DNA of 64,000 nucleotides from Candidatus Latescibacterota bacterium. Lineage in GTDB: Bacteria; Latescibacterota; UBA2968. This document shows positions 1-64,000 of the stretch, in pieces; within the stretch, counting starts at the first letter, position 1; every line of letters begins with the position of its first letter. Under the pieces are notes generated by a model that searched no databases, was not told where the DNA came from, and worked only from the letters and a program-made list of their open reading frames with translations. A program made the translations under genes and the position numbers. The stretch lies in NCBI GenBank assembly GCA_965208125.1, contig OZ242320.1, positions 3,840,001-3,904,000 on the forward strand, read 5' to 3'.

Positions 1-110
1 TTTTTTAGGGGAATATCTAAGATAAATTGTTGAAAAACATTGTCTTGTTATTCTGGTGATAGGGACAGAGCAAGCGTAACCAATGAGGTATTTCAGCAAA
101 GGGGGAAATA

Positions 111-1499
111 ATGTCGAACACCGATATTGCGTTAATGGCCCACCTGATGCGTCGAGCCGGGTTTGGGGCCACGAGAACAGAACTGGAGGACTATGTCGAA
201 AAGGGCTACGAAAACGTCGTGGAAGACCTGGTTGAGCCGGAGCGCTGCGATCCCATAGATGAGGATATTTTAAGCCGCTATTTTGGCAGTTTTGAAGCGG
301 GATATGTGGAAAAATGGATGTATCGAATGATCCGCAGCAAGCGCCCGCTCGAAGAAAAGATGGCTCTTTTCTGGCATCACGTATTCGCCACCGGGCTTGG
401 AAAAAATCAGCATATCCTCGCCTCTGCCCGCCAGATCGATACCTTCCGGCGCGTGGGTCTTTCAAATATGCGGGAAATTCTGCTCGAGCTGTCCAAAGAT
501 CCGGCTATGATCTTCTGGTTGGATAACAATGAAAATCGCAAGGGCGAGCCTAATGAGAACTACGGCAGGGAGTTGTTGGAACTCTTCTCGATGGGCGTTG
601 GCAATTACACAGAAGACGATATTAAGAATTGTGCCCGCGCCTTTACGGGATGGACATTCGCGCAGCCGCCGCCCCTGTATCCGCAAGGCTATTACGATGC
701 GAAATTCGTTTTCCTCGAAGAAGACCACGATGATGGCGAGAAGACGTTTCTGGGGCATACGGGCAATTTCAACGGCGATGATATCATCGATATCATAGTC
801 GAACAGCCTGCCTGTGCCAAATTCATATCCAGGCACCTCTACAACTTTTTTGTCGCAGACGAGCCGCAGGTCCCATCCTGGCATGTGACTCCGCCGCAGG
901 ATCCCGATGCGATTGAAACCCTGTCAAACGCTTTCATGGAGTCGAAAGGCAATATGCGCCACATCCTGAGAACGCTCTTTAATTCTGATTTCTTCAAAGA
1001 CGCGCTCGGGAAAAAAGTGAAAAGTCCGACAGAACTCGTTACGGGCATCCTGAAGCTGATCGGCACCTATCAGCGTCCCGATCCAGGTATGGGAAGATAT
1101 TCGGGCGCTACCACGTTAATGGGGCAGAAATTGTTGGATCCTCCGACTGTGGAAGGCTGGCACACCGGTAGGGAATGGATTGATGGCGGCACACTGACCG
1201 AGCGCGTGAATTTCGCCGTTCGCGAGGTAAGTGATGCGTCCAGGCCGGGTATTGGCGAAATCATCAATCGGATCAAAGCCGAGGGGAGGGCACTCGCTCC
1301 TGATGAGTTCGTGGAAAAATGTCTGGATCTCGCAGGTCCTATGATCGTGAGTGATACGACCCGCGAATCTTTGAGCAAATTTGCGGAATCAGGTGGCGAT
1401 CTCGATCTATCTGCGGACAACGGATCTGAGGAGAGTACTGATCGCGTGATACAGATGCTGCAACTCATTGTCGCTTCGAGAGAATATCAATTTGCGTAG
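111..1499 (+). CDS. DUF1800 family protein
   Basis: AHLMRRAGFG N-terminus, LEEKMALFWHHVFAT, NENYGRELLELFSMG and ARAFTGW motifs; paired with downstream DUF1501; purine-rich RBS upstream. Confidence 0.9.
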   Translation: MSNTDIALMAHLMRRAGFGATRTELEDYVEKGYENVVEDLVEPERCDPIDEDILSRYFGSFEAGYVEKWMYRMIRSKRPLEEKMALFWHHVFATGLGKNQHILASARQIDTFRRVGLSNMREILLELSKDPAMIFWLDNNENRKGEPNENYGRELLELFSMGVGNYTEDDIKNCARAFTGWTFAQPPPLYPQGYYDAKFVFLEEDHDDGEKTFLGHTGNFNGDDIIDIIVEQPACAKFISRHLYNFFVADEPQVPSWHVTPPQDPDAIETLSNAFMESKGNMRHILRTLFNSDFFKDALGKKVKSPTELVTGILKLIGTYQRPDPGMGRYSGATTLMGQKLLDPPTVEGWHTGREWIDGGTLTERVNFAVREVSDASRPGIGEIINRIKAEGRALAPDEFVEKCLDLAGPMIVSDTTRESLSKFAESGGDLDLSADNGSEESTDRVIQMLQLIVASREYQFA

Positions 1500-1520
1500 C
1501 GCACGGAAAGGAGGAATAAA

Positions 1521-2657
1521 ATGGCTTATAGAGACCCGATCCTCGTCATTGTTGAGTTGAAGGGCGGCAATGACTTCATGAATACGATTATCCCTTATAC
1601 CAACGGCATATACCACGATTGTCGGCCCATTGTGGGGCTTCGTCAGGATGAGGTTTTGCCGATGAACGATACTCTGGCCTGGCATCCCAATACGGTGCCC
1701 CTGAAGGAGATGTTTGAGCAGGGTGATGTGGCGATTGTGCAGGGTATCGGGTATCCCGACTCGAGCCGATCGCATTTCAGGGCTATGGATGTCTGGCACA
1801 CGTGTGAACCCATAGATATCGGCACTGAAGGCTGGTTGGGCAGAGTGGTTCGAGATCTGGATCCGAAGGGGGAAAATGTCTTGACGGGCATTAACTTTGG
1901 AAAAGGACTTTCCAGGGCGCTGGCCGTTTCCGGCGTTCCCGTGACATCTGTTGACGATCTCGACAATTACGGCTTGATGACCAGCATCAAAGAAGATCCA
2001 AAGCGAATGCAGGCTATTGAAATATTCAAGACTATGTACGAACCTGCGATTGGTACGGGGGTGGTGATGGATTATCTTTCGCAAACGGGTCTGGATGTCA
2101 TCAGAGGTTCCGATGAGTTGAAGAAGGCTCCGGCAATGTATCAGTCCGATGTGGAGTACGGCAGCAATTCGATTGCGAAGGCACTGCGGGATGTCGCGCG
2201 TGTTCACCTTGCCGGTCTCGGCACAAGGATCTTTTACACGCAGCACGGGGGCTATGACCACCATGCAAATGAAATGCCGTCACATCCCAAGTTGCTGACG
2301 GAGTTATCGGAAGCAATCCGCGATTTCTTCCGGGATTTGCGAAACCACAATGCTTCACAAGAGATTGTCATGCTCGTTTTCTCAGAGTTTGGGCGACGCA
2401 TGAGGGATAACGCCAGTGGTACGGATCACGGTACAGGTGGCGGTGCCTTTATCATCGGTGATGGTGTGAATGGTGGGCTATATGCAGAATATCCCTCTCT
2501 TGACCCTTCTCGATGGGCCAATGGCGAAGACCTTGAGCATACAATTGACTTCCGCGGCATATACGCAACGCTCCTGGAGCAATGGATGGGAATGGATGCC
2601 ACCCCGATTGTGGATGGGACATTTGAACAGATCCAGCCTTTTAAAGAGGCCATGTGA
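1521..2657 (+). CDS. DUF1501 family protein, no Tat signal
   Basis: LKGGND, RSHF, GGYDHH, SEFGRR, GTDHG and DFRGIYATLL motifs; AGGAGG RBS. Confidence 0.9.
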   Translation: MAYRDPILVIVELKGGNDFMNTIIPYTNGIYHDCRPIVGLRQDEVLPMNDTLAWHPNTVPLKEMFEQGDVAIVQGIGYPDSSRSHFRAMDVWHTCEPIDIGTEGWLGRVVRDLDPKGENVLTGINFGKGLSRALAVSGVPVTSVDDLDNYGLMTSIKEDPKRMQAIEIFKTMYEPAIGTGVVMDYLSQTGLDVIRGSDELKKAPAMYQSDVEYGSNSIAKALRDVARVHLAGLGTRIFYTQHGGYDHHANEMPSHPKLLTELSEAIRDFFRDLRNHNASQEIVMLVFSEFGRRMRDNASGTDHGTGGGAFIIGDGVNGGLYAEYPSLDPSRWANGEDLEHTIDFRGIYATLLEQWMGMDATPIVDGTFEQIQPFKEAM

Positions 2658-2678
2658 TATTGAAAAGGGAGGTGAATT

Positions 2679-3674
2679 ATGGGCAGACCTTATGGCCTAT
2701 TGCGGGCAGGGTTCCCATTTTACAAGACTCTGGGTATGAGGCGGCTGACGAATTTTCCGATTGATATTGCCCTGGGCGAGGAAGGCTGTCTCTACATATT
2801 GTGTCGGAACAGAGATGCATCGACGATTAGAAAATACCATATTGATGACAAAGACTTGGGTACCGTTGGCCGTGGGCTTACGTGGGCGGTTTCAATTATT
2901 GCCGATAGCGAGGAGAATCTCTATGTCTCCGACGAGGCCGTGCATTGTATTTTGTCCTTTGACAAAGATGGCAAAGAGTTGGGGAAATGGGGTGAGCACG
3001 GCGATGGCGATGGACAACTGAACAGTCCGGCGGGTATCGCCTTCGATGCAGAAGAGAATATCTATGTTGCTGACAGCCTGAACCACAGAGTTCAGAAGTT
3101 TACCAAAGATGGTGAATGTATCTCAAAGTGGGGGAGGTTTGGCGATGGGGAGGGAGAGTTTAACATGCCCTGGGGGCTTACAGTGGATGAACTGGGCGAT
3201 GTTTATGTCGCAGATTGGCGGAATGATAGAATTCAGAAGTTCACTGGTGACGGGGAGTTTATCTTCGCGTTCGGGAAGTCGGGTGACGGAAATGGAGAGC
3301 TAAATAGGCCGACCGGTGTGGCCGTAGATGAGCATGGCGATATTTATGTTTCGGACTCGGGAAATGACCGGGTACAATTGTTCAATTCCGAGTCGAGGTA
3401 CGTGCAGAAATTTTTGGGGGATGCAACCCTGTCAACGGTCGCAATTGAATATATGATGACAAATGCCGGTCCAAATCGCCTGAGGGACATGGCAGACCTC
3501 GAGCCGCAAAAGTACTTTCGACGTCCGGGAGGGGTGGCTGTCAATGGAGATGGACTGATGTTTGTAGCGGACAATGGCTCCTATCGGGTGCAGGTCTATC
3601 AGAAGCAGGCCGTCCCGCTTACGGAAGAGCAATTTTCCGCGCCGAGACGTTCGCCTACACTTCACCAGGAATAG
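2679..3674 (+). CDS. NHL-repeat beta-propeller protein
   Basis: Repeated LNxPxGIAxDxxGxIYVADxxNxRVQKF units; GGAGGT RBS. Confidence 0.9.
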   Translation: MGRPYGLLRAGFPFYKTLGMRRLTNFPIDIALGEEGCLYILCRNRDASTIRKYHIDDKDLGTVGRGLTWAVSIIADSEENLYVSDEAVHCILSFDKDGKELGKWGEHGDGDGQLNSPAGIAFDAEENIYVADSLNHRVQKFTKDGECISKWGRFGDGEGEFNMPWGLTVDELGDVYVADWRNDRIQKFTGDGEFIFAFGKSGDGNGELNRPTGVAVDEHGDIYVSDSGNDRVQLFNSESRYVQKFLGDATLSTVAIEYMMTNAGPNRLRDMADLEPQKYFRRPGGVAVNGDGLMFVADNGSYRVQVYQKQAVPLTEEQFSAPRRSPTLHQE

Positions 3675-3695
3675 ACTGAACGCGTCGAATACGGA

Positions 3696-3726
3696 GGCCC
3701 TCAGTTTTCGCAGGGGGCCATTTTTT
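3696..3726 (+). terminator. Intrinsic terminator after NHL gene
   Basis: GGCCCTC...GGGGGCC stem (one G-U) followed by ATTTTTT. Confidence 0.6.
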
Positions 3727-3741
3727 ATAACTCGAATGGAA

Positions 3742-3774
3742 TTCCTATGCACAGATATCTTGTGTGCATAGGAA
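3742..3774. repeat. Perfect 12-bp inverted repeat
   Basis: TTCCTATGCACA (3742-3753), 9-nt spacer, TGTGCATAGGAA (3763-3774). Confidence 0.8.
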
Positions 3775-3794
3775 CCTGCCCGGCCCGTTATACG

Positions 3795-5762
3795 ATGAGC
3801 AATCCTTTACAGGCACACCATTTGTCGGCGAGAGAGCGAGAGTCATCGGTGCGCCCGGGCGCTATTGTCCTGGGGGTAGTGCTCACATTTTGCATCAACG
3901 GCTTCGACCCTGTCTCCCGTTACTTGATCCACTCTTCCTCATTCACACACAGCCAAATGCCCTTTGCCTTGCTGGTAGGGCTTCTGCTCCTGGGCTATCT
4001 CTACAATCCCCTCGTTCGAAGGCGGTTTCCCCGCCTCGCTTTGACGCGGCGGGATATGGCTGCCGTGCTCGCTATTGGGTTTCTCGGCACAACAGTACCC
4101 ACTCTGGCCCAGCGATTTGTAGCCGTGATTTCGGCTCCGGATTACTACGCTTCTCCCGAAAATGAATGGCCCACCTACACACTGCCCAACCTGCAGCGCT
4201 GGTTGTTCCCCAGCAATGCCGGAGATGGCGTTGGGATGTTCTATCGAGGGCTGGTTCCCGGTGCGCCTCTGCCCTGGGAGATATGGGTCGGTCCGCTTTT
4301 CTGGTGGTTTAGCCTGCTCATCGCGATCATGCTGGCCTGTTTTTGTCTCTCAGTCATTTTGCGAAAACAGTGGTCGGAAAGCGAGCGTCTGGCATTTCCC
4401 TTTGTCGAGCTTTCACTGATGCTGGTAGAGAATCCTGGTTCCGGACGGAACCTGCCCCAATTTTTTGGCCTGCCTCTTTTCTGGATCGGGTTTGCGATTC
4501 CGGCAATCATGCTTTTTTGGAATACAGCAGGCCACTTCTTTCCAGGCCTACCCACATTCGCATTTCTCAATATTAGAACACTGCTCCCCATCGGACGTGG
4601 ATTTATGCCTTTCTTTCTCCAGTTCGATTTCTACGTCATTTGTTTCGCCTATTTCACTACCCTGGAAATTCTCCTGTCGATGTGGTTTTTCCACATTTTG
4701 GGCATGTTGCAGGCAGGCATTTCCAACCGTATCGGGTTTGGTCCAAGAGGCTATGGTTCGGGGGTGATCTCTCAGAACAATTACGGCCTGATGGTTTTTG
4801 TGCTGTGGAGCCTCTGGATTGCACGCGGGCACATACGCAATGTCTGGCGCAAAGCAATTGGAAAAGGCCCCGAGGTAGATGATTCGACCGAATTGCTCTC
4901 CTATCGCACAGCATCCTTCGGTTTCATTCTTGCCAGCCTTTTCATTTTTTTTTGGCTCTGCAAAACCCAGATGAATCCGGGGGTGGCCGCGGCATTTATG
5001 TTTTTTAGCCTGATTCTCTATTTGGGGATGGCCAAGATCGTGGCGCTCAGCGGGTTGGTGTCTTTGCGGGGTTCGGGACCTACCGGACCCGTCAAAGGGT
5101 TGATCGGTATCTGGAATATGGATGATACGACGATTGCGGCTCTGAACCAGATGGGTACGCTTTACGGCAACGCAAAGGGATTTGCCATGCCAGGTGCAGC
5201 CAATGCCGCCAGGGCTGGCGATCACACCGATCCTCAAAGGCGCCGACTGGGCGGCGCAATTCTCATTGGCGGAATCCTCTCAATCCTCGCCTTTGTGATC
5301 ACCACCCTTATTTTGGGTTATTACGGGCCGGGAGCTGAGAATTTTGGAGACTACAGTTATACGCGAGGCAACCGGGCCTTTTTCAATTATACTGTTTCGG
5401 ATATCAAAGGGCGTCCAGATTCAGAACGGCAATGGTGGGACCTGGGCTTCGGAACCTTTGGAGCGGCGATGACCCTGCTGTTGATTTTTCTGAACCAGCG
5501 GTTTCCCTGGTGGCCTCTGCACCCGGTGGGATTTACAGTTTCTCTCCAGTATCCCACCCGCGCGTCCTTTTTTTCGGTATTTATCGCCTGGCTAATGAAA
5601 ATAATTGTGCTCAAAGTCGGCGGTATTGAGCTTTTTAACCGCTCTCGTGTTTTTATTTTTGGCGTCCTCATGGGCTATACGCTGGGTGTTCTGGTTTCTT
5701 TTGTTCTGGATATTTTCTTTTTTATGGGCCAGGGCCACCGCATGCACACACCGCCGCTGTAA
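3795..5762 (+). CDS. DUF6785/DUF6784-type polytopic membrane protein (putative transporter), copy 1
   Basis: Many TM helices; YYASPENEW, LRKQWSESERLAFP and FPWWPLHPVGF motifs; start placed at ATG 3795 by comparison with the two paralogues (track start 3747 lies inside the inverted repeat). Confidence 0.75.
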   Translation: MSNPLQAHHLSARERESSVRPGAIVLGVVLTFCINGFDPVSRYLIHSSSFTHSQMPFALLVGLLLLGYLYNPLVRRRFPRLALTRRDMAAVLAIGFLGTTVPTLAQRFVAVISAPDYYASPENEWPTYTLPNLQRWLFPSNAGDGVGMFYRGLVPGAPLPWEIWVGPLFWWFSLLIAIMLACFCLSVILRKQWSESERLAFPFVELSLMLVENPGSGRNLPQFFGLPLFWIGFAIPAIMLFWNTAGHFFPGLPTFAFLNIRTLLPIGRGFMPFFLQFDFYVICFAYFTTLEILLSMWFFHILGMLQAGISNRIGFGPRGYGSGVISQNNYGLMVFVLWSLWIARGHIRNVWRKAIGKGPEVDDSTELLSYRTASFGFILASLFIFFWLCKTQMNPGVAAAFMFFSLILYLGMAKIVALSGLVSLRGSGPTGPVKGLIGIWNMDDTTIAALNQMGTLYGNAKGFAMPGAANAARAGDHTDPQRRRLGGAILIGGILSILAFVITTLILGYYGPGAENFGDYSYTRGNRAFFNYTVSDIKGRPDSERQWWDLGFGTFGAAMTLLLIFLNQRFPWWPLHPVGFTVSLQYPTRASFFSVFIAWLMKIIVLKVGGIELFNRSRVFIFGVLMGYTLGVLVSFVLDIFFFMGQGHRMHTPPL

Positions 5763-5770
5763 TAACAAGC

Positions 5771-6529
5771 CTATGTCGATCTTTGACCCAGTTTGACGCG
5801 GTCGTACGAATCGGAATCATTTCGGACAATATCGAGTAACTGATCAACATACGCGCGAATTTGGAACAGACGGCACGAGGCGTCCCCAACCTTGCCGGTC
5901 TCCAAATTGCCTGACTGATCCCAGACTTCACCGAGTCGAATCCGGTCGAGCCAGATGAGTTCGGCATCGGGGTCTTCTTTCAGTCGCTCATTCCAGAACA
6001 TCACTTCTACGACATGGATATACGTGGATGATTGGTAGTCAACGCCGAGCATCAGGATTTTGCCGTTTTGTTTGTAGGCACGGATCATGGGGGAATTTGT
6101 ACCATACGTCTTTCCCCAGGGGGAACGGTCCCAGGGAGATGCCATGCCTTCCCCTGATAAATGACCAGCAACAAAATTTTTGGCGCCTTGTCCGCGTGCT
6201 GCCACGGAGTGGGAATAGTGGTCGGATCTGTGTGTCCCTGACATCAATCTGAAATACTCGGTTAACCAGCCGACTGAGGAATCTGTTTTTTCAACGTCCC
6301 AGGACTCCGCCCTCTGCTCTCGATCACCAATCAGATTGAATGATGGCATCAGGAGTAAGCCATCGTCACCCAGTGCGTTTTCAAGCGCGGCGATTACTGT
6401 TCCCGCACCACCCTGGACCATACCCAGGCTCTTGAATGAGGAGTGGACGAAGAGAATATCGCCAACCCCGACACCAAGGGTCTTTAGATCGTCACAAAGC
6501 TGCATTGCGGTGTATCCTAAATCGGGCAT
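5771..6529 (-). CDS. AAC(3)/Antibiotic_NAT family N-acetyltransferase-like protein
   Basis: VHSSFKSLG, LLMPSF, RSDHYSHSVAARG and ILMLGV...TYIHVVE motifs. Confidence 0.8.
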   Translation of the reverse strand: MPDLGYTAMQLCDDLKTLGVGVGDILFVHSSFKSLGMVQGGAGTVIAALENALGDDGLLLMPSFNLIGDREQRAESWDVEKTDSSVGWLTEYFRLMSGTHRSDHYSHSVAARGQGAKNFVAGHLSGEGMASPWDRSPWGKTYGTNSPMIRAYKQNGKILMLGVDYQSSTYIHVVEVMFWNERLKEDPDAELIWLDRIRLGEVWDQSGNLETGKVGDASCRLFQIRAYVDQLLDIVRNDSDSYDRVKLGQRST

Positions 6530-6554
6530 GTTATTTGTCGTTCCTTCTTTGTAT

Positions 6555-6598
6555 AAAAAAAGCGGAGAAACCCAGTAGATTTCTCCGCTCTCTTTTTT
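6555..6598 (-). terminator. Intrinsic (possibly bidirectional) terminator of the act-cox operon
   Basis: Perfect 10-bp stem AGCGGAGAAA (6561-6570) / TTTCTCCGCT (6580-6589), A-tract on left and T-tract on right. Confidence 0.8.
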
Positions 6599-6609
6599 GG
6601 TTCATCTCG

Positions 6610-6927
6610 TTACTGCAAATAGTGGCTCGCTGGCATGCCCAACCAGCCGCGACTGACGTAATCTGCCATTGCGAAGGCAAATAGGATCAGCAAGAACAGG
6701 ATACCTGCACCTGCGAGCAACCAGGTCAGTCGGCTGGCGTATTTGACGTGCATAAAAAACAGAATCACAATCGTGGCTTTTGTGCATGCGATGCCAAGTG
6801 CTACCACGTCGTTAAACATGCCCAATTCTTGATAAGCCACCCAAACCGTTAGCGCGGTTAAAAACATTAAGGAGGCAAATACCGCCAGATAAATGCGTAC
6901 AGTCGGGCCGTGGTGATCATCAGCCAT
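6610..6927 (-). CDS. ctaF: Cytochrome c oxidase subunit IV (caa3-type)
   Basis: Three TM helices, KATIVILFFMHVK motif; ATG at 6927 overlaps the subunit III stop (TGATG). Confidence 0.85.
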   Translation of the reverse strand: MADDHHGPTVRIYLAVFASLMFLTALTVWVAYQELGMFNDVVALGIACTKATIVILFFMHVKYASRLTWLLAGAGILFLLILFAFAMADYVSRGWLGMPASHYLQ

Positions 6928-7598
6928 CAGTGTCCTCCCTGTAAACCGAGAAGATAGAGCAGTGGAAATAGGAAAATCCAGACAATATCGACAAAGTGCC
7001 AATACAGACCAAATATTTCAATAGGGGCGTTGTATTCAGCCGTGTACGTCCCCTGTGCAGTTTTAACAAATACCCAGATCAACAGGCCAATGCCAATAAT
7101 CATATGCAGGGCATGCATCCCGGTCATTCCGAAATACAGAGAATAGAAGAGAGCCAGTTGGGGCGAGTTTTCACCGTGCGGATGCCATGCCAGACCGGGG
7201 ACCAAACCGTACTCGATTTTTGCGGAGTATTCAAAATATTTGACCACCAAAAAGGTAAGACCTAAGATTCCGGTCAGCGTCAGATAGACCAGTATCCCTC
7301 TCTTATTGCCTTCGTGCGACTTGTGTACGGCCATCGCCATTGTCAGGCTGCTGACAATCAATACTATGGTATTAAATGCTCCCAGAGGAATATCCAGGTG
7401 GCTACTGCCTTCAAAAAATGCCTCGGGATAATAGGATCGATAAATCAGATACGTCGCAAAAAAGCCTCCAAAAAACAGAATTTCCGTAATCAGAAAGCTC
7501 CACATGCCGATGACGGCGGATTCCTTCTGCTGCGGCATATCTTCGAACTGGTGGGCCAGTCCATGCGGGTGATCGTGATGTAATGCGTGATCGGCCAT
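6927..7598 (-). CDS. ctaE: Cytochrome c oxidase subunit III
   Basis: GMWSFLITEILFF, TGMHALHM and GLYWHFVDIVW motifs. Confidence 0.93.
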   Translation of the reverse strand: MADHALHHDHPHGLAHQFEDMPQQKESAVIGMWSFLITEILFFGGFFATYLIYRSYYPEAFFEGSSHLDIPLGAFNTIVLIVSSLTMAMAVHKSHEGNKRGILVYLTLTGILGLTFLVVKYFEYSAKIEYGLVPGLAWHPHGENSPQLALFYSLYFGMTGMHALHMIIGIGLLIWVFVKTAQGTYTAEYNAPIEIFGLYWHFVDIVWIFLFPLLYLLGLQGGH

Positions 7599-9229
7599 TA
7601 GTGCTCCTCAATTGGTCCGTACTCATAGGCTTCTTCTGTCACGAGAGGCGTTTCTTCAAAATTAAATGTGGGTGGTGGGGATGTCGTTTCCCACTCCAGG
7701 CCTTTGGCGCCCCAGGGGTTATCAGGTGCTTTTGGTCCCTTAAAAATTGACCATGTCAAATACGCGCCGGGGACCAGATATCCAAGGGCGAGAATTGACG
7801 CACCCATAGACGATGCCACATTCAAGACCTGAAATTCGTCGGGATAGACGTGATAACGCCTCGGCATGCCCATATACCCCAGAATGAACTGCGGGAAAAA
7901 CGTCAGATTAAAACCGAGAAATACCAGCAGGGCTGAAACGCGGCCCCAAATATCGGGAAACATTTTACCCGTAATTTTTGGCCACCAGAAGTGCATGCCC
8001 CCCATATATCCCATCACCTGACCGCCAACCATAATATAGTGGAAGTGCGCGACCACAAAATACGTGTCGTGCAGGTGAATATCCAGGCCCATACTCGACA
8101 AAAATAGCCCGGTCAAACCACCGACTAAAAACAAACCGAGATACCCATACACGTAAAACATTGAGGTATCATATACAATTGACCCCTTGTATAAGGTCGC
8201 TGTCCAGTTGAATGTTTTGATCGCAGAGGGTACTGCTACCAGAAATGTGATGATGGAGAACACCATGCCAGCATACGTCGATTGGCTGCTCACAAACATG
8301 TGGTGGCCCCATACCAGGAAGCCCAAAATTGCGATGGCCACACTTGAAAACGCGACAAATTCATATCCAAAGACGCGCTTGCGCGCAACAGAGGCCACCA
8401 TTTCGCTCATCACGCCCATTGAAGGCAAGATCATGATATAAACGGCTGGATGCGAATAGAACCAGAACAAATGCTGGAACAAAACGGGGTCGCCACCGAG
8501 GTTCGGATCGAAAAATCCAAATCCAAATCCGCGCTCGAGCATGAGCAGCACCAGCGTAATTGCGATAACGGGTGTGCCCAATAGCATAATCAAACTGGTG
8601 GCATAATGCGACCAGACAAACAGCGGCAGGCGGAACCAGGTCATCCCTGGCGCGCGCATGGTGTGGATCGTTACCACAAAGTTGAGGCCCGTCAGAATGG
8701 ACGAGAAACCCGCCATAAAAGCAGCCATAGCAGCCAGAATCACATTTGAGTTTGAATAGGTACTGCTATACGGCGTATAAAAAGTCCAGCCCGTATCAAC
8801 ACCGCCCCCAACCACGGCAATTGTTCCCAAAATTCCCGCGACGACATAAACATACCAGCTCAAAAGATTGACGCGCGGAAAAGCCAGGTCTTTTGCGCCA
8901 ACCATAATGGGAACTAAAAAGTTGCCAATGGTTGCGGGAATGGATGGCACCAAAAAGAAAAAGACCATAATGATGCCGTGCATTGAGAAAACTTTGTTAT
9001 AAGTATCCGAAGACATCAAATCGCCTTCGGGGGTCATCAGTTCAAAGCGAACCAGACTGGCAAATAACCCGCCCAGGGCGAAAAAGATGGAAATCGAAAT
9101 AATGTATAAAACGGCAATGCGCTTGTGGTCTCTGGTCAACAACCAGGACTTCAAGCCATAACCGTTATTCAGATAATTGACGCTCGGCGCATCTTCAGAA
9201 GCTTGAACATCTTGCTCGGTGATTGCCAT
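7598..9229 (-). CDS. ctaD: Cytochrome c oxidase subunit I, A2-type heme-copper oxidase
   Basis: [21 protein letters not shown] (YS motif), WGHHMF, VAHFHY and GMPRRY motifs. Confidence 0.97.
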
Positions 9230-9235
9230 GGCGCA

Positions 9236-10186
9236 TCACTCCATACTCGTGAGTTCGGGGGCTTTCAGCGATTTGATATAGGCGATTAACTGAATGATCC
9301 CTTCTTCGCTGATCTGACCTTTGAAAGTTGGCATAATGGGTTTGTATCCGGCCATGATCTTGGCGGAAGGGTTCAGAATTGATTCCCGAATATAGGCTTC
9401 GTCAACCAATGCAGTACCGCCGCCTTCCAGAGCCACTGTTTTGCCAAAAAGACCCGCCAGGGATGGTCCGCGTCCCGTCCCATCCATCTTGTGACAGGTA
9501 TGACAGGCGTATTGTTCAAATAATCTTTCTCCGGCTACTTCCATTGGCTCATTAGCAGTTCCGCCGGTTAACCAGGCTTCGTAATCTTGAGGTTCCAAGA
9601 CGTGTACTGTGCCAATCATACGGGAATGCTCGGTACCGCAAAATTCGGCGCAAAACAGATGATACGAACCGACCTGCGTCGCTTTAAACCACAGATTGGT
9701 ATATCGCCCGGGTACCACGTCTTTTTTTACGCGAAAAGCAGGGATATAAAAACTGTGCAGTACATCTTCCGATGTCATGGTCAGGCGCACCGATTCGCCC
9801 AGGGGTACGTGTAATTCGTTAATTTCCTTTTTGCCTTCTGGATGTTGCAATTTCCACATCCACTGTTTGCCCACTACATACATTTCCATGGCGTTTGGCG
9901 GGGGTGTAATGAGATGGAAATACAATACAGTTGCCCACACGAATACACCCAGTGCGAGCACCGCCGGAATGGCGGTCCAAAATATTTCGAGGCCGAGATG
10001 TCCCGCAATTTGTCGCGGCACTTCGTCGTCCGATTTGCGCTGATACTTAATGGCAAAAATAACTACCAGAATGACAACTACGAGCGCGAAAAACACGCAC
10101 AGTGCCAAAATGCCAAAATAAAGCGCATCAACGTGAAAGGCAAAACTCGAAGCTTGATCTGGAAAAAGAGGAAAATCAGTCTGCAT
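9236..10186 (-). CDS. ctaC: Cytochrome c oxidase subunit II with fused cytochrome c
   Basis: CuA ligands DVLHSF...CAEFCGTEHSRM; C-terminal CHTCH heme motif. Confidence 0.95.
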   Translation of the reverse strand: MQTDFPLFPDQASSFAFHVDALYFGILALCVFFALVVVILVVIFAIKYQRKSDDEVPRQIAGHLGLEIFWTAIPAVLALGVFVWATVLYFHLITPPPNAMEMYVVGKQWMWKLQHPEGKKEINELHVPLGESVRLTMTSEDVLHSFYIPAFRVKKDVVPGRYTNLWFKATQVGSYHLFCAEFCGTEHSRMIGTVHVLEPQDYEAWLTGGTANEPMEVAGERLFEQYACHTCHKMDGTGRGPSLAGLFGKTVALEGGGTALVDEAYIRESILNPSAKIMAGYKPIMPTFKGQISEEGIIQLIAYIKSLKAPELTSME

Positions 10187-10234
10187 GTGCCAACTCAGAA
10201 GTTAGAGGTCTGATGGACTTTTCTTGTTGAGGTG

Positions 10235-11038
10235 TTAATTCGCCTGTAATGGCGACCGCTCTCGGCGCACCATAATAAAAATAAATGCTATGATACAAAT
10301 TACAGTAATCACTCCGGCAACGCGAACCAACCGATAAATTGCCAGCGTATATTTGCCAGTCAACGGATTGTATTGAAAACAATATAGCAAAATCGCATCA
10401 ATCGGAGAACTGATCTGATCTTGTGCGGCTTCCAAAAGCCCCAGTTGCAAATCCCGCGGCGCAAATTCGACCCCAAATAGATACCGGGCGATCTTCCCAT
10501 TGGGTGTCAAAATTGCAATCCCGCTGGCGTGAACGTATTCGTCTGTTTCGGGGTCGTATATGTAGCGATATCCAATGGCCCTGGTCAATGCGTCTATTGA
10601 TGCCCTGTCTCCAGTGAGAAAATGCCATCCATTTTCTCCGCCTTCTCGACCATATCCATCGACGTAATTCACCTTTTTTGCCGCTGCTAATTCTGGATAT
10701 TCGTCGGGATCAATGCTAAATGTCACCACCACAAAATCTCGTCCGGCATTGAGAGAAACGGGCCGCAATCCCGACAACAAACCATTCAAAATTTGTGTAC
10801 ACAACATGGGGCATTCATAATATGCGGGCACTAAAATAATGGGGTGATCATCTAAATACTGCGCCAGCATAACATCTGTACCTGATTCATTGCGGAACTT
10901 CAAATTCACCGGCACAGAAGCGCCCAATTTCTGGTCAATCCCAACAGAATCCAGCACTGTGGGATTCGGCGTGAGGTCTTGTGACCACGCGACGCTGGTG
11001 AAGCACATCAGCGTGATACAAGCGAATAAGACGCGCAT
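10235..11038 (-). CDS. SCO1/SenC family copper chaperone
   Basis: CPMLC motif and conserved His (YVHAS); located between act and cox genes. Confidence 0.88.
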   Translation of the reverse strand: MRVLFACITLMCFTSVAWSQDLTPNPTVLDSVGIDQKLGASVPVNLKFRNESGTDVMLAQYLDDHPIILVPAYYECPMLCTQILNGLLSGLRPVSLNAGRDFVVVTFSIDPDEYPELAAAKKVNYVDGYGREGGENGWHFLTGDRASIDALTRAIGYRYIYDPETDEYVHASGIAILTPNGKIARYLFGVEFAPRDLQLGLLEAAQDQISSPIDAILLYCFQYNPLTGKYTLAIYRLVRVAGVITVICIIAFIFIMVRRERSPLQAN

Positions 11039-11041
11039 GTT

Positions 11042-11419
11042 TTACTCTCGCACCGGGAACCCGCGTTCGAGAACCAGGTCTATTGCTCGCTCAATTGGAA
11101 GATGCACAACCCCGGCATCCCTATCTATCCAACCGTATTCGGTAAGCGTGCGATTGGTTTCGGCACGCACTTGCGTCAGTTCAGCAGAAGGTACGGTCTG
11201 GATCAGCGGTCCTTGATGGGGCTTTTGATGTGCAGCCATGGGCGGCGGATCATCTGTCATATAAATCACGGCTTGTTCCAGACCGAGAAACATGGCCCAC
11301 ATAGCGATAAAAGACAGAATGGCTACGGCTATGATTCCCGCAGTGGCAGCGATAACTGGGCCAATGTTGAGATGATAGTCTTCGTAGCCCTTTTCGCGGG
11401 CATTGTGTTTTTCTGCCAT
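11042..11419 (-). CDS. actG: Alternative complex III ActG-like small membrane protein
   Basis: One TM helix and YGWIDRDAGVVHLPIERAIDL tail; follows actF; ATG at 11419. Confidence 0.65.
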   Translation of the reverse strand: MAEKHNAREKGYEDYHLNIGPVIAATAGIIAVAILSFIAMWAMFLGLEQAVIYMTDDPPPMAAHQKPHQGPLIQTVPSAELTQVRAETNRTLTEYGWIDRDAGVVHLPIERAIDLVLERGFPVRE

Positions 11420-11420
11420 A

Positions 11421-12614
11421 TCAGTGACTTTCTCCAGCAAAGGTTTCCGGCATGCGCGGATCGTGCAATGGGATAAGCGGCACACCTTTTAGCTGCATCG
11501 CAAAAAATCCCAACCACAAGCCGCCAATACTGACGAGGACCAGCGCATCCAGCAGAAAACCATACCATATACCATCAGAACCACCGTGTCCAAAAGCCGG
11601 TGTAATAAAATAATAAAGATCGACATAGCGCATAATCAACATAAAAATTGCGATAACCGTCATCAGTGCGGCGCGGCGTTTGATCGCCCGCTGCAATAGC
11701 AAAAAGAATGGCACGAAAAAGTGAAAAATAATCAGCGCAGTTCCCACATATTGCCAACCGCCATGCGATCGGCGGATGTACCAGGGGGCTTCTTCGGCCA
11801 GGTTACCAGACCACGTAATCAAAAACTGGGAAAAACTCACATAAGCCCATAGACATGTAAATGCAAACATCAGAGTGCCCAGGTCGCTCAAATATTTGAA
11901 TGCATCAACTTCTCGATAGACCTCGACATCCTTTAATTTGATCACCCACAAGATGCACAGTGCCATGGCGCCCAGTGCACCCCCCACCACAAAAATTAAG
12001 CCGTAGATCGTTGAAAACCAGTGCGGTTCTAAAGACATGACCCAATCGGTTGCCGCAAAGGTAACGGTCAAGATAAACATAGGAATCCCGGGACCACTCA
12101 GGTTAATCATCCGGCTTTTCAGACCCGGTTCGCCAGTTTCATCTTGCTCGCGCGACCATTTTGTCAGCAAAAACATCCAGAGCAACCACAGGGCAAAATA
12201 AACGACCGCGCGAATATAAAATCCGGTCTCATTCAGATACGGTTTTTTAAAGGTCAAAATTGGATCTTTGGCCACGACATCTGCATGCGTCCATTCGTAT
12301 AAATGGTACATACCCAGAAGCGCAATGGGAATAAAAAGGACAGCCATAAGCCACAGCGTGCGCGCGCCCGATTCCAATAACCGCCGAATGACAAATCCCC
12401 AACGTCCGCTGACCAGATGGTGCAACATCAACAACCCCAGACAGCCCAGAGAAATGACCAACCAGTAGATATAGCCAACGAGATACGATTGGAAAAATTG
12501 CTGAGAATCGGCAAAGGCACCAATAAATAAAAGCACTATACCACAGGCACCTGCCAGAAGGCCTCGTTGCTGTACTTTATCTACAAATGGATGGTCAAAG
12601 GATTTAGTAGCCAT
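11421..12614 (-). CDS. actF: Alternative complex III subunit ActF
   Basis: About 10 TM helices, DWVMSLEPHWFST and YVSFSQFLITWSGN motifs. Confidence 0.9.
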   Translation of the reverse strand: MATKSFDHPFVDKVQQRGLLAGACGIVLLFIGAFADSQQFFQSYLVGYIYWLVISLGCLGLLMLHHLVSGRWGFVIRRLLESGARTLWLMAVLFIPIALLGMYHLYEWTHADVVAKDPILTFKKPYLNETGFYIRAVVYFALWLLWMFLLTKWSREQDETGEPGLKSRMINLSGPGIPMFILTVTFAATDWVMSLEPHWFSTIYGLIFVVGGALGAMALCILWVIKLKDVEVYREVDAFKYLSDLGTLMFAFTCLWAYVSFSQFLITWSGNLAEEAPWYIRRSHGGWQYVGTALIIFHFFVPFFLLLQRAIKRRAALMTVIAIFMLIMRYVDLYYFITPAFGHGGSDGIWYGFLLDALVLVSIGGLWLGFFAMQLKGVPLIPLHDPRMPETFAGESH

Positions 12615-12620
12615 AATATC

Positions 12621-13247
12621 CTACTCATTTTCAAGCCGCTGACGCACATCGGCAGGGACATCGTCCAGTGTGGCGTTTTGGCTCAGTTGCAACGCCTGAA
12701 TATAGGCTATAATAGCCCATCGATCTCGCGGTTTGATACGCGATGCATAGCTATACATCGCGCCAAAACCATTGGTCATTACATCAAAAAAGTAACCTGG
12801 TGTCTCATTTTGTAGCCGTTCAATATGGTATGATGGGGGTTGCTTCATGCCGCGGCGTACCACCATGCCACGTCCATCACCTTCATAGCCATGGCAGGGG
12901 GAACAATAGATATTGTAGCGCTCTCTGCCGCGGAGAATCATATCGCGCGTAATGGGGAAAGGAAAAGTTTCCGCTGGTTGACCATCTACCATCCCGGTAT
13001 ATAAATGCGCGTCTATACGCAAATGCCCGCGTGCAACTGTGCCTTTTATCCATGGTCGAGAGGATCGATTATCCGCGAAAAAGGTATTTTTTTCCAGCGG
13101 TTCAAATCTCGACTGGTTATACATTTCTTGCCGCAAACGCTCGATATCTGTCGTGCCCTCACACCCTATTATCATAAAGAGAGCGAGCACCAGTCTCAGG
13201 GGATGGGCAATTTTTACCCAATTAGCTAATTTACGGTTCGACATCAT
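12621..13247 (-). CDS. actE: Alternative complex III subunit ActE (monoheme cytochrome c lipoprotein)
   Basis: Lipobox-like IIGC, CSPCH heme motif, DRWAIIAYI. Confidence 0.9.
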   Translation of the reverse strand: MMSNRKLANWVKIAHPLRLVLALFMIIGCEGTTDIERLRQEMYNQSRFEPLEKNTFFADNRSSRPWIKGTVARGHLRIDAHLYTGMVDGQPAETFPFPITRDMILRGRERYNIYCSPCHGYEGDGRGMVVRRGMKQPPSYHIERLQNETPGYFFDVMTNGFGAMYSYASRIKPRDRWAIIAYIQALQLSQNATLDDVPADVRQRLENE

Positions 13248-13764
13248 CTACCTTTTTTGCTTTCAGGCTCTCGAGAAATGCACGGGTTTCGGAAATATCA
13301 AATTTGGGGTCTTCGGCTTCGATACACAAAAAGAACCCATCACCAGAAGCGCGTTCAAAATTGGGCACATTAAAAACCGGGTGATAGGGACGCGGCAAAC
13401 CATTGAGGATAAGCATGCCAATCAATGCACCGAAAGCGGAAAATAGTACGCCGAGTTCAAATGTCACGGGAATAAAAGAGGGCCAGCTCAAAAGGGGCCG
13501 ACCACCCACATTGAGCGGATAGTCGATTACAGATACCCAGTACTGAAGCCCAAAGCCAGAACAGGCACCGAGAAGCGCACATATCAACACAATGATGGGC
13601 ACGCGGTGCTTGTCATAACCCATTGATTCCGACAAATCGTGTATCGGCATTGGAGAATAAGCGTCCATCTTGCGATACCCTTCTGCATATGAATCTTTCG
13701 CAGCTTTGAGCAATTCGTCGGGACCGTCAAATTCGGCCAAAAGACCGTATAAATTTTCAGCCAT
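13231..13764 (-). CDS. actD: Alternative complex III subunit ActD (DUF3341)
   Basis: DAYSPMP, YPLNVGGRP and FIPVTFELGVL motifs. Confidence 0.9.
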   Translation of the reverse strand: MAENLYGLLAEFDGPDELLKAAKDSYAEGYRKMDAYSPMPIHDLSESMGYDKHRVPIIVLICALLGACSGFGLQYWVSVIDYPLNVGGRPLLSWPSFIPVTFELGVLFSAFGALIGMLILNGLPRPYHPVFNVPNFERASGDGFFLCIEAEDPKFDISETRAFLESLKAKKVDDVEP

Positions 13765-13776
13765 AATCACACCCGT

Positions 13777-15177
13777 TTAATCATCGGCAGAAGCCGTTTC
13801 CGCATGTTCTCCGTGGTTTTTATTTGCCACCAACTGGCGGATTTCAAAAATGTTGATGACGGGCATCACCCGAATAAACAGGATCATCATAAAGAGGAAA
13901 AATCCAATTGTGCCTGCGTACAATCCCCAGTCCCACGGCGTCGAGTGATACATGTCCCAGGAAGAAGGCATAAAGTCGCGGTGGAGACTTGTCACCACAA
14001 TGATAAATCGCTCGAGCCACATTCCCACATTGATGAACATCGAAATAATGAACAGTCCCAATGGACTCAAACGCACCTTCTTAATCCACAATAATTGGGG
14101 AATAGCGACATTGCACAAGATCAATGACCAGTAAGTACCGGAATAAGGGCCAAATGTGCGATTTTGCATCATATAGCCTTCATAGGGGCTGGCACTATAC
14201 CAGGCAAAAAATTGCTCCATCGCATAGCCATAAGCCACAATGAGTCCGGTGGCGAGCATCACCTTGCCCATATTGTTCAAGTGGCGGTCAGTGATGTAGT
14301 CGTGCAATCCGTAAAAGTAGCGAATGGGCAGCCCCAGCGTCAACACCATTGCAAAACCGGCATATACGGCACCCGCCACAAAATAAGGTGGAAAGATGGT
14401 TGCATGCCAGCCGGGAATCAGGCCTACGGAAAAGTCCAAACTCACGATGGAGTGTACGGATAGCACCAGCGGCGTCGATACACCCGCTAAGAGAAGCGCG
14501 GCCATTTCATAGTTAAACCAGTGCTTGGCGGATCCGCGCCATCCCATTGACAACACGCCGTAGATGAGCTGTGAAATTTTGTGTTTGGCCTTGTCGCGCA
14601 GGGTGGCAAAATCGGGAATCAGACCCAGATACCAGAAGATCAGAGATACCGTAAAGTAGGTGCCAACGGCAAATACGTCCCATATCAACGGACTGCGGAA
14701 CTGCGGCCACACAGACATTGTATTGGGATAGGGCAACAGCCAGTAAGCCGCTACCCAGGGACGTCCCGTGTGCAACAGTGGAAACATACCTGCACACATG
14801 ACGGCAAAAATGGTCATGGCTTCGGCAAACCGGTTGATCGAATTGCGCCATTGCTGACGCATGAGCAACAAAATAGCGGAAATCAGTGTGCCCGCGTGCC
14901 CAATACCGATCCACCAGACAAAGTTGATAATTGCCCAGCCCCAACCAACGGGAATATTTAAGCCCCAGATGCCAGTCCCTTTGATTAGCAGCCAGGTCGC
15001 AGACAACATCAACAACTGCAGAATACCACCTGCAATCAGCATTGCTGCGATCCACCCCAAAGGCGTGCGATTGGTGATGAGCGCACTGAGTCTTTGCGTC
15101 ACCGTCGTATAGGTCTGCCCCGGACCGAGCACCGGCGCTGGCATCGTCGGATCGTTTATAGGTGCAGGACTACCCAT
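13777..15177 (-). CDS. actC: Alternative complex III subunit ActC (NrfD/PsrC family)
   Basis: NFVWWIGIGHAGTLISA, FRSPLIWDVFAV and GMWLERF motifs. Confidence 0.95.
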   Translation of the reverse strand: MGSPAPINDPTMPAPVLGPGQTYTTVTQRLSALITNRTPLGWIAAMLIAGGILQLLMLSATWLLIKGTGIWGLNIPVGWGWAIINFVWWIGIGHAGTLISAILLLMRQQWRNSINRFAEAMTIFAVMCAGMFPLLHTGRPWVAAYWLLPYPNTMSVWPQFRSPLIWDVFAVGTYFTVSLIFWYLGLIPDFATLRDKAKHKISQLIYGVLSMGWRGSAKHWFNYEMAALLLAGVSTPLVLSVHSIVSLDFSVGLIPGWHATIFPPYFVAGAVYAGFAMVLTLGLPIRYFYGLHDYITDRHLNNMGKVMLATGLIVAYGYAMEQFFAWYSASPYEGYMMQNRTFGPYSGTYWSLILCNVAIPQLLWIKKVRLSPLGLFIISMFINVGMWLERFIIVVTSLHRDFMPSSWDMYHSTPWDWGLYAGTIGFFLFMMILFIRVMPVINIFEIRQLVANKNHGEHAETASADD

Positions 15178-18166
15178 GCTGTGAAATCTCCGGATTGGGA
15201 TTGGTCAACCGCGCGAGATACGTGGTGCGCGGTTTGGTATTTAACTCTGTCAAAATGCCGTAATTTCTCTGTTGGGCTTTGAGCCTGGCCACGCGGCTAT
15301 TGGGGTCTTTAATATCGCCAAATACAATGGCATCTGCAGGACATGCCCCCTGACAGGCGGTTGTAATATCGCCATCTTTCAATTCGCGATCCTCGACCCT
15401 GGCTTCAATTCGCGCAGCACTAATGCGCTGCACGCAATAGGTACATTTTTCCATTACGCCGCGACCGCGCACTGTCACATTGGGATTGCGCTGCAACTTG
15501 AAACTCGGTGTTTCTTCATCGGCATAGTGAAGGAAGTTGAAGCGTCTCACCTTATAGGGACAGTTATTTGAACAATACCTTGTACCCACGCAGCGATTAT
15601 AGGCCATATCATTCAATCCCTCGGCACTGTGTACGGTCGCGCCAACGGGACAGACCAGTTCACAGGGCGCATTTTCGCACTGCATACAGGGTACGGGCTG
15701 GTTATAAAGTTCGGGGTTGTCCAGATCGCCTTTGTAGTAGCGATCGATGCGAATCCAGTGCATCTCGCGCCCGTTGAGCACCTCATCTTTGCCCACTACC
15801 GGGATATTATTTTCCGACTGACAGGCGACTGTGCAGGCATTGCAACCATTGCACGAATTCAGGTCAATTGCCATGCCCCAAGCTATGCCGTCGTTGTCGT
15901 GAATCCCATCAAAAAAGTTTGCGTCGGGACCGGGATCGTGTCCCATTTCGTGTACAAAATGCGGGTGTTTTTCGTATTCCTCGACTGTGCCAGATCGCAC
16001 CAGCGCGCGGCCTTCCATGCTGTGGTGATCCTGCGTGCAGGCCAGGGGATACGTCTGTCCCGTCTTTGTCATTGACGCATTCGATGCAACCCAGGGAGAA
16101 TCAGATGTCTGAAGAGCATAAGCGTTAAAGCCAACGCCATTACCCACGCGCCCGGCAGCCGTGCGTCCAAAGCCGAGATGTACGGTAACGGCATTTGCGG
16201 GATGTCCAGGTGCGATCCAAACAGGTGCTTCCACCGAGCGATCATTCGCACTCAACAAGACCACATCGCCATTTTGAAGCCCCATTACCTCGGCAGTTGC
16301 CGGCGCGATCAAAGCCGCATTGTCCCAGGTGAGGCGCGTATGGGGTTTGGGCAATTCTTGCAACCAGCCATTGTTGGCATATCGCCCATCGCCAATTGTG
16401 GGATCCAGGCGGAAGTTCACTTCGAGCCCCTCATTCGCCTGCGATGGCGTGCCGTAATTTTCGGTCAAGCTAACAGACCGCTCGGGCAAAGCTGTATCGG
16501 GTACCAACCCGTCGTGCAAATAAGTTTGCCAGGTTGTTTCAAAATCGCTGTCTTTGTATTGCTCTTGCCAATATTCTTTGACCCGATCATAATCCGTGCG
16601 TCCATCCCCCAGCATCATCGCCACCAGTTCTGCAGCGGACTTGCCACCGTAGAGTGGCTCAATCAACGGCTGGACAATAGAAACAGTGCCATCAAAAGCG
16701 CGTGTATCACCCCAGGCTTCTAATGCGTGTGCTTCGGGTAAATGCCAGTGAGACAATCGCGCGGTTTCATTTTGGGACTGGCCCAGATGGATGCGCGTTG
16801 TCACTTTCTGGTAAGCGGCGGCAAAATTGAGATCTGCCGGGGCATTATAGATGGGATTGCCACTCAGAACTACCAGCAGGGAAACTTTGCCCTCTGACAT
16901 ATCAACGGTTAAATCTTTGAGAGAAGCGTATTGATTGGTCGGCTCGGCTTCTACTGGATCTGTGTACGTCACGGTATTACCCACATTGCCCAACGCATCG
17001 TTGATGGCGTGTGCAAGTGCGTGAACAGCAGGCGGCTGATGATCGCCAGCAATCACCAGCGATGCGCCGCGATGCGCCGTTAAATCTTTGACCAATGCAT
17101 TGAGCCAGGCATCATGCCCAGTACTATCGCCACCTGTTGTGTTTATCCCCAATGCAGCAGCCACTGCCCGCGCAAATCCCTCGATCTGACTGGCTTTTAA
17201 TGGCAGGCGATGATCGGCAAAAGACCCCGTATTGGAGGGGGTGGATTCAACGACATAGATCCGATTCATATCGGCCTTTTGACCGTCGATGACCTGGCGA
17301 CCAAGGGCAACGTGACGAGCGTATCGAACACTTGCCGCACCACTATCCATGAAATCGGCGTCTAAAGACAAGATGCGTTTGGCTTTTTCGAAATGATACT
17401 GCGTTTCGACCACCTCGCCAAAAGCCATTCTGGCACCTTCGCGCATGTTGTCGCGTGTACCAGGCTCAAATTGATGCCACCTTGCATTGGGATATTTTTC
17501 CAATAGCGCGCGGATTTGGCTGACCAAAATCGGGGAGGTCACCGTTTCTGTCAGCAGACGCAATCCTTCTCCTTGATCCAAATCGAGTTTTGCCACTTCG
17601 GTCGCAAGGGTAGCGGAAAATCTCGTCCATGTACTCGCCCGCCCATTTGACACGGGTACCTGCGTGCGGTCAGGATCGTAGAGGTCGAGTATTTGAGCTT
17701 GTGTAATTGCATCTGTGGGCCCAAAAGTCGCATTGCCCGATCGAGGCGTTGCAGGATGTGCGGGATTGCCTTCTATTTTGGTCGGACGTCCCGCATGGCT
17801 TTCGACCAGTACACCCCGGGCGAATCCGCCTTGAGAGAGCGCCGAAGCAAAGAACAGAGGTTTACCGGGTATGATCTGCTCGGGCGCACGGATATAGGGG
17901 ACGATTTTTTCCGGCGGCTGGCGCGTACACGATGTCAAACCGGCAAATGCCAGAGACGCACCCATCACCTGTAGAAATTTCCGGCGGCCGACTTTGTCGC
18001 TCCATTCGGAAGCCCCTTCGGGAAATTCGCGGTGCAAATAGTCGCGAAATTCTTCCGTATCGGCCAATTCATTCAGGCTGCGCCAATAATCCTGCCCCTC
18101 GCGCGTAGATAGGCGTTCGCGAATCGCAGAGAGGTCCAAACCGTCTTTATGTGCTGTGCGTGTCAT
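15170..18166 (-). CDS. actB: Alternative complex III subunit ActB (molybdopterin-oxidoreductase-like plus Fe-S domain)
   Basis: YWRSLNEL...RRKFL Tat-variant N-terminus; CNGCNAC, CMQCENAPC, CVGTRYCSNNCPY and EKCTYC Fe-S motifs; ATG 18166 overlaps the actA stop (ATGA). Confidence 0.95.
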   Translation of the reverse strand: MTRTAHKDGLDLSAIRERLSTREGQDYWRSLNELADTEEFRDYLHREFPEGASEWSDKVGRRKFLQVMGASLAFAGLTSCTRQPPEKIVPYIRAPEQIIPGKPLFFASALSQGGFARGVLVESHAGRPTKIEGNPAHPATPRSGNATFGPTDAITQAQILDLYDPDRTQVPVSNGRASTWTRFSATLATEVAKLDLDQGEGLRLLTETVTSPILVSQIRALLEKYPNARWHQFEPGTRDNMREGARMAFGEVVETQYHFEKAKRILSLDADFMDSGAASVRYARHVALGRQVIDGQKADMNRIYVVESTPSNTGSFADHRLPLKASQIEGFARAVAAALGINTTGGDSTGHDAWLNALVKDLTAHRGASLVIAGDHQPPAVHALAHAINDALGNVGNTVTYTDPVEAEPTNQYASLKDLTVDMSEGKVSLLVVLSGNPIYNAPADLNFAAAYQKVTTRIHLGQSQNETARLSHWHLPEAHALEAWGDTRAFDGTVSIVQPLIEPLYGGKSAAELVAMMLGDGRTDYDRVKEYWQEQYKDSDFETTWQTYLHDGLVPDTALPERSVSLTENYGTPSQANEGLEVNFRLDPTIGDGRYANNGWLQELPKPHTRLTWDNAALIAPATAEVMGLQNGDVVLLSANDRSVEAPVWIAPGHPANAVTVHLGFGRTAAGRVGNGVGFNAYALQTSDSPWVASNASMTKTGQTYPLACTQDHHSMEGRALVRSGTVEEYEKHPHFVHEMGHDPGPDANFFDGIHDNDGIAWGMAIDLNSCNGCNACTVACQSENNIPVVGKDEVLNGREMHWIRIDRYYKGDLDNPELYNQPVPCMQCENAPCELVCPVGATVHSAEGLNDMAYNRCVGTRYCSNNCPYKVRRFNFLHYADEETPSFKLQRNPNVTVRGRGVMEKCTYCVQRISAARIEARVEDRELKDGDITTACQGACPADAIVFGDIKDPNSRVARLKAQQRNYGILTELNTKPRTTYLARLTNPNPEISQHG

Positions 18167-18831
18167 CGATGACATGTCGAGCAATCCGTGGAAGGGTTAA
18201 TATCGTAGTCTTGAACCAGTTGTGCGCCCAGCAGGGCTTGAGAGACCACATGTCCGCGTTCATCCATTGGTTTCCAGGTCATATTGAAAACTTCTTCGCG
18301 GGGACGCACATATTTCTCGGGTGCCCGGTGACATTCCAGGCACCATTCCATATTGAGGGTGTTCACTTTCCACATCAGCGGCATTTGATCGACCTGCCCG
18401 TGACAGGTTTGACATCCGATGCCTTTGTGGACGTGAATGCTGTGATTGAAATAGACAAAATCGGGGAGATCGTGCACGCGAACCCACTCTATGGGATTAC
18501 CCGTGCGATAACTTTCGCGGATGGGTTCGAGAAGGGGGCTTTCCGTCCATACTTGAGAATGGCAGGTCATGCAGGTTTCAACAGGTGGGATATTGGCAAA
18601 TGAAGATTCTTCTACAGAGGTGTGACAATAGCGACAATCAATGCCCACGCCGGTCACATGGTGTTTGTGACTGAAGGGTACGGGCTGTTTTTTTGCGACC
18701 AGGACATCGGATGTGTAGTGCAATCGGTTGGTGTTGAGCAGAATGGTGAGGCCCGTTCCAACAACAACCAGAACCACGACAATACTGATTCTGGCAAACG
18801 CGTTACTGCCACGCGGAAAAAGCTGCGCCAT
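18163..18831 (-). CDS. actA: Alternative complex III subunit ActA (pentaheme cytochrome c)
   Basis: N-terminal TM helix and five CxxCH motifs (CRYCH, CMTCH, CQTCH, CLECH, CSTCH). Confidence 0.95.
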   Translation of the reverse strand: MAQLFPRGSNAFARISIVVVLVVVGTGLTILLNTNRLHYTSDVLVAKKQPVPFSHKHHVTGVGIDCRYCHTSVEESSFANIPPVETCMTCHSQVWTESPLLEPIRESYRTGNPIEWVRVHDLPDFVYFNHSIHVHKGIGCQTCHGQVDQMPLMWKVNTLNMEWCLECHRAPEKYVRPREEVFNMTWKPMDERGHVVSQALLGAQLVQDYDINPSTDCSTCHR

Positions 18832-18892
18832 TTATGAATCCTGTGAAGTGAGATGAGACAAAATGAGATCAGGTCGAGCCTACGAAGGGCTT

Positions 18893-18920
18893 AATATACA
18901 CGAATCCACATGCGAGTCAA
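18893..18920 (-). promoter_or_regulatory. Candidate sigma70-type promoter of the act-cox operon
   Basis: Minus strand TTGACT-16 nt-TATATT, about 60 nt upstream of actA. Confidence 0.55.
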
Positions 18921-18994
18921 GTAATAAGTTTCGCTCATATAAACTGTACATTATTATCTACTTTGTTTGGTATATAATACACGACTTTTTAATT

Positions 18995-20116
18995 TTAAGT
19001 GTCCGCTGTATGTTGTTCTATATTGCGCCGATTGTCGCCTGTGGGCAGTTCGGCAATGTACTGGTAATTGGGGTCACGCGCCTGTCTGTCCAGGATCTCG
19101 GCAATTTGTTTCCACGTTTCGCGCAAGCCCCGGGTGCAGTAGGGCATTTCGTGTTTGATCAGCCTGTGTAGCCGACCGAGTTTGTAGCACGGAACCGCAG
19201 CGTACATGTGGTGTTCGGTATGGTAGTTCATATGCCAGTAGAGAAATTGGAGCAGGGGATTGAGGTAGATCGTGCGGCAGCAGAGGCGAAAATCCGGTAC
19301 TTTGTCTTGCAGACCAACATGCTGTGCGGAGTTGCAGAGGGATTGCAACCACGATCCGAACATTTTCGGAAATGTGATGACCAGCGGGACAATCCAGTAC
19401 CCATATGCCAGAGATATACCCGCGATCGAGAGGTGGCCGATGAGCAAGGTGCGCTCCCATCTGGTGTAGGCGCGACACCGCTCTGGATCGCTTTCGGGAA
19501 AGAGCATTCCAATCCAGGAATTTTCCCTGTTGATATGGCCGGTAAAATTTCGAAACCTCTCTTTGAGCAGTGTGTAGGGGTACTTGTGGTTTACAATGGC
19601 TCGTTTCCACAGACCTTTGAGATCGATTTTTTGAGGGAGTACGACTTCCTGGTCATCGGGCGCGTGCAAGGTGTATTTGTGGTGCTCGGTATGGCTGGCC
19701 CAGAATAGATGATGGTTGTGCCAGCCGAGGAAGGATAAAATGCGGAGAAAGAAGCGATTGAGCCATCGGGTCTTGAAGACCGAATCGTGTACCATTTCGT
19801 GAAAGCCGTTGACCAGAAAATGCCAGAAATGCCCGTTGATGAAGACCAGTAGCGCAGTGATATACCAGGGCCAGTGGCGCGATGAGTAAATGGCCGCTCC
19901 CGCAGCAACAGTTAACACGCCCAGGAAACCGAGTGTCTGAGCAAAGCCGAGGAAATCACTTCGCTTATTGAGTTCGCGCAATGTCTCGCGGGGGACGCGA
20001 CAGCGGTACCATTTGATGCGCGTCTTTCTGGGCGGTTTATTGTATTTTGGACCTTCTGTGAACACGTCTCGATCCGAGAGCGCGTTTTGGTCGGTATTTT
20101 TAGTTTGTGTGTTCAA
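18995..20116 (-). CDS. Membrane di-iron fatty-acid-desaturase-superfamily protein
   Basis: Three His boxes HEMVH, HTEHH and YHTEHH with TM segments; TTG start. Confidence 0.8.
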   Translation of the reverse strand: MNTQTKNTDQNALSDRDVFTEGPKYNKPPRKTRIKWYRCRVPRETLRELNKRSDFLGFAQTLGFLGVLTVAAGAAIYSSRHWPWYITALLVFINGHFWHFLVNGFHEMVHDSVFKTRWLNRFFLRILSFLGWHNHHLFWASHTEHHKYTLHAPDDQEVVLPQKIDLKGLWKRAIVNHKYPYTLLKERFRNFTGHINRENSWIGMLFPESDPERCRAYTRWERTLLIGHLSIAGISLAYGYWIVPLVITFPKMFGSWLQSLCNSAQHVGLQDKVPDFRLCCRTIYLNPLLQFLYWHMNYHTEHHMYAAVPCYKLGRLHRLIKHEMPYCTRGLRETWKQIAEILDRQARDPNYQYIAELPTGDNRRNIEQHTADT

Positions 20117-20156
20117 AGTCTATGATCCACTTGTTGGAAATTTAAAATCAGCGATC

Positions 20157-20184
20157 AAGATACGCGAATCTACTGGCGCGTCAA
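20157..20184 (-). promoter_or_regulatory. Candidate sigma70-type promoter of the desaturase-like gene
   Basis: Minus strand TTGACG-16 nt-TATCTT; 22/28 identical to the element upstream of actA. Confidence 0.5.
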
Positions 20185-20215
20185 GCGCGTTTTGTGAGCC
20201 ATTGGCTGAGAAGCC

Positions 20216-20248
20216 AAAAGAAAGCCCCGGCATCAAAAATGCCAGGGC
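20216..20248 (-). terminator. Intrinsic terminator after the repeat-protein gene
   Basis: GCCCCGGCAT / ATGCCAGGGC stem followed on the minus strand by TTTCTTTT. Confidence 0.6.
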
Positions 20249-20275
20249 GTACATGTTAATGTGTACCTGATTTAC

Positions 20276-21463
20276 CTATCCACTTGTCTTGCCAAAGTTT
20301 GAGGTAAATATCAAAAAGTCATTAAAATCTACGTCGCCATCCTGATCCAAATCACCTATTAAACCGCTTGGCGTACCACTCCCGCCTCCGCCAGATGGGA
20401 TTTCAGAGGACCACCGAAGGATCTCGTTTTGTCCCCGGGTCTCTGCGACTCCGTTGCCCACACTATCTACATGAGCCAGGAATTTGCCGCCTTCAATTCC
20501 CAATACACCGTTGCCAGCGCCATCGGCTGTCATAGCCGCAATGGGGCGTCCAGAGGCATTGAGAATGCCCATTACACCGTGTCCATTTTCATCGACACCC
20601 AATACGGAAGTCAAAACACCCTCTCTGTTTGCCACCAACACTTCCGCATCGCCCGCTTCATCAACACCCAGAACAGCTATTGAACCCGAGGCGCTGCTGG
20701 CACTGACTGAGCCATTGCCAGCTTCGTCTAAGCCCAGAATGACCGCACCTGTGCCCGATTCGGAGCTACCGCTCACGATTAGTCCAGCATTTCCAGAATC
20801 ATCGGCACCGAGAAGAGTAAAGCTCGAACCCGATGCATTTGATGAAGCTATCACGCCGTTGCCAGCTTCATCTACGCCCATCCCCGCAACAGTGGCATTA
20901 TTTTCTATCACGCGAATATCGCCATTGCCATTTTGATCAACTGATACAGCGGCAACTGCCTCACCTGCTGCGTTTCCTATGACCAAAATACCATTTCCAA
21001 CGTTATCCGACCCGATTATGGCGACGATCCCTCCCGATGCATTTACAATCTGTAGAGTTCCTGTCTGCAGTGTGCTTGCCTGCAGTGTTTGTACCCGCAA
21101 TGTGTCGGATAAAATCTGCTGTAATCCTGCTTGCGCTTGTTTGCCCAGTCGCGGTATCCCATTCTGGTGCGAGAGAATATTGTTGATAAATTCTGCTTTA
21201 TCTTCACCTGGGCCAAGTCCTGGTGCCTGTATTCGACGTGCCAGAGTTTCTTTTTGACGCGACCAGATATTGCGAAAATCCGTATCACTTTCCACATTTA
21301 CAGAGGCCAATTTTGGTGGAATCAGCCGGTGAAACCACTTTGACGTAAAAGCGGGCGATGTGTTGAAGAGGAATACTATAATCAATCCGATAATCGCCCG
21401 CATTTGCCAGCGCACTCTTTTTTCCAGTGCTTCTACTTTTTTTTCTACGATTTCCCTATCCAT
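20276..21463 (-). CDS. Membrane-anchored or secreted beta-repeat protein with C-terminal dockerin/EF-hand-like motif
   Basis: N-terminal coiled coil and hydrophobic helix; nine LGVDExGNG-type repeats; GS linker; GDLDQDGDVDFNDFLIFTSNFG tail; AAGGAG RBS. Confidence 0.7.
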   Translation of the reverse strand: MDREIVEKKVEALEKRVRWQMRAIIGLIIVFLFNTSPAFTSKWFHRLIPPKLASVNVESDTDFRNIWSRQKETLARRIQAPGLGPGEDKAEFINNILSHQNGIPRLGKQAQAGLQQILSDTLRVQTLQASTLQTGTLQIVNASGGIVAIIGSDNVGNGILVIGNAAGEAVAAVSVDQNGNGDIRVIENNATVAGMGVDEAGNGVIASSNASGSSFTLLGADDSGNAGLIVSGSSESGTGAVILGLDEAGNGSVSASSASGSIAVLGVDEAGDAEVLVANREGVLTSVLGVDENGHGVMGILNASGRPIAAMTADGAGNGVLGIEGGKFLAHVDSVGNGVAETRGQNEILRWSSEIPSGGGGSGTPSGLIGDLDQDGDVDFNDFLIFTSNFGKTSG

Positions 21464-21588
21464 TCTATCTCCTTGGATTGGTGGTTGGTGTTGTTTGCTT
21501 TGTTAATATAAAGCAATTATCAAACAATAATAACCCAATTATCCGCGGCACTTGTTTTGACTTTGAGATAAGCACCCATGGGTTCCCC

Positions 21589-21617
21589 TTGCTTTGGTAA
21601 AATGAAACGGCTATTAT
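21589..21617 (+). promoter_or_regulatory. Candidate sigma70 promoter
   Basis: TTGCTT-17 nt-TATTAT upstream of 21660. Confidence 0.4.
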
Positions 21618-21659
21618 GGACTACCATGCAGCGAATGTAGAGACTGGAGACGCACAGCG

Positions 21660-23060
21660 ATGAATTTGCCAGATCCACTTATTGTATCCAATGACCGCCA
21701 ACTCTTTGTCGATAACCATTTCATTGACAGCCTTGAAAATGTGCATATTCACCAGCACGCGCCCATCCCGCGCGAAACGTGTCTCTCTCTCAATCGCCCC
21801 TGGGAAGGTGAGACGAGTTGGTGCCCCGTTGTTATTAAAGATGTCGATAAATACAGAATGTGGTACCGATCTCAAGATGAACAACAAAACACGGGCGGTT
21901 TTAACCATACGTTTACGGCTTATGCCGAGAGCGAAGACGGCATTTGTTGGCAACGGCCTAACCTCGGTTTGTTCAATTTTAATGGTTCAACCGATAACAA
22001 TATCTGCGTTGACAATCCCAACACTAAAAACATCGCGGTTTTTAAGGATGAGCGTCCCGGTGTGCCAGAATCCGAGCGGTACAAAGCAGCGGGACGCTGG
22101 AGTGGTGGCAAACCCGCTCGCATCTATGGTCTTGTCTCGCCCGATGGTATTCACTGGCAAAATGCAGGAGGCGGGCCACTCGTCGTCGCCTCTGAAGAAG
22201 ATCCCAATTTTGACAGTCCGGTCAGTGCCTTTTGGGATGCGCGTCAGGGATGTTATGTCCTGTACGCGCGTGGCTGGTTTCCCGATGGCAATGAGCCGCG
22301 AATGCGTGCTATTCGAATGACGACTTCGCGGGATTTCATACATTGGGACGCATGGCAATACATCCGCATTGACGGCAAAACGCGCTTTGATTATCAACTT
22401 TATACAAATGCCGTTCATCCCTACGCACGGGCGCCCTATTATTTTGCTTTTCCCAAACGCTTTATTGCTACGCGCCAGGCTCTGCCCGACTGGGGTCACG
22501 AAGGTCTTTCCGATGTCCTCTTTCTCGCCAGTAGAGATGGACTGAATTTCACACAGCCTTATGCCGATGCGTTTATGCGTCCCGGTCTGGATCAAAATAA
22601 CTGGCACGAGCGTTCCATTTTTATCGGACCGCGTGTCGTTTCTACAGCGCCCGGCGAACTCTCACTTTATTCTGTGCAAAATTATCGCACACCCAATGTA
22701 CACATTCGGCGTTTCACTCTGCGCGAAGATGGGTTTGTTTCTGTTCGCGCTGACGCGAGGACCGGTGTTCTTACGACCAGGCCGTTCACTTTTGCCGGCA
22801 CTCAATTGGAAATCAATTATTCTACGAGTGTTGCCGGATCGATTCGCATTGCATTGCTTGACGAAGCGGGCGATCCCCTTCCCAGATTCGCGCTCGACGA
22901 CTGTCCCCACATTTTCGGCGATGAAATCGCGCGCACTGTTCGCTGGAAAAATGTCAATGCTATCGATGTCGCCCCGAATCAACCCATTCGTTTGCAATTT
23001 GAGCTGATTGAAGCAGACCTTTTTTCCTTTCGGTTCTTCAGTTCCGGAGAAATATCATGA
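21660..23060 (+). CDS. Glycoside-hydrolase-like five-bladed beta-propeller protein
   Basis: RQLFVD N-terminus, YRMWY, Asp-box-like SxDGxxW repeats (SEDGICW, SPDGIHW, SRDFIHW, SRDGLNF), LREDGFVS; no signal peptide. Confidence 0.65.
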   Translation: MNLPDPLIVSNDRQLFVDNHFIDSLENVHIHQHAPIPRETCLSLNRPWEGETSWCPVVIKDVDKYRMWYRSQDEQQNTGGFNHTFTAYAESEDGICWQRPNLGLFNFNGSTDNNICVDNPNTKNIAVFKDERPGVPESERYKAAGRWSGGKPARIYGLVSPDGIHWQNAGGGPLVVASEEDPNFDSPVSAFWDARQGCYVLYARGWFPDGNEPRMRAIRMTTSRDFIHWDAWQYIRIDGKTRFDYQLYTNAVHPYARAPYYFAFPKRFIATRQALPDWGHEGLSDVLFLASRDGLNFTQPYADAFMRPGLDQNNWHERSIFIGPRVVSTAPGELSLYSVQNYRTPNVHIRRFTLREDGFVSVRADARTGVLTTRPFTFAGTQLEINYSTSVAGSIRIALLDEAGDPLPRFALDDCPHIFGDEIARTVRWKNVNAIDVAPNQPIRLQFELIEADLFSFRFFSSGEIS

Positions 23061-24202
23061 AAATCGCTAAAATCGAACAATTCTTTCCCCGCCGGAGAAT
23101 GCGTTTGATTAAAATTACGACCGATACGGGTATTGTCGGCTGGGGAGAGACCACCCTTGAAGGCAAACCCAGGAGCACTTGGGCTGCCGTAGAAGAACTT
23201 GCCGATTACCTGATAGGGAAAGATCCCCTGCGGATTGAGCACCACTGGCAACACATTTACCGATCTGCTTTTTACCGCGGGGGCAATGTGCTTATGACCG
23301 CTCTTTCGGGTATTGATCAGGCGCTTTGGGATATTGCGGGCAAATACTTCAATGTGCCGACCTATCAGCTTCTCGGCGGACCGGTGCGCGATCGCATTCG
23401 CGTTTATGCCCATTGGGGGATTCGCGATAGTTCAGAACGCGCTTTGGATGCTGCGCGTGAGCGTCTTGAAATGTTGCAAGAAAAGGGCGGATACAAAGCT
23501 TTTAAATCGGGACCTGGCGGTAAGTGGCGTGCCCACGAACCTCCTGAGGTGATCGACCGCTTTGTCAAATGTGCCTATACCATGCGCGAGTGGGTTGGCG
23601 ACGATTGCGAACTCTGTTTTGATTTTCACGGCAAGATGACGCCTGCGCTTGCCGTGGAGATTTGCCACGAGATCAAAGGCATGCGCCCCATGTTCGTCGA
23701 AGAACCCGTGCCACAGGAAAATGTCGATGCGCTCAAACACGTTTCCGACCATGTGCCCTTTCCCATTGCCACGGGTGAACGCCTGCTTTCGCGCTGGGAA
23801 TTTCGCACTGTTTTTGAAAAAAATGCCGTTGCCTATATCCAGCCCGATGGCTCGCATGCAGGTGGTATTTCCGAACTCAAACGCATTGCGAACATGGCAG
23901 AAGTGTATTATATGCACATCATGCCGCATTGCGCTATTGGGCCGGTCGCTTTTTCCGCATGTATGCAGGTTGATGCCGCTGTGCCCAATTTTCTCATTCA
24001 AGAGCAAGTCGATGCGGGTCTGGGGGAGGACCTGCTGCAAGATCCCTGGGTTGTCAGGGATGGGCATATTGATTTGCCCACCAGGCCCGGTCTGGGTTTT
24101 GACCTCATTCCCACAGAAGCAGAACAAAATATCGGGGTGTATGAAGAAGAACTCGGCGGGGAGTATTTTTACGAAACTGATGGCAGTGTTGCGGATTGGT
24201 AA
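23057..24202 (+). CDS. dgoD: Galactonate dehydratase-like enolase-superfamily (mandelate racemase subgroup) enzyme
   Basis: RIEHHWQ, SGIDQALWDI, KxK, DFHG, EEP, GER and C-terminal DGSVADW; ATGA overlap with upstream gene. Confidence 0.8.
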   Translation: MKIAKIEQFFPRRRMRLIKITTDTGIVGWGETTLEGKPRSTWAAVEELADYLIGKDPLRIEHHWQHIYRSAFYRGGNVLMTALSGIDQALWDIAGKYFNVPTYQLLGGPVRDRIRVYAHWGIRDSSERALDAARERLEMLQEKGGYKAFKSGPGGKWRAHEPPEVIDRFVKCAYTMREWVGDDCELCFDFHGKMTPALAVEICHEIKGMRPMFVEEPVPQENVDALKHVSDHVPFPIATGERLLSRWEFRTVFEKNAVAYIQPDGSHAGGISELKRIANMAEVYYMHIMPHCAIGPVAFSACMQVDAAVPNFLIQEQVDAGLGEDLLQDPWVVRDGHIDLPTRPGLGFDLIPTEAEQNIGVYEEELGGEYFYETDGSVADW

Positions 24203-24205
24203 TAT

Positions 24206-25099
24206 ATGAACGAAATAACAGAACAACCCGACAAAATGGGCAAGGCGTTTCTCGATCTTGCCAATCGGGGTGAAGCGCGCTGGACAAGGTATATTTTAAC
24301 GCTGTTGATCATTATTGCTACCTGGATTTTGGGCAGTGGTACAGTCCTGCTCGCTGTTTATGGCCCTGAACCCGAAGGTTCTCCCATGGATGGCACAAGT
24401 CCTTTTCTGGATTTTATTGCCCTTAACTTGCTCTTTGTCACGGTGCTGATCGGCCTGTGGATTGGTATTTGCAACGCACACAAACGCTCTTTACTCACGC
24501 TTATTACGCCACGCGATGATATCCGTTGGGGCCGCATATTGCAGGGCTTTGGTTTGCAAATGGGTCTGGGTATTGTCTTCGCAGCTATTGATGCTCTGCT
24601 TTTTCCAGATAACTACACTTATACTCTGGACCCCGAACGTTTTTACAAATTTGCCATCCTCGTCCTGATCCTCACTCCTTTTCAGACCACTACCGAAGAG
24701 CTTCTCACGCGCAGTTACTTCTTACAAATGCTCGGTCACTTCACGCGACATCCCATTGTTCTCGTTATTCTCAATGCTCTGCCCTTTGCCTTGTTCCATT
24801 TGATGAATCCCGAGATCGCGGCGTATGGTGTAGCGCCCATGTTGATTTCCTACTTTGTCGTCGGTGCATTTCTCGCCCTTGTCACGCTCAAAGATAACGG
24901 AGCAGAACTCGCTATTGGCATTCATGCCGCGAATAACATGTTTGCAGCGGTGCTCGTCAATTACGAAGGCTCCGCGCTATCTACCAATGCCATCTTTACG
25001 ATAAAGGAGGTCAATGTTTGGTCCGGCACGATTGCCTACATTGTCTCCGCAGCTATTATGTATTGGATATTGTTCCGCAGTAAACGACCAGTCCCTTGA
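24206..25099 (+). CDS. CPBP (Abi/CAAX) family intramembrane metalloprotease
   Basis: EELLTRSY, FALFH and HAANN motifs in a multi-TM protein. Confidence 0.88.
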   Translation: MNEITEQPDKMGKAFLDLANRGEARWTRYILTLLIIIATWILGSGTVLLAVYGPEPEGSPMDGTSPFLDFIALNLLFVTVLIGLWIGICNAHKRSLLTLITPRDDIRWGRILQGFGLQMGLGIVFAAIDALLFPDNYTYTLDPERFYKFAILVLILTPFQTTTEELLTRSYFLQMLGHFTRHPIVLVILNALPFALFHLMNPEIAAYGVAPMLISYFVVGAFLALVTLKDNGAELAIGIHAANNMFAAVLVNYEGSALSTNAIFTIKEVNVWSGTIAYIVSAAIMYWILFRSKRPVP

Positions 25100-25221
25100 T
25101 CTCTTATGGACTGCGATTTTTTGGCCAATGATTGAGTGTAGCCTGGGGTTGCTCAATACCATAGGAGACAGAGCATTTTTCCCGGTGTACCGTATATTGA
25201 TTTTGTTGTCCAGACCGACAG

Positions 25222-26310
25222 ATGAAAGGGCTTGCCGTGCCTAAATTTCAAGCGAAGGCTTTGCGCCGGATTGGTTACGAGCTTTTCGAAGCTGCCGGGT
25301 GTACGCCCGAGGACACGCGGACCGTCGTGGACCACCTTGTCGAGTCGAATCTCTTCGGTCACGACTCTCACGGTGCCATCCGGTTCTACGAGTATGCCCG
25401 GGCGGTCCGGGAAGGGCGGTTCCAGCCCCGGGCGGTTCCGGTGGTCGTCGAGGAGTATCCCTGCCTGGCTGTTGTGGATGCGAAGGGGGCGATGGGACAG
25501 GTGGGCGCGACCTTTGCAGCAAAGCTGGCCAGTGAGAAGGCCCGGATACACGGCGTCGGTTGCGTCGCGCTGCGGAATACCAGCCATATAGGCCGGGCTG
25601 GTGCGTATCCGCTCATGGCCGCCCGGGAAGGATTGATTGGTCTGATCTTTGTGAATGCCGGGCACCTGGGTTATCAGATCTCCCCTTTTGGGGGAATCGA
25701 CGGACGCCTGAGCACCAATCCGGTCGCATTTGCTGCCCCCCGACGGGAGGCAGAGCCGATTCTGGTGGACATGACGACTTCGGTGGTGGCAGAAGGAAAG
25801 GTGCGGGTGGCGATCAATAGCGGGCACCAGGTCCCCGAGGGTTGGCTGATCGATTCGGAGGGGAATCCGACCGTGGATCCGGGAGATTTTTCGGCCGATC
25901 CGCCGGGCGCCATTCTCCCTATGGGCGGCGTGGTTGCCCACAAAGGCTTTGCGTTGAGCCTGGTGGTGGAGCTTTTGGGAGGCACTCTCAGCGGGCAGGG
26001 ATGCGCTGCCGGCGAGCGCCAGATGATCAGCAACGGCGTGCTTTTGACGGTGTACGACATTGCGCACTTTACCGATCGGGAGGCCTACTACGACGAGGTG
26101 GAAGCATTGATCCGGCACGTGAAGTCGAGCCGCGTGGCCCCTGGATTTGAGGAAATCCTGCTGCCCGGAGAGCCGGAGTTCCGCAGCGCGATGCAGCGGA
26201 AGATGGAGGGGATCGAGGTAGATGATACAACCTGGTCGATGATCTGCGAGGAAGCGCGTGCCGTCGGGCTGGAACCCCAGCGGTGGGAAGCCGAGCGGTA
26301 TGTCGGTTGA
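25222..26310 (+). CDS. Ldh_2 family (ComC/AllD/HcxB-like) 2-hydroxyacid dehydrogenase
   Basis: GHDSHG, HIGRAG, STNPVAF, DMTTSVVAEGKV, HKGFAL and LPGEPE motifs; start could be GTG 25237. Confidence 0.9.
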   Translation: MKGLAVPKFQAKALRRIGYELFEAAGCTPEDTRTVVDHLVESNLFGHDSHGAIRFYEYARAVREGRFQPRAVPVVVEEYPCLAVVDAKGAMGQVGATFAAKLASEKARIHGVGCVALRNTSHIGRAGAYPLMAAREGLIGLIFVNAGHLGYQISPFGGIDGRLSTNPVAFAAPRREAEPILVDMTTSVVAEGKVRVAINSGHQVPEGWLIDSEGNPTVDPGDFSADPPGAILPMGGVVAHKGFALSLVVELLGGTLSGQGCAAGERQMISNGVLLTVYDIAHFTDREAYYDEVEALIRHVKSSRVAPGFEEILLPGEPEFRSAMQRKMEGIEVDDTTWSMICEEARAVGLEPQRWEAERYVG

Positions 26311-26340
26311 GCGCGCGCTGGCTCCGGGAATGAAAAAGAC

Positions 26341-26381
26341 AAATGGGAGATATGGCCTTTAGCCGTGTCTCCCATTTTTTT
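26341..26381 (+). terminator. Intrinsic terminator after Ldh gene
   Basis: 16-bp stem AAATGGGAGATATGGC / GCCGTGTCTCCCATTT (2 G-U), CTTTA loop, T-run. Confidence 0.8.
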
Positions 26382-26545
26382 AGCGATTAGAAAAGGCCAA
26401 TAGCGTGTCCAGTTTTCAGATATACATCAGCTATAGCTTTGCGAGGATCGGATTCGACAGGGTGAAGCCTGGGAAATGCCTCGGATTATAATTTGCACCT
26501 TAAAACAAATTAGAGTATCTTAAAAAACAAATAAGGAAAAGTGCT

Positions 26546-28309
26546 ATGAATGCGATTTATCCTGAAACCGAATACAACTTCGTAATAGGCAAAAGTCCGC
26601 AAATGCGGGAAGTCTATCGCCAGATGCAAACGGCTGCCAAAGGGGCGGGAAGCGTGCTGATTGCAGGAGAAAGCGGCACAGGAAAAGACCTGGTCGCTCA
26701 GTACATCCACCACAAAAGCGGTCGCGCCCCAAATCCCTTTGTGCCCGTGAATTGCGGCGCTATTCCCAAAGAACTCTTTGAAAGCGAACTGTTCGGACAC
26801 AAAAAAGGTTCTTTTACCGGCGCCGTAAACGAAACCGCTGGCCTTTTCAGATCTGCTGATACAGGGACCATATTTCTGGATGAGATTACCGAAATTCCAC
26901 TCGAAACCCAGGTCAAACTTTTGCGCGTTCTTCAAGAGAAGCGCATTCGCCCCCTCGGAAGCACGGAAGAAATTCCCCTGGATGTCCAGGTCATTGCAGC
27001 CACCAACCGCGACCTGGAGCAGGTGCTCTGGAACAGAAGCTTCCGGGAAGATCTCTATTACCGGCTCGGGGCAGTCACCATCTATATCCCGCCCCTGCGG
27101 GAACATTTAGAAGACATCCCGGAACTGGTCGCCGCTTTCATCCAAAAGCTCAACCGGCGCCTTAAACGCAACATCCTGGGCGTTCACCCAGATATAATGC
27201 AAAACCTCACCAAATATTCCTGGCCCGGCAATGTACGTCAGCTTGAAAACGTCATTGAGAATGCATATTTGTTTACCAAAGGGAAGTGGATTACCAGGTT
27301 GGGGGTGAAACTCGAAGAGGATACCCAATCTCTTGTGAGATCCACAGGAGAAATTAGCACATCCCTGGATCCGAGCGAATTCTACTTGCCGTCCAAAGCG
27401 ATGTCAACCTCCTTGAGACGGAAAATTCAAAGTGCAGCAAAAAGTCCGGCAGGCGTGTTGATCCTGGGAGAAGAAGGGACCGGTTGCCATATGATTGGAC
27501 GGGAAATTCACCGTCAGAGCACCTATGCCAAGGGTCCCTTTGTCATCGTCAACTGCGATACGATTCCACCCGAACTTTTTGAAAAAGAGCTGTTCGGGAA
27601 TTCCATTTTTGAAGATACGCAAGAACATTTTGAAGGATATATGCACCAGGCCGAAAGCGGCACGCTCTTTCTCTACGAAGTCACGACCATACCGTACCGG
27701 ATTCAGGTGCTGCTGTGTCGCTTGTTCGAAGCAGACAGGATGCGTCCGACCGGGTTTTCCAGGGACCTTCCGAAAAATCTTCGCGTTATTGCCTATACGT
27801 CGCAAGATCTGCATCAGGCTTTGAAAGAGAAAAGTCTATCCGTTGGGTTATATACCCGATTGAGTGGGTTTGTCATTCACATTCCGACTTTGCGGGAACA
27901 AAAAGAGAAAATTCCAGAATTCGCAGATTATTTTGTCAAATTATTCGCCACTCAGCAACAACGTCCGGCTCCCCAAATTCACGACAAAGCACTGGCATCT
28001 CTGATGGCCTATTCCTGGCCGGGCAATCTACTGGAACTGCGCTTTGTTATCCAGGGTGCTCTTACTGCGGCGAACTTTGGCACAATTCAAAAACACCACC
28101 TGCCAGACCAACTGGGCATACACTGGCAGACGGATGGACACACAGACACACGGGGCAAACTCTACGATGTAGAGCAGGATTTACTTCAAGAAGCACTTCA
28201 AAAAGCCGATGGAAACAAAACCCAGGCCGCTCGACTTCTCGGTATCTCCCGGAAAAAGGTTTACAAAATGTTGGAAAGTTCACCCCTTCATCATGAATCC
28301 GGATTTTAA
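26546..28309 (+). CDS. Sigma54-dependent activator with tandem AAA+ domains and Fis-type HTH, no N-terminal sensor
   Basis: Domain 1 has [34 protein letters not shown] and WPGNVRQL; domain 2 is a degenerate copy; C-terminal [14 protein letters not shown]. Confidence 0.9.
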
Positions 28310-28317
28310 TCCTTCAG

Positions 28318-28353
28318 TGTTTCCTTTCGAAACAACTGTATCCTGAGGGAACG
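28318..28353. promoter_or_regulatory. Candidate tandem upstream activator sequences
   Basis: TGTTTC-N5-GAAACA (28318-28334, perfect palindrome) and TGTATC-N5-GGAACG (28337-28353), about 135-170 nt upstream of the -24 box. Confidence 0.5.
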
Positions 28354-28486
28354 TACCAGATGCTTCTCGCCAAACTGGAATTCCCGGGCCCTGCAGGAAC
28401 TCTCCATTCAATTTCATTCACATAAATATATATAAAATAATAGTCTAATTGTGCCAGACAATCTGATTTCCATTTTTTTCGTTGTC

Positions 28487-28502
28487 TGGCATGTTTTTTG
28501 CT
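28487..28502 (+). promoter_or_regulatory. Sigma54 (-24/-12) promoter
   Basis: TGGCATGTTTTTTGCT with exact GG-N10-GC spacing, directly downstream of a sigma54 activator gene. Confidence 0.8.
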
Positions 28503-28623
28503 TATAGGTTAAATAAGATAAAATAATTTTTTGATGAATTGATTCAGCCACCTTAAAATTACACTTAATCCCTGCCAAATCTACTGCCTCAATTTCTGTC
28601 CCGATTATCGCGAGGAATATACG

Positions 28624-29025
28624 TTGAACAGGCGCATTTTGATTGTCTCCGAAGATTCCCGGCTGGCCTGGGACGTGAAAAATCTTCTGTCTGGCGAACC
28701 TGTGGAACAGACTGAAGTGCGTTCCGGGCAGGCATGTCTGGATATGATTGTGAGTACTCCTGTGGAAATTGTCGTGATAGACGACCGTCTCCAGGATATG
28801 CAGGCAGTGGATCTAATCAGACATATCAAATCCACAGTGCCAGATATAATCGTCATCCTGGGTGCCTATAAACATTCTATCCAGGATGAAATAGAGGCCA
28901 GGCGAGCTGGGGCCTCCTACTGTATCATCGGTCCCGGCGAATACGATACCCTCTACCAGTTTTTGCTACAGGCCATTGCGTTAGAAAACAGACACCTTTT
29001 GAGTAAAAATAAAAAAAGGAGGTGA
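28624..29025 (+). CDS. Stand-alone atypical receiver-domain protein
   Basis: CheY-like pattern RILIVSED...VVIDD...ARRAGA; lacks conserved Thr/Ser and Lys; GAGGA RBS with TTG start. Confidence 0.7.
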   Translation: MNRRILIVSEDSRLAWDVKNLLSGEPVEQTEVRSGQACLDMIVSTPVEIVVIDDRLQDMQAVDLIRHIKSTVPDIIVILGAYKHSIQDEIEARRAGASYCIIGPGEYDTLYQFLLQAIALENRHLLSKNKKRR

Positions 29026-29104
29026 TATCGCGTTTAACACAGCTACAATAGTCACGATAGATGTGGATTCATCCTGATTACACCAAATCCGAGAGGAGGC
29101 GTTT

Positions 29105-29815
29105 ATGATTCGATTTCGAAGTATTTTGTTTGGCGGAGTTCTCGTGCTGATCCTGGGAGGAATCTCATTCGCCCAGGAATTTACTCCCCGAGTGGGCATC
29201 GCGGGGAATATTAGCGTGAACCTGCCTGTACTGGGACTCCGAACCTGGTTTACACAGGCCCCGCAATTCGGGGTCAATATTGTGTATCATCGCCATGCGC
29301 GGATAGAAGTGGAGTACGAATATCACTACGCCCGGTTTGACGGTGGGAGTCTGGAGGATGCCGAGTTTATGTGGGCACCAACCGGTACCACAGATCTTCA
29401 GTCTTACAAAAGCCCCAACGCGCAATCCAGGATGCGTTTTCACAGCTTTCTGGTCAACGGCGTCTTCTTTTTTGGCAAGCAACTCAATGACCAAAAGGCT
29501 CGGCCTTATTTCACATTCGGGAGCGGTATGTATCACTATCGTACTACTGAAACAGGGCTGATCTTTCCAGGACAAACGGGTAACTCGTTGAACACCAGCA
29601 TTGTTCTGGAATCCGACGGGGATGTCCGAACAACTGTCGGTATCAATTTTGGTCTGGGCGTTGCTTTCTATACATCCGATCGATTCGCCCTTGATTTGCG
29701 TGGTCGATACCACATTATCATAGGTCAGTTACGCCCCATGGAGGCGTGGGGATTGAAGCAGGTTTTTCCCTTCCATGCGCTGGATCTGGGCATTCGCGTG
29801 AAGACCTACTTTTAG
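29105..29815 (+). CDS. Outer-membrane beta-barrel protein (small, OmpA/OMP_b-brl-like)
   Basis: Signal peptide, RPYFTFGSG, GINFGLGV, alternating beta pattern, C-terminal Phe. Confidence 0.75.
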   Translation: MIRFRSILFGGVLVLILGGISFAQEFTPRVGIAGNISVNLPVLGLRTWFTQAPQFGVNIVYHRHARIEVEYEYHYARFDGGSLEDAEFMWAPTGTTDLQSYKSPNAQSRMRFHSFLVNGVFFFGKQLNDQKARPYFTFGSGMYHYRTTETGLIFPGQTGNSLNTSIVLESDGDVRTTVGINFGLGVAFYTSDRFALDLRGRYHIIIGQLRPMEAWGLKQVFPFHALDLGIRVKTYF

Positions 29816-29827
29816 GGGGAACACAAT

Positions 29828-32800
29828 ATGCGAGAATCAAAACAAATTCTCCTGTGGTGCATGGCGCTGAGTCTGGTTCTGTTCGGTGCTGACTTGACAT
29901 TCGCCGCCACTACGGGAAAGATTTCTGGTACTGTCAGAGACGCCCAGGGGCAACCGCTTCCCGGAGCCAATGTGGTCGTCAAGGGGATGCGTTTGGGGGC
30001 TACCACAGACGCCGATGGAATTTATTTTATTCTTACCGTACCACCTGGGGTGCACACATTGACTGCCTCTCTGGTGGGCTATGGAACGATCTCTCAAACC
30101 GATGTAAAAGTCGCCGTTGACCTGACTACGACGGTCGATTTCGCGCTGGAGGAAATAGCTCTACAGGCCACAGAATTGGTTGTGATTGCCGAGCGTCCAC
30201 CTGTGGAACCGGATAAAACCACCAGCAAATACATCCTGGGATCAGAGGAAATTGAGTCGCTTCCCATCATCAGGAGCGTTTCTGGACTCCTCGCTTTACA
30301 GCCCGGCGTTTTGCCGGAGGGAAACGACATGATTCGCGGAACTGGTGCCGCGGATGTGACCTATTACATAGATGGAATCCCCATTGTGACCACCGATGGC
30401 GTGGGTGCATTTGACCGTTTCCAGTTTCAAAACACATCGGCTGTCCAGGAACTCACCGTATTGACCGGAGGATGGGAGGCAGAATATGGCAATGCCCAGG
30501 CCGGTATCATCAATCTGGTCACGCGGGAGGCAGGGGAAAACTATTCTGGACGATTGGAGTACAAGTTTGATCCTTCGGGCAAAAAACACTGGGGTAACGA
30601 CGTTTACGACGCTCCTCAGTTTAGAGATAACTTGAAGTGGGGAGATGCCGCCTGGGAAAATGAGACAGATCCCGAAACGGGACAAACTATTCACCAGCGG
30701 ATCGATTATGCCGATGCAGCAGGCCATTTCATAGAGGCGAATCTATCTGGACCACTTACGCCTGACGCCGGGCTATTCGTCAGCACGCGCTTTGATCGGT
30801 CCGCCCGTTCGTTTCCTTCCTCTTCCTCGCACACTCCGGGAAATACCCGCAATACAGTCAAGCTAAATTACAATATGTCAGACAATGTAAAGTTCAAGCT
30901 CGGGGGATTCTACCATTGGAGCAAAGGGTGGAACAACGGCACCAGTTTGGGTAGAAGCGCTACGGCCGGTGCTATCCGGGGTCTGGGAGACGGTGGGAGA
31001 AATGTCTTTCTACCGGAAGGAAGTTCTGCGGGACGGTTCACGGATAGTGAGAGTTTGATCTACGCCTCTTTGACCCACACTTTGAGTCCAAAGACATTCT
31101 ATGAAGCCAAAATATCGCGCTCTTTTTCCAGGCAAGATACCAGCGATATTCCCGCAGCGACTCAGCCCCTGCGCAGGGATGCGGCCGGGTACTTCAACCT
31201 GTCGCGCGACGTGCGTGCCTACGAAATTTCAGCGCGCGCGCGTTACAACGTCAAGTTCGATATTTCCAGCCAGATCACGAGGGGACATCTGGTCAAGACC
31301 GGGGCTGACTTCACCTATTCCGACGCCTGGGCATTTGGCGAGATTGGAGAAAACGAGTCCCGTCGCGTCGTTGCCTTTTACGCAAAAGATGGGGCTCCAG
31401 ATGGAAACTTTCAGCGGGGAATCAACCCTTTTCAGTGGGGACTCTATTTGCAAGATAAGATGGAATTCAGCGGCATGATCGTCAATGCAGGCGTTCGCCT
31501 GGATGGATTCCACAATGGAGAAAAAGGCTCCGCAGTTCCACCTTTTGAAACATCACCTATGTACAACAAACTCCGACATTTTCGAAACGCACCACGGGCA
31601 GACGCCGATGCCAAAATCGCGTTCAGCCCTCGATTGGGTGTTTCACATCCCATCACCGCTGCAAGCACCATCCGGTTTTTCTATGGGAGATTTTACAAAT
31701 TTCCGAATCTCTGGACGATGAACCGGCAGGTCTGGGTGGGGAGCTTTCCCGACATCGACATCAACGGCAACGGACAGATTGATCCCGAGGAGCGGTTCAA
31801 TGATCTCGGAAAGGAAAACCAGATCGGCGTTGGAAACATAGCCACACCGCCGGAGAAAACCACCAGTTTTGAGGTGGGAACCGACTGGAACGTGGTTTCG
31901 GACTATACTTTATCGCTAACCGCCTACTACAAAACGGTAGATAATCAGTTATCTACTGGTACAACGGGCGGCGAGACGACGATCTGGCAGGATCCCGGCA
32001 CGGGAAGAACCGAGCAGATCCGTGTCAACCTGAGTATCAGATATGAGGATATCAAGGGAATTGAGCTTGGTTTCCAGAAGCGATTCAGCAATAACTTCGC
32101 GTTTCAGACGTCTTTTAACGCGCAGTGGCTATCGGGAGGGCGTGCAGGGGGAGCAGGGGACAGGTTCTTCCCGGATTCAACGTGGGTCGCCGCTGGAAAT
32201 TACTGGTTTGGCTATGAGATTCGAAACGGGCAGGAGGTTCCGATTCCACTGACCCAGGATGAGATCCGAGAAATCGGATCCAAAGCGAATCAACTTCTTC
32301 GCGACATCCAGGCAGGTGGTGGTCCCAGCAAGGGACAGGCAGGACCGAATGAACATTTTCTGGCAGCTATTGAAAAGGAACCCGGCATCTGGGCTATCAC
32401 CCCCATTCTTTCCGAGTTGAATATTGGCGGCATACGGGGCAGGGACAGAACGGCATTTGGGAGCGTGGCGTTTCTCTACCGAACGCCGAGCGATTGGGGC
32501 CCAATGGTTGGCGAAGCGGGTTTGTTCGGGAATATTCAGGCCAACATGATTTATCGCATGCAGACCGGCAGCCGGTTTGAATACTCGCTTCCAGAAGGTG
32601 GCGTGGAGGAACGAAATGAGCCACTTCGCACCTGGGTTGATTTGAATGCCCAAAAGACGTTCTACGGCCTGAGGGACCGCTTCGATGCCACGTTGTTCGT
32701 CGAAACATACAATCTGTTCAACCAGAAAGATCGGCGGGCAAACAACTTCGATTATATTCAATGGGGTTTGAGAAGACCCATACCAACAGACCAGCTCTAC

Positions 32801-32881
32801 AGGAATTTCGGAGATCCGAACGACAGGGCCTTTCTGGGCTCCCCAAGGCAGGTGCATTTGGGATTGAGACTCAGTTTCTAA
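29828..32881 (+). CDS. TonB-dependent receptor with N-terminal carboxypeptidase-regulatory-like domain
   Basis: Signal peptide, TTGKISGTV..PLPGANV, plug (YYIDGIP, GGWEAEYGNAQAGIINLVT), FSPRLGVSHP, YNLFN, ends PRQVHLGLRLSF. Confidence 0.9.
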   Translation: MRESKQILLWCMALSLVLFGADLTFAATTGKISGTVRDAQGQPLPGANVVVKGMRLGATTDADGIYFILTVPPGVHTLTASLVGYGTISQTDVKVAVDLTTTVDFALEEIALQATELVVIAERPPVEPDKTTSKYILGSEEIESLPIIRSVSGLLALQPGVLPEGNDMIRGTGAADVTYYIDGIPIVTTDGVGAFDRFQFQNTSAVQELTVLTGGWEAEYGNAQAGIINLVTREAGENYSGRLEYKFDPSGKKHWGNDVYDAPQFRDNLKWGDAAWENETDPETGQTIHQRIDYADAAGHFIEANLSGPLTPDAGLFVSTRFDRSARSFPSSSSHTPGNTRNTVKLNYNMSDNVKFKLGGFYHWSKGWNNGTSLGRSATAGAIRGLGDGGRNVFLPEGSSAGRFTDSESLIYASLTHTLSPKTFYEAKISRSFSRQDTSDIPAATQPLRRDAAGYFNLSRDVRAYEISARARYNVKFDISSQITRGHLVKTGADFTYSDAWAFGEIGENESRRVVAFYAKDGAPDGNFQRGINPFQWGLYLQDKMEFSGMIVNAGVRLDGFHNGEKGSAVPPFETSPMYNKLRHFRNAPRADADAKIAFSPRLGVSHPITAASTIRFFYGRFYKFPNLWTMNRQVWVGSFPDIDINGNGQIDPEERFNDLGKENQIGVGNIATPPEKTTSFEVGTDWNVVSDYTLSLTAYYKTVDNQLSTGTTGGETTIWQDPGTGRTEQIRVNLSIRYEDIKGIELGFQKRFSNNFAFQTSFNAQWLSGGRAGGAGDRFFPDSTWVAAGNYWFGYEIRNGQEVPIPLTQDEIREIGSKANQLLRDIQAGGGPSKGQAGPNEHFLAAIEKEPGIWAITPILSELNIGGIRGRDRTAFGSVAFLYRTPSDWGPMVGEAGLFGNIQANMIYRMQTGSRFEYSLPEGGVEERNEPLRTWVDLNAQKTFYGLRDRFDATLFVETYNLFNQKDRRANNFDYIQWGLRRPIPTDQLYRNFGDPNDRAFLGSPRQVHLGLRLSF

Positions 32882-32895
32882 GAGGATAAGACAAC

Positions 32896-35154
32896 ATGAT
32901 TACTATAAAAAGAAGAAGCATCTTGTTTCTGCTTTTTCCATTGCTGGCGACCCTCTTGCTAACTTCGGAATTGTGGGCGCAGTCGAGTCCCTTCCAGAGG
33001 AAATTCCGACACATGACGCGGGGGAAGGTCTGGCATACGTACAGGAACGGACTCACAGGTCGGGTTCACCGACAGGTGATGAGGGATATAGCCGGTATGC
33101 AATATCCGGGTTCCATCATTCCGCTGGAACCCACCGAGTTTGAGCAATACTGGAGCTTTGTCAACTATCACTGGTATCCGAGGTTTACCCGCCGATACGA
33201 CACCTCTCGGGGCGAGGGTGTAATGATTCTAACAAGAGATCACGGCACCTCGGCAGTTGGCCCGAGTCAGGAAACCGAGGATATTCGGGAAAAGGTCTAT
33301 GACATTGTCAACAGCCCGGAAAAAGATCTGGGATTTATGACCGCCTCCCACTTTACCGGGTTCAGCCCGATGTCCAACTACTGGCCCGGAGCACCTCCAA
33401 TTGTGGGTGAGCCTGTGGAAATCCACAACCACGACTATGGGCGGTATATCGGGGACGATTCTCAAGGTGAGGAAATTCTCATCACGGCATGGTCCTCCAA
33501 AACGGGTATCAGTGTGTCGCAAAAAGCCTTTTCCTGGAGCTATCCCGACTTTGACGACTTCATCATTTACGAATATACTTTCCACAACAATGGAGACGCC
33601 AACGGAGACGGCCAGCCGGATCCCGGTATGCCCGTGCAACTCAACGACGTCTATTTTGCGTTCGTAAACATCATGACCATCTCTCAGGCGGGGTGCTTTA
33701 TTTCAAGCCCGGGTGCGTGGTGGGTCGATTTCCCCGAATTGAGGGACGATTTCTACAGATACACCGGTGCAGCTAACTACGATGGTCCGGCCGAATACGC
33801 TGACCTGAAGCTCAGCTACCACTACGACGGGGACGCGCCTTCTACTTTGTGGAATGACGTTGGTGGACCCTACGTTTCGGCGCGTCACCATTCACTGTTC
33901 AAAGGCACGGCGCGAGTCGATGGAGAACTGACAGACTTCCAGTACTTTGGGTTTGCCCCTCTGGATTATACCCCACCCTTTACAAACGATTCGGAAAACT
34001 ACGTTGCGCCAAAAGTCGCGGATCAGCCGGTGTCGGTAAAGTGGTGGGAAATCTTCAGCAGAAATAACTACACATACCCGGATCCCAGTAATGATGGTGA
34101 TGAGCAACTGTGGAACAAACTCGTCGAAGACCAGGGATTCCAATCCAACCCCACCGACATCGGTGATTACGCCCACAGTCAAACGTATGGACCATACGAT
34201 ATTGGTCCTGGTGAAAAAGTGAAAATCGTGGCGGTTTTTGCCGGGGGAACAGCTGCCGACGCCAAGGGTACGGGCATCATCGAATGGGCGCAAACGGGCA
34301 ATCAAGACGAGGTTTCTCTGGGTCGGGAGGCCCTCGTGGATCACGTGCGCCGTGCTCAATTCGCCTACGATAGCGGCTACGATCTGCCCGACCCGCCTCC
34401 GGATGTGCGATTTTCAGTGGGAAATAGCGAACGTGGGCAGGTTCTCCTCACATGGCCAGATGATGCCGATCGCGCGTTGGATCCAGACTATGGCCAGGCC
34501 GACTTAAGAGCCTACCGGGTCTATCGTTCGGGGACCAAGGAAGCGGGGCCTTACAAGTTGCTGAAAGAGATTCCCGTGGGAGATGCCGCGCATTTGAGTG
34601 GCGGCACCTATTCCTTCGAGGATGAGACTTCCGCTCCCGGCTTCAACTACTGGTACTCGGTCCGCTCGGTTGATTCCGGGCATTCATCCTGGACTAATAA
34701 CGACGGTACCAAGACGCTTGCAGACCTGCCCGACAAGGTGCGACAGAATGTCCAGAGTGGCATGGAAAGCGGGCATTCCTCGCCTGAGCAGCGGATGCAG
34801 GTCTTCACCAGTCCGAAGATCCCCGCAACTGCTACCAAAGACAATTTCGGCGATGAAATCCTGGTCGTGCCCAATCCCTATCGGGATGATGGCACACACA
34901 GGTATCCGGGATCCAGAAAGATTCGATTTACAAATATCCCCAGAAAGGCCCAGATCAAGATCTATTCTCCATCTGGAGACCTGATCTGGACGATCAATCA
35001 CGATTCGCCCCTGGGAGAGGCAGAATGGAATCAGGCGCCGCGATCCTTCGCGAGGCCGGAAGTACAGTCAGGCATCTACTTCTACTCTGTGGAATCCCTT
35101 GTGGAATCATCTCAGGGGGAGATGCGGTTCGGTTCATTTGTAATCATCAAATAG
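32896..35154 (+). CDS. Secreted protein with FN3-like domain and T9SS-like C-terminal sorting domain
   Basis: Signal peptide; VLLTW...YRVYRS...YWYSVRSVD; C-terminal VVPNPY...IRFTNIP...IKIYS...W...SGIYFY...FVIIK. Confidence 0.75.
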   Translation: MITIKRRSILFLLFPLLATLLLTSELWAQSSPFQRKFRHMTRGKVWHTYRNGLTGRVHRQVMRDIAGMQYPGSIIPLEPTEFEQYWSFVNYHWYPRFTRRYDTSRGEGVMILTRDHGTSAVGPSQETEDIREKVYDIVNSPEKDLGFMTASHFTGFSPMSNYWPGAPPIVGEPVEIHNHDYGRYIGDDSQGEEILITAWSSKTGISVSQKAFSWSYPDFDDFIIYEYTFHNNGDANGDGQPDPGMPVQLNDVYFAFVNIMTISQAGCFISSPGAWWVDFPELRDDFYRYTGAANYDGPAEYADLKLSYHYDGDAPSTLWNDVGGPYVSARHHSLFKGTARVDGELTDFQYFGFAPLDYTPPFTNDSENYVAPKVADQPVSVKWWEIFSRNNYTYPDPSNDGDEQLWNKLVEDQGFQSNPTDIGDYAHSQTYGPYDIGPGEKVKIVAVFAGGTAADAKGTGIIEWAQTGNQDEVSLGREALVDHVRRAQFAYDSGYDLPDPPPDVRFSVGNSERGQVLLTWPDDADRALDPDYGQADLRAYRVYRSGTKEAGPYKLLKEIPVGDAAHLSGGTYSFEDETSAPGFNYWYSVRSVDSGHSSWTNNDGTKTLADLPDKVRQNVQSGMESGHSSPEQRMQVFTSPKIPATATKDNFGDEILVVPNPYRDDGTHRYPGSRKIRFTNIPRKAQIKIYSPSGDLIWTINHDSPLGEAEWNQAPRSFARPEVQSGIYFYSVESLVESSQGEMRFGSFVIIK

Positions 35155-35169
35155 TCAAGGAGCTTTGCT

Positions 35170-36159
35170 ATGATGACCAGGATATACGCATCAATCTGCG
35201 TATTCGCGATTGTGATTTTGCTGCAATCGCCCGCCCAGGGACAGGGATATGTGGAAATCGAGGATGAGGATATTTATTCCTCAACCGCTGCTTCGCGAAT
35301 TGGGCTTACAGGATTTGCATTTCTGAAGATTTCCCAGGGGGCGCGGTCTGCGGGAATGGGGGATGCGTACACGGCCATATCCAATGATATCAATGCGGCA
35401 TTCAAGAATCCTGCCGGTTTGACCCATATGAAACGGATTGAGTACGTGTTCTCTTACAACCGATGGTTGGTAAACAGCACGGTTGCTTCCAGCGCTGTTG
35501 CGGCGAATACGCCTTATGGCGTGGTGGGCGTTACTTTTATCGGTTTCTACCCTGAGAAGAGCAAGGAAACCACCATACTCCAGCCGCTCGGAACAGGAGA
35601 GATGGTGAATGCTGGGGATGTCGCCATCGGATTTCTTTACGCGAAGAAAATGACCGATAGGCTCTCCTTCGGCGCTCACGGTCGCTGGATTCAGGAAACG
35701 CTGCACGACAAGAAAATTTCCAGTTACGATGTCTCACTCGGCACGCTGTTCTACACGGGATTTGGCTCCAGCAGGTTGGCGATGACATTACAAAATTTCG
35801 GCAAAGACGTAACGCCGGAAGCGGTCACTTTCGCCATGCCAATGGTTTTCAATATCGCCGCTGCTATGGAGGTTTACGGAACAGTAGAAGATCCCACCTA
35901 CCTCACAGCCGCAGTCGATTTCAGCTATGCCACTGATTTCGGTGAGCGGTTACATTTTGGCGGTGAGCTCTGGGTCGCAAGGGTGCTCGCGCTTCGAGCT
36001 GGATACAAGACCAATTACGACATCGAGAGTTATTCACTTGGTGCCGGTGTTCGCGTGAACTATGTGGGAGGTAGGCAGGTCTCTGTCGATTTTGCCTATT
36101 CGGCGATTGAGGGTGGCTTTGATCCTCCGCTGCGCGTATCTCTGAGTGGGAGTTTTTAG
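35170..36159 (+). CDS. PorV/PorQ-like (UPF0164) outer-membrane barrel
   Basis: FLKISQGARSAGMGDAYTAISNDINAAFKNPAGL signature, LALRAGY, C-terminal Phe. Confidence 0.85.
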   Translation: MMTRIYASICVFAIVILLQSPAQGQGYVEIEDEDIYSSTAASRIGLTGFAFLKISQGARSAGMGDAYTAISNDINAAFKNPAGLTHMKRIEYVFSYNRWLVNSTVASSAVAANTPYGVVGVTFIGFYPEKSKETTILQPLGTGEMVNAGDVAIGFLYAKKMTDRLSFGAHGRWIQETLHDKKISSYDVSLGTLFYTGFGSSRLAMTLQNFGKDVTPEAVTFAMPMVFNIAAAMEVYGTVEDPTYLTAAVDFSYATDFGERLHFGGELWVARVLALRAGYKTNYDIESYSLGAGVRVNYVGGRQVSVDFAYSAIEGGFDPPLRVSLSGSF

Positions 36160-36182
36160 ACCCGATCAGTTTGCGAGATCAC

Positions 36183-36240
36183 TGGGCGGCAGGCCCCCTG
36201 GACCAGGCCAATGATAGGCCTGATACAAGCCTGTCGCTCA
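36183..36240 (+). other. Long intergenic hairpin without U-tail
   Basis: TGGGCGGCAGGC pairs with GCCTGTCGCTCA (2 G-U); inner CAGGCC/GGCCTG stem. Confidence 0.6.
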
Positions 36241-36259
36241 AAGGATTGCGAGGAGAGAT

Positions 36260-38248
36260 TTGTCCTCTCTGCAAGATCCCATCGTTAGCCATCCAGCGCC
36301 TTCCGCCGCAGAGGAGCGGGGGATCACGTTGCGTTCGTTTCTGATTGGGTTGGGTGTGGTCTGTCTGGTCAACCTGTGGGTCACGTGGTCGGATTTCATA
36401 ATTCATTCCTCGGCCTGGAATCTGAGCCACTTCCCCATGGTGAATTTCATTCCGTTTGTCATCCTCACAGTCTTCTCATCGGTTTCAGACAGATTGTTTG
36501 GACCGCGCTGGTCTTTTTCATCTGCCGAACTCGCCACCGTTCTGGCCATGGGGCTGGTGGGCAGCGTCGTGCCGACCAACGGATTTATGGGATATGTGCT
36601 CGGCATTTTGGCCATGCCGTATTACCTGGCCACCCCCGAGAATGGTTGGGCGCTCTACTTTCACCCCCACCTTGCCGACTGGATGGCGCCGCGAGATGAA
36701 AACGACGCCGTGCGCTACTTTTTCGAAGGCCTACCCAAAGGTGTGCACATCCCCTGGGAAACCTGGGCAAGCCCGCTTTTCTGGTGGCTTACATTTGCAG
36801 CGTCGATCACGCTGATCTCGGCCTGCACGGTTGTCATTTTGCGCAAGCAATGGACGGAGAACGAACGGCTCGATTATCCCATCATCAGCGTAGGCATCGA
36901 CATGGCGCTGCGCTCGAATCCCTGGAACTGGCTGCCGGAATACATGAAAGGCAAGCTGTTCTGGGGTGGTTTTTCGGTCGCCTGCGGAATCGTTTGTTGG
37001 AATATTCCCAGTTACTTCATACCCGGCCTGCCCGAATTCCCTCTACTTCCCAGATGGTTTACGCTGGCCGCTGGTTTTCCCACAATTGACTTCCACATCA
37101 GCTTTTTTGCACTGGCTTTTGCATTTTTTGCCAGGCTTGAAGCCCTGTTCAGCGTCTGGTTCTTCTTCCTGATTTTTCTAATCCAGAGCGCGGTATTCAA
37201 CCGATTCGGATTCACCATCGGCACCTCGGGAGATCCCTGGTCTTCCCACAACCCCGCAGTTGGCTGGCAAAGCTGGGGGTCTCTCTGCTTCATCGTGGCC
37301 TGGGGGATCTGGGTTGCTCGCCACCATCTACGCGACGTTTTTTCAAAGGCCATCTGGGGGGTACCGGGTGAAGGCAGAGCTGAAGAAATGATGTCTTACC
37401 GGATGGCTCTTACCGGCCTGATCAGTGGACTGGTTTATGCCATTGGATTTCTGTACTGTGCGGGTATGAGCTATACCATGGCCATCGCGCTCTTGCTTTC
37501 CACACTCATCGGCTACCTGGGGGTATCCCGCATCCTGGTGGAAACCGGGTTGCTCTACGTGGTCGTACCGGTAACGGGTCAGTCCTCCACCGTATATTTT
37601 CTGGGATCGCGTGGCCTGCCGGAATCCTCGATGACAGCCATGGCATTCACCTATATCCTCGTCACGAGGGGTGCCGGTATGTTCATGCCTTCGCTGACCC
37701 ATCTGGGCAAGCTTGCAGATCAGATTCCCCAGATACGAAGGCGTCTGATCTACGCGCTTGGTGCCTCAATTGTGGTCGGAGTTCTGGTTGCCGCCATTGT
37801 AACCCTGTATCTGGGCTACACACATGGGGCATACAACTTCAACGTATGGGTGTTGGGCGGGGGCGGCAGCCAGCGTCCTTTCATCGATACGCTGGTCAAG
37901 ATGCAGTCGCCATTCACCACAGACTGGTATCGCGTCTCCTTTTTTTCATTCGGGGTGCTGGTGTCGGCCGCGCTGGTGGCTTTGCGCTATCGCTTTCCCT
38001 GGTGGCCCCTTTCACCCATTGGATTTCCCCTGGCCACTTCCTGGCCCATGCGCAGAGTCGGGTTCACTATCTTTCTGGCCTGGTTCATCAAGGCCGTCAT
38101 CATGAAACTGGGAGGTGCCGTGCTCTACCGTCGGTGCCAGCCCTTTGCAGTCGGGCTCCTGGTCGGTTGGGCAGCCGGAGTCGGCATCTCTTTTCTGATT
38201 GACATCTTCTACTTCCCCGGCAACGGACACGGGATTCACTCGTATTGA
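36260..38248 (+). CDS. DUF6785/DUF6784-type polytopic membrane protein, copy 2
   Basis: RGITLRS, YYLATPENGW, LRKQWTENERLDYP and FPWWPLSPIGF; AGGAG RBS with TTG start. Confidence 0.8.
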   Translation: MSSLQDPIVSHPAPSAAEERGITLRSFLIGLGVVCLVNLWVTWSDFIIHSSAWNLSHFPMVNFIPFVILTVFSSVSDRLFGPRWSFSSAELATVLAMGLVGSVVPTNGFMGYVLGILAMPYYLATPENGWALYFHPHLADWMAPRDENDAVRYFFEGLPKGVHIPWETWASPLFWWLTFAASITLISACTVVILRKQWTENERLDYPIISVGIDMALRSNPWNWLPEYMKGKLFWGGFSVACGIVCWNIPSYFIPGLPEFPLLPRWFTLAAGFPTIDFHISFFALAFAFFARLEALFSVWFFFLIFLIQSAVFNRFGFTIGTSGDPWSSHNPAVGWQSWGSLCFIVAWGIWVARHHLRDVFSKAIWGVPGEGRAEEMMSYRMALTGLISGLVYAIGFLYCAGMSYTMAIALLLSTLIGYLGVSRILVETGLLYVVVPVTGQSSTVYFLGSRGLPESSMTAMAFTYILVTRGAGMFMPSLTHLGKLADQIPQIRRRLIYALGASIVVGVLVAAIVTLYLGYTHGAYNFNVWVLGGGGSQRPFIDTLVKMQSPFTTDWYRVSFFSFGVLVSAALVALRYRFPWWPLSPIGFPLATSWPMRRVGFTIFLAWFIKAVIMKLGGAVLYRRCQPFAVGLLVGWAAGVGISFLIDIFYFPGNGHGIHSY

Positions 38249-38260
38249 AAGAGAGGCACT

Positions 38261-39610
38261 ATGGCAAATGCAATAGAAATCGGCATTGCGCGTGCTGATA
38301 TTACCCCTGCGGTTGGCATCCCTATGGTCGGATTTGCGGGGCGAGGACCTTCGACGCGCGTAAATGACCCGTTATATGCCACGGCTATGGCAGTTTCCTG
38401 CGCGGGGGAGCAAGCCGTATTGATCGCCTCGGATCTCCTCCAGTTTAAGGCGGAAACGGTCGCCGAGTTTCGTGCACTTATCCAGGCTGCATCGGGAATT
38501 GCCGCTGATCGGATTACCCTGGCCTGTAGCCACACGCATTACGGGCCTGATATCGATCGCGCAGGTAGGCGATCTTCTTCGCCTGGTCCGAGTTCGACCG
38601 AAGGTTCCGAACTGGTCGATGCCTATCGGATTCATCTCGGATTCAAACTGGCAGGTCTGGTACAGGAGGCTCAGCAAAATTTTAAGCCGGCGCGAATGGG
38701 TATTGGCTGGGGCAGTTCCGATATTGGTATCAACCGCAGGGAGAAGACCCCTGATGGGCGGATTATACTCGGCAACAACTACGATGGGCCTGTTGACCGC
38801 GAGGTCGGCATCGCGCGAATTGAAGATACAGAGGGAAACCCTATCGCCTGTCTGGTCAATTTTGCGACGCATCCGGTTGCACAGACTTCTCAGCAGCGCG
38901 CTATTTCTGCCGGGTTTTCCGGAAAGATGACCCAGGTGGTAGAAGGTCTTACCGGCGCGTATTGTCTCTTTCTACAGGGGGCGGCGGGCGATATCAATCC
39001 GGCTCTGGGATTCCGCGGACCGGATCAGCGACCAGAAGATCTTCACAAGCCATCGGACAGTCTGGGCATTCGACTGGGCTGCGAAGTGGTGCGCGTGTGG
39101 GAAACCATCAGCGTTGGTGAGGCTCAAGGTTTGAATCTCGCTTCAAAAACTATAAACCTGCCCCGCTACATGTACGGCGACTTAAAAAGCGCGAAACAGC
39201 TCGATGGGGAATTCGATCAGGAGTTGAAAGCGAGAAATCTCTCAGACGGACAGCGATATTGGACAGAACTGAGGCAAAGTCGGGTGCGAGAAGCGATTAG
39301 TAGCCACGAGACGGGCATTCCACTTGATCCCGTTGAGACGGAATTACAGGCATGGCGAATTGGTGATCTCGCCTTTGTGACTGCTCCGGCGGAGATTTTT
39401 ACTGAAAACGGCACGCTTGTGAAAAATCAATCGCCTTTCGATCACACTTTCTTCGTGGGCTATACCAATGGCTCCATTGGGTATGTCCCTACCGTGGATG
39501 CCTACCCCGAGGGGGGATACGAAGTCACCCACGCCTGCCAGGTCGATCCCGAGGCGGGCGATATGATCAATGAGAATTGCCTGGCACTGCTCCGGCAGGT
39601 CGTGGCATAA
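38261..39610 (+). CDS. Neutral/alkaline ceramidase-like amidohydrolase, copy 1
   Basis: ADITP, SHTHYGP, NRR, NFATHPV, QGAAGDINP, PAEIF and GGYE motifs. Confidence 0.8.
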   Translation: MANAIEIGIARADITPAVGIPMVGFAGRGPSTRVNDPLYATAMAVSCAGEQAVLIASDLLQFKAETVAEFRALIQAASGIAADRITLACSHTHYGPDIDRAGRRSSSPGPSSTEGSELVDAYRIHLGFKLAGLVQEAQQNFKPARMGIGWGSSDIGINRREKTPDGRIILGNNYDGPVDREVGIARIEDTEGNPIACLVNFATHPVAQTSQQRAISAGFSGKMTQVVEGLTGAYCLFLQGAAGDINPALGFRGPDQRPEDLHKPSDSLGIRLGCEVVRVWETISVGEAQGLNLASKTINLPRYMYGDLKSAKQLDGEFDQELKARNLSDGQRYWTELRQSRVREAISSHETGIPLDPVETELQAWRIGDLAFVTAPAEIFTENGTLVKNQSPFDHTFFVGYTNGSIGYVPTVDAYPEGGYEVTHACQVDPEAGDMINENCLALLRQVVA

Positions 39611-39624
39611 CGGAGGGGATTCAT

Positions 39625-41097
39625 ATGGCAGATAGACCCAATATCCTGGTGATCATGTCCGATCAGCACAGTAAATTCCACATCGGATGTTATGGCGATG
39701 AAGTGGTTCGAACCCCGCATATGGACCGGCTTGCTGCCGAAGGCATACGGTTCAACAACGCCTATTGCGCAGCACCGCTTTGCGTGCCCAGCCGGATGGC
39801 TTTTATGACATCCAGAACGCCCACCGCGAACCGCGTCTGGACAAATAGCCATATCCTCTCTTCTGCCATCCCCACCTGGGCACATGGCATGGGCGCAGCC
39901 GGCTATGAAACTGCCCTGATTGGACGCATGCACTTTGTTGGATCGGATCAGCGGCACGGATTTGAGCGACGGCCCATTGGCGAATGGGGTGCACATCACC
40001 CCGGTGTTTCTTTGCAGGGCGCTCCCCTGTTTCGCAAAATGCCTCTGGGTGTATCTGGGCAGAGCCGCGTGAGCGTAGAATATGCCGGTTATGGGATGTG
40101 TACCTATCAGGCGTATGATGACATGGTCGTTGCGTCTGCCCTTGATTATTTGGACGAGAAGGCCCATGATGGGAGAGATCGTCCCTTTGCCGCTGTGGCT
40201 GGCTTTGTTCTTCCGCACTGCCCCTATATCGCCGCTACAAAAGAACTTTTCGAATATTATTACGATAGGGTAGATGTTCCTCAGCCAACGCCGGAAGAGG
40301 CACAGAGAGCACCGGCGGCTATCCGCAAGCTGAAACGCCTGAGAGATCTGGACAGACCACTTCCCGAGGAATGCATTCGCGTGGCCCGGGCAGCCTATTT
40401 TGCCATGTGCGAGTACTTTGACAGCATCGTCGGCCAGATGCTCCAGAAGCTGGACGAGACGGGGCTGGCGGAAAACACGCTGGTCATCTACTGCTCTGAC
40501 CACGGCGAAATGGCAGGAGAACACGGACTGTGGTCCAAGAGCAATTACTACGAAGCATCAGTTTCCGTACCTCTCATTGTCCGTTTGCCCGGGGTTATCC
40601 CAGCGGGTGGAATCAGCGATAGTATCTGCAACCTCATGGATATTGGACCAACCCTGACCGAGGTGGCTGGCGCTCCTCCGATGCCTGCTACCGATGGACG
40701 TTCGCTGTGGCCCCAGATGTGCGGAGAAGACGATCCGAACTGGGTCGATGAAACCTTCAGTGAACATCTCTGGGAAGCCAACGAAGTGCCTTCTCGCATG
40801 ATCCGCAAGGGAGCATGGAAGCTCTACAAGTACAATGAGCCTACACCTCCAGCGCTTTTTAATCTGAAAGAAGACCCCGGAGAACTCAATGATTTGGGTC
40901 TGGACACGCGGTACCAGGATGTGCGAGAGAAGCTCTTGAAACGCCTCCACGAAGACTGGGATCCCGCAGATATCATCAGTGAAACAGCTATTCTGGATCG
41001 GGATTATCGCACCATTTCGGCATGGGGCCAGGCTGTCCAGCCCATACACGAAGACACTGTAGCCGTGCCGGATGTGGAAGACATCGAACTTCGATAG
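39625..41097 (+). CDS. Cys-type formylglycine sulfatase (choline-sulfatase-like), no signal peptide
   Basis: RPNILVIMSDQH, LCVPSR, GRMH and SDHGEM motifs; GGAGG RBS before ATG 39625. Confidence 0.9.
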   Translation: MADRPNILVIMSDQHSKFHIGCYGDEVVRTPHMDRLAAEGIRFNNAYCAAPLCVPSRMAFMTSRTPTANRVWTNSHILSSAIPTWAHGMGAAGYETALIGRMHFVGSDQRHGFERRPIGEWGAHHPGVSLQGAPLFRKMPLGVSGQSRVSVEYAGYGMCTYQAYDDMVVASALDYLDEKAHDGRDRPFAAVAGFVLPHCPYIAATKELFEYYYDRVDVPQPTPEEAQRAPAAIRKLKRLRDLDRPLPEECIRVARAAYFAMCEYFDSIVGQMLQKLDETGLAENTLVIYCSDHGEMAGEHGLWSKSNYYEASVSVPLIVRLPGVIPAGGISDSICNLMDIGPTLTEVAGAPPMPATDGRSLWPQMCGEDDPNWVDETFSEHLWEANEVPSRMIRKGAWKLYKYNEPTPPALFNLKEDPGELNDLGLDTRYQDVREKLLKRLHEDWDPADIISETAILDRDYRTISAWGQAVQPIHEDTVAVPDVEDIELR

Positions 41098-41126
41098 ATG
41101 GTGAATCCAAAATTAAGTGTGATCAC

Positions 41127-43115
41127 GTGTCCCAAACATTAGAAACTCCACGCGACCGTCAAGATCAGATGCCCGAATCTTCTCGAGATAGGGGGTTGAC
41201 CCTTCGCTCGGTACTCATTGGGCTTTGCTTTGCTGGTCTGGCAAATTTCTGGGTGACCTGGTCCGACTACATCATACATTCCTCGACATGGAACCTGAGC
41301 CATTTTCCGATGGTCAACTTTATTCTTTTTCTATTGTTGACCGTCTTTTCCGCTGTGGCCGGACGAGTGCTTGGCCCCCGGTTTTCGCTTGCACCTTCGG
41401 AATTGGCAACAGTAATGAGCATGGGGCTGGTCGGCAGTGTCGTGCCCACCAATGGATTCATCGGATATGTTCTCGGCATTCTGGCGACGCCGTATTATCT
41501 GGCGACGCCGGAAAACGGATGGGGTATCTATTTTCATCCCTACATTCCCGATTGGATGGCGCCATCAAACTCGGGCGATTCCATGCGGTATCTCTTTGAG
41601 GGATTGCCCGGTGGTATGCGGATTCCCTGGCAGGTCTGGATTGGTCCTCTTCTCTGGTGGCTGAGTTTTGCCGGGGGTATTGCCCTGGTCTCGGCCTGTA
41701 TTGTCGTATGCTTGAGAAAACAATGGACTGATTACGAACGCCTCGATTATCCCATCATCGGGGTAGGGATCGATATGGCAATGAGGTCGCGGGCTGTGGG
41801 TTGGTTACCGGAATATATGCACGGCCGCATTTTCTGGGGTGGATTCGCAGTTTCTTGTGGCATCGTTTGCTGGAATATTCCAGGCTACTTCATGCCCGGT
41901 ATTCCCGCTTTCCCGCTCTTGCCTCAGTGGTTTACCTTTGCAACCGGTTTTCCAACGATTGATTTCCACATCAGCTTTTTCGCCTTTGCCTTCGCCTTCT
42001 TTGTCAATCTCGAGGCCCTGTTCAGTGCCTGGTTCTTTTTTTTACTTTTCATTTTACAAAGCGGCGTTTTCAACCGGTTTGGGTACACCATAGGCACCCG
42101 TGGTGATCCCTGGTCCTCTCTAAATCCCGCAGTGGGTTGGCAAAGCTGGGGGGCGATGTGTTTTATCGTCTTCTGGGGACTCTGGGTTGGGCGAAATCAC
42201 ATCAAGCAAGTCTTCTACCAGGCCTTCCGTTCCGCCCAGGCTGGTCGTTCAGAAGAAATGATGTCCTACCGCATAGCTATTTTCGGGTTGGTCTTCGGAC
42301 TCGTATATGTGATCGGTTTTCTGCACCATGCGGGGATGAGCTATAAGATGGCCTTCATTCTGATTTTCTGTACTCTCGTCGGATACCTTGGTGTTGCCCG
42401 TATCGTAGCGGAGACGGGCCTTCTTTATGTCGTCGTACCGGTGACGGGCCAGTCGGCTACCATATATCTTCTGGGGTCATATGGTATGCCTCCAGAAAGC
42501 ATGACGGCCATGGTATTCTCCTATATGCTCGTTACCCGGGGGGCAGCTATGTTCATGCCTTCGTTCACGCAAATGGGCAAGCTCGCGGATCGAATTCCCC
42601 AGGTTCGACGAGGACTGATGTCGGCACTGGGTGGTGCGATCATTGCTGGAGTCGTGATTTCCATAGTGGTTACCTTCTATCTGGGATATAGCCAGGGCGC
42701 CTACAACTTCAACGTCTGGGTATTCGGTCTGGGAAGTCAGGTTCCCTTTATCGACACACTCACGAAAATCCGAACGCCCTTTTCCACGGACTGGAATCGC
42801 CTTTTTTTCTTTGGGATCGGAGTGGCTGTCTCTGCCTTGTTGACCTTTCTGCGTTACAGGTTTCCGGGGTGGCCCCTTTCTCCGATCGGCTTTCCGCTTT
42901 CCACCTCATGGCCAATGCGGAGGATCGGGTTCACAATTTTTCTGGCCTGGTTGGTAAAGGCACTGGTTATGAAGATCGGAGGCGTTGTCCTCTACAGGCG
43001 ATTTCAGCCCTTTGCGCTGGGTCTGGTTGTCGGTTGGGCTGTCGGTGTGGGAATATCTTTTGCGGTAGATATCATCTGGTTTCCCGGTCAAGGACACATG
43101 ATTCACTGGTATTGA
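41127..43115 (+). CDS. DUF6785/DUF6784-type polytopic membrane protein, copy 3
   Basis: Close paralogue of 36260-38248; start at GTG 41127 (or ATG 41169) by alignment. Confidence 0.8.
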   Translation: MSQTLETPRDRQDQMPESSRDRGLTLRSVLIGLCFAGLANFWVTWSDYIIHSSTWNLSHFPMVNFILFLLLTVFSAVAGRVLGPRFSLAPSELATVMSMGLVGSVVPTNGFIGYVLGILATPYYLATPENGWGIYFHPYIPDWMAPSNSGDSMRYLFEGLPGGMRIPWQVWIGPLLWWLSFAGGIALVSACIVVCLRKQWTDYERLDYPIIGVGIDMAMRSRAVGWLPEYMHGRIFWGGFAVSCGIVCWNIPGYFMPGIPAFPLLPQWFTFATGFPTIDFHISFFAFAFAFFVNLEALFSAWFFFLLFILQSGVFNRFGYTIGTRGDPWSSLNPAVGWQSWGAMCFIVFWGLWVGRNHIKQVFYQAFRSAQAGRSEEMMSYRIAIFGLVFGLVYVIGFLHHAGMSYKMAFILIFCTLVGYLGVARIVAETGLLYVVVPVTGQSATIYLLGSYGMPPESMTAMVFSYMLVTRGAAMFMPSFTQMGKLADRIPQVRRGLMSALGGAIIAGVVISIVVTFYLGYSQGAYNFNVWVFGLGSQVPFIDTLTKIRTPFSTDWNRLFFFGIGVAVSALLTFLRYRFPGWPLSPIGFPLSTSWPMRRIGFTIFLAWLVKALVMKIGGVVLYRRFQPFALGLVVGWAVGVGISFAVDIIWFPGQGHMIHWY

Positions 43116-43134
43116 GAGAGGAGGAGTCATATCA

Positions 43135-44565
43135 ATGGACTTATCAGGTTTTTTCATCGTGGCCCCATCTGTGGTCGGAATCGGCGAGCCGTTTGAGCTG
43201 AAGCTCAAGCTTCTCGGAGAGGTCCGGGAGATCCCTCCCGAATGCTTCCCTCTCAACCAGACCGAGCCGCAATTGAGCAGCCGGTACAACCTGTCTCCAA
43301 GGGGATTGGCTTTCAAGGACAACGTCCTGCCCGAATTCGAGGGTTCGATTGACCTTTCTGGCGGTGACGGCTATGAGGGGCCGGCTACATATACATTTGA
43401 AGGGGGCCGTCGGCCTATTGCCGCCATACCGGGAATCCGCTATACTCGGGAAGGCTTCCACTATATTACCGTCACGGCCAATGGAAAGCAGGCCCGCAGC
43501 AATCCCATTCGCGTCTGTCAGGATCCCCCGGTAGAACGCCTTTTCTGGGGAGACACCCACGCCCACACCATTTTTAGCGACGCTATTCGTTCTCCCGAGG
43601 AAGTCTATGGTTTTGCCCGCGACGAAGGATTTCTGGACCTGTTTTCAATGACTGATCACGCCGAAGCCCTGACAGATCGACAGTGGGACTACTTCGTCAG
43701 CGTCGCAAACGATCACTATGAACCGGGTCGATTTGCCACACTCGTGGCGCTTGAATGGACCAATTTCGAAGTCGGTCACAGAAACGTCTATTACCCGGGC
43801 GACTACGGTCCTATTCTTCGCGCTACGGACTCGCCCTATCAGGACCTGGAAGGTCTCTATCGAGCCGCCAGAGAGCACGGTGCCCTCCTCGTCCCGCACC
43901 ATTCGGCCAATACCCAGATGGGTGTCAAATGGCACGCGGGGCACGATCCCGAAATGGAACGCCTTGTAGAAATTCACTCTGTGTGGGCATGCAGCGAAAG
44001 GGCCGAACACCAGGGCAACCCCTATCCCATCCGGGTTCAGGGCGGTGAAACAGACGGTCAGCACGTCATTGATGCTCTGAATTTGGGCTACCGGTTCGGC
44101 ATCATTGGTAGCGGAGACATCCACGATGGAAGGCCAGGAGACGACCTTTCCAGCCTGCAAAACATGGCGCAATCCCACCTCACCGCACGGCAGGGCATCA
44201 TGGGTTTCTGGGCGAAGGAACTCACCCGTGAAGCCGCATTCGAAGCTATGTGGAACCGCCGCGTTTTTGGTACCATGAATGTCCGCGTGTACCTCCGCTT
44301 CGAAGTCTGTGGTGCTTTTATGGGATCCACCGTCAGGCACGACGGTCCCCGTCAGATCCGTCTGGAAGCTGCCAGCGAGTCCCCCTTTACGCTTATTGAG
44401 ATTGTGCGGAACGGCGAAACCATCCAGAAGATTGAACCCGGCGAATGCGAAATTCTCTGGGATACGCAAGACGGAGGCTCGGGCGGCATGGACTACTACT
44501 ATGGTCGTCTCATGCGAGAAGACGGTCAAATGGCCTGGTCCAGCCCGGTGTGGGTCGAGCCCTGA
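43135..44565 (+). CDS. PHP-fold metallohydrolase (DUF3604/CehA-McbA-like)
   Basis: WGDTHAHTIFSD, TDH, EWT, PHH, EIHS, SGDIH and AWSSPVWV motifs. Confidence 0.8.
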   Translation: MDLSGFFIVAPSVVGIGEPFELKLKLLGEVREIPPECFPLNQTEPQLSSRYNLSPRGLAFKDNVLPEFEGSIDLSGGDGYEGPATYTFEGGRRPIAAIPGIRYTREGFHYITVTANGKQARSNPIRVCQDPPVERLFWGDTHAHTIFSDAIRSPEEVYGFARDEGFLDLFSMTDHAEALTDRQWDYFVSVANDHYEPGRFATLVALEWTNFEVGHRNVYYPGDYGPILRATDSPYQDLEGLYRAAREHGALLVPHHSANTQMGVKWHAGHDPEMERLVEIHSVWACSERAEHQGNPYPIRVQGGETDGQHVIDALNLGYRFGIIGSGDIHDGRPGDDLSSLQNMAQSHLTARQGIMGFWAKELTREAAFEAMWNRRVFGTMNVRVYLRFEVCGAFMGSTVRHDGPRQIRLEAASESPFTLIEIVRNGETIQKIEPGECEILWDTQDGGSGGMDYYYGRLMREDGQMAWSSPVWVEP

Positions 44566-44594
44566 TTCGCTCTGTGCGGCCTATGGAGAAAATC

Positions 44595-46091
44595 ATGGAT
44601 AGAGTGATCATTGCAGAGTGCAAGCAAGAAGTCTCGACGTTTAATCCCGTGCCCAGCCAGTACGACGATTTTCGAATCGTACGTGGGCCTGATATGCTCG
44701 ATTTCCATCGCGGCGTCGGTCACGAAGTCGGCGGTGCTCTGAGCGTTTTGGACCGAGAAGAGGCGCTTCTCCTCGTGCCCACATACGGAGCGTGTGCGAA
44801 TACGTCTGGAGGTGTGCTTTCAAAAGGCGGATTTGACCGCCTGAGCGATGAGTTTCTCGAAAGTATCCGGGATGTCGGTGAGGTGGATGGAGCTTATTTC
44901 TCGCTTCACGGTGCCATGCAGGCCGAGAGCGAAAATGATCCCGAAGGCTACTTGCTACAGGAAGCCCGCCGCATTCTCGGTGACCAGATTCCGATTGTGG
45001 TATCCCTGGACCTGCACGGTATCCTCACTGATCGGATGCTCGAGCACTGTGATGCCGTCGTTACGTACCACACCTATCCGCATATTGACTTTGTTGAAAC
45101 AGGAAAGCGCGCGGCCTTTCTGTTGATCAAGATGCTGGATGGAAACATCCGTCCTGTGACTGCAAGAGTCAAGATCCCGGCGCTGGTGCGTGGCGATGAA
45201 ATGATTACTGAGACCGGGGCGATTCGAGAATGTATTCAACTGGCGAAGCAGATCGAAGCCAGCGAAGCGGGTCTTTCTGCGGGCGTGATGTGGGGAAACC
45301 CGTTCACCGATGTTCCGGAGCTTCGAACAAATAGTATCGTTGTCATGGATGGCGATGAAGTTGCCGCCATCCAATACGCGGTAGATCTGGCAAACCGGTT
45401 CTGGAAGCATCACGAAAAGATGCAGGTGCCTCTGACGGGTCTCGAAGAAAGCGTCCGGCTCGCTGCAGAAGTCGATTCTGGAACCGTCGTCATGATGGAT
45501 GCAGCCGACGCGACCAGTTCTGGCGCATCGGGTGATAGCAATGCCATTGTGCGAGAACTGATGTGTCAGAGATATTCCGGGATGGTCCTTGCACCGGTCG
45601 TGGATCCCGCTGCCGTCCAGAAAGCTTTCGACGCGGGCATAGGCGCCACCATCCGCACTACCGTAGGCGGCGTGTTCGACAGGGCCAGGTACGAACCACT
45701 AAAGATAGAGGCCAGGGTTCACCTGCTTTCAGATGGCGTTTTTCGCAGCGAGACCTTCGGCTGGCACTGGAATTCGGGAAATACCGCCGTTCTCAAGGTG
45801 GATAATTATACTCTTGTGGTCGGTACAAGGCCAGTCAGCCTGTTTGACCGATCGTGGTTTTACGCTCATGGGCAGGATCCGAAGAAATTCGACCTGGTTG
45901 TCGTAAAGTCGCCTCATTGCGAGCCCCACATGTTCGCCGACTGGTGCGCGAAGTTGATTAATGTTGACGCTCCCGGGGCGACAAGCGCGAACTTGCAGAG
46001 CCTTGGACATACGATTTGTAATCGACCGGTCTTTCCGCTGGATGATGTCATGGCATTTTCTCCGAAAGCGGATGTATTCCGTCGGAATTGA
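44595..46091 (+). CDS. M81 (MlrC) family metallopeptidase
   Basis: QEVSTF, LHGAM, DPEG, LDLHG, YPHID and VVKS motifs; GGAG RBS before ATG 44595. Confidence 0.88.
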   Translation: MDRVIIAECKQEVSTFNPVPSQYDDFRIVRGPDMLDFHRGVGHEVGGALSVLDREEALLLVPTYGACANTSGGVLSKGGFDRLSDEFLESIRDVGEVDGAYFSLHGAMQAESENDPEGYLLQEARRILGDQIPIVVSLDLHGILTDRMLEHCDAVVTYHTYPHIDFVETGKRAAFLLIKMLDGNIRPVTARVKIPALVRGDEMITETGAIRECIQLAKQIEASEAGLSAGVMWGNPFTDVPELRTNSIVVMDGDEVAAIQYAVDLANRFWKHHEKMQVPLTGLEESVRLAAEVDSGTVVMMDAADATSSGASGDSNAIVRELMCQRYSGMVLAPVVDPAAVQKAFDAGIGATIRTTVGGVFDRARYEPLKIEARVHLLSDGVFRSETFGWHWNSGNTAVLKVDNYTLVVGTRPVSLFDRSWFYAHGQDPKKFDLVVVKSPHCEPHMFADWCAKLINVDAPGATSANLQSLGHTICNRPVFPLDDVMAFSPKADVFRRN

Positions 46092-46174
46092 ATAGGAATG
46101 ATCATCACTAAATTATATATATTGGATCACCCTCGCTTCCATCCAGCATTGGGACTGATACAGAAAGAACGCCT

Positions 46175-47905
46175 ATGCCACACGCCAACCAGATTGATCC
46201 CATCCGATTTGAGGTCATCCGCAATGCGCTGTCCGAAGCCACGGAAGAAATGGCGATTGCCCTGCGCCGCAGTGCCTACTCCACCAATATTAAAACCCGA
46301 GCCGACTTCTCCTGTGTCCTTTTTGACAGCCGGGTTCGGGTCGTCGCTCAGGCTTTCGCGCAGCCCGTCCATCTCGGCTCCCTGTCCTTACTTGTACCCA
46401 GGATGGTGGAAGCATACGGGGCTGAAAATCTGGGTCCCGGTGACGCTATCCTGGCCAACGATCCCTACCTGGGTGGCGTACACCTGAATGACATCACCCT
46501 CATTTCACCAGTATATTACAACAACACTTGCCTGGGGTATGTTGCCAACCTGGCTCACCATGTAGATGTAGGTGGAGGGGCCCCCGCGAGCATTGGTGCT
46601 TTCAGGGAAGTGTTTCAGGAGGGCGTCATCATTCCGCCAGTCAAGCTCGTTGAGCGGGGCGAACTCGTCCCCAATATCTTCGATCTCATCCTCGCGCAAA
46701 TTCGTTCGAAACGCGAAATGGCAGGCGATCTGCGTGCCCAAATCGCAGCCAATAACACAGGCGTTCGCCGTTTATGTGCCCTCGCCGATCGCATAGGTGG
46801 CGACACGGTGTCGTTCTACATTCGCGAATTGATTGCCTACACGGAACGGCGCACGCGCGTGGAAATTAGAAATTTGCCGAATGGCGATTTTTCGGCCGAT
46901 GGGCAGGTGGATAACGACGGTTTTACGGACCGGCCAGTACACCTTGCCGCGCGAATCAGCATTCAGGATGATCAGATATGCTTTGATTTTACCGGCTCTG
47001 ACGTTCAGCGTAGCGCACCGGTGAATTCAACCGTAGCGATGACTTTTTCCGCCTGTGCCTATGTTCTCAAGTGCCTCATTGACCCGGATGTGCCAGTTAA
47101 TGCGGGTTTCTATAATACGGTTCAAATGGTTGCGCCAGAGGGAACGGTTGTCAACTGTTCTCCCCACGCACCGGTTGTCGGAGGCTGGGAGACCCAATTA
47201 CGGCTAACAGATGTCATATTGAGGGCCCTGGCTCCCGCATTTCCCGATCACATTCCAGCAGGTAGTAAAGCCATGGTATGTCATGCGGGATTCGGCGGAA
47301 TTATCGCCAGCACAGGCGAGTATTACTGCTTTTTGGAAACCCTGGCCGGTGGCTATGGTGGTCGTGCCGCGAGCGATGGGCCGGACGCCGTTCAGACTCA
47401 TGGGCAGAACACCGAAAACGCACCCATTGAGGAGACAGAAATCAACTACCCGGTACGCATCGCGCGCTACGAACTGGTTGAGAACTCCGAAGGCCCTGGT
47501 AAATTTCGGGGCGGATTGGGCCTCCGGCGTGACTACCTCTTCCCCGATCATGAAGCCTCCTTCACCATCCTCGCTGATCGCGACAGGAAGGGCCCCGGGG
47601 GCCTTTTCGGCGGCAAACCTGGCCGCACGGCCAGTTATTTTCTCAATTCGAATGGAAAAACCGTCCGACTTGGTTCGAAAACTACCGTCCAGCTTCAACC
47701 GGGAGATATTGTCAGCTATCGCACCTGCGGTGGCGGCGGCTACGGTCTGCCCGCGGATCGGGATCCCGAACGCGTGTTGCGCGACGTGCGAAACGGTATG
47801 GTCAGCCGGGAGCGAGCAAGGGAGATCTACCGAACGGAGATCGATACGGAGGCCTGGCGTGTGAACGATGGAGAAACGATGAGGTTGCGGAGCGAGATTA
47901 CCTGA
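46175..47905 (+). CDS. Hydantoinase B/oxoprolinase beta subunit
   Basis: DPIRFEV, DFS, NDPY.GG.HLND, HHVDVGG, EG and GGGGYG motifs. Confidence 0.92.
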   Translation: MPHANQIDPIRFEVIRNALSEATEEMAIALRRSAYSTNIKTRADFSCVLFDSRVRVVAQAFAQPVHLGSLSLLVPRMVEAYGAENLGPGDAILANDPYLGGVHLNDITLISPVYYNNTCLGYVANLAHHVDVGGGAPASIGAFREVFQEGVIIPPVKLVERGELVPNIFDLILAQIRSKREMAGDLRAQIAANNTGVRRLCALADRIGGDTVSFYIRELIAYTERRTRVEIRNLPNGDFSADGQVDNDGFTDRPVHLAARISIQDDQICFDFTGSDVQRSAPVNSTVAMTFSACAYVLKCLIDPDVPVNAGFYNTVQMVAPEGTVVNCSPHAPVVGGWETQLRLTDVILRALAPAFPDHIPAGSKAMVCHAGFGGIIASTGEYYCFLETLAGGYGGRAASDGPDAVQTHGQNTENAPIEETEINYPVRIARYELVENSEGPGKFRGGLGLRRDYLFPDHEASFTILADRDRKGPGGLFGGKPGRTASYFLNSNGKTVRLGSKTTVQLQPGDIVSYRTCGGGGYGLPADRDPERVLRDVRNGMVSRERAREIYRTEIDTEAWRVNDGETMRLRSEIT

Positions 47906-47935
47906 TCATCCACCCGGTTCTGGAGGAACATAAGA

Positions 47936-50023
47936 ATGGCGTACCGGCTGGGCATTGACACTGGTGGAACATTCACAGATGCAACGCTCATCGATGAAGA
48001 AACTGGAGACATCCGCGTCGGCAAGGTGTCGTCCACACCGGGGGACCCTTCTCTCGGATTTATGGAAGCCACCCGTCGAATTCTGGGCGAATCAGAAATT
48101 GAACCGAATGAAGTGGGCTATATCGTACACGGAACCACAGTGGTCACCAATGCAATTATCGAAGGCAAAACCGCTCGGACGGGTTTTATCACCACCGGTG
48201 GCTTCCGCGATCTGCTTGAAATCGCGCGCCAGATCCGTCCGTCGCTTTACGACCTGCAGTTTGAAAAGCCCCGGCCGCTGGTACCGCGCTACCTCTGCTT
48301 CGGTGTGCCGGAGCGTCTGGATGCAAGGGGAAAAATTCTCGAACCTCTCGATGAAAAGGCCGTTTCCGCCGCGGCGAGCCAACTGCGCCGGGAGGCTGTG
48401 GAATCGATCGCGGTCTGCCTGCTTCACGCCTACACCAATCCCACCCACGAGCAGCGAGTCGAAGAGATCCTGAGGAGGGACTTTCCCGAAGCGATGGTGT
48501 CGCTGTCTTCGGAAGTATCACCGGAATTCAGGGAGTATTTTCGGGCCAGCACCACCGTCATCAACGCCTGTATCCGGCCTATTGCTGCGCGCTATTTGGA
48601 AAATATCCAGACTCGGTTGCGAGAAGAAGGGTTAACGGCGCAACTTTTGGTGATGCAAAGCAGTGGGGGAGTTCTGACCTTTGGAGCGGCAGCTAAAAAA
48701 CCAGTTTTTCTCGTCGAATCAGGTCCCGCAGCCGGGGTGATCGCAGCTACCTATCTGGGCGATACACTGGGCCATCCCAATGTGATCTCTTTTGACATGG
48801 GCGGAACAACGGCCAAAGCGGGCCTCGTACAGGATGGGCGGCCTCAGGTGACCATGGATTACGAGGTCGGGGCTACTGCTCAGGCGGGTGCTGGTGGGGC
48901 AAGAGGCGGGGGATATCCCATCCGCACGCCTGTCATTGATCTGGTGGAAATTGGCGCTGGTGGGGGGTCAATCGCCTGGGTAGATCCGGGTGGTGTGTTG
49001 CGGGTGGGACCACATAGCGCGGGAGCCGATCCCGGCCCGGTGTGCTACGGAAAGGGCGGCGAAGATCCCACGATCACCGATGCCAACCTGGTGCTGGGGC
49101 GCCTCAACCCGGATTATTTTTTGGGCGGTGAGATCGCACTGGACGCGGAAGCCGCTCGAATGGCGATTCAGCAGAAATGCGCTGACCCGCTGGGATTGGA
49201 TTCCGTAGAAGCCGCCTACGGGATTGTGGAAATCGCCAACGCGGCCATGGTCAACGCCCTCCGGCTGGTTTCTGTTCAGCGGGGATACGATCCGAGAGAA
49301 TTCGTGTTGGTGGCCTTCGGCGGGGCAGGCCCGGTACATGCCTGCCGCCTGATGGCAGAAATGGAGATTCCGACTATCCTGATTCCGATGAGTCCGGGAA
49401 CCACTTCGGCGATGGGTCTGCTCGTGACAGATCTCAAGCACGACTATTCGACAACATTTATATGTCAGGTAGATAAGCTGGATCTCAAAAAGGTGGCGAC
49501 GGCATTCCGCAATATGGAACAACAGGGGAGAGCGATACTGGAGGAAGAAGGGGTGCAGGACAAGGACAAGGACTTCCTGCGCCAGGTAGATATGCGCTAT
49601 GTAGGCCAGAGCTATGAATTGACCGTGCCGCTTTCCGAAACTGAATTCACACCAGCCGGGATTGAAGCCCTGCTGATCTACTTTCATCGGGAACACGACC
49701 GGGCCTACGGATACAGCGCTCCTGAAGAACCTGCGGAATTTGTCAATCTCCGTCTTTCAGCAATCGGCCGAATCGCAAAACCCCGACTCCGTAGCCTTGA
49801 TTCAAATTCAGACGCTCCGGCTCTCAAAACCAGCCGCCCCGTTTACTTTGCCGAGCGCAATGGATTTGTGGATTGTCCGATTTACGACCGCTATACCCTC
49901 GCCGCGGGGAATATTTTGGATGGCCCTGCGATCATTGAAGAAATAGATTCCACGAGCGTTATCCACCCCGGGTACCGGGGAACCGTAGATACGTACGGGA
50001 ACCTGATTTTGACCCGGGAATGA
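47936..50023 (+). CDS. Hydantoinase A/oxoprolinase ATP-binding subunit
   Basis: GIDTGGTFTD, HGTT, SGPAAG, DMGGTT, GAGGGSIA and FGGAGP motifs. Confidence 0.93.
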   Translation: MAYRLGIDTGGTFTDATLIDEETGDIRVGKVSSTPGDPSLGFMEATRRILGESEIEPNEVGYIVHGTTVVTNAIIEGKTARTGFITTGGFRDLLEIARQIRPSLYDLQFEKPRPLVPRYLCFGVPERLDARGKILEPLDEKAVSAAASQLRREAVESIAVCLLHAYTNPTHEQRVEEILRRDFPEAMVSLSSEVSPEFREYFRASTTVINACIRPIAARYLENIQTRLREEGLTAQLLVMQSSGGVLTFGAAAKKPVFLVESGPAAGVIAATYLGDTLGHPNVISFDMGGTTAKAGLVQDGRPQVTMDYEVGATAQAGAGGARGGGYPIRTPVIDLVEIGAGGGSIAWVDPGGVLRVGPHSAGADPGPVCYGKGGEDPTITDANLVLGRLNPDYFLGGEIALDAEAARMAIQQKCADPLGLDSVEAAYGIVEIANAAMVNALRLVSVQRGYDPREFVLVAFGGAGPVHACRLMAEMEIPTILIPMSPGTTSAMGLLVTDLKHDYSTTFICQVDKLDLKKVATAFRNMEQQGRAILEEEGVQDKDKDFLRQVDMRYVGQSYELTVPLSETEFTPAGIEALLIYFHREHDRAYGYSAPEEPAEFVNLRLSAIGRIAKPRLRSLDSNSDAPALKTSRPVYFAERNGFVDCPIYDRYTLAAGNILDGPAIIEEIDSTSVIHPGYRGTVDTYGNLILTRE

Positions 50024-50074
50024 CCCGGACGTCTCCGGATACAGAGCAGAGCGAGAATTCTGGAATACACTGAT

Positions 50075-52003
50075 ATGGCAGAGGAGCAAAGGATGCCTCA
50101 TAGTGAAGCTGAATACGGAATCGTCCTGTCGAAAAACGTCATGGTCTCCATGCGGGACGGTACTCGTCTGGCCACAGATATTTACCGTCCAGCACGCGAT
50201 GGAGACCCACTGCCGGGGCCCTTTCCCACAATTCTGTGTCGCACCCCGTATGACAAATCCGATGCACGCTATGAGGAAATAGGAGACTTCTTTACGCCAC
50301 ATGGGTATGTGACCGTGCTCCAGGACCTGCGAGGCCGACACCGTTCCGAAGGTTTGGGTCAGTACTTCCACGTTGCCAACATCAATGACGGCCTGGACGG
50401 CTATGACACGGTAGAATGGATCGCTGCCCAGCCCTGGTCAAACAAACGCGTGGGGGCTGTTGGCAGTTCTTTCGCGGCTCTGGTGCAGACACGAATGGCG
50501 TTTCACCGTCCGCCGCATCTCACCGCCATCTGGCCAGACGTAACACCCATCAACAGCTATCACCACCAGGCTCGGGAAGGCGGGGCTATGCAGATGCACA
50601 TGTTCTGGGCGCTTTACCTCCATGCTCAGGACGCACAGGAAATCCAGAATGACCCTGAAGCGCAGGACGCTGTCTGGAACGATCTCCGTGGGATTCGCGA
50701 GCTTCTCGTTTCAATGCCGTTTCAGCCCGGTCAAACTGCTCTATCCGCAGTTCCCAATCTCGAAAAAACGCTTTTTGACTACTATCATCGGGGAGAATAC
50801 GATAGTTTCTGGGAGCGGGAATACAACGATTTCGAGCGGAATTTCGAACGCCACGCAGACATTCCTGGCACCTATTCAAGCGGCTGGTACGACCCGTACG
50901 CGGTAGCCGTCACGGGCTATTTTGCCGCAATGGCCAAACAAAACTTTTCGCCGCAGCGACTGGTGATGGGCCCCTGGAATCACGTGGGGATGAGAGGGGA
51001 TTCTTCTTTCACGGGAGATGTAGATTTTGGATCTGACAGTGTTTGGGGTGTAAGCAGCTACTTCGAAGAACAACGCCGGTTTTTTGCCGCATGGCTAAGA
51101 GGCAAGTCTTCGGGAAAGGAAGACGACCCACCTGTGAGTATATTTGTGATGGGCGGAGGAACAGGTCGCAAAACAGACGAGGGAAAATACCATCACGGAG
51201 GAAGATGGCGTCGTGAGTGGGAGTGGCCGTTGGCCCGTACCCATACCCTCCAGTACCACTTTCATTCGCAAGGCCTGCTGAGTACAGATGAGCCGGATGA
51301 AGAAAGCTCTCCCTTGTCCTTCACCTACGACCCCGCCAATCCGATACCCACGATTGGAGGCAGTCTGTGCGGTATCATGGAACTTCCGAAGGATGATGGA
51401 GACCTGGACCAGATGTGGAGCCGATTTCTCTCGCCGGTCACGCGACTGCGCAACATCGTCATTCCCGGGCCGGCCCATCAAAAGGAATCTGCCGACGTAT
51501 TTGGCGCGAATCCCCCTTACCAGCTTTTGGCGGATCGACCGGATGTGCTGGTCTTTCAGACATCTCCTCTGGAGGAGGATCTGGAAGTAACCGGATCCGC
51601 CATCGTCACATTGTGGATTTCTTCCTCGGCTCCCGATACCGATTTCACCGCGAAGCTCATTGACCTTGCGCCAGCCAACGATGACTATCCGGACGGATAT
51701 GCAATGAACCTCGTGGATTCCGTGATTCGCACGCGGTATCGAAATAGCTGGGAACAGGAAGAACTCATGGAACCCGGTGAAGTCTATCGGGTTCAGATTC
51801 CTCTGCCCCCAACCAGTAATTTGTTTCAGGCCGGGCATCGGATTCGGATCGATATATCCAGCAGCAATTTCCCCCGCCTGGACCTGAATCCCAATACGGG
51901 CGAGCCGATGGGAAGGCATACACACACGGTACCCGCACGCAACAAGGTATATATGGACAAGCAGCGCCCATCGGGCGTGCTTCTGCCGACGATCCCCGTC
52001 TGA
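50075..52003 (+). CDS. CocE/NonD family serine hydrolase
   Basis: MRDGTRLATDIYRP, RTPY, GSSFAA nucleophile elbow, GWYD, GPWNH and SSNFPR motifs. Confidence 0.92.
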   Translation: MAEEQRMPHSEAEYGIVLSKNVMVSMRDGTRLATDIYRPARDGDPLPGPFPTILCRTPYDKSDARYEEIGDFFTPHGYVTVLQDLRGRHRSEGLGQYFHVANINDGLDGYDTVEWIAAQPWSNKRVGAVGSSFAALVQTRMAFHRPPHLTAIWPDVTPINSYHHQAREGGAMQMHMFWALYLHAQDAQEIQNDPEAQDAVWNDLRGIRELLVSMPFQPGQTALSAVPNLEKTLFDYYHRGEYDSFWEREYNDFERNFERHADIPGTYSSGWYDPYAVAVTGYFAAMAKQNFSPQRLVMGPWNHVGMRGDSSFTGDVDFGSDSVWGVSSYFEEQRRFFAAWLRGKSSGKEDDPPVSIFVMGGGTGRKTDEGKYHHGGRWRREWEWPLARTHTLQYHFHSQGLLSTDEPDEESSPLSFTYDPANPIPTIGGSLCGIMELPKDDGDLDQMWSRFLSPVTRLRNIVIPGPAHQKESADVFGANPPYQLLADRPDVLVFQTSPLEEDLEVTGSAIVTLWISSSAPDTDFTAKLIDLAPANDDYPDGYAMNLVDSVIRTRYRNSWEQEELMEPGEVYRVQIPLPPTSNLFQAGHRIRIDISSSNFPRLDLNPNTGEPMGRHTHTVPARNKVYMDKQRPSGVLLPTIPV

Positions 52004-52023
52004 GCATTCATTGGAGAGAACAC

Positions 52024-53325
52024 ATGGAAACTCGATTGCAGGCCGGATTTGCACGAACGGATATTACCCCAGATCTGGGATGTCTGCTGCTGGGCTACCC
52101 GGCCCCAGACCGCAGAGCCGAATCCGTACGCGACCGACTCAACGCGAATGCGCTCTACCTGGAACAAAATAGCGTGAGAGCCGTCATCTTGAGCCTTGAT
52201 GTGTGCATTGTAGATGATGTCGAAGTCGAGTCTATTCGCCAGGGAATCTATGATCGAACAGGCATCCCTTCGGATCATATCACTGTCTGTGCTATCCAGA
52301 CTCACAGTGGACCCTGCACCATTGATTGCTGGGGATGGAGCGAAAAGGACAAACCGTATATCGATAGGCTCGTCGAGAGAAGCATTGAAGCCGCCGTCAC
52401 CGCTGCTCAATCACCCATACCTATAACTGTAGGCATCGGCACAACGCAGAGTGACGTGGGGGTCAACCGACGAGAGGTCCTTGAAAACCACGAAGTTGCC
52501 CTGGGTGTCAATCCCTGGGGGCCTTATGATCCCGATATGACCCTTTTGCGATTTGAAGGGAAGGATGGGCCACTTGTCTCATTGATCCACTACGGCGCGC
52601 ATCCAACCGTTTTCTCCAGTGCCAACAGGGCAGTGTCCCGCGATTGGCCAGGTGTCATGATCGACCGGGTGGAACACCTCACGGGCGTCCCGACTTTCTT
52701 TGTCAATGGTGCCGTAGGTGACATCGCTCCCCGCACCAATAGTCTCCGCGCCGTCGGAGATGGCGAAATGGCGCTCATGGAAGTCGGAGGGCGAGCGGGT
52801 ATGGATGCGATGCGTGCTTACCGGTCCATCAAGACGTTCCAAGACCTGCCGTTGTCCATCATTACCGGAGACATCATGATGCCTTACCGGTCGCTGCCGC
52901 CACTGGAAGAAGCAGAGCGGGAGTTTGCCTTGACTAAATCCGAAAAAGATGAGCCAGGGAAGGGCATGTGCGAGTACAAACACTGGGAAGCCGTTATCCA
53001 TGCCCACAAAACCGAACCGTTACCTGGCACAACTTACCGGCAGGTGATCACTGCTCTCGGGCCGATTGCATTTGTCCCTTTTCCCGGCGAGCCATTCGCA
53101 GAAATCGTTCTTCGATTGCGCCAGTACAGTCCCTTTCAATATACGCTTTGCGCCAGTACTTCGTGTGGCAGCTATGGCTATTTCGTCACGCGGGATTCGC
53201 TGCACCGCGGTGGGTACGAAGTCTGGGTGGCCAAAGCCTTCGGCGCGTACATTCTGGCTGAAAATATCGACGACGTCCTGGTCGAAGAAAATCTGGCTCT
53301 CCTGCACAATCTGCACGACCTGTAG
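52024..53325 (+). CDS. Neutral/alkaline ceramidase-like amidohydrolase, copy 2
   Basis: TDITP, IQTHSGP, NRR, HYGAHPT, DWPG, PGEPF and GGYE motifs. Confidence 0.78.
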   Translation: METRLQAGFARTDITPDLGCLLLGYPAPDRRAESVRDRLNANALYLEQNSVRAVILSLDVCIVDDVEVESIRQGIYDRTGIPSDHITVCAIQTHSGPCTIDCWGWSEKDKPYIDRLVERSIEAAVTAAQSPIPITVGIGTTQSDVGVNRREVLENHEVALGVNPWGPYDPDMTLLRFEGKDGPLVSLIHYGAHPTVFSSANRAVSRDWPGVMIDRVEHLTGVPTFFVNGAVGDIAPRTNSLRAVGDGEMALMEVGGRAGMDAMRAYRSIKTFQDLPLSIITGDIMMPYRSLPPLEEAEREFALTKSEKDEPGKGMCEYKHWEAVIHAHKTEPLPGTTYRQVITALGPIAFVPFPGEPFAEIVLRLRQYSPFQYTLCASTSCGSYGYFVTRDSLHRGGYEVWVAKAFGAYILAENIDDVLVEENLALLHNLHDL

Positions 53326-53403
53326 GCCATCACGTTCAGGTTTCACCCATGGATATTCTCCAGGAGAATCAACTTCCGGGCTGTTGACTCTTCGCCTTAG
53401 AGG

Positions 53404-54960
53404 TCAACCCCTGCGTTCGGCGGCTGAGCCAAAGCCGCCGCCGCCGGCCTCGCGCATCGAAATCCGATCACCGGGTGACAGCTCGACACGCGATTTGGGG
53501 TCGACCAGTTGACCATTGACTTCGTACCGGCGAAGTGCCCCGTCGTCGCCGCCTTGTAGCCCCTTGGCTGCAAATTCGGTTCGCTGACCCATTAGGGCTA
53601 TCTCGAGGAGATGGCCGGTGTCATTGCGAAAGACCACTTCCTGGCCGTCGCCGCCGCGCCACTTCCCGTCGCCGCCTGTGTCGGGTAGGATCTCACGCTT
53701 TTCGATGGTGATGGACGTGCGGTTTTCCCAGACCTCCGTGGGGACCACAGTCATGTTGGACGGCGCCGGTGTGACGGCGCGGCCATCCTGCCCCAGCATG
53801 GCACCGAGGCCGCCGGCGAGAAAGAAGAGTGAGGAGATTTCCTCGCCGTCACGGTGACGTCCCTGGACGCTGAAGACATTCATCATGGCGGCGTCGGCCT
53901 GGACACGGTCCGGCAGGGCCGGCGCCATGGCACCCATCACGAGCGGGACAACGAAGTGACCCACCGAATGTCGCCCACCGGTCGCCCACGGCGGTTGTGC
54001 ATTGAGGATGCAATGATCGGGTGCCGAGATATCGATCGGCCGTGCCGCGCCGGCATTGTTCGGCAGATTGGGGATCGTCAGACACTTGATCACGTAGTTG
54101 GCCTGGGCGCGGGTGTAACAGAACGGCACGTTAATTGAGGCCCGCACAGGGCCTTCAGTGCCGGTGAAATCTATGGCGACATGACTGCCGTTTACTCTGA
54201 CGTTGGCGGCCAGTTGAATTGGCCGGCCCGGCCCCTCAATTGCAATGGCATTGGCATAAGAGCCGTCAGGGATCTCGGCGATGCGTTCGCACATTGCGGC
54301 CTCGGCGTGATCGTTGATGGCGTCGGAGAGTGTTTCGATCTCATCGAGACCGTACTCGTCCATGAACTCCAGCAAGGCCCGCCCGCCGACTTCGTTACAA
54401 GCGATGTTCGCCATCAAATCGCCAACCGTCTGTTCCGGAACGCGGACGTTGGTGCGAACGATATCGAGGAGGAGTTCATTTAGCTGCCCACCGTCGCTTA
54501 GCTTGCACACGGGAAGGCGCAGGCCCTCGTGGTACACCTCCGTGCAGTCAGACGCCATGCCTTTGCCGCCGATATCCGGCAGATGCGTGACACTCATGGT
54601 GAACCCTGTCAGGCGATCGCCACGAAATACCGGACGCATGACATTGATGTCGAATAAGTGACCGGTGCCCATCCATGGATCGTTGGTGGCGATGACATCG
54701 CCGGGTTTCAACGTGTTGGCCGGAAACGCACGCAGCATGTGAGCGATGGTCTGTGGTGCCGTTCCGGTGAAGGACGGCACCGAGTAGCTGCCCTGCGCCA
54801 CGAGGTGTGCCCTGGCGTCAAAGATCATACATGACAGGTCGTAGCCCTCTCGAACATTCATGGAGAACGATGTGCGGACGAGCGACAGGACGAGTTCGTC
54901 GGCAATCGAGACCAGGCGGTCCCATAAGATCTTGAGACTGACGGGATCGTACTGGGTCAT
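53404..54960 (-). CDS. Hydantoinase B/oxoprolinase beta subunit (short form)
   Basis: NDPWMGTGHLFD, HLPDIGG, EGLRLP and GGGGFG motifs; ATGA overlap with upstream A subunit. Confidence 0.9.
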   Translation of the reverse strand: MTQYDPVSLKILWDRLVSIADELVLSLVRTSFSMNVREGYDLSCMIFDARAHLVAQGSYSVPSFTGTAPQTIAHMLRAFPANTLKPGDVIATNDPWMGTGHLFDINVMRPVFRGDRLTGFTMSVTHLPDIGGKGMASDCTEVYHEGLRLPVCKLSDGGQLNELLLDIVRTNVRVPEQTVGDLMANIACNEVGGRALLEFMDEYGLDEIETLSDAINDHAEAAMCERIAEIPDGSYANAIAIEGPGRPIQLAANVRVNGSHVAIDFTGTEGPVRASINVPFCYTRAQANYVIKCLTIPNLPNNAGAARPIDISAPDHCILNAQPPWATGGRHSVGHFVVPLVMGAMAPALPDRVQADAAMMNVFSVQGRHRDGEEISSLFFLAGGLGAMLGQDGRAVTPAPSNMTVVPTEVWENRTSITIEKREILPDTGGDGKWRGGDGQEVVFRNDTGHLLEIALMGQRTEFAAKGLQGGDDGALRRYEVNGQLVDPKSRVELSPGDRISMREAGGGGFGSAAERRG

Positions 54961-57041
54961 GACGTCTCTCCGGCCAATGTCGCAATCAAGTTGCCCATGT
55001 CATCAACTTCGATCGTGTCGCCAACGCTCAGGACGGTTGTTGCCTCATTCTCCTGGACGAGGGCAGGACCCGTTATGTGCTGCCCCTGGTCCAGGGCGTA
55101 ACGATCGTAGATAGGACAATTGGCAAGTCCCGTTGCGTCGTCGCAGAAGATGCTGGCCTCACCAACCTGGTCTTGTGAGGTCAGAGCGCCGCTGAATGGG
55201 CGATAGCGATCTGCGAATTCCGGCTCAGGTCCGCTCGCCTCCACTTTCCAATTGACGATCTCAATTCCGGTATCGATTGGCGTGGCGGCAAAAATCTTGG
55301 CATAGGTTTCGCAAAAGAGATCGGCAATGCCATTGCGGTCAATGCCCGGCGGAAGCGGCACTTCAACCTCGTGGCCCTGGCCGCAATACCGCATGTCAAG
55401 CCGCCTGTCAATTTGAATCTGCGCGTCGTCAATGCCGGCCTCTGCAAGGAGGCAACGTGCCTGGCGTTCAACCAGATTGAATCCGGCGTCGAGGCCATCT
55501 GCATCCAATTCTTCGAGATTGACCCGCCCAGAGCGCAAGGTTGCATAGGAGATCGGAGTCATCAAGAGTCCAATCGCCGACATCACGCCAGCACCGACGG
55601 GGAAAACCACCTTTGGGATTCGCAGCTTTCGAGCAATACGAATAGCGTGTGCCGGACCGGATCCGCCAAACGCGATCATTGTGCAGCGGCGGTAGTCGAA
55701 GCCGATTTCCGCAGCATGGGTGCGGAATGCCCGCGCGACGTCCTCGTTGATGACCTCATGAACACCCCAGGCAGCTCGGATCGTGTCGACCCGAAGTGGT
55801 TCGGCGACATTCCGGTCAATTGCATGATGTGCGGCTTCGCTGTCCAGGATCATATTCCGACCAAGAAATGCCTCTGGAACCAGATAGCCGAGGGTCAGGT
55901 TGGCATCCGTCAACGTTGCGTTGTCGCCGCCCTGGCTATAACAGGCTGGTCCGGGCTCAGCGCCGGCGCTCTTGGGTCCAACGGCCAAAAGATTGCGTTC
56001 GTCGACATTGGCGATTGACCCACCACCGGCACCGATCTCAATCATGTCGATCACTGGGATACGGAGTGGGAGACCGCTGCCTTGCTTGAAGTCATGCTCT
56101 CGCGCCACTTCGAACTCGTAGCGGCGCAGGGGGCGGCCATTGCGGATTAGGGCGCCCTTTGCCGTCGTCCCGCCCATGTCAAATGCCAGTAGATTGGGTT
56201 CGCCAATTCGCTGTCCCAAATTGGCCGCCATGAGGGCACCGGCGGCCGGCCCCGACTCGATAAGCCGCACCGGATAGCGCCGCGCGATTTCAGGCGTGAC
56301 CATGCCGCCAGATGATGTCATCACCAGAAAACGACCATCAAATCCCATGGTGGACAGTCCGGTCTCCAGGCGTTCGAGATAGCGATCGGTCAGCGGGCGC
56401 ACATACGCGTTGATCGTGGTTGTCGACCAGCGTTCATATTCCCGCATGAAGGGCAGTACGTCGGACGAGGTGCTAACATGCAGGTCGGGAAATGCCTTCG
56501 CGACAGTATCTCGGGCCTGGTTTTCGTGATCCGGATTGGCATAGGCATGCAAGAAACAGATGGCCAGAGCCTCTATCCCATGCGCAGAAACCAGGTGTGC
56601 GACGGCCGCCTGGACCTCTTTTTTATTCAAGGGTGTCTCAACCTGCCCATCAAATAGGATGCGTTCCGAAAGCTCGGCTCGCAGATCCCGTGGGACGACT
56701 GGCTCTGCAAAACCCAGTCGCAGGTCGAACAAATCGTAGCGACGCTCCATGGCGATATCCAGGACATCGCGGAAACCCCTGGTGACCAACATGCCAGTCG
56801 TCGCGCCGCGGCGTTCGATGACGGCATTCGTGACGAGCGTCGTGCCGTGTGACAGGACGGTGACGTCGGAGATATCGACGCCGGTTCGGCTGAGTAGTGC
56901 TGCAATTCCGGTCAGAACGCTGAGCGATGGATCGGACGGTGTGGTCAATTGCTTGTGTGTTGAGAGTTCGCCGGAGTCGTTATCGACCAGTGCGAAATCG
57001 GTAAAGGTGCCGCCGATATCGACGCCAAGCCTATGGGCCAT
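54957..57041 (-). CDS. Hydantoinase A/oxoprolinase ATP-binding subunit
   Basis: GVDIGGTFTD, HGTTLVTN, SGPAAG, DMGGTT and GAGGGSIA motifs. Confidence 0.92.
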   Translation of the reverse strand: MAHRLGVDIGGTFTDFALVDNDSGELSTHKQLTTPSDPSLSVLTGIAALLSRTGVDISDVTVLSHGTTLVTNAVIERRGATTGMLVTRGFRDVLDIAMERRYDLFDLRLGFAEPVVPRDLRAELSERILFDGQVETPLNKKEVQAAVAHLVSAHGIEALAICFLHAYANPDHENQARDTVAKAFPDLHVSTSSDVLPFMREYERWSTTTINAYVRPLTDRYLERLETGLSTMGFDGRFLVMTSSGGMVTPEIARRYPVRLIESGPAAGALMAANLGQRIGEPNLLAFDMGGTTAKGALIRNGRPLRRYEFEVAREHDFKQGSGLPLRIPVIDMIEIGAGGGSIANVDERNLLAVGPKSAGAEPGPACYSQGGDNATLTDANLTLGYLVPEAFLGRNMILDSEAAHHAIDRNVAEPLRVDTIRAAWGVHEVINEDVARAFRTHAAEIGFDYRRCTMIAFGGSGPAHAIRIARKLRIPKVVFPVGAGVMSAIGLLMTPISYATLRSGRVNLEELDADGLDAGFNLVERQARCLLAEAGIDDAQIQIDRRLDMRYCGQGHEVEVPLPPGIDRNGIADLFCETYAKIFAATPIDTGIEIVNWKVEASGPEPEFADRYRPFSGALTSQDQVGEASIFCDDATGLANCPIYDRYALDQGQHITGPALVQENEATTVLSVGDTIEVDDMGNLIATLAGETS

Positions 57042-58107
57042 GGGATGCTCCACTGAGAACTGAGTGAAACGCCTTCAGTGTGATCTCAACGGCGTTCTCA
57101 GTGATTTCGTGATGGGTCACAAGACGCACGTCATCGCCGAACGGCAAAACCAGCACGCCCTCACGTTCAAGCGCGGCGGCAAGGGTTTCGGGGCGCATTG
57201 TGTTTGGACGTGCGAGCACGATGTTCGACTCCACCTGGGACTTGTCAATACTAAGCGTTGGCTGGGAAGACAGATCATTTGCCAGTTGTCGCGCAGTGGT
57301 GTGATCTATGTGCAGTCGTTCGATCATCGTCTCGATCGCAACGATACCTGCCGCGGCAACAATGCCGGCCGGTCGCCAACCGCCGCCGAACATTTGTCTG
57401 ATGCGCATCGCCTCGGCGATGAACCCATCGGGTCCGGCAAGGATCGCGCCGAGTGGCGCACCAAGTCCTTTGTTGAGATTGAAGGAAACGGTATCGCATG
57501 TCATGGCGATGTCACGCGCCGGGATTCCTGAGGCGACGGCTGCATTGAAGATCCGCGCGCCGTCAAGGTGCACCGGTACCTCCTGACTGCTGGCGATGTC
57601 GTAAATAGCTGTCATGTGTGCCGTGGGCACGACACGACCTCCAGAACGCACGTGCGTGTTTTCCTGGGCGACTGCGGCGGGGCGCGGGTGCTGTGCATCG
57701 CTGTGTCGGAGGGAATCACGCAAAGCGTCGAGGTCAAGCGCACCGGCCTGGGCCGGGATCATCTTCGGCATGGCACCGGACAGCGCGGCGGTGGCGGCCG
57801 ACTCCGACGTCACAACGTGGGCGTCAGCTTCCGTTACGAACAACTCACCGGGCCTGCAATGAATATGTAGCGCAATTTGGTTGGCCATCGTGCAAGTCGG
57901 CACAAAAAGAGCGTCGTCCTTTCCGATGACCTCCGCCGCGCGATTTTCGAGGTCGGCAACGATCGTGTCTTCGCGCAGCCCGAAGCCGCAGGGTTGCCTC
58001 GCAGCACGCAGCATCGCTTCAACCATGGCCGGAGTTGGTCGGGCAACAAAGTCCGATCTGAGATCGACTATCTGAGCTGCACCGCCGTCAGTAATGTTCT
58101 GGCACAT
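57031..58107 (-). CDS. Low-specificity L-threonine aldolase-like PLP enzyme
   Basis: DLRSD, TMANQ, ENTH, HLDGARIFNA and NKGLGAP (PLP lysine) motifs. Confidence 0.85.
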   Translation of the reverse strand: MCQNITDGGAAQIVDLRSDFVARPTPAMVEAMLRAARQPCGFGLREDTIVADLENRAAEVIGKDDALFVPTCTMANQIALHIHCRPGELFVTEADAHVVTSESAATAALSGAMPKMIPAQAGALDLDALRDSLRHSDAQHPRPAAVAQENTHVRSGGRVVPTAHMTAIYDIASSQEVPVHLDGARIFNAAVASGIPARDIAMTCDTVSFNLNKGLGAPLGAILAGPDGFIAEAMRIRQMFGGGWRPAGIVAAAGIVAIETMIERLHIDHTTARQLANDLSSQPTLSIDKSQVESNIVLARPNTMRPETLAAALEREGVLVLPFGDDVRLVTHHEITENAVEITLKAFHSVLSGASHGP

Positions 58108-58265
58108 TATGTTCCTATCACCACCTGATGGCCATGGGCGTCAGCAGCTATGGTCTTTCCTCCCTGCAACTTCGCTGCTTTCTCCGTCTCTCACCAGGTT
58201 TCATAGTTCTCTGCAGGGCATCGTGACACCCAGAGAAGGCTCGAATTCTGGAATTTTCCACCTCA

Positions 58266-59807
58266 TTACCCTGCAAGGTCTTCTTTATCCAGCCACTGTC
58301 GCAACTCAGTTTTCAGGATCTTTCCGTAGTTGTTTTTGGGCAAACTATCCACAAAGAAATAGGCCCTGGGGCGCTTGAAGCGAGCGATATGATCGAGACA
58401 GAGCACATCCAGCTCGTCCTCCATCTTTTCACTGGCATCCTCCGCTACAACAAAAGCAACAACCTCCTCCCCCCATTCTGGATGTGGCCGGCCGATCACC
58501 GATACCTCCTGGACGGCTCCATGCATCAGCAGGACCTCCTCCACCTCCCGGGGATAGATGTTGGAGCCCCCACTGATAATGAGATCCTTTGAGCGATCCT
58601 TCAACGTCAAAAACCCGTCCTCGTCGAACGTACCCATGTCGCCCGTATGCAGCCAGCCGTTTCGCATGGTCGTTTCGGTTGCTTCCGGATTTTCCCAGTA
58701 TCCACACATGACAACATCACCCCTGACAATCACTTCGCCTATTTCGCCAGGAGGGAGCACCCGGTCATTCGAATCGACCACCCTGACTTCGACCACCGAC
58801 TGAGGGATCCCCGCCGATTGAAGCCGTTCTTCAAACCGAGCATGATCTTTCTCGGCATGCAGCCCTTTCGACAACGCCGTAATCGTCATCGGGCTTTCGC
58901 CTAAACCGTAGATCTGAACCAGCTTGTTGCCAAATAGATTTATGGCCTGCTTCAGATCGGCTACATACATCGGCGCACCGCCGTACACGATCGTTTTTAA
59001 GTTTGACGTATTAGCGCTGCGGCTGGTGGGATGATCGACCAGTCGTTTCACCATTGTCGGCGCTGCGAAAATCGTCATCCCTTCGTGGGAGACAATCAGG
59101 TCGAAAACTTCATCAGGATTGAACCGGCCACTCGCCGGGATGACCTGTTTTGCCGCAACAGCGACGTGGGAGAGGTTGTACAGACCCGAGCCGTGGGAGA
59201 GGGGAGCTGCATGCAGGATGCAATCTTCTGATGAGACCGCATCGACATCGACAAAGTAATTCAGCGTCAACGCCATCAAGTTGCGATGACTCAACACAGC
59301 TCCCTTGGGGCGACCCGTCGTACCACTCGTGTAGAATATCCAGGCGGGATCGTCGGACGAACGTTCTGCCATCCGAACCGATTTGCCCTGTCGCAGGGAT
59401 TTGTAATCGGATGAGGATACACAGCCCACATACTCGAGCGAAGGTATCAGATCGCGAAGCGAATCAATCGTCTCAAGCAAGTCAGCGGTGACAAAACAGC
59501 AGCGGGCGCCTGAGTTCTCGAGGATATACTGAAACTCACGCGCATGCAGCCTGGCGTTGATCGGGACTGTACACAGCCCGGCATGCCAGGCAGCGTACAT
59601 CACTTCGAGGAATTCCGCACAGTTCTGCATGGCGAGTGCGACGCGGTCCCCGGGTTTGAGATGGAGTTGATCGAGGAATCGACCTGCCATGGTCGATACG
59701 CGACTGTAGAGGTCTCCGTAGGAGCAGTACGCATTCTTACCAATTGCGATCGCGGGCTTTTCGCTGAAAGCGGTCCCCGCTCTAGCCACCAGATGAGCGA
59801 CATTCAA
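58266..59807 (-). CDS. AMP-binding acyl-CoA synthetase
   Basis: YTSGTTGRPKG, YGLGE, GWLHTGD, SGGSNIYPREVE and GKI motifs; GAGGAGG RBS supports TTG start at 59807. Confidence 0.92.
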   Translation of the reverse strand: MNVAHLVARAGTAFSEKPAIAIGKNAYCSYGDLYSRVSTMAGRFLDQLHLKPGDRVALAMQNCAEFLEVMYAAWHAGLCTVPINARLHAREFQYILENSGARCCFVTADLLETIDSLRDLIPSLEYVGCVSSSDYKSLRQGKSVRMAERSSDDPAWIFYTSGTTGRPKGAVLSHRNLMALTLNYFVDVDAVSSEDCILHAAPLSHGSGLYNLSHVAVAAKQVIPASGRFNPDEVFDLIVSHEGMTIFAAPTMVKRLVDHPTSRSANTSNLKTIVYGGAPMYVADLKQAINLFGNKLVQIYGLGESPMTITALSKGLHAEKDHARFEERLQSAGIPQSVVEVRVVDSNDRVLPPGEIGEVIVRGDVVMCGYWENPEATETTMRNGWLHTGDMGTFDEDGFLTLKDRSKDLIISGGSNIYPREVEEVLLMHGAVQEVSVIGRPHPEWGEEVVAFVVAEDASEKMEDELDVLCLDHIARFKRPRAYFFVDSLPKNNYGKILKTELRQWLDKEDLAG

Positions 59808-59891
59808 TGGCAAATCCTCCTCGGGACCGTCGTGTAAAGACCCAATCGGGGTCCGGCATGCCCCCGCGCAATCATAAACCCGCACAATCCT

Positions 59892-61313
59892 TTAGGTCCC
59901 AATCTCGTCCAGCAACCTCACCGCCTCCTCCACGATCTTCTCCAGACACCCCGGCTCCACCTTCGCCCACTTCGCCGGCTTGTTACGAATCTCATGCCCG
60001 CCCCGCGGGTAACTGTGACGCGGGGCGATGTAGCCGGCGAAGTCGGTTGTGTTGTGGGCGACGAAAGTATAGGGGAAGGGCGACCGGACTTTGATCTCCA
60101 GTTGGCCTTCGACGAAGGGCTCGCCGGGGAGTCCGACGAGGGCGATGTCGCCGATGCGCAGGACTTGAATCTCATAGGCGAGCTCTGGGGAGCGCTCGCG
60201 CTCGCGCTCCACGCTCATCAGCATGGCCGCATCCATCCAATCGGCGTTCACGCGGCGAGGCGTACTATCTTCATCCCAGCGCGGCTCGGGGTGCTCGGCG
60301 AGGAGCTTCTCGGCGGCTGCGCGGTCGGCGGAATCGGCCTTCTTCAAGGGGAGCGGGACGAGCTTCACTCGTGCGTCCAGCGTGGCCTCTTCTTCGAAGG
60401 TGAGTGCACTGAGGATGTGCCGTGAGGTCTCGGCCAGCGCGCGCCCCATGCGCCGGTGGTCCGGGACGAAATCGGCGTGGAATGCGGGCCACGGGTTTAT
60501 GTTGCCGCAGCAACCGTTGAGCACCAGGGGAACGCACGTTTCACCGCATTCCTCCTGCATCCCGGCGCACCAAACGCCCGGCCAGTCCGGCGAGACGGTG
60601 TAGTGCTGCGTGGCGAACACATTGACCGGATGGCACGTGAAGTGAAGGAGCATAGCGCTCATCTTCATTTTCTCATTGCGCAGACACACCATCCCCACCT
60701 CGGGGTCCGTCGGACCTTCGAGGAAGGCGATGTCCGTGGGGCCCAGCGGCCTGGACGCCCTGGAGAACTGTCCCGGCATCACTATGCCCCCGTCGCGAGT
60801 TACTCCCCTCCGGTTAAAGGCCAGATCATCACGGACCGCCCGGCCAGCGCCGAGTTGGACCGGATGCAAGGCTTTGTCCGCGGCTTCAACGCACGAAAGG
60901 ATTTTGCCGACGGCGTACTCGCAGTACTCAGATTGGGAGCCGCGGAGGTACTCTAGTTCAGGCGGAATGTTGGGCAGCGCCTCGTCGATGACAAAGTTGC
61001 CGAGGGGCGGCGTGGAATGGGATTGCGGAAGATGTACCATGATGTCGTCGGGCGCGATTCCACAGCGGCGCTCAATGCCCTGGCGAATCTTCTGCGTCCA
61101 CGGAAGCGTGGCGATTTCCAGGTCTGGTTGGACGATACAGAGTTTCCGTGTGCGGGATTCCAGCACGAGAGCCCGGGTGTATAGCGGTTCCGCCACCGTG
61201 CGCGCATCGCGTAACACGCCCCACGTGCCGCCCAAGTGTGTGCCTGCGTTCGGCGTTATGTCAATCAGCGCACCGCCGGCCCGGAGGACATTGGGTCGGT
61301 CGGATGTAGTCAT
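59892..61313 (-). CDS. Neutral/alkaline ceramidase-like amidohydrolase, copy 3
   Basis: IDITP, PQSHSTP, NRR, HFTCHPV, DWPG, NGCCGNINP and PGEPF motifs. Confidence 0.75.
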   Translation of the reverse strand: MTTSDRPNVLRAGGALIDITPNAGTHLGGTWGVLRDARTVAEPLYTRALVLESRTRKLCIVQPDLEIATLPWTQKIRQGIERRCGIAPDDIMVHLPQSHSTPPLGNFVIDEALPNIPPELEYLRGSQSEYCEYAVGKILSCVEAADKALHPVQLGAGRAVRDDLAFNRRGVTRDGGIVMPGQFSRASRPLGPTDIAFLEGPTDPEVGMVCLRNEKMKMSAMLLHFTCHPVNVFATQHYTVSPDWPGVWCAGMQEECGETCVPLVLNGCCGNINPWPAFHADFVPDHRRMGRALAETSRHILSALTFEEEATLDARVKLVPLPLKKADSADRAAAEKLLAEHPEPRWDEDSTPRRVNADWMDAAMLMSVERERERSPELAYEIQVLRIGDIALVGLPGEPFVEGQLEIKVRSPFPYTFVAHNTTDFAGYIAPRHSYPRGGHEIRNKPAKWAKVEPGCLEKIVEEAVRLLDEIGT

Positions 61314-61428
61314 AGCGTCTCCTTCTAAAACAAAAGAATCTGTCGGCTGATCAATGAGAAATTCTGCACGAACGATTCTCGCTGCATACAGTGCTAACGA
61401 TGGCGCTGGACACTATCTTCGAGAAGCA

Positions 61429-64000
61429 CTACTGACCGGACAACGCAAGGTTGCCCACTATCTTCCGGAATCGGTTTGCTGCCTCCTGTATGGTCTTTTC
61501 GGTACCGCCGAACATGAGCCTCACATGGTCTCCGGACCCGTACGGTCCGCCGGGCTCGACAGCGACGCCGTATTCTGAAAGCAGCGCTTCGGCAAATTCC
61601 GCGCTGGGAAGGCCGAGTCCGCGTATGTTCAGAAATAGAAATGGCGCTCCTGCCGGGACGGCAAAGGAAATCCCCGGTGCCCGGTCCATGCCCTCTATCA
61701 TCAGGTCACGGTACTGCTGGTACCGCCTGGCAATCTCGTGCACCCAGTCCTGCGGTCCCTCCAATGCCGCCTGCGCTGCCCGCTGGGCGATATGGCTGCA
61801 GGTGAGCACATTCCACTCAAGCACCTTCCGGCAAGCAGCTATCAGGTCCGGGGGCCCGACAATATACCCCAACCGCCACGGCTGCATCGCATAGCTCTTG
61901 GTAAAACTACACAATGTCAGTAGCCGGTCCCGGATCTCTGGAATGGAGGCCGCCCTCAAGTGCTTTCGCCCGTCATAGACCATCTTGTCGTAGCACTCGT
62001 CAGAGAGAATCAAGAGATTGTGCCTGAGGGCCAGCTCCGCGGCCGCCTCGAGATCTCTCTTTGACGCCACATATCCTGTCGGATTTCCGGGCGAATTCAG
62101 GATTACCATGCGGGTCCTTGACGAACAGGCCGCTTCCAGGGCCTCGAGGTCCCAGCGCCAGTTCTGTTCCTGGTGAGTCGGCACGCAGGCCGCGACGGCG
62201 CCGGCGAGGTGAAGCGGGCCGCCAAATTGAAATCCCGGACTGAACATCAGAACCTCATCGCCCGGCGCGAGCAGCGCCAGAAACGCGATGCTCATGGCAT
62301 GCATGGCGCCGTGCGTGATCAGGATCTCCGTATCCGAGTCCGGTCGGATCCCGTCATCGGTTTCCCATCTTGCCGCGATGGCTTTCCGAAGTTCGGGGAA
62401 GCCGTTGGAAGGAGCCATTGCATTCTCGCCTATGGCCTGTTCGGCGGCGGCCAGGACATGTTCCGGCGGCGGCCAGGCGGGCGAACCCTTGAGCGACAGG
62501 ACTTCGCTTCCCACGACATGGAACGAGGCGACGCGGTCCGCCATTTCCTTCGAGCTGACCCTGCCGGCCAGGGCCGCCCGACTCGGTATCCTGGAAAGGT
62601 CTTCTGCAGAGAGATCCGCCGATGCCCTATTTTCATGTTCGCCTGCTGCCAGCATCCTCTGCCGGGTCGTGGCTGTTGCCTCTTCATCCATACTCAGTGT
62701 TAGGGGGTCGATCACCACACCATAAACTTCCCTGGCCTGCTCGAGGCTGACCTTATCATTCCGTACATCTTCCAGGACCATTTGAGGATTCCGTTCCACA
62801 GGCGTGCCCCAGCCGCCGCCGCCTGCCTGAAGATGGCGCAGGATCTCTCCTTTCCTTAACACGATCGCTTCGCTTGGAAGCACAGGAAGAAGTGATTGGT
62901 TCGGACCGGAATAGAGAGTATTGCAGGTTGGAGACCCGGAAAGGCCGCCCTGTAGCCCGTACGGCCGATGCGCCCGTCGGTCCGATCGCATGCTCAAAAC
63001 GGCTTCCTCCGCGAGGATCCTGTATTCTCTCATGAGCGCCAACCCGCCCCGGTATTTTCCCGGTCCGCCGGAATCCATGACCAGGCCGTACTGCAATATC
63101 TCAATGGGGTGACGTGCTTCGATGAGTTCGACGGGCTGGTTAGATTGATTGGCGCCGGGATTGGGAACGCCTTCGGCGCCGTCGCGATCCGGCCGACCTC
63201 CTGAACAGCCGAGAACGGATTCTGTAAAGACAAATGGCTCGCCCTCGTGATAACCGCCAATCGAGGGAAACGTTGCGCCGCCCTCCCCTGCCGCTGGCAC
63301 ACGGTCCGGAACGGCCCCGGCCAGCGCGCCCAGAAGGGTGTCCAGCATCCGAAAGCCCGTAATCCCGCGGGTTGAGCAGGCGGCAGGCAGGACGGGGTTC
63401 ATAATCGTACCCTCCGGTGCGAGAACCCGGATGGGCCGCATATAACCCTCATTGTTGGGGATATCACGCCCTCCCAGACATCGGAAAGCAAGGTAGGATG
63501 CTGAGAGAGTCATCGGGAAGGGCGCATTAATGCCGCCTTTCACCTGCGGCGCGCTCCCGCTCCAGTCCACGACTGCCTCCTCGCCGGCAATCGTGATGGT
63601 CACCTGAAACCGGATCGGTTCCGGTTCGCTGCCCAGACCGTCGATGAAATCCGTGAACTCATAGCTGCCGTCTGGGATGGCCTGAATCTCTTCCCGCATC
63701 ATGCGTTCGGCGAGTTCGAGAAGTTGGTTGAGATAATGCCCCAGCGAATCCGATCCATATTTTTCCAGAAGCTGCATATAGGCCTGTTCAGCCTGGCGGC
63801 AGGCAGCGAGCTGGGCGCGCATATCGCCCGCGACTTCCACAGGTACCCTGACATTTTTTTCAATAAATTTGAATACCGTATCATTGGGTGTTCCCCGGTC
63901 GTAAAGTTTGACGAGTGGAATGCGGAGACCTTCCTGGTAAATCTCGGTGGAGAACGACGTATTGCTCCCGGGTGCGATCCCGCCAACGTCTGCATGGTGG
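61429..64000 (-). CDS. Hydantoinase B / class I-II PLP aminotransferase fusion (5' end outside window)
   Basis: Frame is open to the window edge (HHADVGG, YQEGLRIP); HyuB C-terminus GGGGWG...AREVYGV, then NSPGNPTG, SDECY and SFTKSYAMQPWRLG with no stop between. Confidence 0.85.
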   Translation of the reverse strand, partial: HHADVGGIAPGSNTSFSTEIYQEGLRIPLVKLYDRGTPNDTVFKFIEKNVRVPVEVAGDMRAQLAACRQAEQAYMQLLEKYGSDSLGHYLNQLLELAERMMREEIQAIPDGSYEFTDFIDGLGSEPEPIRFQVTITIAGEEAVVDWSGSAPQVKGGINAPFPMTLSASYLAFRCLGGRDIPNNEGYMRPIRVLAPEGTIMNPVLPAACSTRGITGFRMLDTLLGALAGAVPDRVPAAGEGGATFPSIGGYHEGEPFVFTESVLGCSGGRPDRDGAEGVPNPGANQSNQPVELIEARHPIEILQYGLVMDSGGPGKYRGGLALMREYRILAEEAVLSMRSDRRAHRPYGLQGGLSGSPTCNTLYSGPNQSLLPVLPSEAIVLRKGEILRHLQAGGGGWGTPVERNPQMVLEDVRNDKVSLEQAREVYGVVIDPLTLSMDEEATATTRQRMLAAGEHENRASADLSAEDLSRIPSRAALAGRVSSKEMADRVASFHVVGSEVLSLKGSPAWPPPEHVLAAAEQAIGENAMAPSNGFPELRKAIAARWETDDGIRPDSDTEILITHGAMHAMSIAFLALLAPGDEVLMFSPGFQFGGPLHLAGAVAACVPTHQEQNWRWDLEALEAACSSRTRMVILNSPGNPTGYVASKRDLEAAAELALRHNLLILSDECYDKMVYDGRKHLRAASIPEIRDRLLTLCSFTKSYAMQPWRLGYIVGPPDLIAACRKVLEWNVLTCSHIAQRAAQAALEGPQDWVHEIARRYQQYRDLMIEGMDRAPGISFAVPAGAPFLFLNIRGLGLPSAEFAEALLSEYGVAVEPGGPYGSGDHVRLMFGGTEKTIQEAANRFRKIVGNLALSGQ

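Follow-up and report, generated by a model that had tools for sequence, protein, structure and literature searches.

A putative modular, SusD-free nutrient-acquisition locus of Latescibacterota with a TonB-dependent receptor, a T9SS-type tailed surface protein and a PorV/PorQ-family barrel

Introduction

In the SusC/SusD (RagA/RagB) PULs of Bacteroidota, the receptor gene is directly followed by the gene of a presumed ligand-capturing surface protein, the lipoprotein SusD. [quoted passage not shown] Carbohydrate utilisation loci that combine a TonB-dependent receptor with enzymes, a regulator and a transporter of the inner membrane, but have no SusD, occur in Proteobacteria, for example as the CUT loci of Xanthomonas (PMC1790865).

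Here, a locus is described that lies in a stretch of 64,000 nucleotides of DNA, called the window throughout. An initial annotation had treated it as a single locus and had compared it with the PULs of Bacteroidota; the host genome belongs to the Latescibacterota and not to the Bacteroidota, and the locus has many relatives in the same genome. The reading favoured here is that of a nutrient-acquisition locus in Latescibacterota which is one copy of a modular cassette family, and for this reading as a whole the chances are judged to be somewhat better than even. In its uptake part, the locus seems to represent a widespread alternative to SusC/SusD. A literature search found no published description of the locus, which the initial annotation had proposed as a candidate new type.

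Results

Layout of the locus

The region from 26546 to 53325 is filled by 16 open reading frames, all on the forward strand (Table 1). A run of 15 genes is preceded by 314 nt, and the gene beyond the last frame is convergent and ends at position 53404. The initial annotation was borne out in its gene count, its -24/-12 promoter and its family assignments, the latter by Pfam and NCBIfam.

Table 1. Features of the locus (positions in the window).
Feature	Position	Strand	Evidence
Sigma-54 activator (bEBP)	26546-28309	+	Sigma54_activat 353 bits in two stretches, AAA_lid_14, HTH_8 (Pfam)
Perfect 10-nt inverted repeat, TGCCAGACAA / TTGTCTGGCA	28452-28461 / 28482-28491	.	20 nt between the arms
Sigma-54 promoter TGGCATGTTTTTTGCT, TGGCAT-N5-TTGCT	28487-28502	+	-24/-12 pattern
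Stand-alone receiver, 133 aa	28624-29025	+	Response_reg 37.6 bits, cut-off 30.2; first gene behind the promoter
Small outer-membrane beta-barrel protein	29105-29815	+	OMP_b-brl E 1.3e-5; signal peptide, hydrophobic N-terminus
TonB-dependent receptor	29828-32881	+	CarboxypepD_reg 72.9 bits; Plug PF07715 34 bits, cut-off 23.9
Secreted surface protein, 752 aa	32896-35154	+	Signal peptide, beta-supersandwich, FN3, T9SS-like tail
PorV/PorQ-family outer-membrane barrel	35170-36159	+	NF033709 145.1 bits, cut-off 90
DUF6785+DUF6784 polytopic membrane protein, copy 1	36260-38248	+	Pfam 353.6 and 80.3 bits
Neutral-ceramidase-like amidohydrolase, copy 1	38261-39610	+	Ceramidase_alk 36.7 bits; 2zws_A E 2.2e-7
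Cys-type sulfatase	39625-41097	+	Sulfatase 166 bits; choline sulfatase 6fny_A E 9.6e-69
DUF6785+DUF6784 membrane protein, copy 2	41169-43115	+	Pfam 348.4 and 78.4 bits
DUF3604 / CehA-McbA-family metallohydrolase	43135-44565	+	DUF3604 58 bits; NF038032 93.2 bits, cut-off 80
M81 metallopeptidase, MlrC-like	44583-46091	+	DUF1485/M81 266 bits, MlrC_C 143 bits
Hydantoinase B (46175-47905) and A (47936-50023)	46175-50023	+	Hydantoinase_B 581 bits, Hydantoinase_A 344 bits
S15 CocE/NonD-family serine hydrolase	50075-52003	+	Peptidase_S15 166 bits, PepX_C 142 bits
Neutral-ceramidase-like amidohydrolase, copy 2, last gene	52024-53325	+	Ceramidase_alk 41.1 bits

Receptor and surface protein

A hydrophobic N-terminal signal is present in all four outer-membrane proteins, i.e., the small barrel, the receptor, the surface protein and the PorV/PorQ-family barrel. 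In the receptor, the N-terminal CarboxypepD_reg domain is followed by the Plug domain (residues 131-226). A 22-strand barrel would be expected behind the plug, and no Pfam barrel model matched the protein at E <= 0.01. At E <= 0.001 its sole solved sequence relative was a carboxypeptidase D domain (residues 32-108), and none of the solved TonB-dependent transporters was found. The SusC/RagA type (TIGR04056) was rejected, as the score was 68.5 bits versus a cut-off of 368.25 and the match covered only residues 31-248. The genome contains 12 TonB_C matches above the cut-off.

The AF2 model of the surface protein (pLDDT 74.8, pTM 0.79) consists of a galactose-mutarotase-like beta-supersandwich of about 460 aa, an FN3 domain, for which matches were also found with Foldseek, and a C-terminal beta-sandwich tail. 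Residues 30-497 were aligned by VIA with 8rf9_A (Z 17.1, rmsd 3.2, 245 residues) and with 5nz7_A (Z 16.8, rmsd 3.9, 270 residues), and the modelled fold is thus of a carbohydrate-binding type. The protein had no SusD Pfam match, and inspection by eye revealed no lipobox Cys in its signal peptide. A search of the genome for SusD_RagB yielded a single match of 31 bits, located elsewhere and with an in-frame stop (TAG). A surface fold of a sugar-binding type fits oddly with cytoplasmic enzymes that cleave amides and sulfate esters.

Rather than a passive binding protein, the surface protein could itself be an enzyme of an unrecognised family that cleaves a glycan or another polymer, which would make the cassette a "cut and import" unit. 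The N-domain indeed matched the corresponding domains at the N-termini of GH94, GH15, GH116 and GH65 enzymes (Z 14.5-17), and several acidic residues (D220, D221, D284, D285, D311, D321 and E192) are invariant in the closer paralogues. However, these matches cover the non-catalytic supersandwich only, neither an (alpha/alpha)6 domain nor another catalytic domain was found, and no catalytic family of Pfam or NCBIfam was matched, so that an enzymatic surface protein is considered distinctly unlikely.

Conservation and spread of the cassette

The genome encodes 14 paralogues of the surface protein besides the copy in the window, and the gene order TonB-dependent receptor, surface protein of about 750 aa, PorV/PorQ-family barrel is constant in the resulting 15 cassettes. 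In every one of them (15/15) a receptor gene lies on one side of the surface-protein gene and a PorV/PorQ-family gene above the cut-off on the other. A paralogue of the small outer-membrane barrel was found upstream of 9 of the 15.

From other genomes, 80 related loci with the surface protein were retrieved, which carry the labels Latescibacterota, KSB1, Neomarinimicrobiota, Gemmatimonadota and Cytophagia. Crude ORF calling placed a receptor upstream in 76/79 and a barrel downstream in 70/79 of the loci. When the 12 seeming exceptions were searched with tblastn, both genes were present wherever the contig reaches, and the counts rose to 79/79 for the receptor and 78/78 for the barrel. The similarity matrices of the three cassette proteins were strongly correlated among 12 cassettes of the own genome (Spearman 0.81-0.88), and none of 2000 permutations gave values as high.

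According to another explanation, the cassette at the outer membrane would not import but would serve export or surface assembly, e.g., of an adhesin or an S-layer or in protein secretion, and the receptor would act in secretion. The T9SS is a secretion system, the receptor shares the CarboxypepD_reg N-domain architecture, and the TonB-dependent transporter Oar of Myxococcus is reported to be needed for protease secretion (PMC6434023). Against this stand the genes that follow the cassette: they encode importer-type membrane proteins (the OPT-fold DUF6785 proteins and, in the retrieved locus L023, a sodium:solute symporter) and cytoplasmic catabolic enzymes. In addition, fifteen diverged copies per genome suit a diversification of substrates better than a structural role, and we regard an export device as highly improbable.

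Tail of the surface protein and its proposed docking barrel

The tail is modelled as a C-terminal beta-sandwich of seven strands at residues 656-750. It gave weak matches to T9SS models, i.e., CHU_C with 18.4 bits (cut-off 27; E 2.3e-3) and the PorZ tail with 23.7 bits (E 1.5e-5). When the 14 paralogues were scanned, four matched the PorZ tail, three Por_Secre_tail, one PorU and two CHU_C, all below the cut-off. None of the 15 surface-protein paralogues was listed in a scan of the genome with PF18962, and a profile of the tail alone found nothing in the PDB.

The genome encodes parts of a T9SS translocon: SprA was found with 506+130 bits in a single frame of 2094 aa, and a PorU-like ORF of 1909 aa is also present. 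A search for GldM gave no match, and the control likewise remained without a match. PorP_SprF was not matched at E <= 0.01. In the whole genome, 18 genes score above the NF033709 cut-off, and 15 of them adjoin surface-protein paralogues. A profile of these barrel paralogues matched PorV of F. johnsoniae (6h3i_F, E 3.2e-26).

When the barrel was modelled together with surface-protein residues 496-752, the predicted complex scored 0.92 in three runs, while the best of three controls reached 0.00. The contacts of the runs agreed to at least 90%, the partner pLDDT was at least 82, and the predicted interface is the tail (residues 654-752). The docking mark that was applied is passed by 58/80 solved complexes and 2/110 mismatched pairs; these counts hold only roughly here because own alignments were used. 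The tail is thus predicted to dock on the neighbouring barrel, and the passing score may reflect the likeness to, or a memory of, solved complexes of PorV with cargo.

The modelled fold of DUF6785/DUF6784 resembles Yellow Stripe 1

The two DUF6785/DUF6784 proteins of the locus are 70% identical. The AF2 model of copy 1 (pLDDT 84.2, pTM 0.87) matched barley Yellow Stripe 1 (7wsr_A) over the whole length, with a Z of 22.7, an rmsd of 4.2 and 556/600 residues aligned in VIA, where the next-best fold match had a Z of 5.4. Foldseek gave an E value of 2.9e-8 and TM scores of 0.59/0.64. Yellow Stripe 1 (PDB 7wsr/7wst) is a member of the OPT superfamily (PF03169). The sequence identity is 11-12%, and the OPT Pfam model PF03169 recognised none of 21 DUF6785 paralogues at E <= 1; it also had no match in the genome, while the control was positive in two genomes. 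A DUF6785 profile found nothing in the PDB by sequence. In one archaeal DUF6785 cluster, 11% also carries the OPT family (Atlas). Based on the Yellow Stripe 1 fold, DUF6785/DUF6784 is therefore probably an inner-membrane importer.

DUF6785 was present in 47 of the 61 Latescibacterota genomes searched, and the genome of the window has 44 paralogues. A DUF6785 gene on the same strand lies at most 12 kb downstream of 11 of the 15 cassettes, with 0.088 expected per locus (binomial 2e-9), and within six genes in 52/79 of the retrieved loci. In this genome as well as in others, DUF6785 is thus found with the outer-membrane parts much more often than chance would allow, a co-occurrence that the initial annotation had proposed as a check. 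On the other hand, 29 of the 44 DUF6785 genes are distant from all cassettes, and no copy lies near 4 of the 15 cassettes; the cassette and DUF6785 are therefore separable modules.

Enzyme genes and the presumed substrate

None of the eight enzyme genes encodes an N-terminal hydrophobic signal or signal peptide, in agreement with the cytoplasmic location proposed by the initial annotation. The sulfatase scored 343.7 bits with the choline sulfatase equivalog TIGR03417 and thus missed the cut-off of 433.45; it is therefore called choline-sulfatase-like only, although choline sulfatase is by far the closest solved family. For the DUF3604 protein no solved sequence relative was found. The MlrC-like protein matched 3iuu_A (E 6.3e-55) and microcystinase C (7ylq_A, E 3.1e-43), and the S15 protein matched cocaine esterase (E 1.7e-70) and TIGR00976 (366 bits).

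The best NCBIfam models for the hydantoinase pair were caprolactamase beta (277.9 bits) and alpha (616.9 bits). An assignment to the caprolactamase equivalogs CapA/CapB (NF050156/NF050157) was rejected, as both subunits are below the cut-off of 1000. Judged by its sequence, the pair is an ATP-dependent lactamase/hydantoinase-type enzyme of the hydantoinase A/B superfamily.

Judged from the enzyme families, the substrate would probably be peptide-like or N-acylated and might be sulfated. The N-acyl, lactam or sulfated non-glycan compound that had been suggested initially fits these families; the carbohydrate-binding type of the surface fold does not speak for it, and this part of the initial annotation is retained as a presumption.

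One unit or neighbouring units

The 15 genes might be a juxtaposition: the cassette would serve a glycan-like ligand, each DUF6785 gene would head a small-molecule catabolic sub-cluster of its own, and the units would simply be co-oriented neighbours. The separate occurrence of DUF6785 genes and cassettes described above is in favour of this explanation, each DUF6785 copy in the locus precedes enzyme genes, and the loci L025 and L040 have an insertion of about 1.6 kb that separates DUF6785 copy 2 from the DUF3604 gene. The contrast between the surface fold and the enzymes points in the same direction.

However, the gaps within the run are only 12-100 nt (start codons refined by eye), and no terminator-like site was found in any of them, as had been noted initially. 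Terminator-like sites were not in excess over shuffled sequences (18 versus 21.6 and 10 versus 16.1). The gaps also contain neither a second strict sigma-54 motif nor a strong sigma-70-like site. Contigs from RNA libraries (four runs from two studies, 95-99% identical) span the genes from the receiver to DUF6785 copy 1 and bridge all junctions from the small barrel to DUF6785; that between barrel and DUF6785 was bridged in all four runs examined. Such contigs are compatible with a single transcript and do not prove it, and a carry-over of DNA is possible. In addition, the linkage of cassette and DUF6785 is far above chance, and ceramidase-like genes recur beside cassettes in 21/80 of the retrieved loci, other phyla included. 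Taken together, a mere juxtaposition is considered unlikely.

Apparently local sigma-54 control

The activator combines an intact AAA+ domain at its N-terminus with a degenerate second copy of this domain and with HTH_8; a sensor domain is missing. Its halves are 42% identical (E 2e-56), and the alignment revealed that the second half has neither the Walker A Lys nor a GAFTGA-type loop. Among the best 120 clusters listed, 13 (P0001-P0013) were full-length relatives with the double AAA+ architecture.

The loose -24/-12 pattern was not enriched in the window (82 observed versus 70.7 expected). The strict motif TGGCA[CT]N5TTGC[AT] has 53 matches in the genome, of which 36 stand between genes and less than 400 nt ahead of a gene read in the same direction, and the promoter of the locus is among these 36. 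In the loci L026 and L030 the -24 and -12 boxes are conserved and the spacer is variable. The right arm of the inverted repeat overlaps the -24 box, and the repeat was kept in both orthologous loci that retain the promoter; it may serve as a binding site for an activator or regulator.

The best NCBIfam matches of the receiver were the receiver parts of NtrC-type regulators. The initial designation "pseudo-receiver" is in part appropriate: by eye, the positions of the conserved Thr and Lys look replaced, but the acceptor Asp is retained.

The -24 GG/-12 GC promoter, the sigma-54 interaction domain of the activator and the single rpoN of the genome are the features of a sigma-54-dependent operon, here recognised from sequence only. 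However, the strict motif precedes only 1 of the 15 cassettes, and the block of activator, promoter and receiver is missing in two of the four near-identical orthologous loci that were compared with the window locus. Sigma-54 control thus seems to be real but local, and it is not the defining layer of the locus type for which the initial annotation had taken it.

Discussion

Anatomy, conservation and models suggest that a non-SusC TonB-dependent receptor would work together with a surface protein exported by the T9SS, which would be held at the cell by its tail, docked on a dedicated, adjacent PorV/PorQ-family barrel, with the FN3 domain as a spacer. Because this docking would keep the surface protein on the cell, it could fill the role of the Bacteroidota lipoprotein SusD. 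The small beta-barrel protein would be a frequent companion of these three proteins. The two DUF6785/DUF6784 proteins would, by their fold, be OPT/Yellow-Stripe-type secondary transporters that carry the compound or pieces of it into the cytoplasm, where hydrolases would cut amide, lactam, ester and sulfate-ester bonds, as judged from their families and missing signal peptides. All 15 genes lie behind the sigma-54 promoter, which would be served by the adjacent sensor-less activator, with the receiver as the first gene of the operon. The earlier view that the locus lacks SusD and uses different components in both membranes and among its enzymes is supported.

The locus is like the SusC/SusD PULs in that the surface-protein gene directly follows the receptor gene, in the many diverged paralogous copies per genome, and in the co-localisation of transporters, catabolic enzymes and a regulator. 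In contrast to these PULs, it has no SusD and its receptor fails the SusC/RagA model; the partner of the receptor is not a lipoprotein but combines a mutarotase-like supersandwich with a T9SS-like tail. Furthermore, a PorV/PorQ barrel is the third obligatory gene of the cassette, the enzymes are probably cytoplasmic, the putative inner-membrane transporter has an OPT fold, and the phylum is Latescibacterota.

The combination of a tailed protein and a dedicated PorV-family barrel is also that of the T9SS attachment pairs, and the best tail matches were PorZ and PorU. Here, however, the pair is multiplied 15-fold and lies within a nutrient-uptake cassette beside a TonB-dependent receptor, its tail is below every curated cut-off, and PorP_SprF was not matched at the applied threshold. 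DUF6785 is like the OPT superfamily in its whole-length fold, but its sequence is not recognised by the OPT model, and it occurs in 44 copies and in catabolic loci.

The SusD-free CUT loci of Xanthomonas share the TonB-dependent receptor, the inner-membrane transporter, the enzymes and the regulator with the locus; unlike it, they are not known to have a T9SS-tailed partner, a PorV-family barrel or an OPT-fold transporter. Sigma-54 catabolic operons with NtrC-family activators have the AAA+ interaction domain, HTH_8, the -24/-12 promoter and rpoN in common with it. Unlike in these operons, the activator has no sensor domain and a degenerate second AAA+ copy, the candidate repeat reaches into the -24 box and does not stand some 100 nt upstream, and the gene behind the promoter codes for a separate receiver.

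Gene content and layout of the locus

The region 26546-53325 was found to be occupied by 16 forward-strand ORFs, which confirms the gene run described in the initial annotation, and all of its family names were borne out by Pfam and NCBIfam. The start codons in the run of 15 genes behind the activator were set by eye from the translations; the intergenic gaps are 12-100 nt within the run and 314 nt ahead of it. The absence of an obvious terminator was also seen here: terminator-like sites did not exceed the level of shuffled sequences and none lay between genes. The region 3' of the last gene (53310-53420) folded at the shuffle level (z 0.23), and the next gene is convergent. No RNA family reached the gathering threshold between 26000 and 54000. 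All four outer-membrane proteins, and none of the eight enzymes, have hydrophobic N-termini.

Features of the locus and of its surroundings, with positions in the window
Feature	Position	Strand	Basis
DUF1800 gene	111-1499		
Third DUF6785 gene	3747-5762	+	
Sigma-54 activator	26546-28309	+	Pfam, NCBIfam
Sigma-54 promoter	28487-28502		TGGCATGTTTTTTGCT
Receiver, 133 aa	28624-29025	+	Pfam, NCBIfam
Small outer-membrane barrel		+	Pfam, NCBIfam
TonB-dependent receptor		+	CarboxypepD_reg and Plug domains
Surface protein, 752 aa	32896-35154	+	T9SS-type tail, weak match
PorV/PorQ-family barrel	35170-36159	+	Family model, 145 bits (cut-off 90)
DUF6785+DUF6784 membrane proteins (2)	36260-38248; 41169-43115	+	Pfam
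Enzyme genes (8)		+	Pfam, NCBIfam
Convergent gene run	53404-64000, continuing to G000:C1:3910992 of the genome	-	

A conserved outer-membrane cassette

The surface protein has 14 further paralogues in the genome, and all 15 genes are flanked by a receptor gene and by a PorV/PorQ-family gene that scores above the cut-off; the small barrel lies upstream in nine of the 15 cases. What had been described as a single locus type belongs to a large modular family, with 15 cassettes in this genome. Outside it, 273 relatives of the surface protein were found when one genome per species was scanned, and the best 80 of the 273 loci were examined. Crude ORF calling placed a receptor upstream in 76 and a barrel downstream in 70 of 79 loci from this best 80; L049 is missing from the 79 because no ORF was called for its query gene. 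When the 12 apparent exceptions were searched by tblastn, both genes were present as far as the contigs extend (those of L049 and L062 stop at the query gene, that of L086 starts there). The combination of receptor, tailed protein and PorV-type barrel, for which a co-occurrence check had been proposed, recurs both in the genome and in the fetched loci. The labels among the 80 examined loci include KSB1, Neomarinimicrobiota, Gemmatimonadota and Cytophagia, and the orthologous loci with 94-99% protein identity are labelled Candidatus Latescibacterota, for which reason a Bacteroidota origin was rejected. A profile of the surface-protein family retrieved 241 representatives at E <= 1e-30 among 1.84 billion.

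For 12 cassettes of the genome the similarity matrices of the three proteins correlated with Spearman coefficients of 0.81-0.88, which none of 2000 permutations equalled. Because the matrices correlate, the cassette appears to have been duplicated and to have diverged as one unit; block duplication alone would also suffice to produce this pattern. In one cassette subfamily a GWxTD-domain protein of about 456 aa lies between the PorV-type barrel and DUF6785 (L016:9945-11315, reverse strand), and equivalents are present in L031-L034, L041, L042, L056, L089 and L091.

The genome encodes SprA and a PorU-like ORF, and it contains 12 TonB_C matches and a single, doubtful SusD match. The search for GldM was silent, yet it was silent in the control as well. 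The core of the initial annotation, a SusD-free utilisation locus assembled from other parts, was right in substance. The sole SusD_RagB match (G000:C1:796176-796553, 31 bits) contains an in-frame TAG and lies directly behind a TonB-dependent receptor ORF (792296-795214); the two may be a decayed SusC/SusD pair.

Fold, tail and predicted docking of the surface protein

The AlphaFold2 model of the surface protein (pLDDT 74.8, pTM 0.79) consists of a signal peptide, a large beta domain, an FN3 domain identified by Foldseek and a C-terminal beta-sandwich. Foldseek with the whole model returned mainly FN3 matches and was of no help for the N-terminal domain, which was settled by the comparison program VIA. 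Against 48,161 chains, residues ~33-495 matched galactose-mutarotase-like supersandwiches, with the highest scores for cyclic glucan synthase (8rf9_A, Z 17.1, rmsd 3.2, 245 residues aligned), GH94 (5nz7_A, Z 16.8, rmsd 3.9, 270 aligned) and GH15 (1lf6_A, Z 16.7, rmsd 3.3, 235 aligned), followed by aldose-epimerase-like proteins (Z 11-12). The matched domains occupy the N-termini of several enzyme families, and the surface protein might accordingly be read as an enzyme rather than as a binding module; in the model and in the VIA comparison no catalytic domain follows the supersandwich. As a shared fold proves no function, the supersandwich is read here as a putative ligand-binding module.

The tail of this candidate binding protein is weakly similar to known T9SS tails, and its top matches are the tails of PorZ and PorU, both of which retain the tail and are held at the barrels PorQ and PorV, respectively. 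A tail-only profile had no match in the PDB at E <= 1. The complex of the barrel with residues 496-752 was predicted with a score of 0.92 in three runs, and the best of three controls reached 0.00. This mark was attained by 58 of 80 solved complexes and by two of 110 mismatched pairs, counts that are only approximate because our own alignments were used. In the docking runs contact agreement was at least 90%, the pLDDT of the partner was at least 82 and the interface was formed by the tail; since solved PorV complexes exist, the result may reflect likeness to these and is not proof that this pair binds. A PorP/SprF-type identity of the barrel was rejected, as there was no Pfam match at E <= 0.01, and PorV/PorQ fits.

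DUF6785/DUF6784 as predicted OPT-fold proteins

The genome contains 44 copies of DUF6785. A search of 61 Latescibacterota genomes found the domain in 47, and one family-level group gave none in 13. According to the Atlas it also occurs in Armatimonadota, Gemmatimonadota and Bathyarchaeota. In the PDB only one protein, barley Yellow Stripe 1, clearly resembled the AlphaFold2 model built with 21 paralogues (pLDDT 84.2, pTM 0.87), with a Foldseek E of 2.9e-8 and a TM of 0.59/0.64; Yellow Stripe 1 is a secondary transporter of the OPT superfamily. VIA aligned 556 residues of the two (Z 22.7, rmsd 4.2), and the next best match had a Z of 5.4. In one archaeal DUF6785 cluster of the Atlas, 11% of the members also carry the OPT family. 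By sequence, DUF6785 matched no OPT or other transporter family of Pfam, no PDB entry in the profile search and no NCBIfam model; since a link at this level is missing, it was classed with OPT by fold and not placed in PF03169. The structural comparison argues that DUF6785/DUF6784 are OPT-fold proteins.

A same-strand DUF6785 gene lies within 12 kb downstream of 11 of the 15 cassettes of the genome (binomial 2e-9) and within six genes in 52 of the 79 loci fetched from the best 80 of 273. At the same time 29 copies in the genome are distant from any cassette; the linkage is strong and not obligatory. One of the 29 is the third copy in the window, which lies downstream of a DUF1800 gene and has no outer-membrane cassette.

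Enzymes, substrate and cargo of other cassettes

The nearest relatives of the locus sulfatase are cytoplasmic choline sulfatases (E 9.6e-69), whose model it matches with 344 bits, below the cut-off of 433; the hydantoinase pair is nearest to caprolactamase CapA/CapB, also under the cut-off. The S15 protein is nearest to cocaine esterase, the M81 protein to 3iuu and microcystinase C, and two ceramidase-like proteins have weak matches to neutral ceramidase; the DUF3604 protein clears the CehA/McbA model. The flanking genes have related functions: those upstream encode an enolase-superfamily enzyme and an Ldh_2-family dehydrogenase, and those downstream, which are convergent, encode two more hydantoinases, an acyl-CoA-ligase-type enzyme, a beta-eliminating lyase and a third ceramidase-like protein. 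As judged from these families, the locus and its flanks fit a catabolic role towards lactams or amide-linked compounds, which may be sulfated. The proposal of an amide, lactam or sulfated substrate stands to this extent, and the families name no particular compound.

The convergent run contains genes for hydantoinase B and A, the lyase, an AMP-binding ligase and the ceramidase-like protein as well as a 982-aa hydantoinase-B-like ORF, and further hydantoinase-A-like and ceramidase-like ORFs follow beyond the end of the window. Together with the locus it amounts to a regional accumulation of paralogous hydantoinase and ceramidase-like genes. The sulfatase complement of the 5.75-Mb genome is also very large, with 181 sulfatase-like ORFs found by phmmer with the locus sulfatase (E <= 1e-5).

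Ceramidase-like genes adjoin the cassette in 21 of the best 80 of 273 loci; the proteins lack a signal peptide in Latescibacterota and have hydrophobic N-termini in the Neomarinimicrobiota loci. A hydantoinase pair was found at one other locus, L063, where it lies upstream. Downstream of the 14 other cassettes of the genome, 59 genes yielded 79 Pfam families, among which TPR, DUF1800, FG-GAP/UnbV, MacB/FtsX and ADH were frequent, and the 25 most frequent included no glycoside hydrolase. Ten genes inspected individually belong to SSF, ADH, PhyH, AKR, GWxTD, polysaccharide deacetylase, MacB/FtsX and TPR families. On the basis of this tally and the ten genes, a label as polysaccharide loci was rejected and the cassettes are not called glycan loci. 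As the cargo differs between cassettes (sodium:solute symporter, dehydrogenases, deacetylase, MacB-type permeases and TPR proteins in the others), the cassette seems to be a general front end to which different back ends can be attached.

Sigma-54 control

The loose sigma-54 pattern was not enriched in the window (82 found, 70.7 expected) and was replaced by the strict motif TGGCA[CT]N5TTGC[AT], counted genome-wide. It has 53 matches in the 5.75-Mb genome, and 36 of these are intergenic and less than 400 nt upstream of a co-directional gene, in a crude ORF set that covers 93% of the genome. There is one rpoN gene, and the activator has 23 paralogues. At the locus an inverted repeat with perfectly matching 10-nt arms overlaps the -24 box, and in the two orthologous loci that retain the promoter both the -24 and the -12 box are kept with a differing spacer.

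The activator consists of two AAA+ modules with a mutual identity of 42% (E 2e-56) and has no sensor domain. The AAA+ module is thus duplicated in tandem within the protein, and one copy is degenerate: in the alignment of both halves, module 2 has neither the Walker A lysine nor a GAFTGA-type loop. In a search of 5.8 billion proteins, 13 of the 120 best clusters listed covered it over its full length.

This cassette is the only one of the 15 in the genome that is preceded by the strict motif. The orthologous loci L025 and L040 (89-93% DNA identity) lack two blocks, window 25080-26328 (Ldh_2 gene) and window 26566 to 29065 (activator, promoter and receiver); the regulatory block is present or missing in close relatives in the manner of an indel. 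Control by sigma-54 is a local and accessory feature: the promoter and activator of the proposed sigma-54-driven locus type are present here, and they are not part of the type.

In both L025 and L040 an insertion of about 1.6 kb also separates the DUF3604 gene from DUF6785 copy 2. Another ortholog, L026 (92-97% DNA identity), has three insertions of about 0.9-1.2 kb, within the activator (window 26843-26857), between activator and promoter (28423-28431) and in the receptor gene (31920-31928), the last with flanks that overlap by 9 bp and a 374-aa ORF. They resemble insertion sequences and seem to have disrupted the locus in L026. Elsewhere in the genome strict motifs often precede ORFs of about 790-830 aa (e.g., at 2513886, 2545928, 2912757, 3776598, 2055494, 2085839 and 2094547), and one of these, L017:426-2861, encodes a MacB_PCD+FtsX permease. 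A large family of MacB-like permeases may be the core of the sigma-54 regulon in this organism.

Matches in RNA libraries

In 18 runs recorded as RNA, 13-32% of the sampled words of 28300-38250 were found, with shares of 0.13-0.20 in runs X5-X18. Contigs were compared for four of the 18 runs, from two studies labelled sponge and coral metagenome. They were 95-99% identical, covered the locus from the receiver gene through DUF6785 copy 1 and bridged the junctions small barrel/receptor, receptor/surface protein and surface protein/PorV-type barrel; such contigs cannot prove a single transcript, and DNA carry-over is possible. The junction PorV-type barrel/DUF6785 was bridged in all four runs, with a deletion of 67-77 nt at 36163-36239. 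The orthologous loci L026 and L030 lack this stretch too, and the deletion is a strain-level indel. In the four runs the bins 28167-28833, 38172-38838 and 44842-47499 were hardly covered or not covered at all, which, given contigs and low depth, says nothing on promoter use or enzyme-gene expression.

Proposed mechanism and comparison with known systems

The SusC/SusD pair is the textbook model for the capture of complex nutrients in the Bacteroidota group. Its sister phyla are abundant in sediments, oceans and sponges and almost all uncultured; to our knowledge they lack SusD, and we know of no established route by which they take up complex nutrients. Type IX secretion is known for its roles in secretion and gliding. 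In Latescibacterota and neighbouring FCB-group phyla it would be used for building nutrient receptors: the tailed ligand-binding protein would be exported, keep its tail and be docked to a PorV/PorQ-type barrel of its own, next to a TonB-dependent receptor that is not of the SusC type. The three proteins would form a capture complex in place of SusC/SusD and feed DUF6785/DUF6784, which would represent a large, previously unassigned branch of the OPT superfamily and the main inner-membrane importer of these bacteria, with substrates well beyond peptides. We put forward this joint claim, from the replacement of SusC/SusD across these phyla to the OPT-branch importer, tentatively and with somewhat more doubt than confidence.

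If the conserved cassette holds, it offers a testable uptake mechanism for the SusD-less sister phyla and extends the role of type IX secretion to receptor assembly. The OPT-fold assignment would provide a functional hypothesis for DUF6785/DUF6784, which have tens of copies per genome, and the enzyme set of the locus points to the breakdown of compounds that contain amides, lactams or sulfate esters.

In passages found by term search, an earlier study predicts that Latescibacteria have porins and take up iron and vitamin B12 by a TonB-dependent route (PMC4454575), and another mentions sulfatases only (PMC7081726). Subscription journals and supplementary files lay outside our literature search, which found no publications on DUF6785 or on OPT transporters in utilisation loci and, in the accessible portions of the sources, no description of TonB-dependent uptake with T9SS or sulfatases in Latescibacterota, nor of a cassette pairing PorV/PorQ with a TonB-dependent receptor and T9SS in FCB phyla. 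The locus was rated as a variant of the receptor-centred utilisation loci, the variant itself being new.
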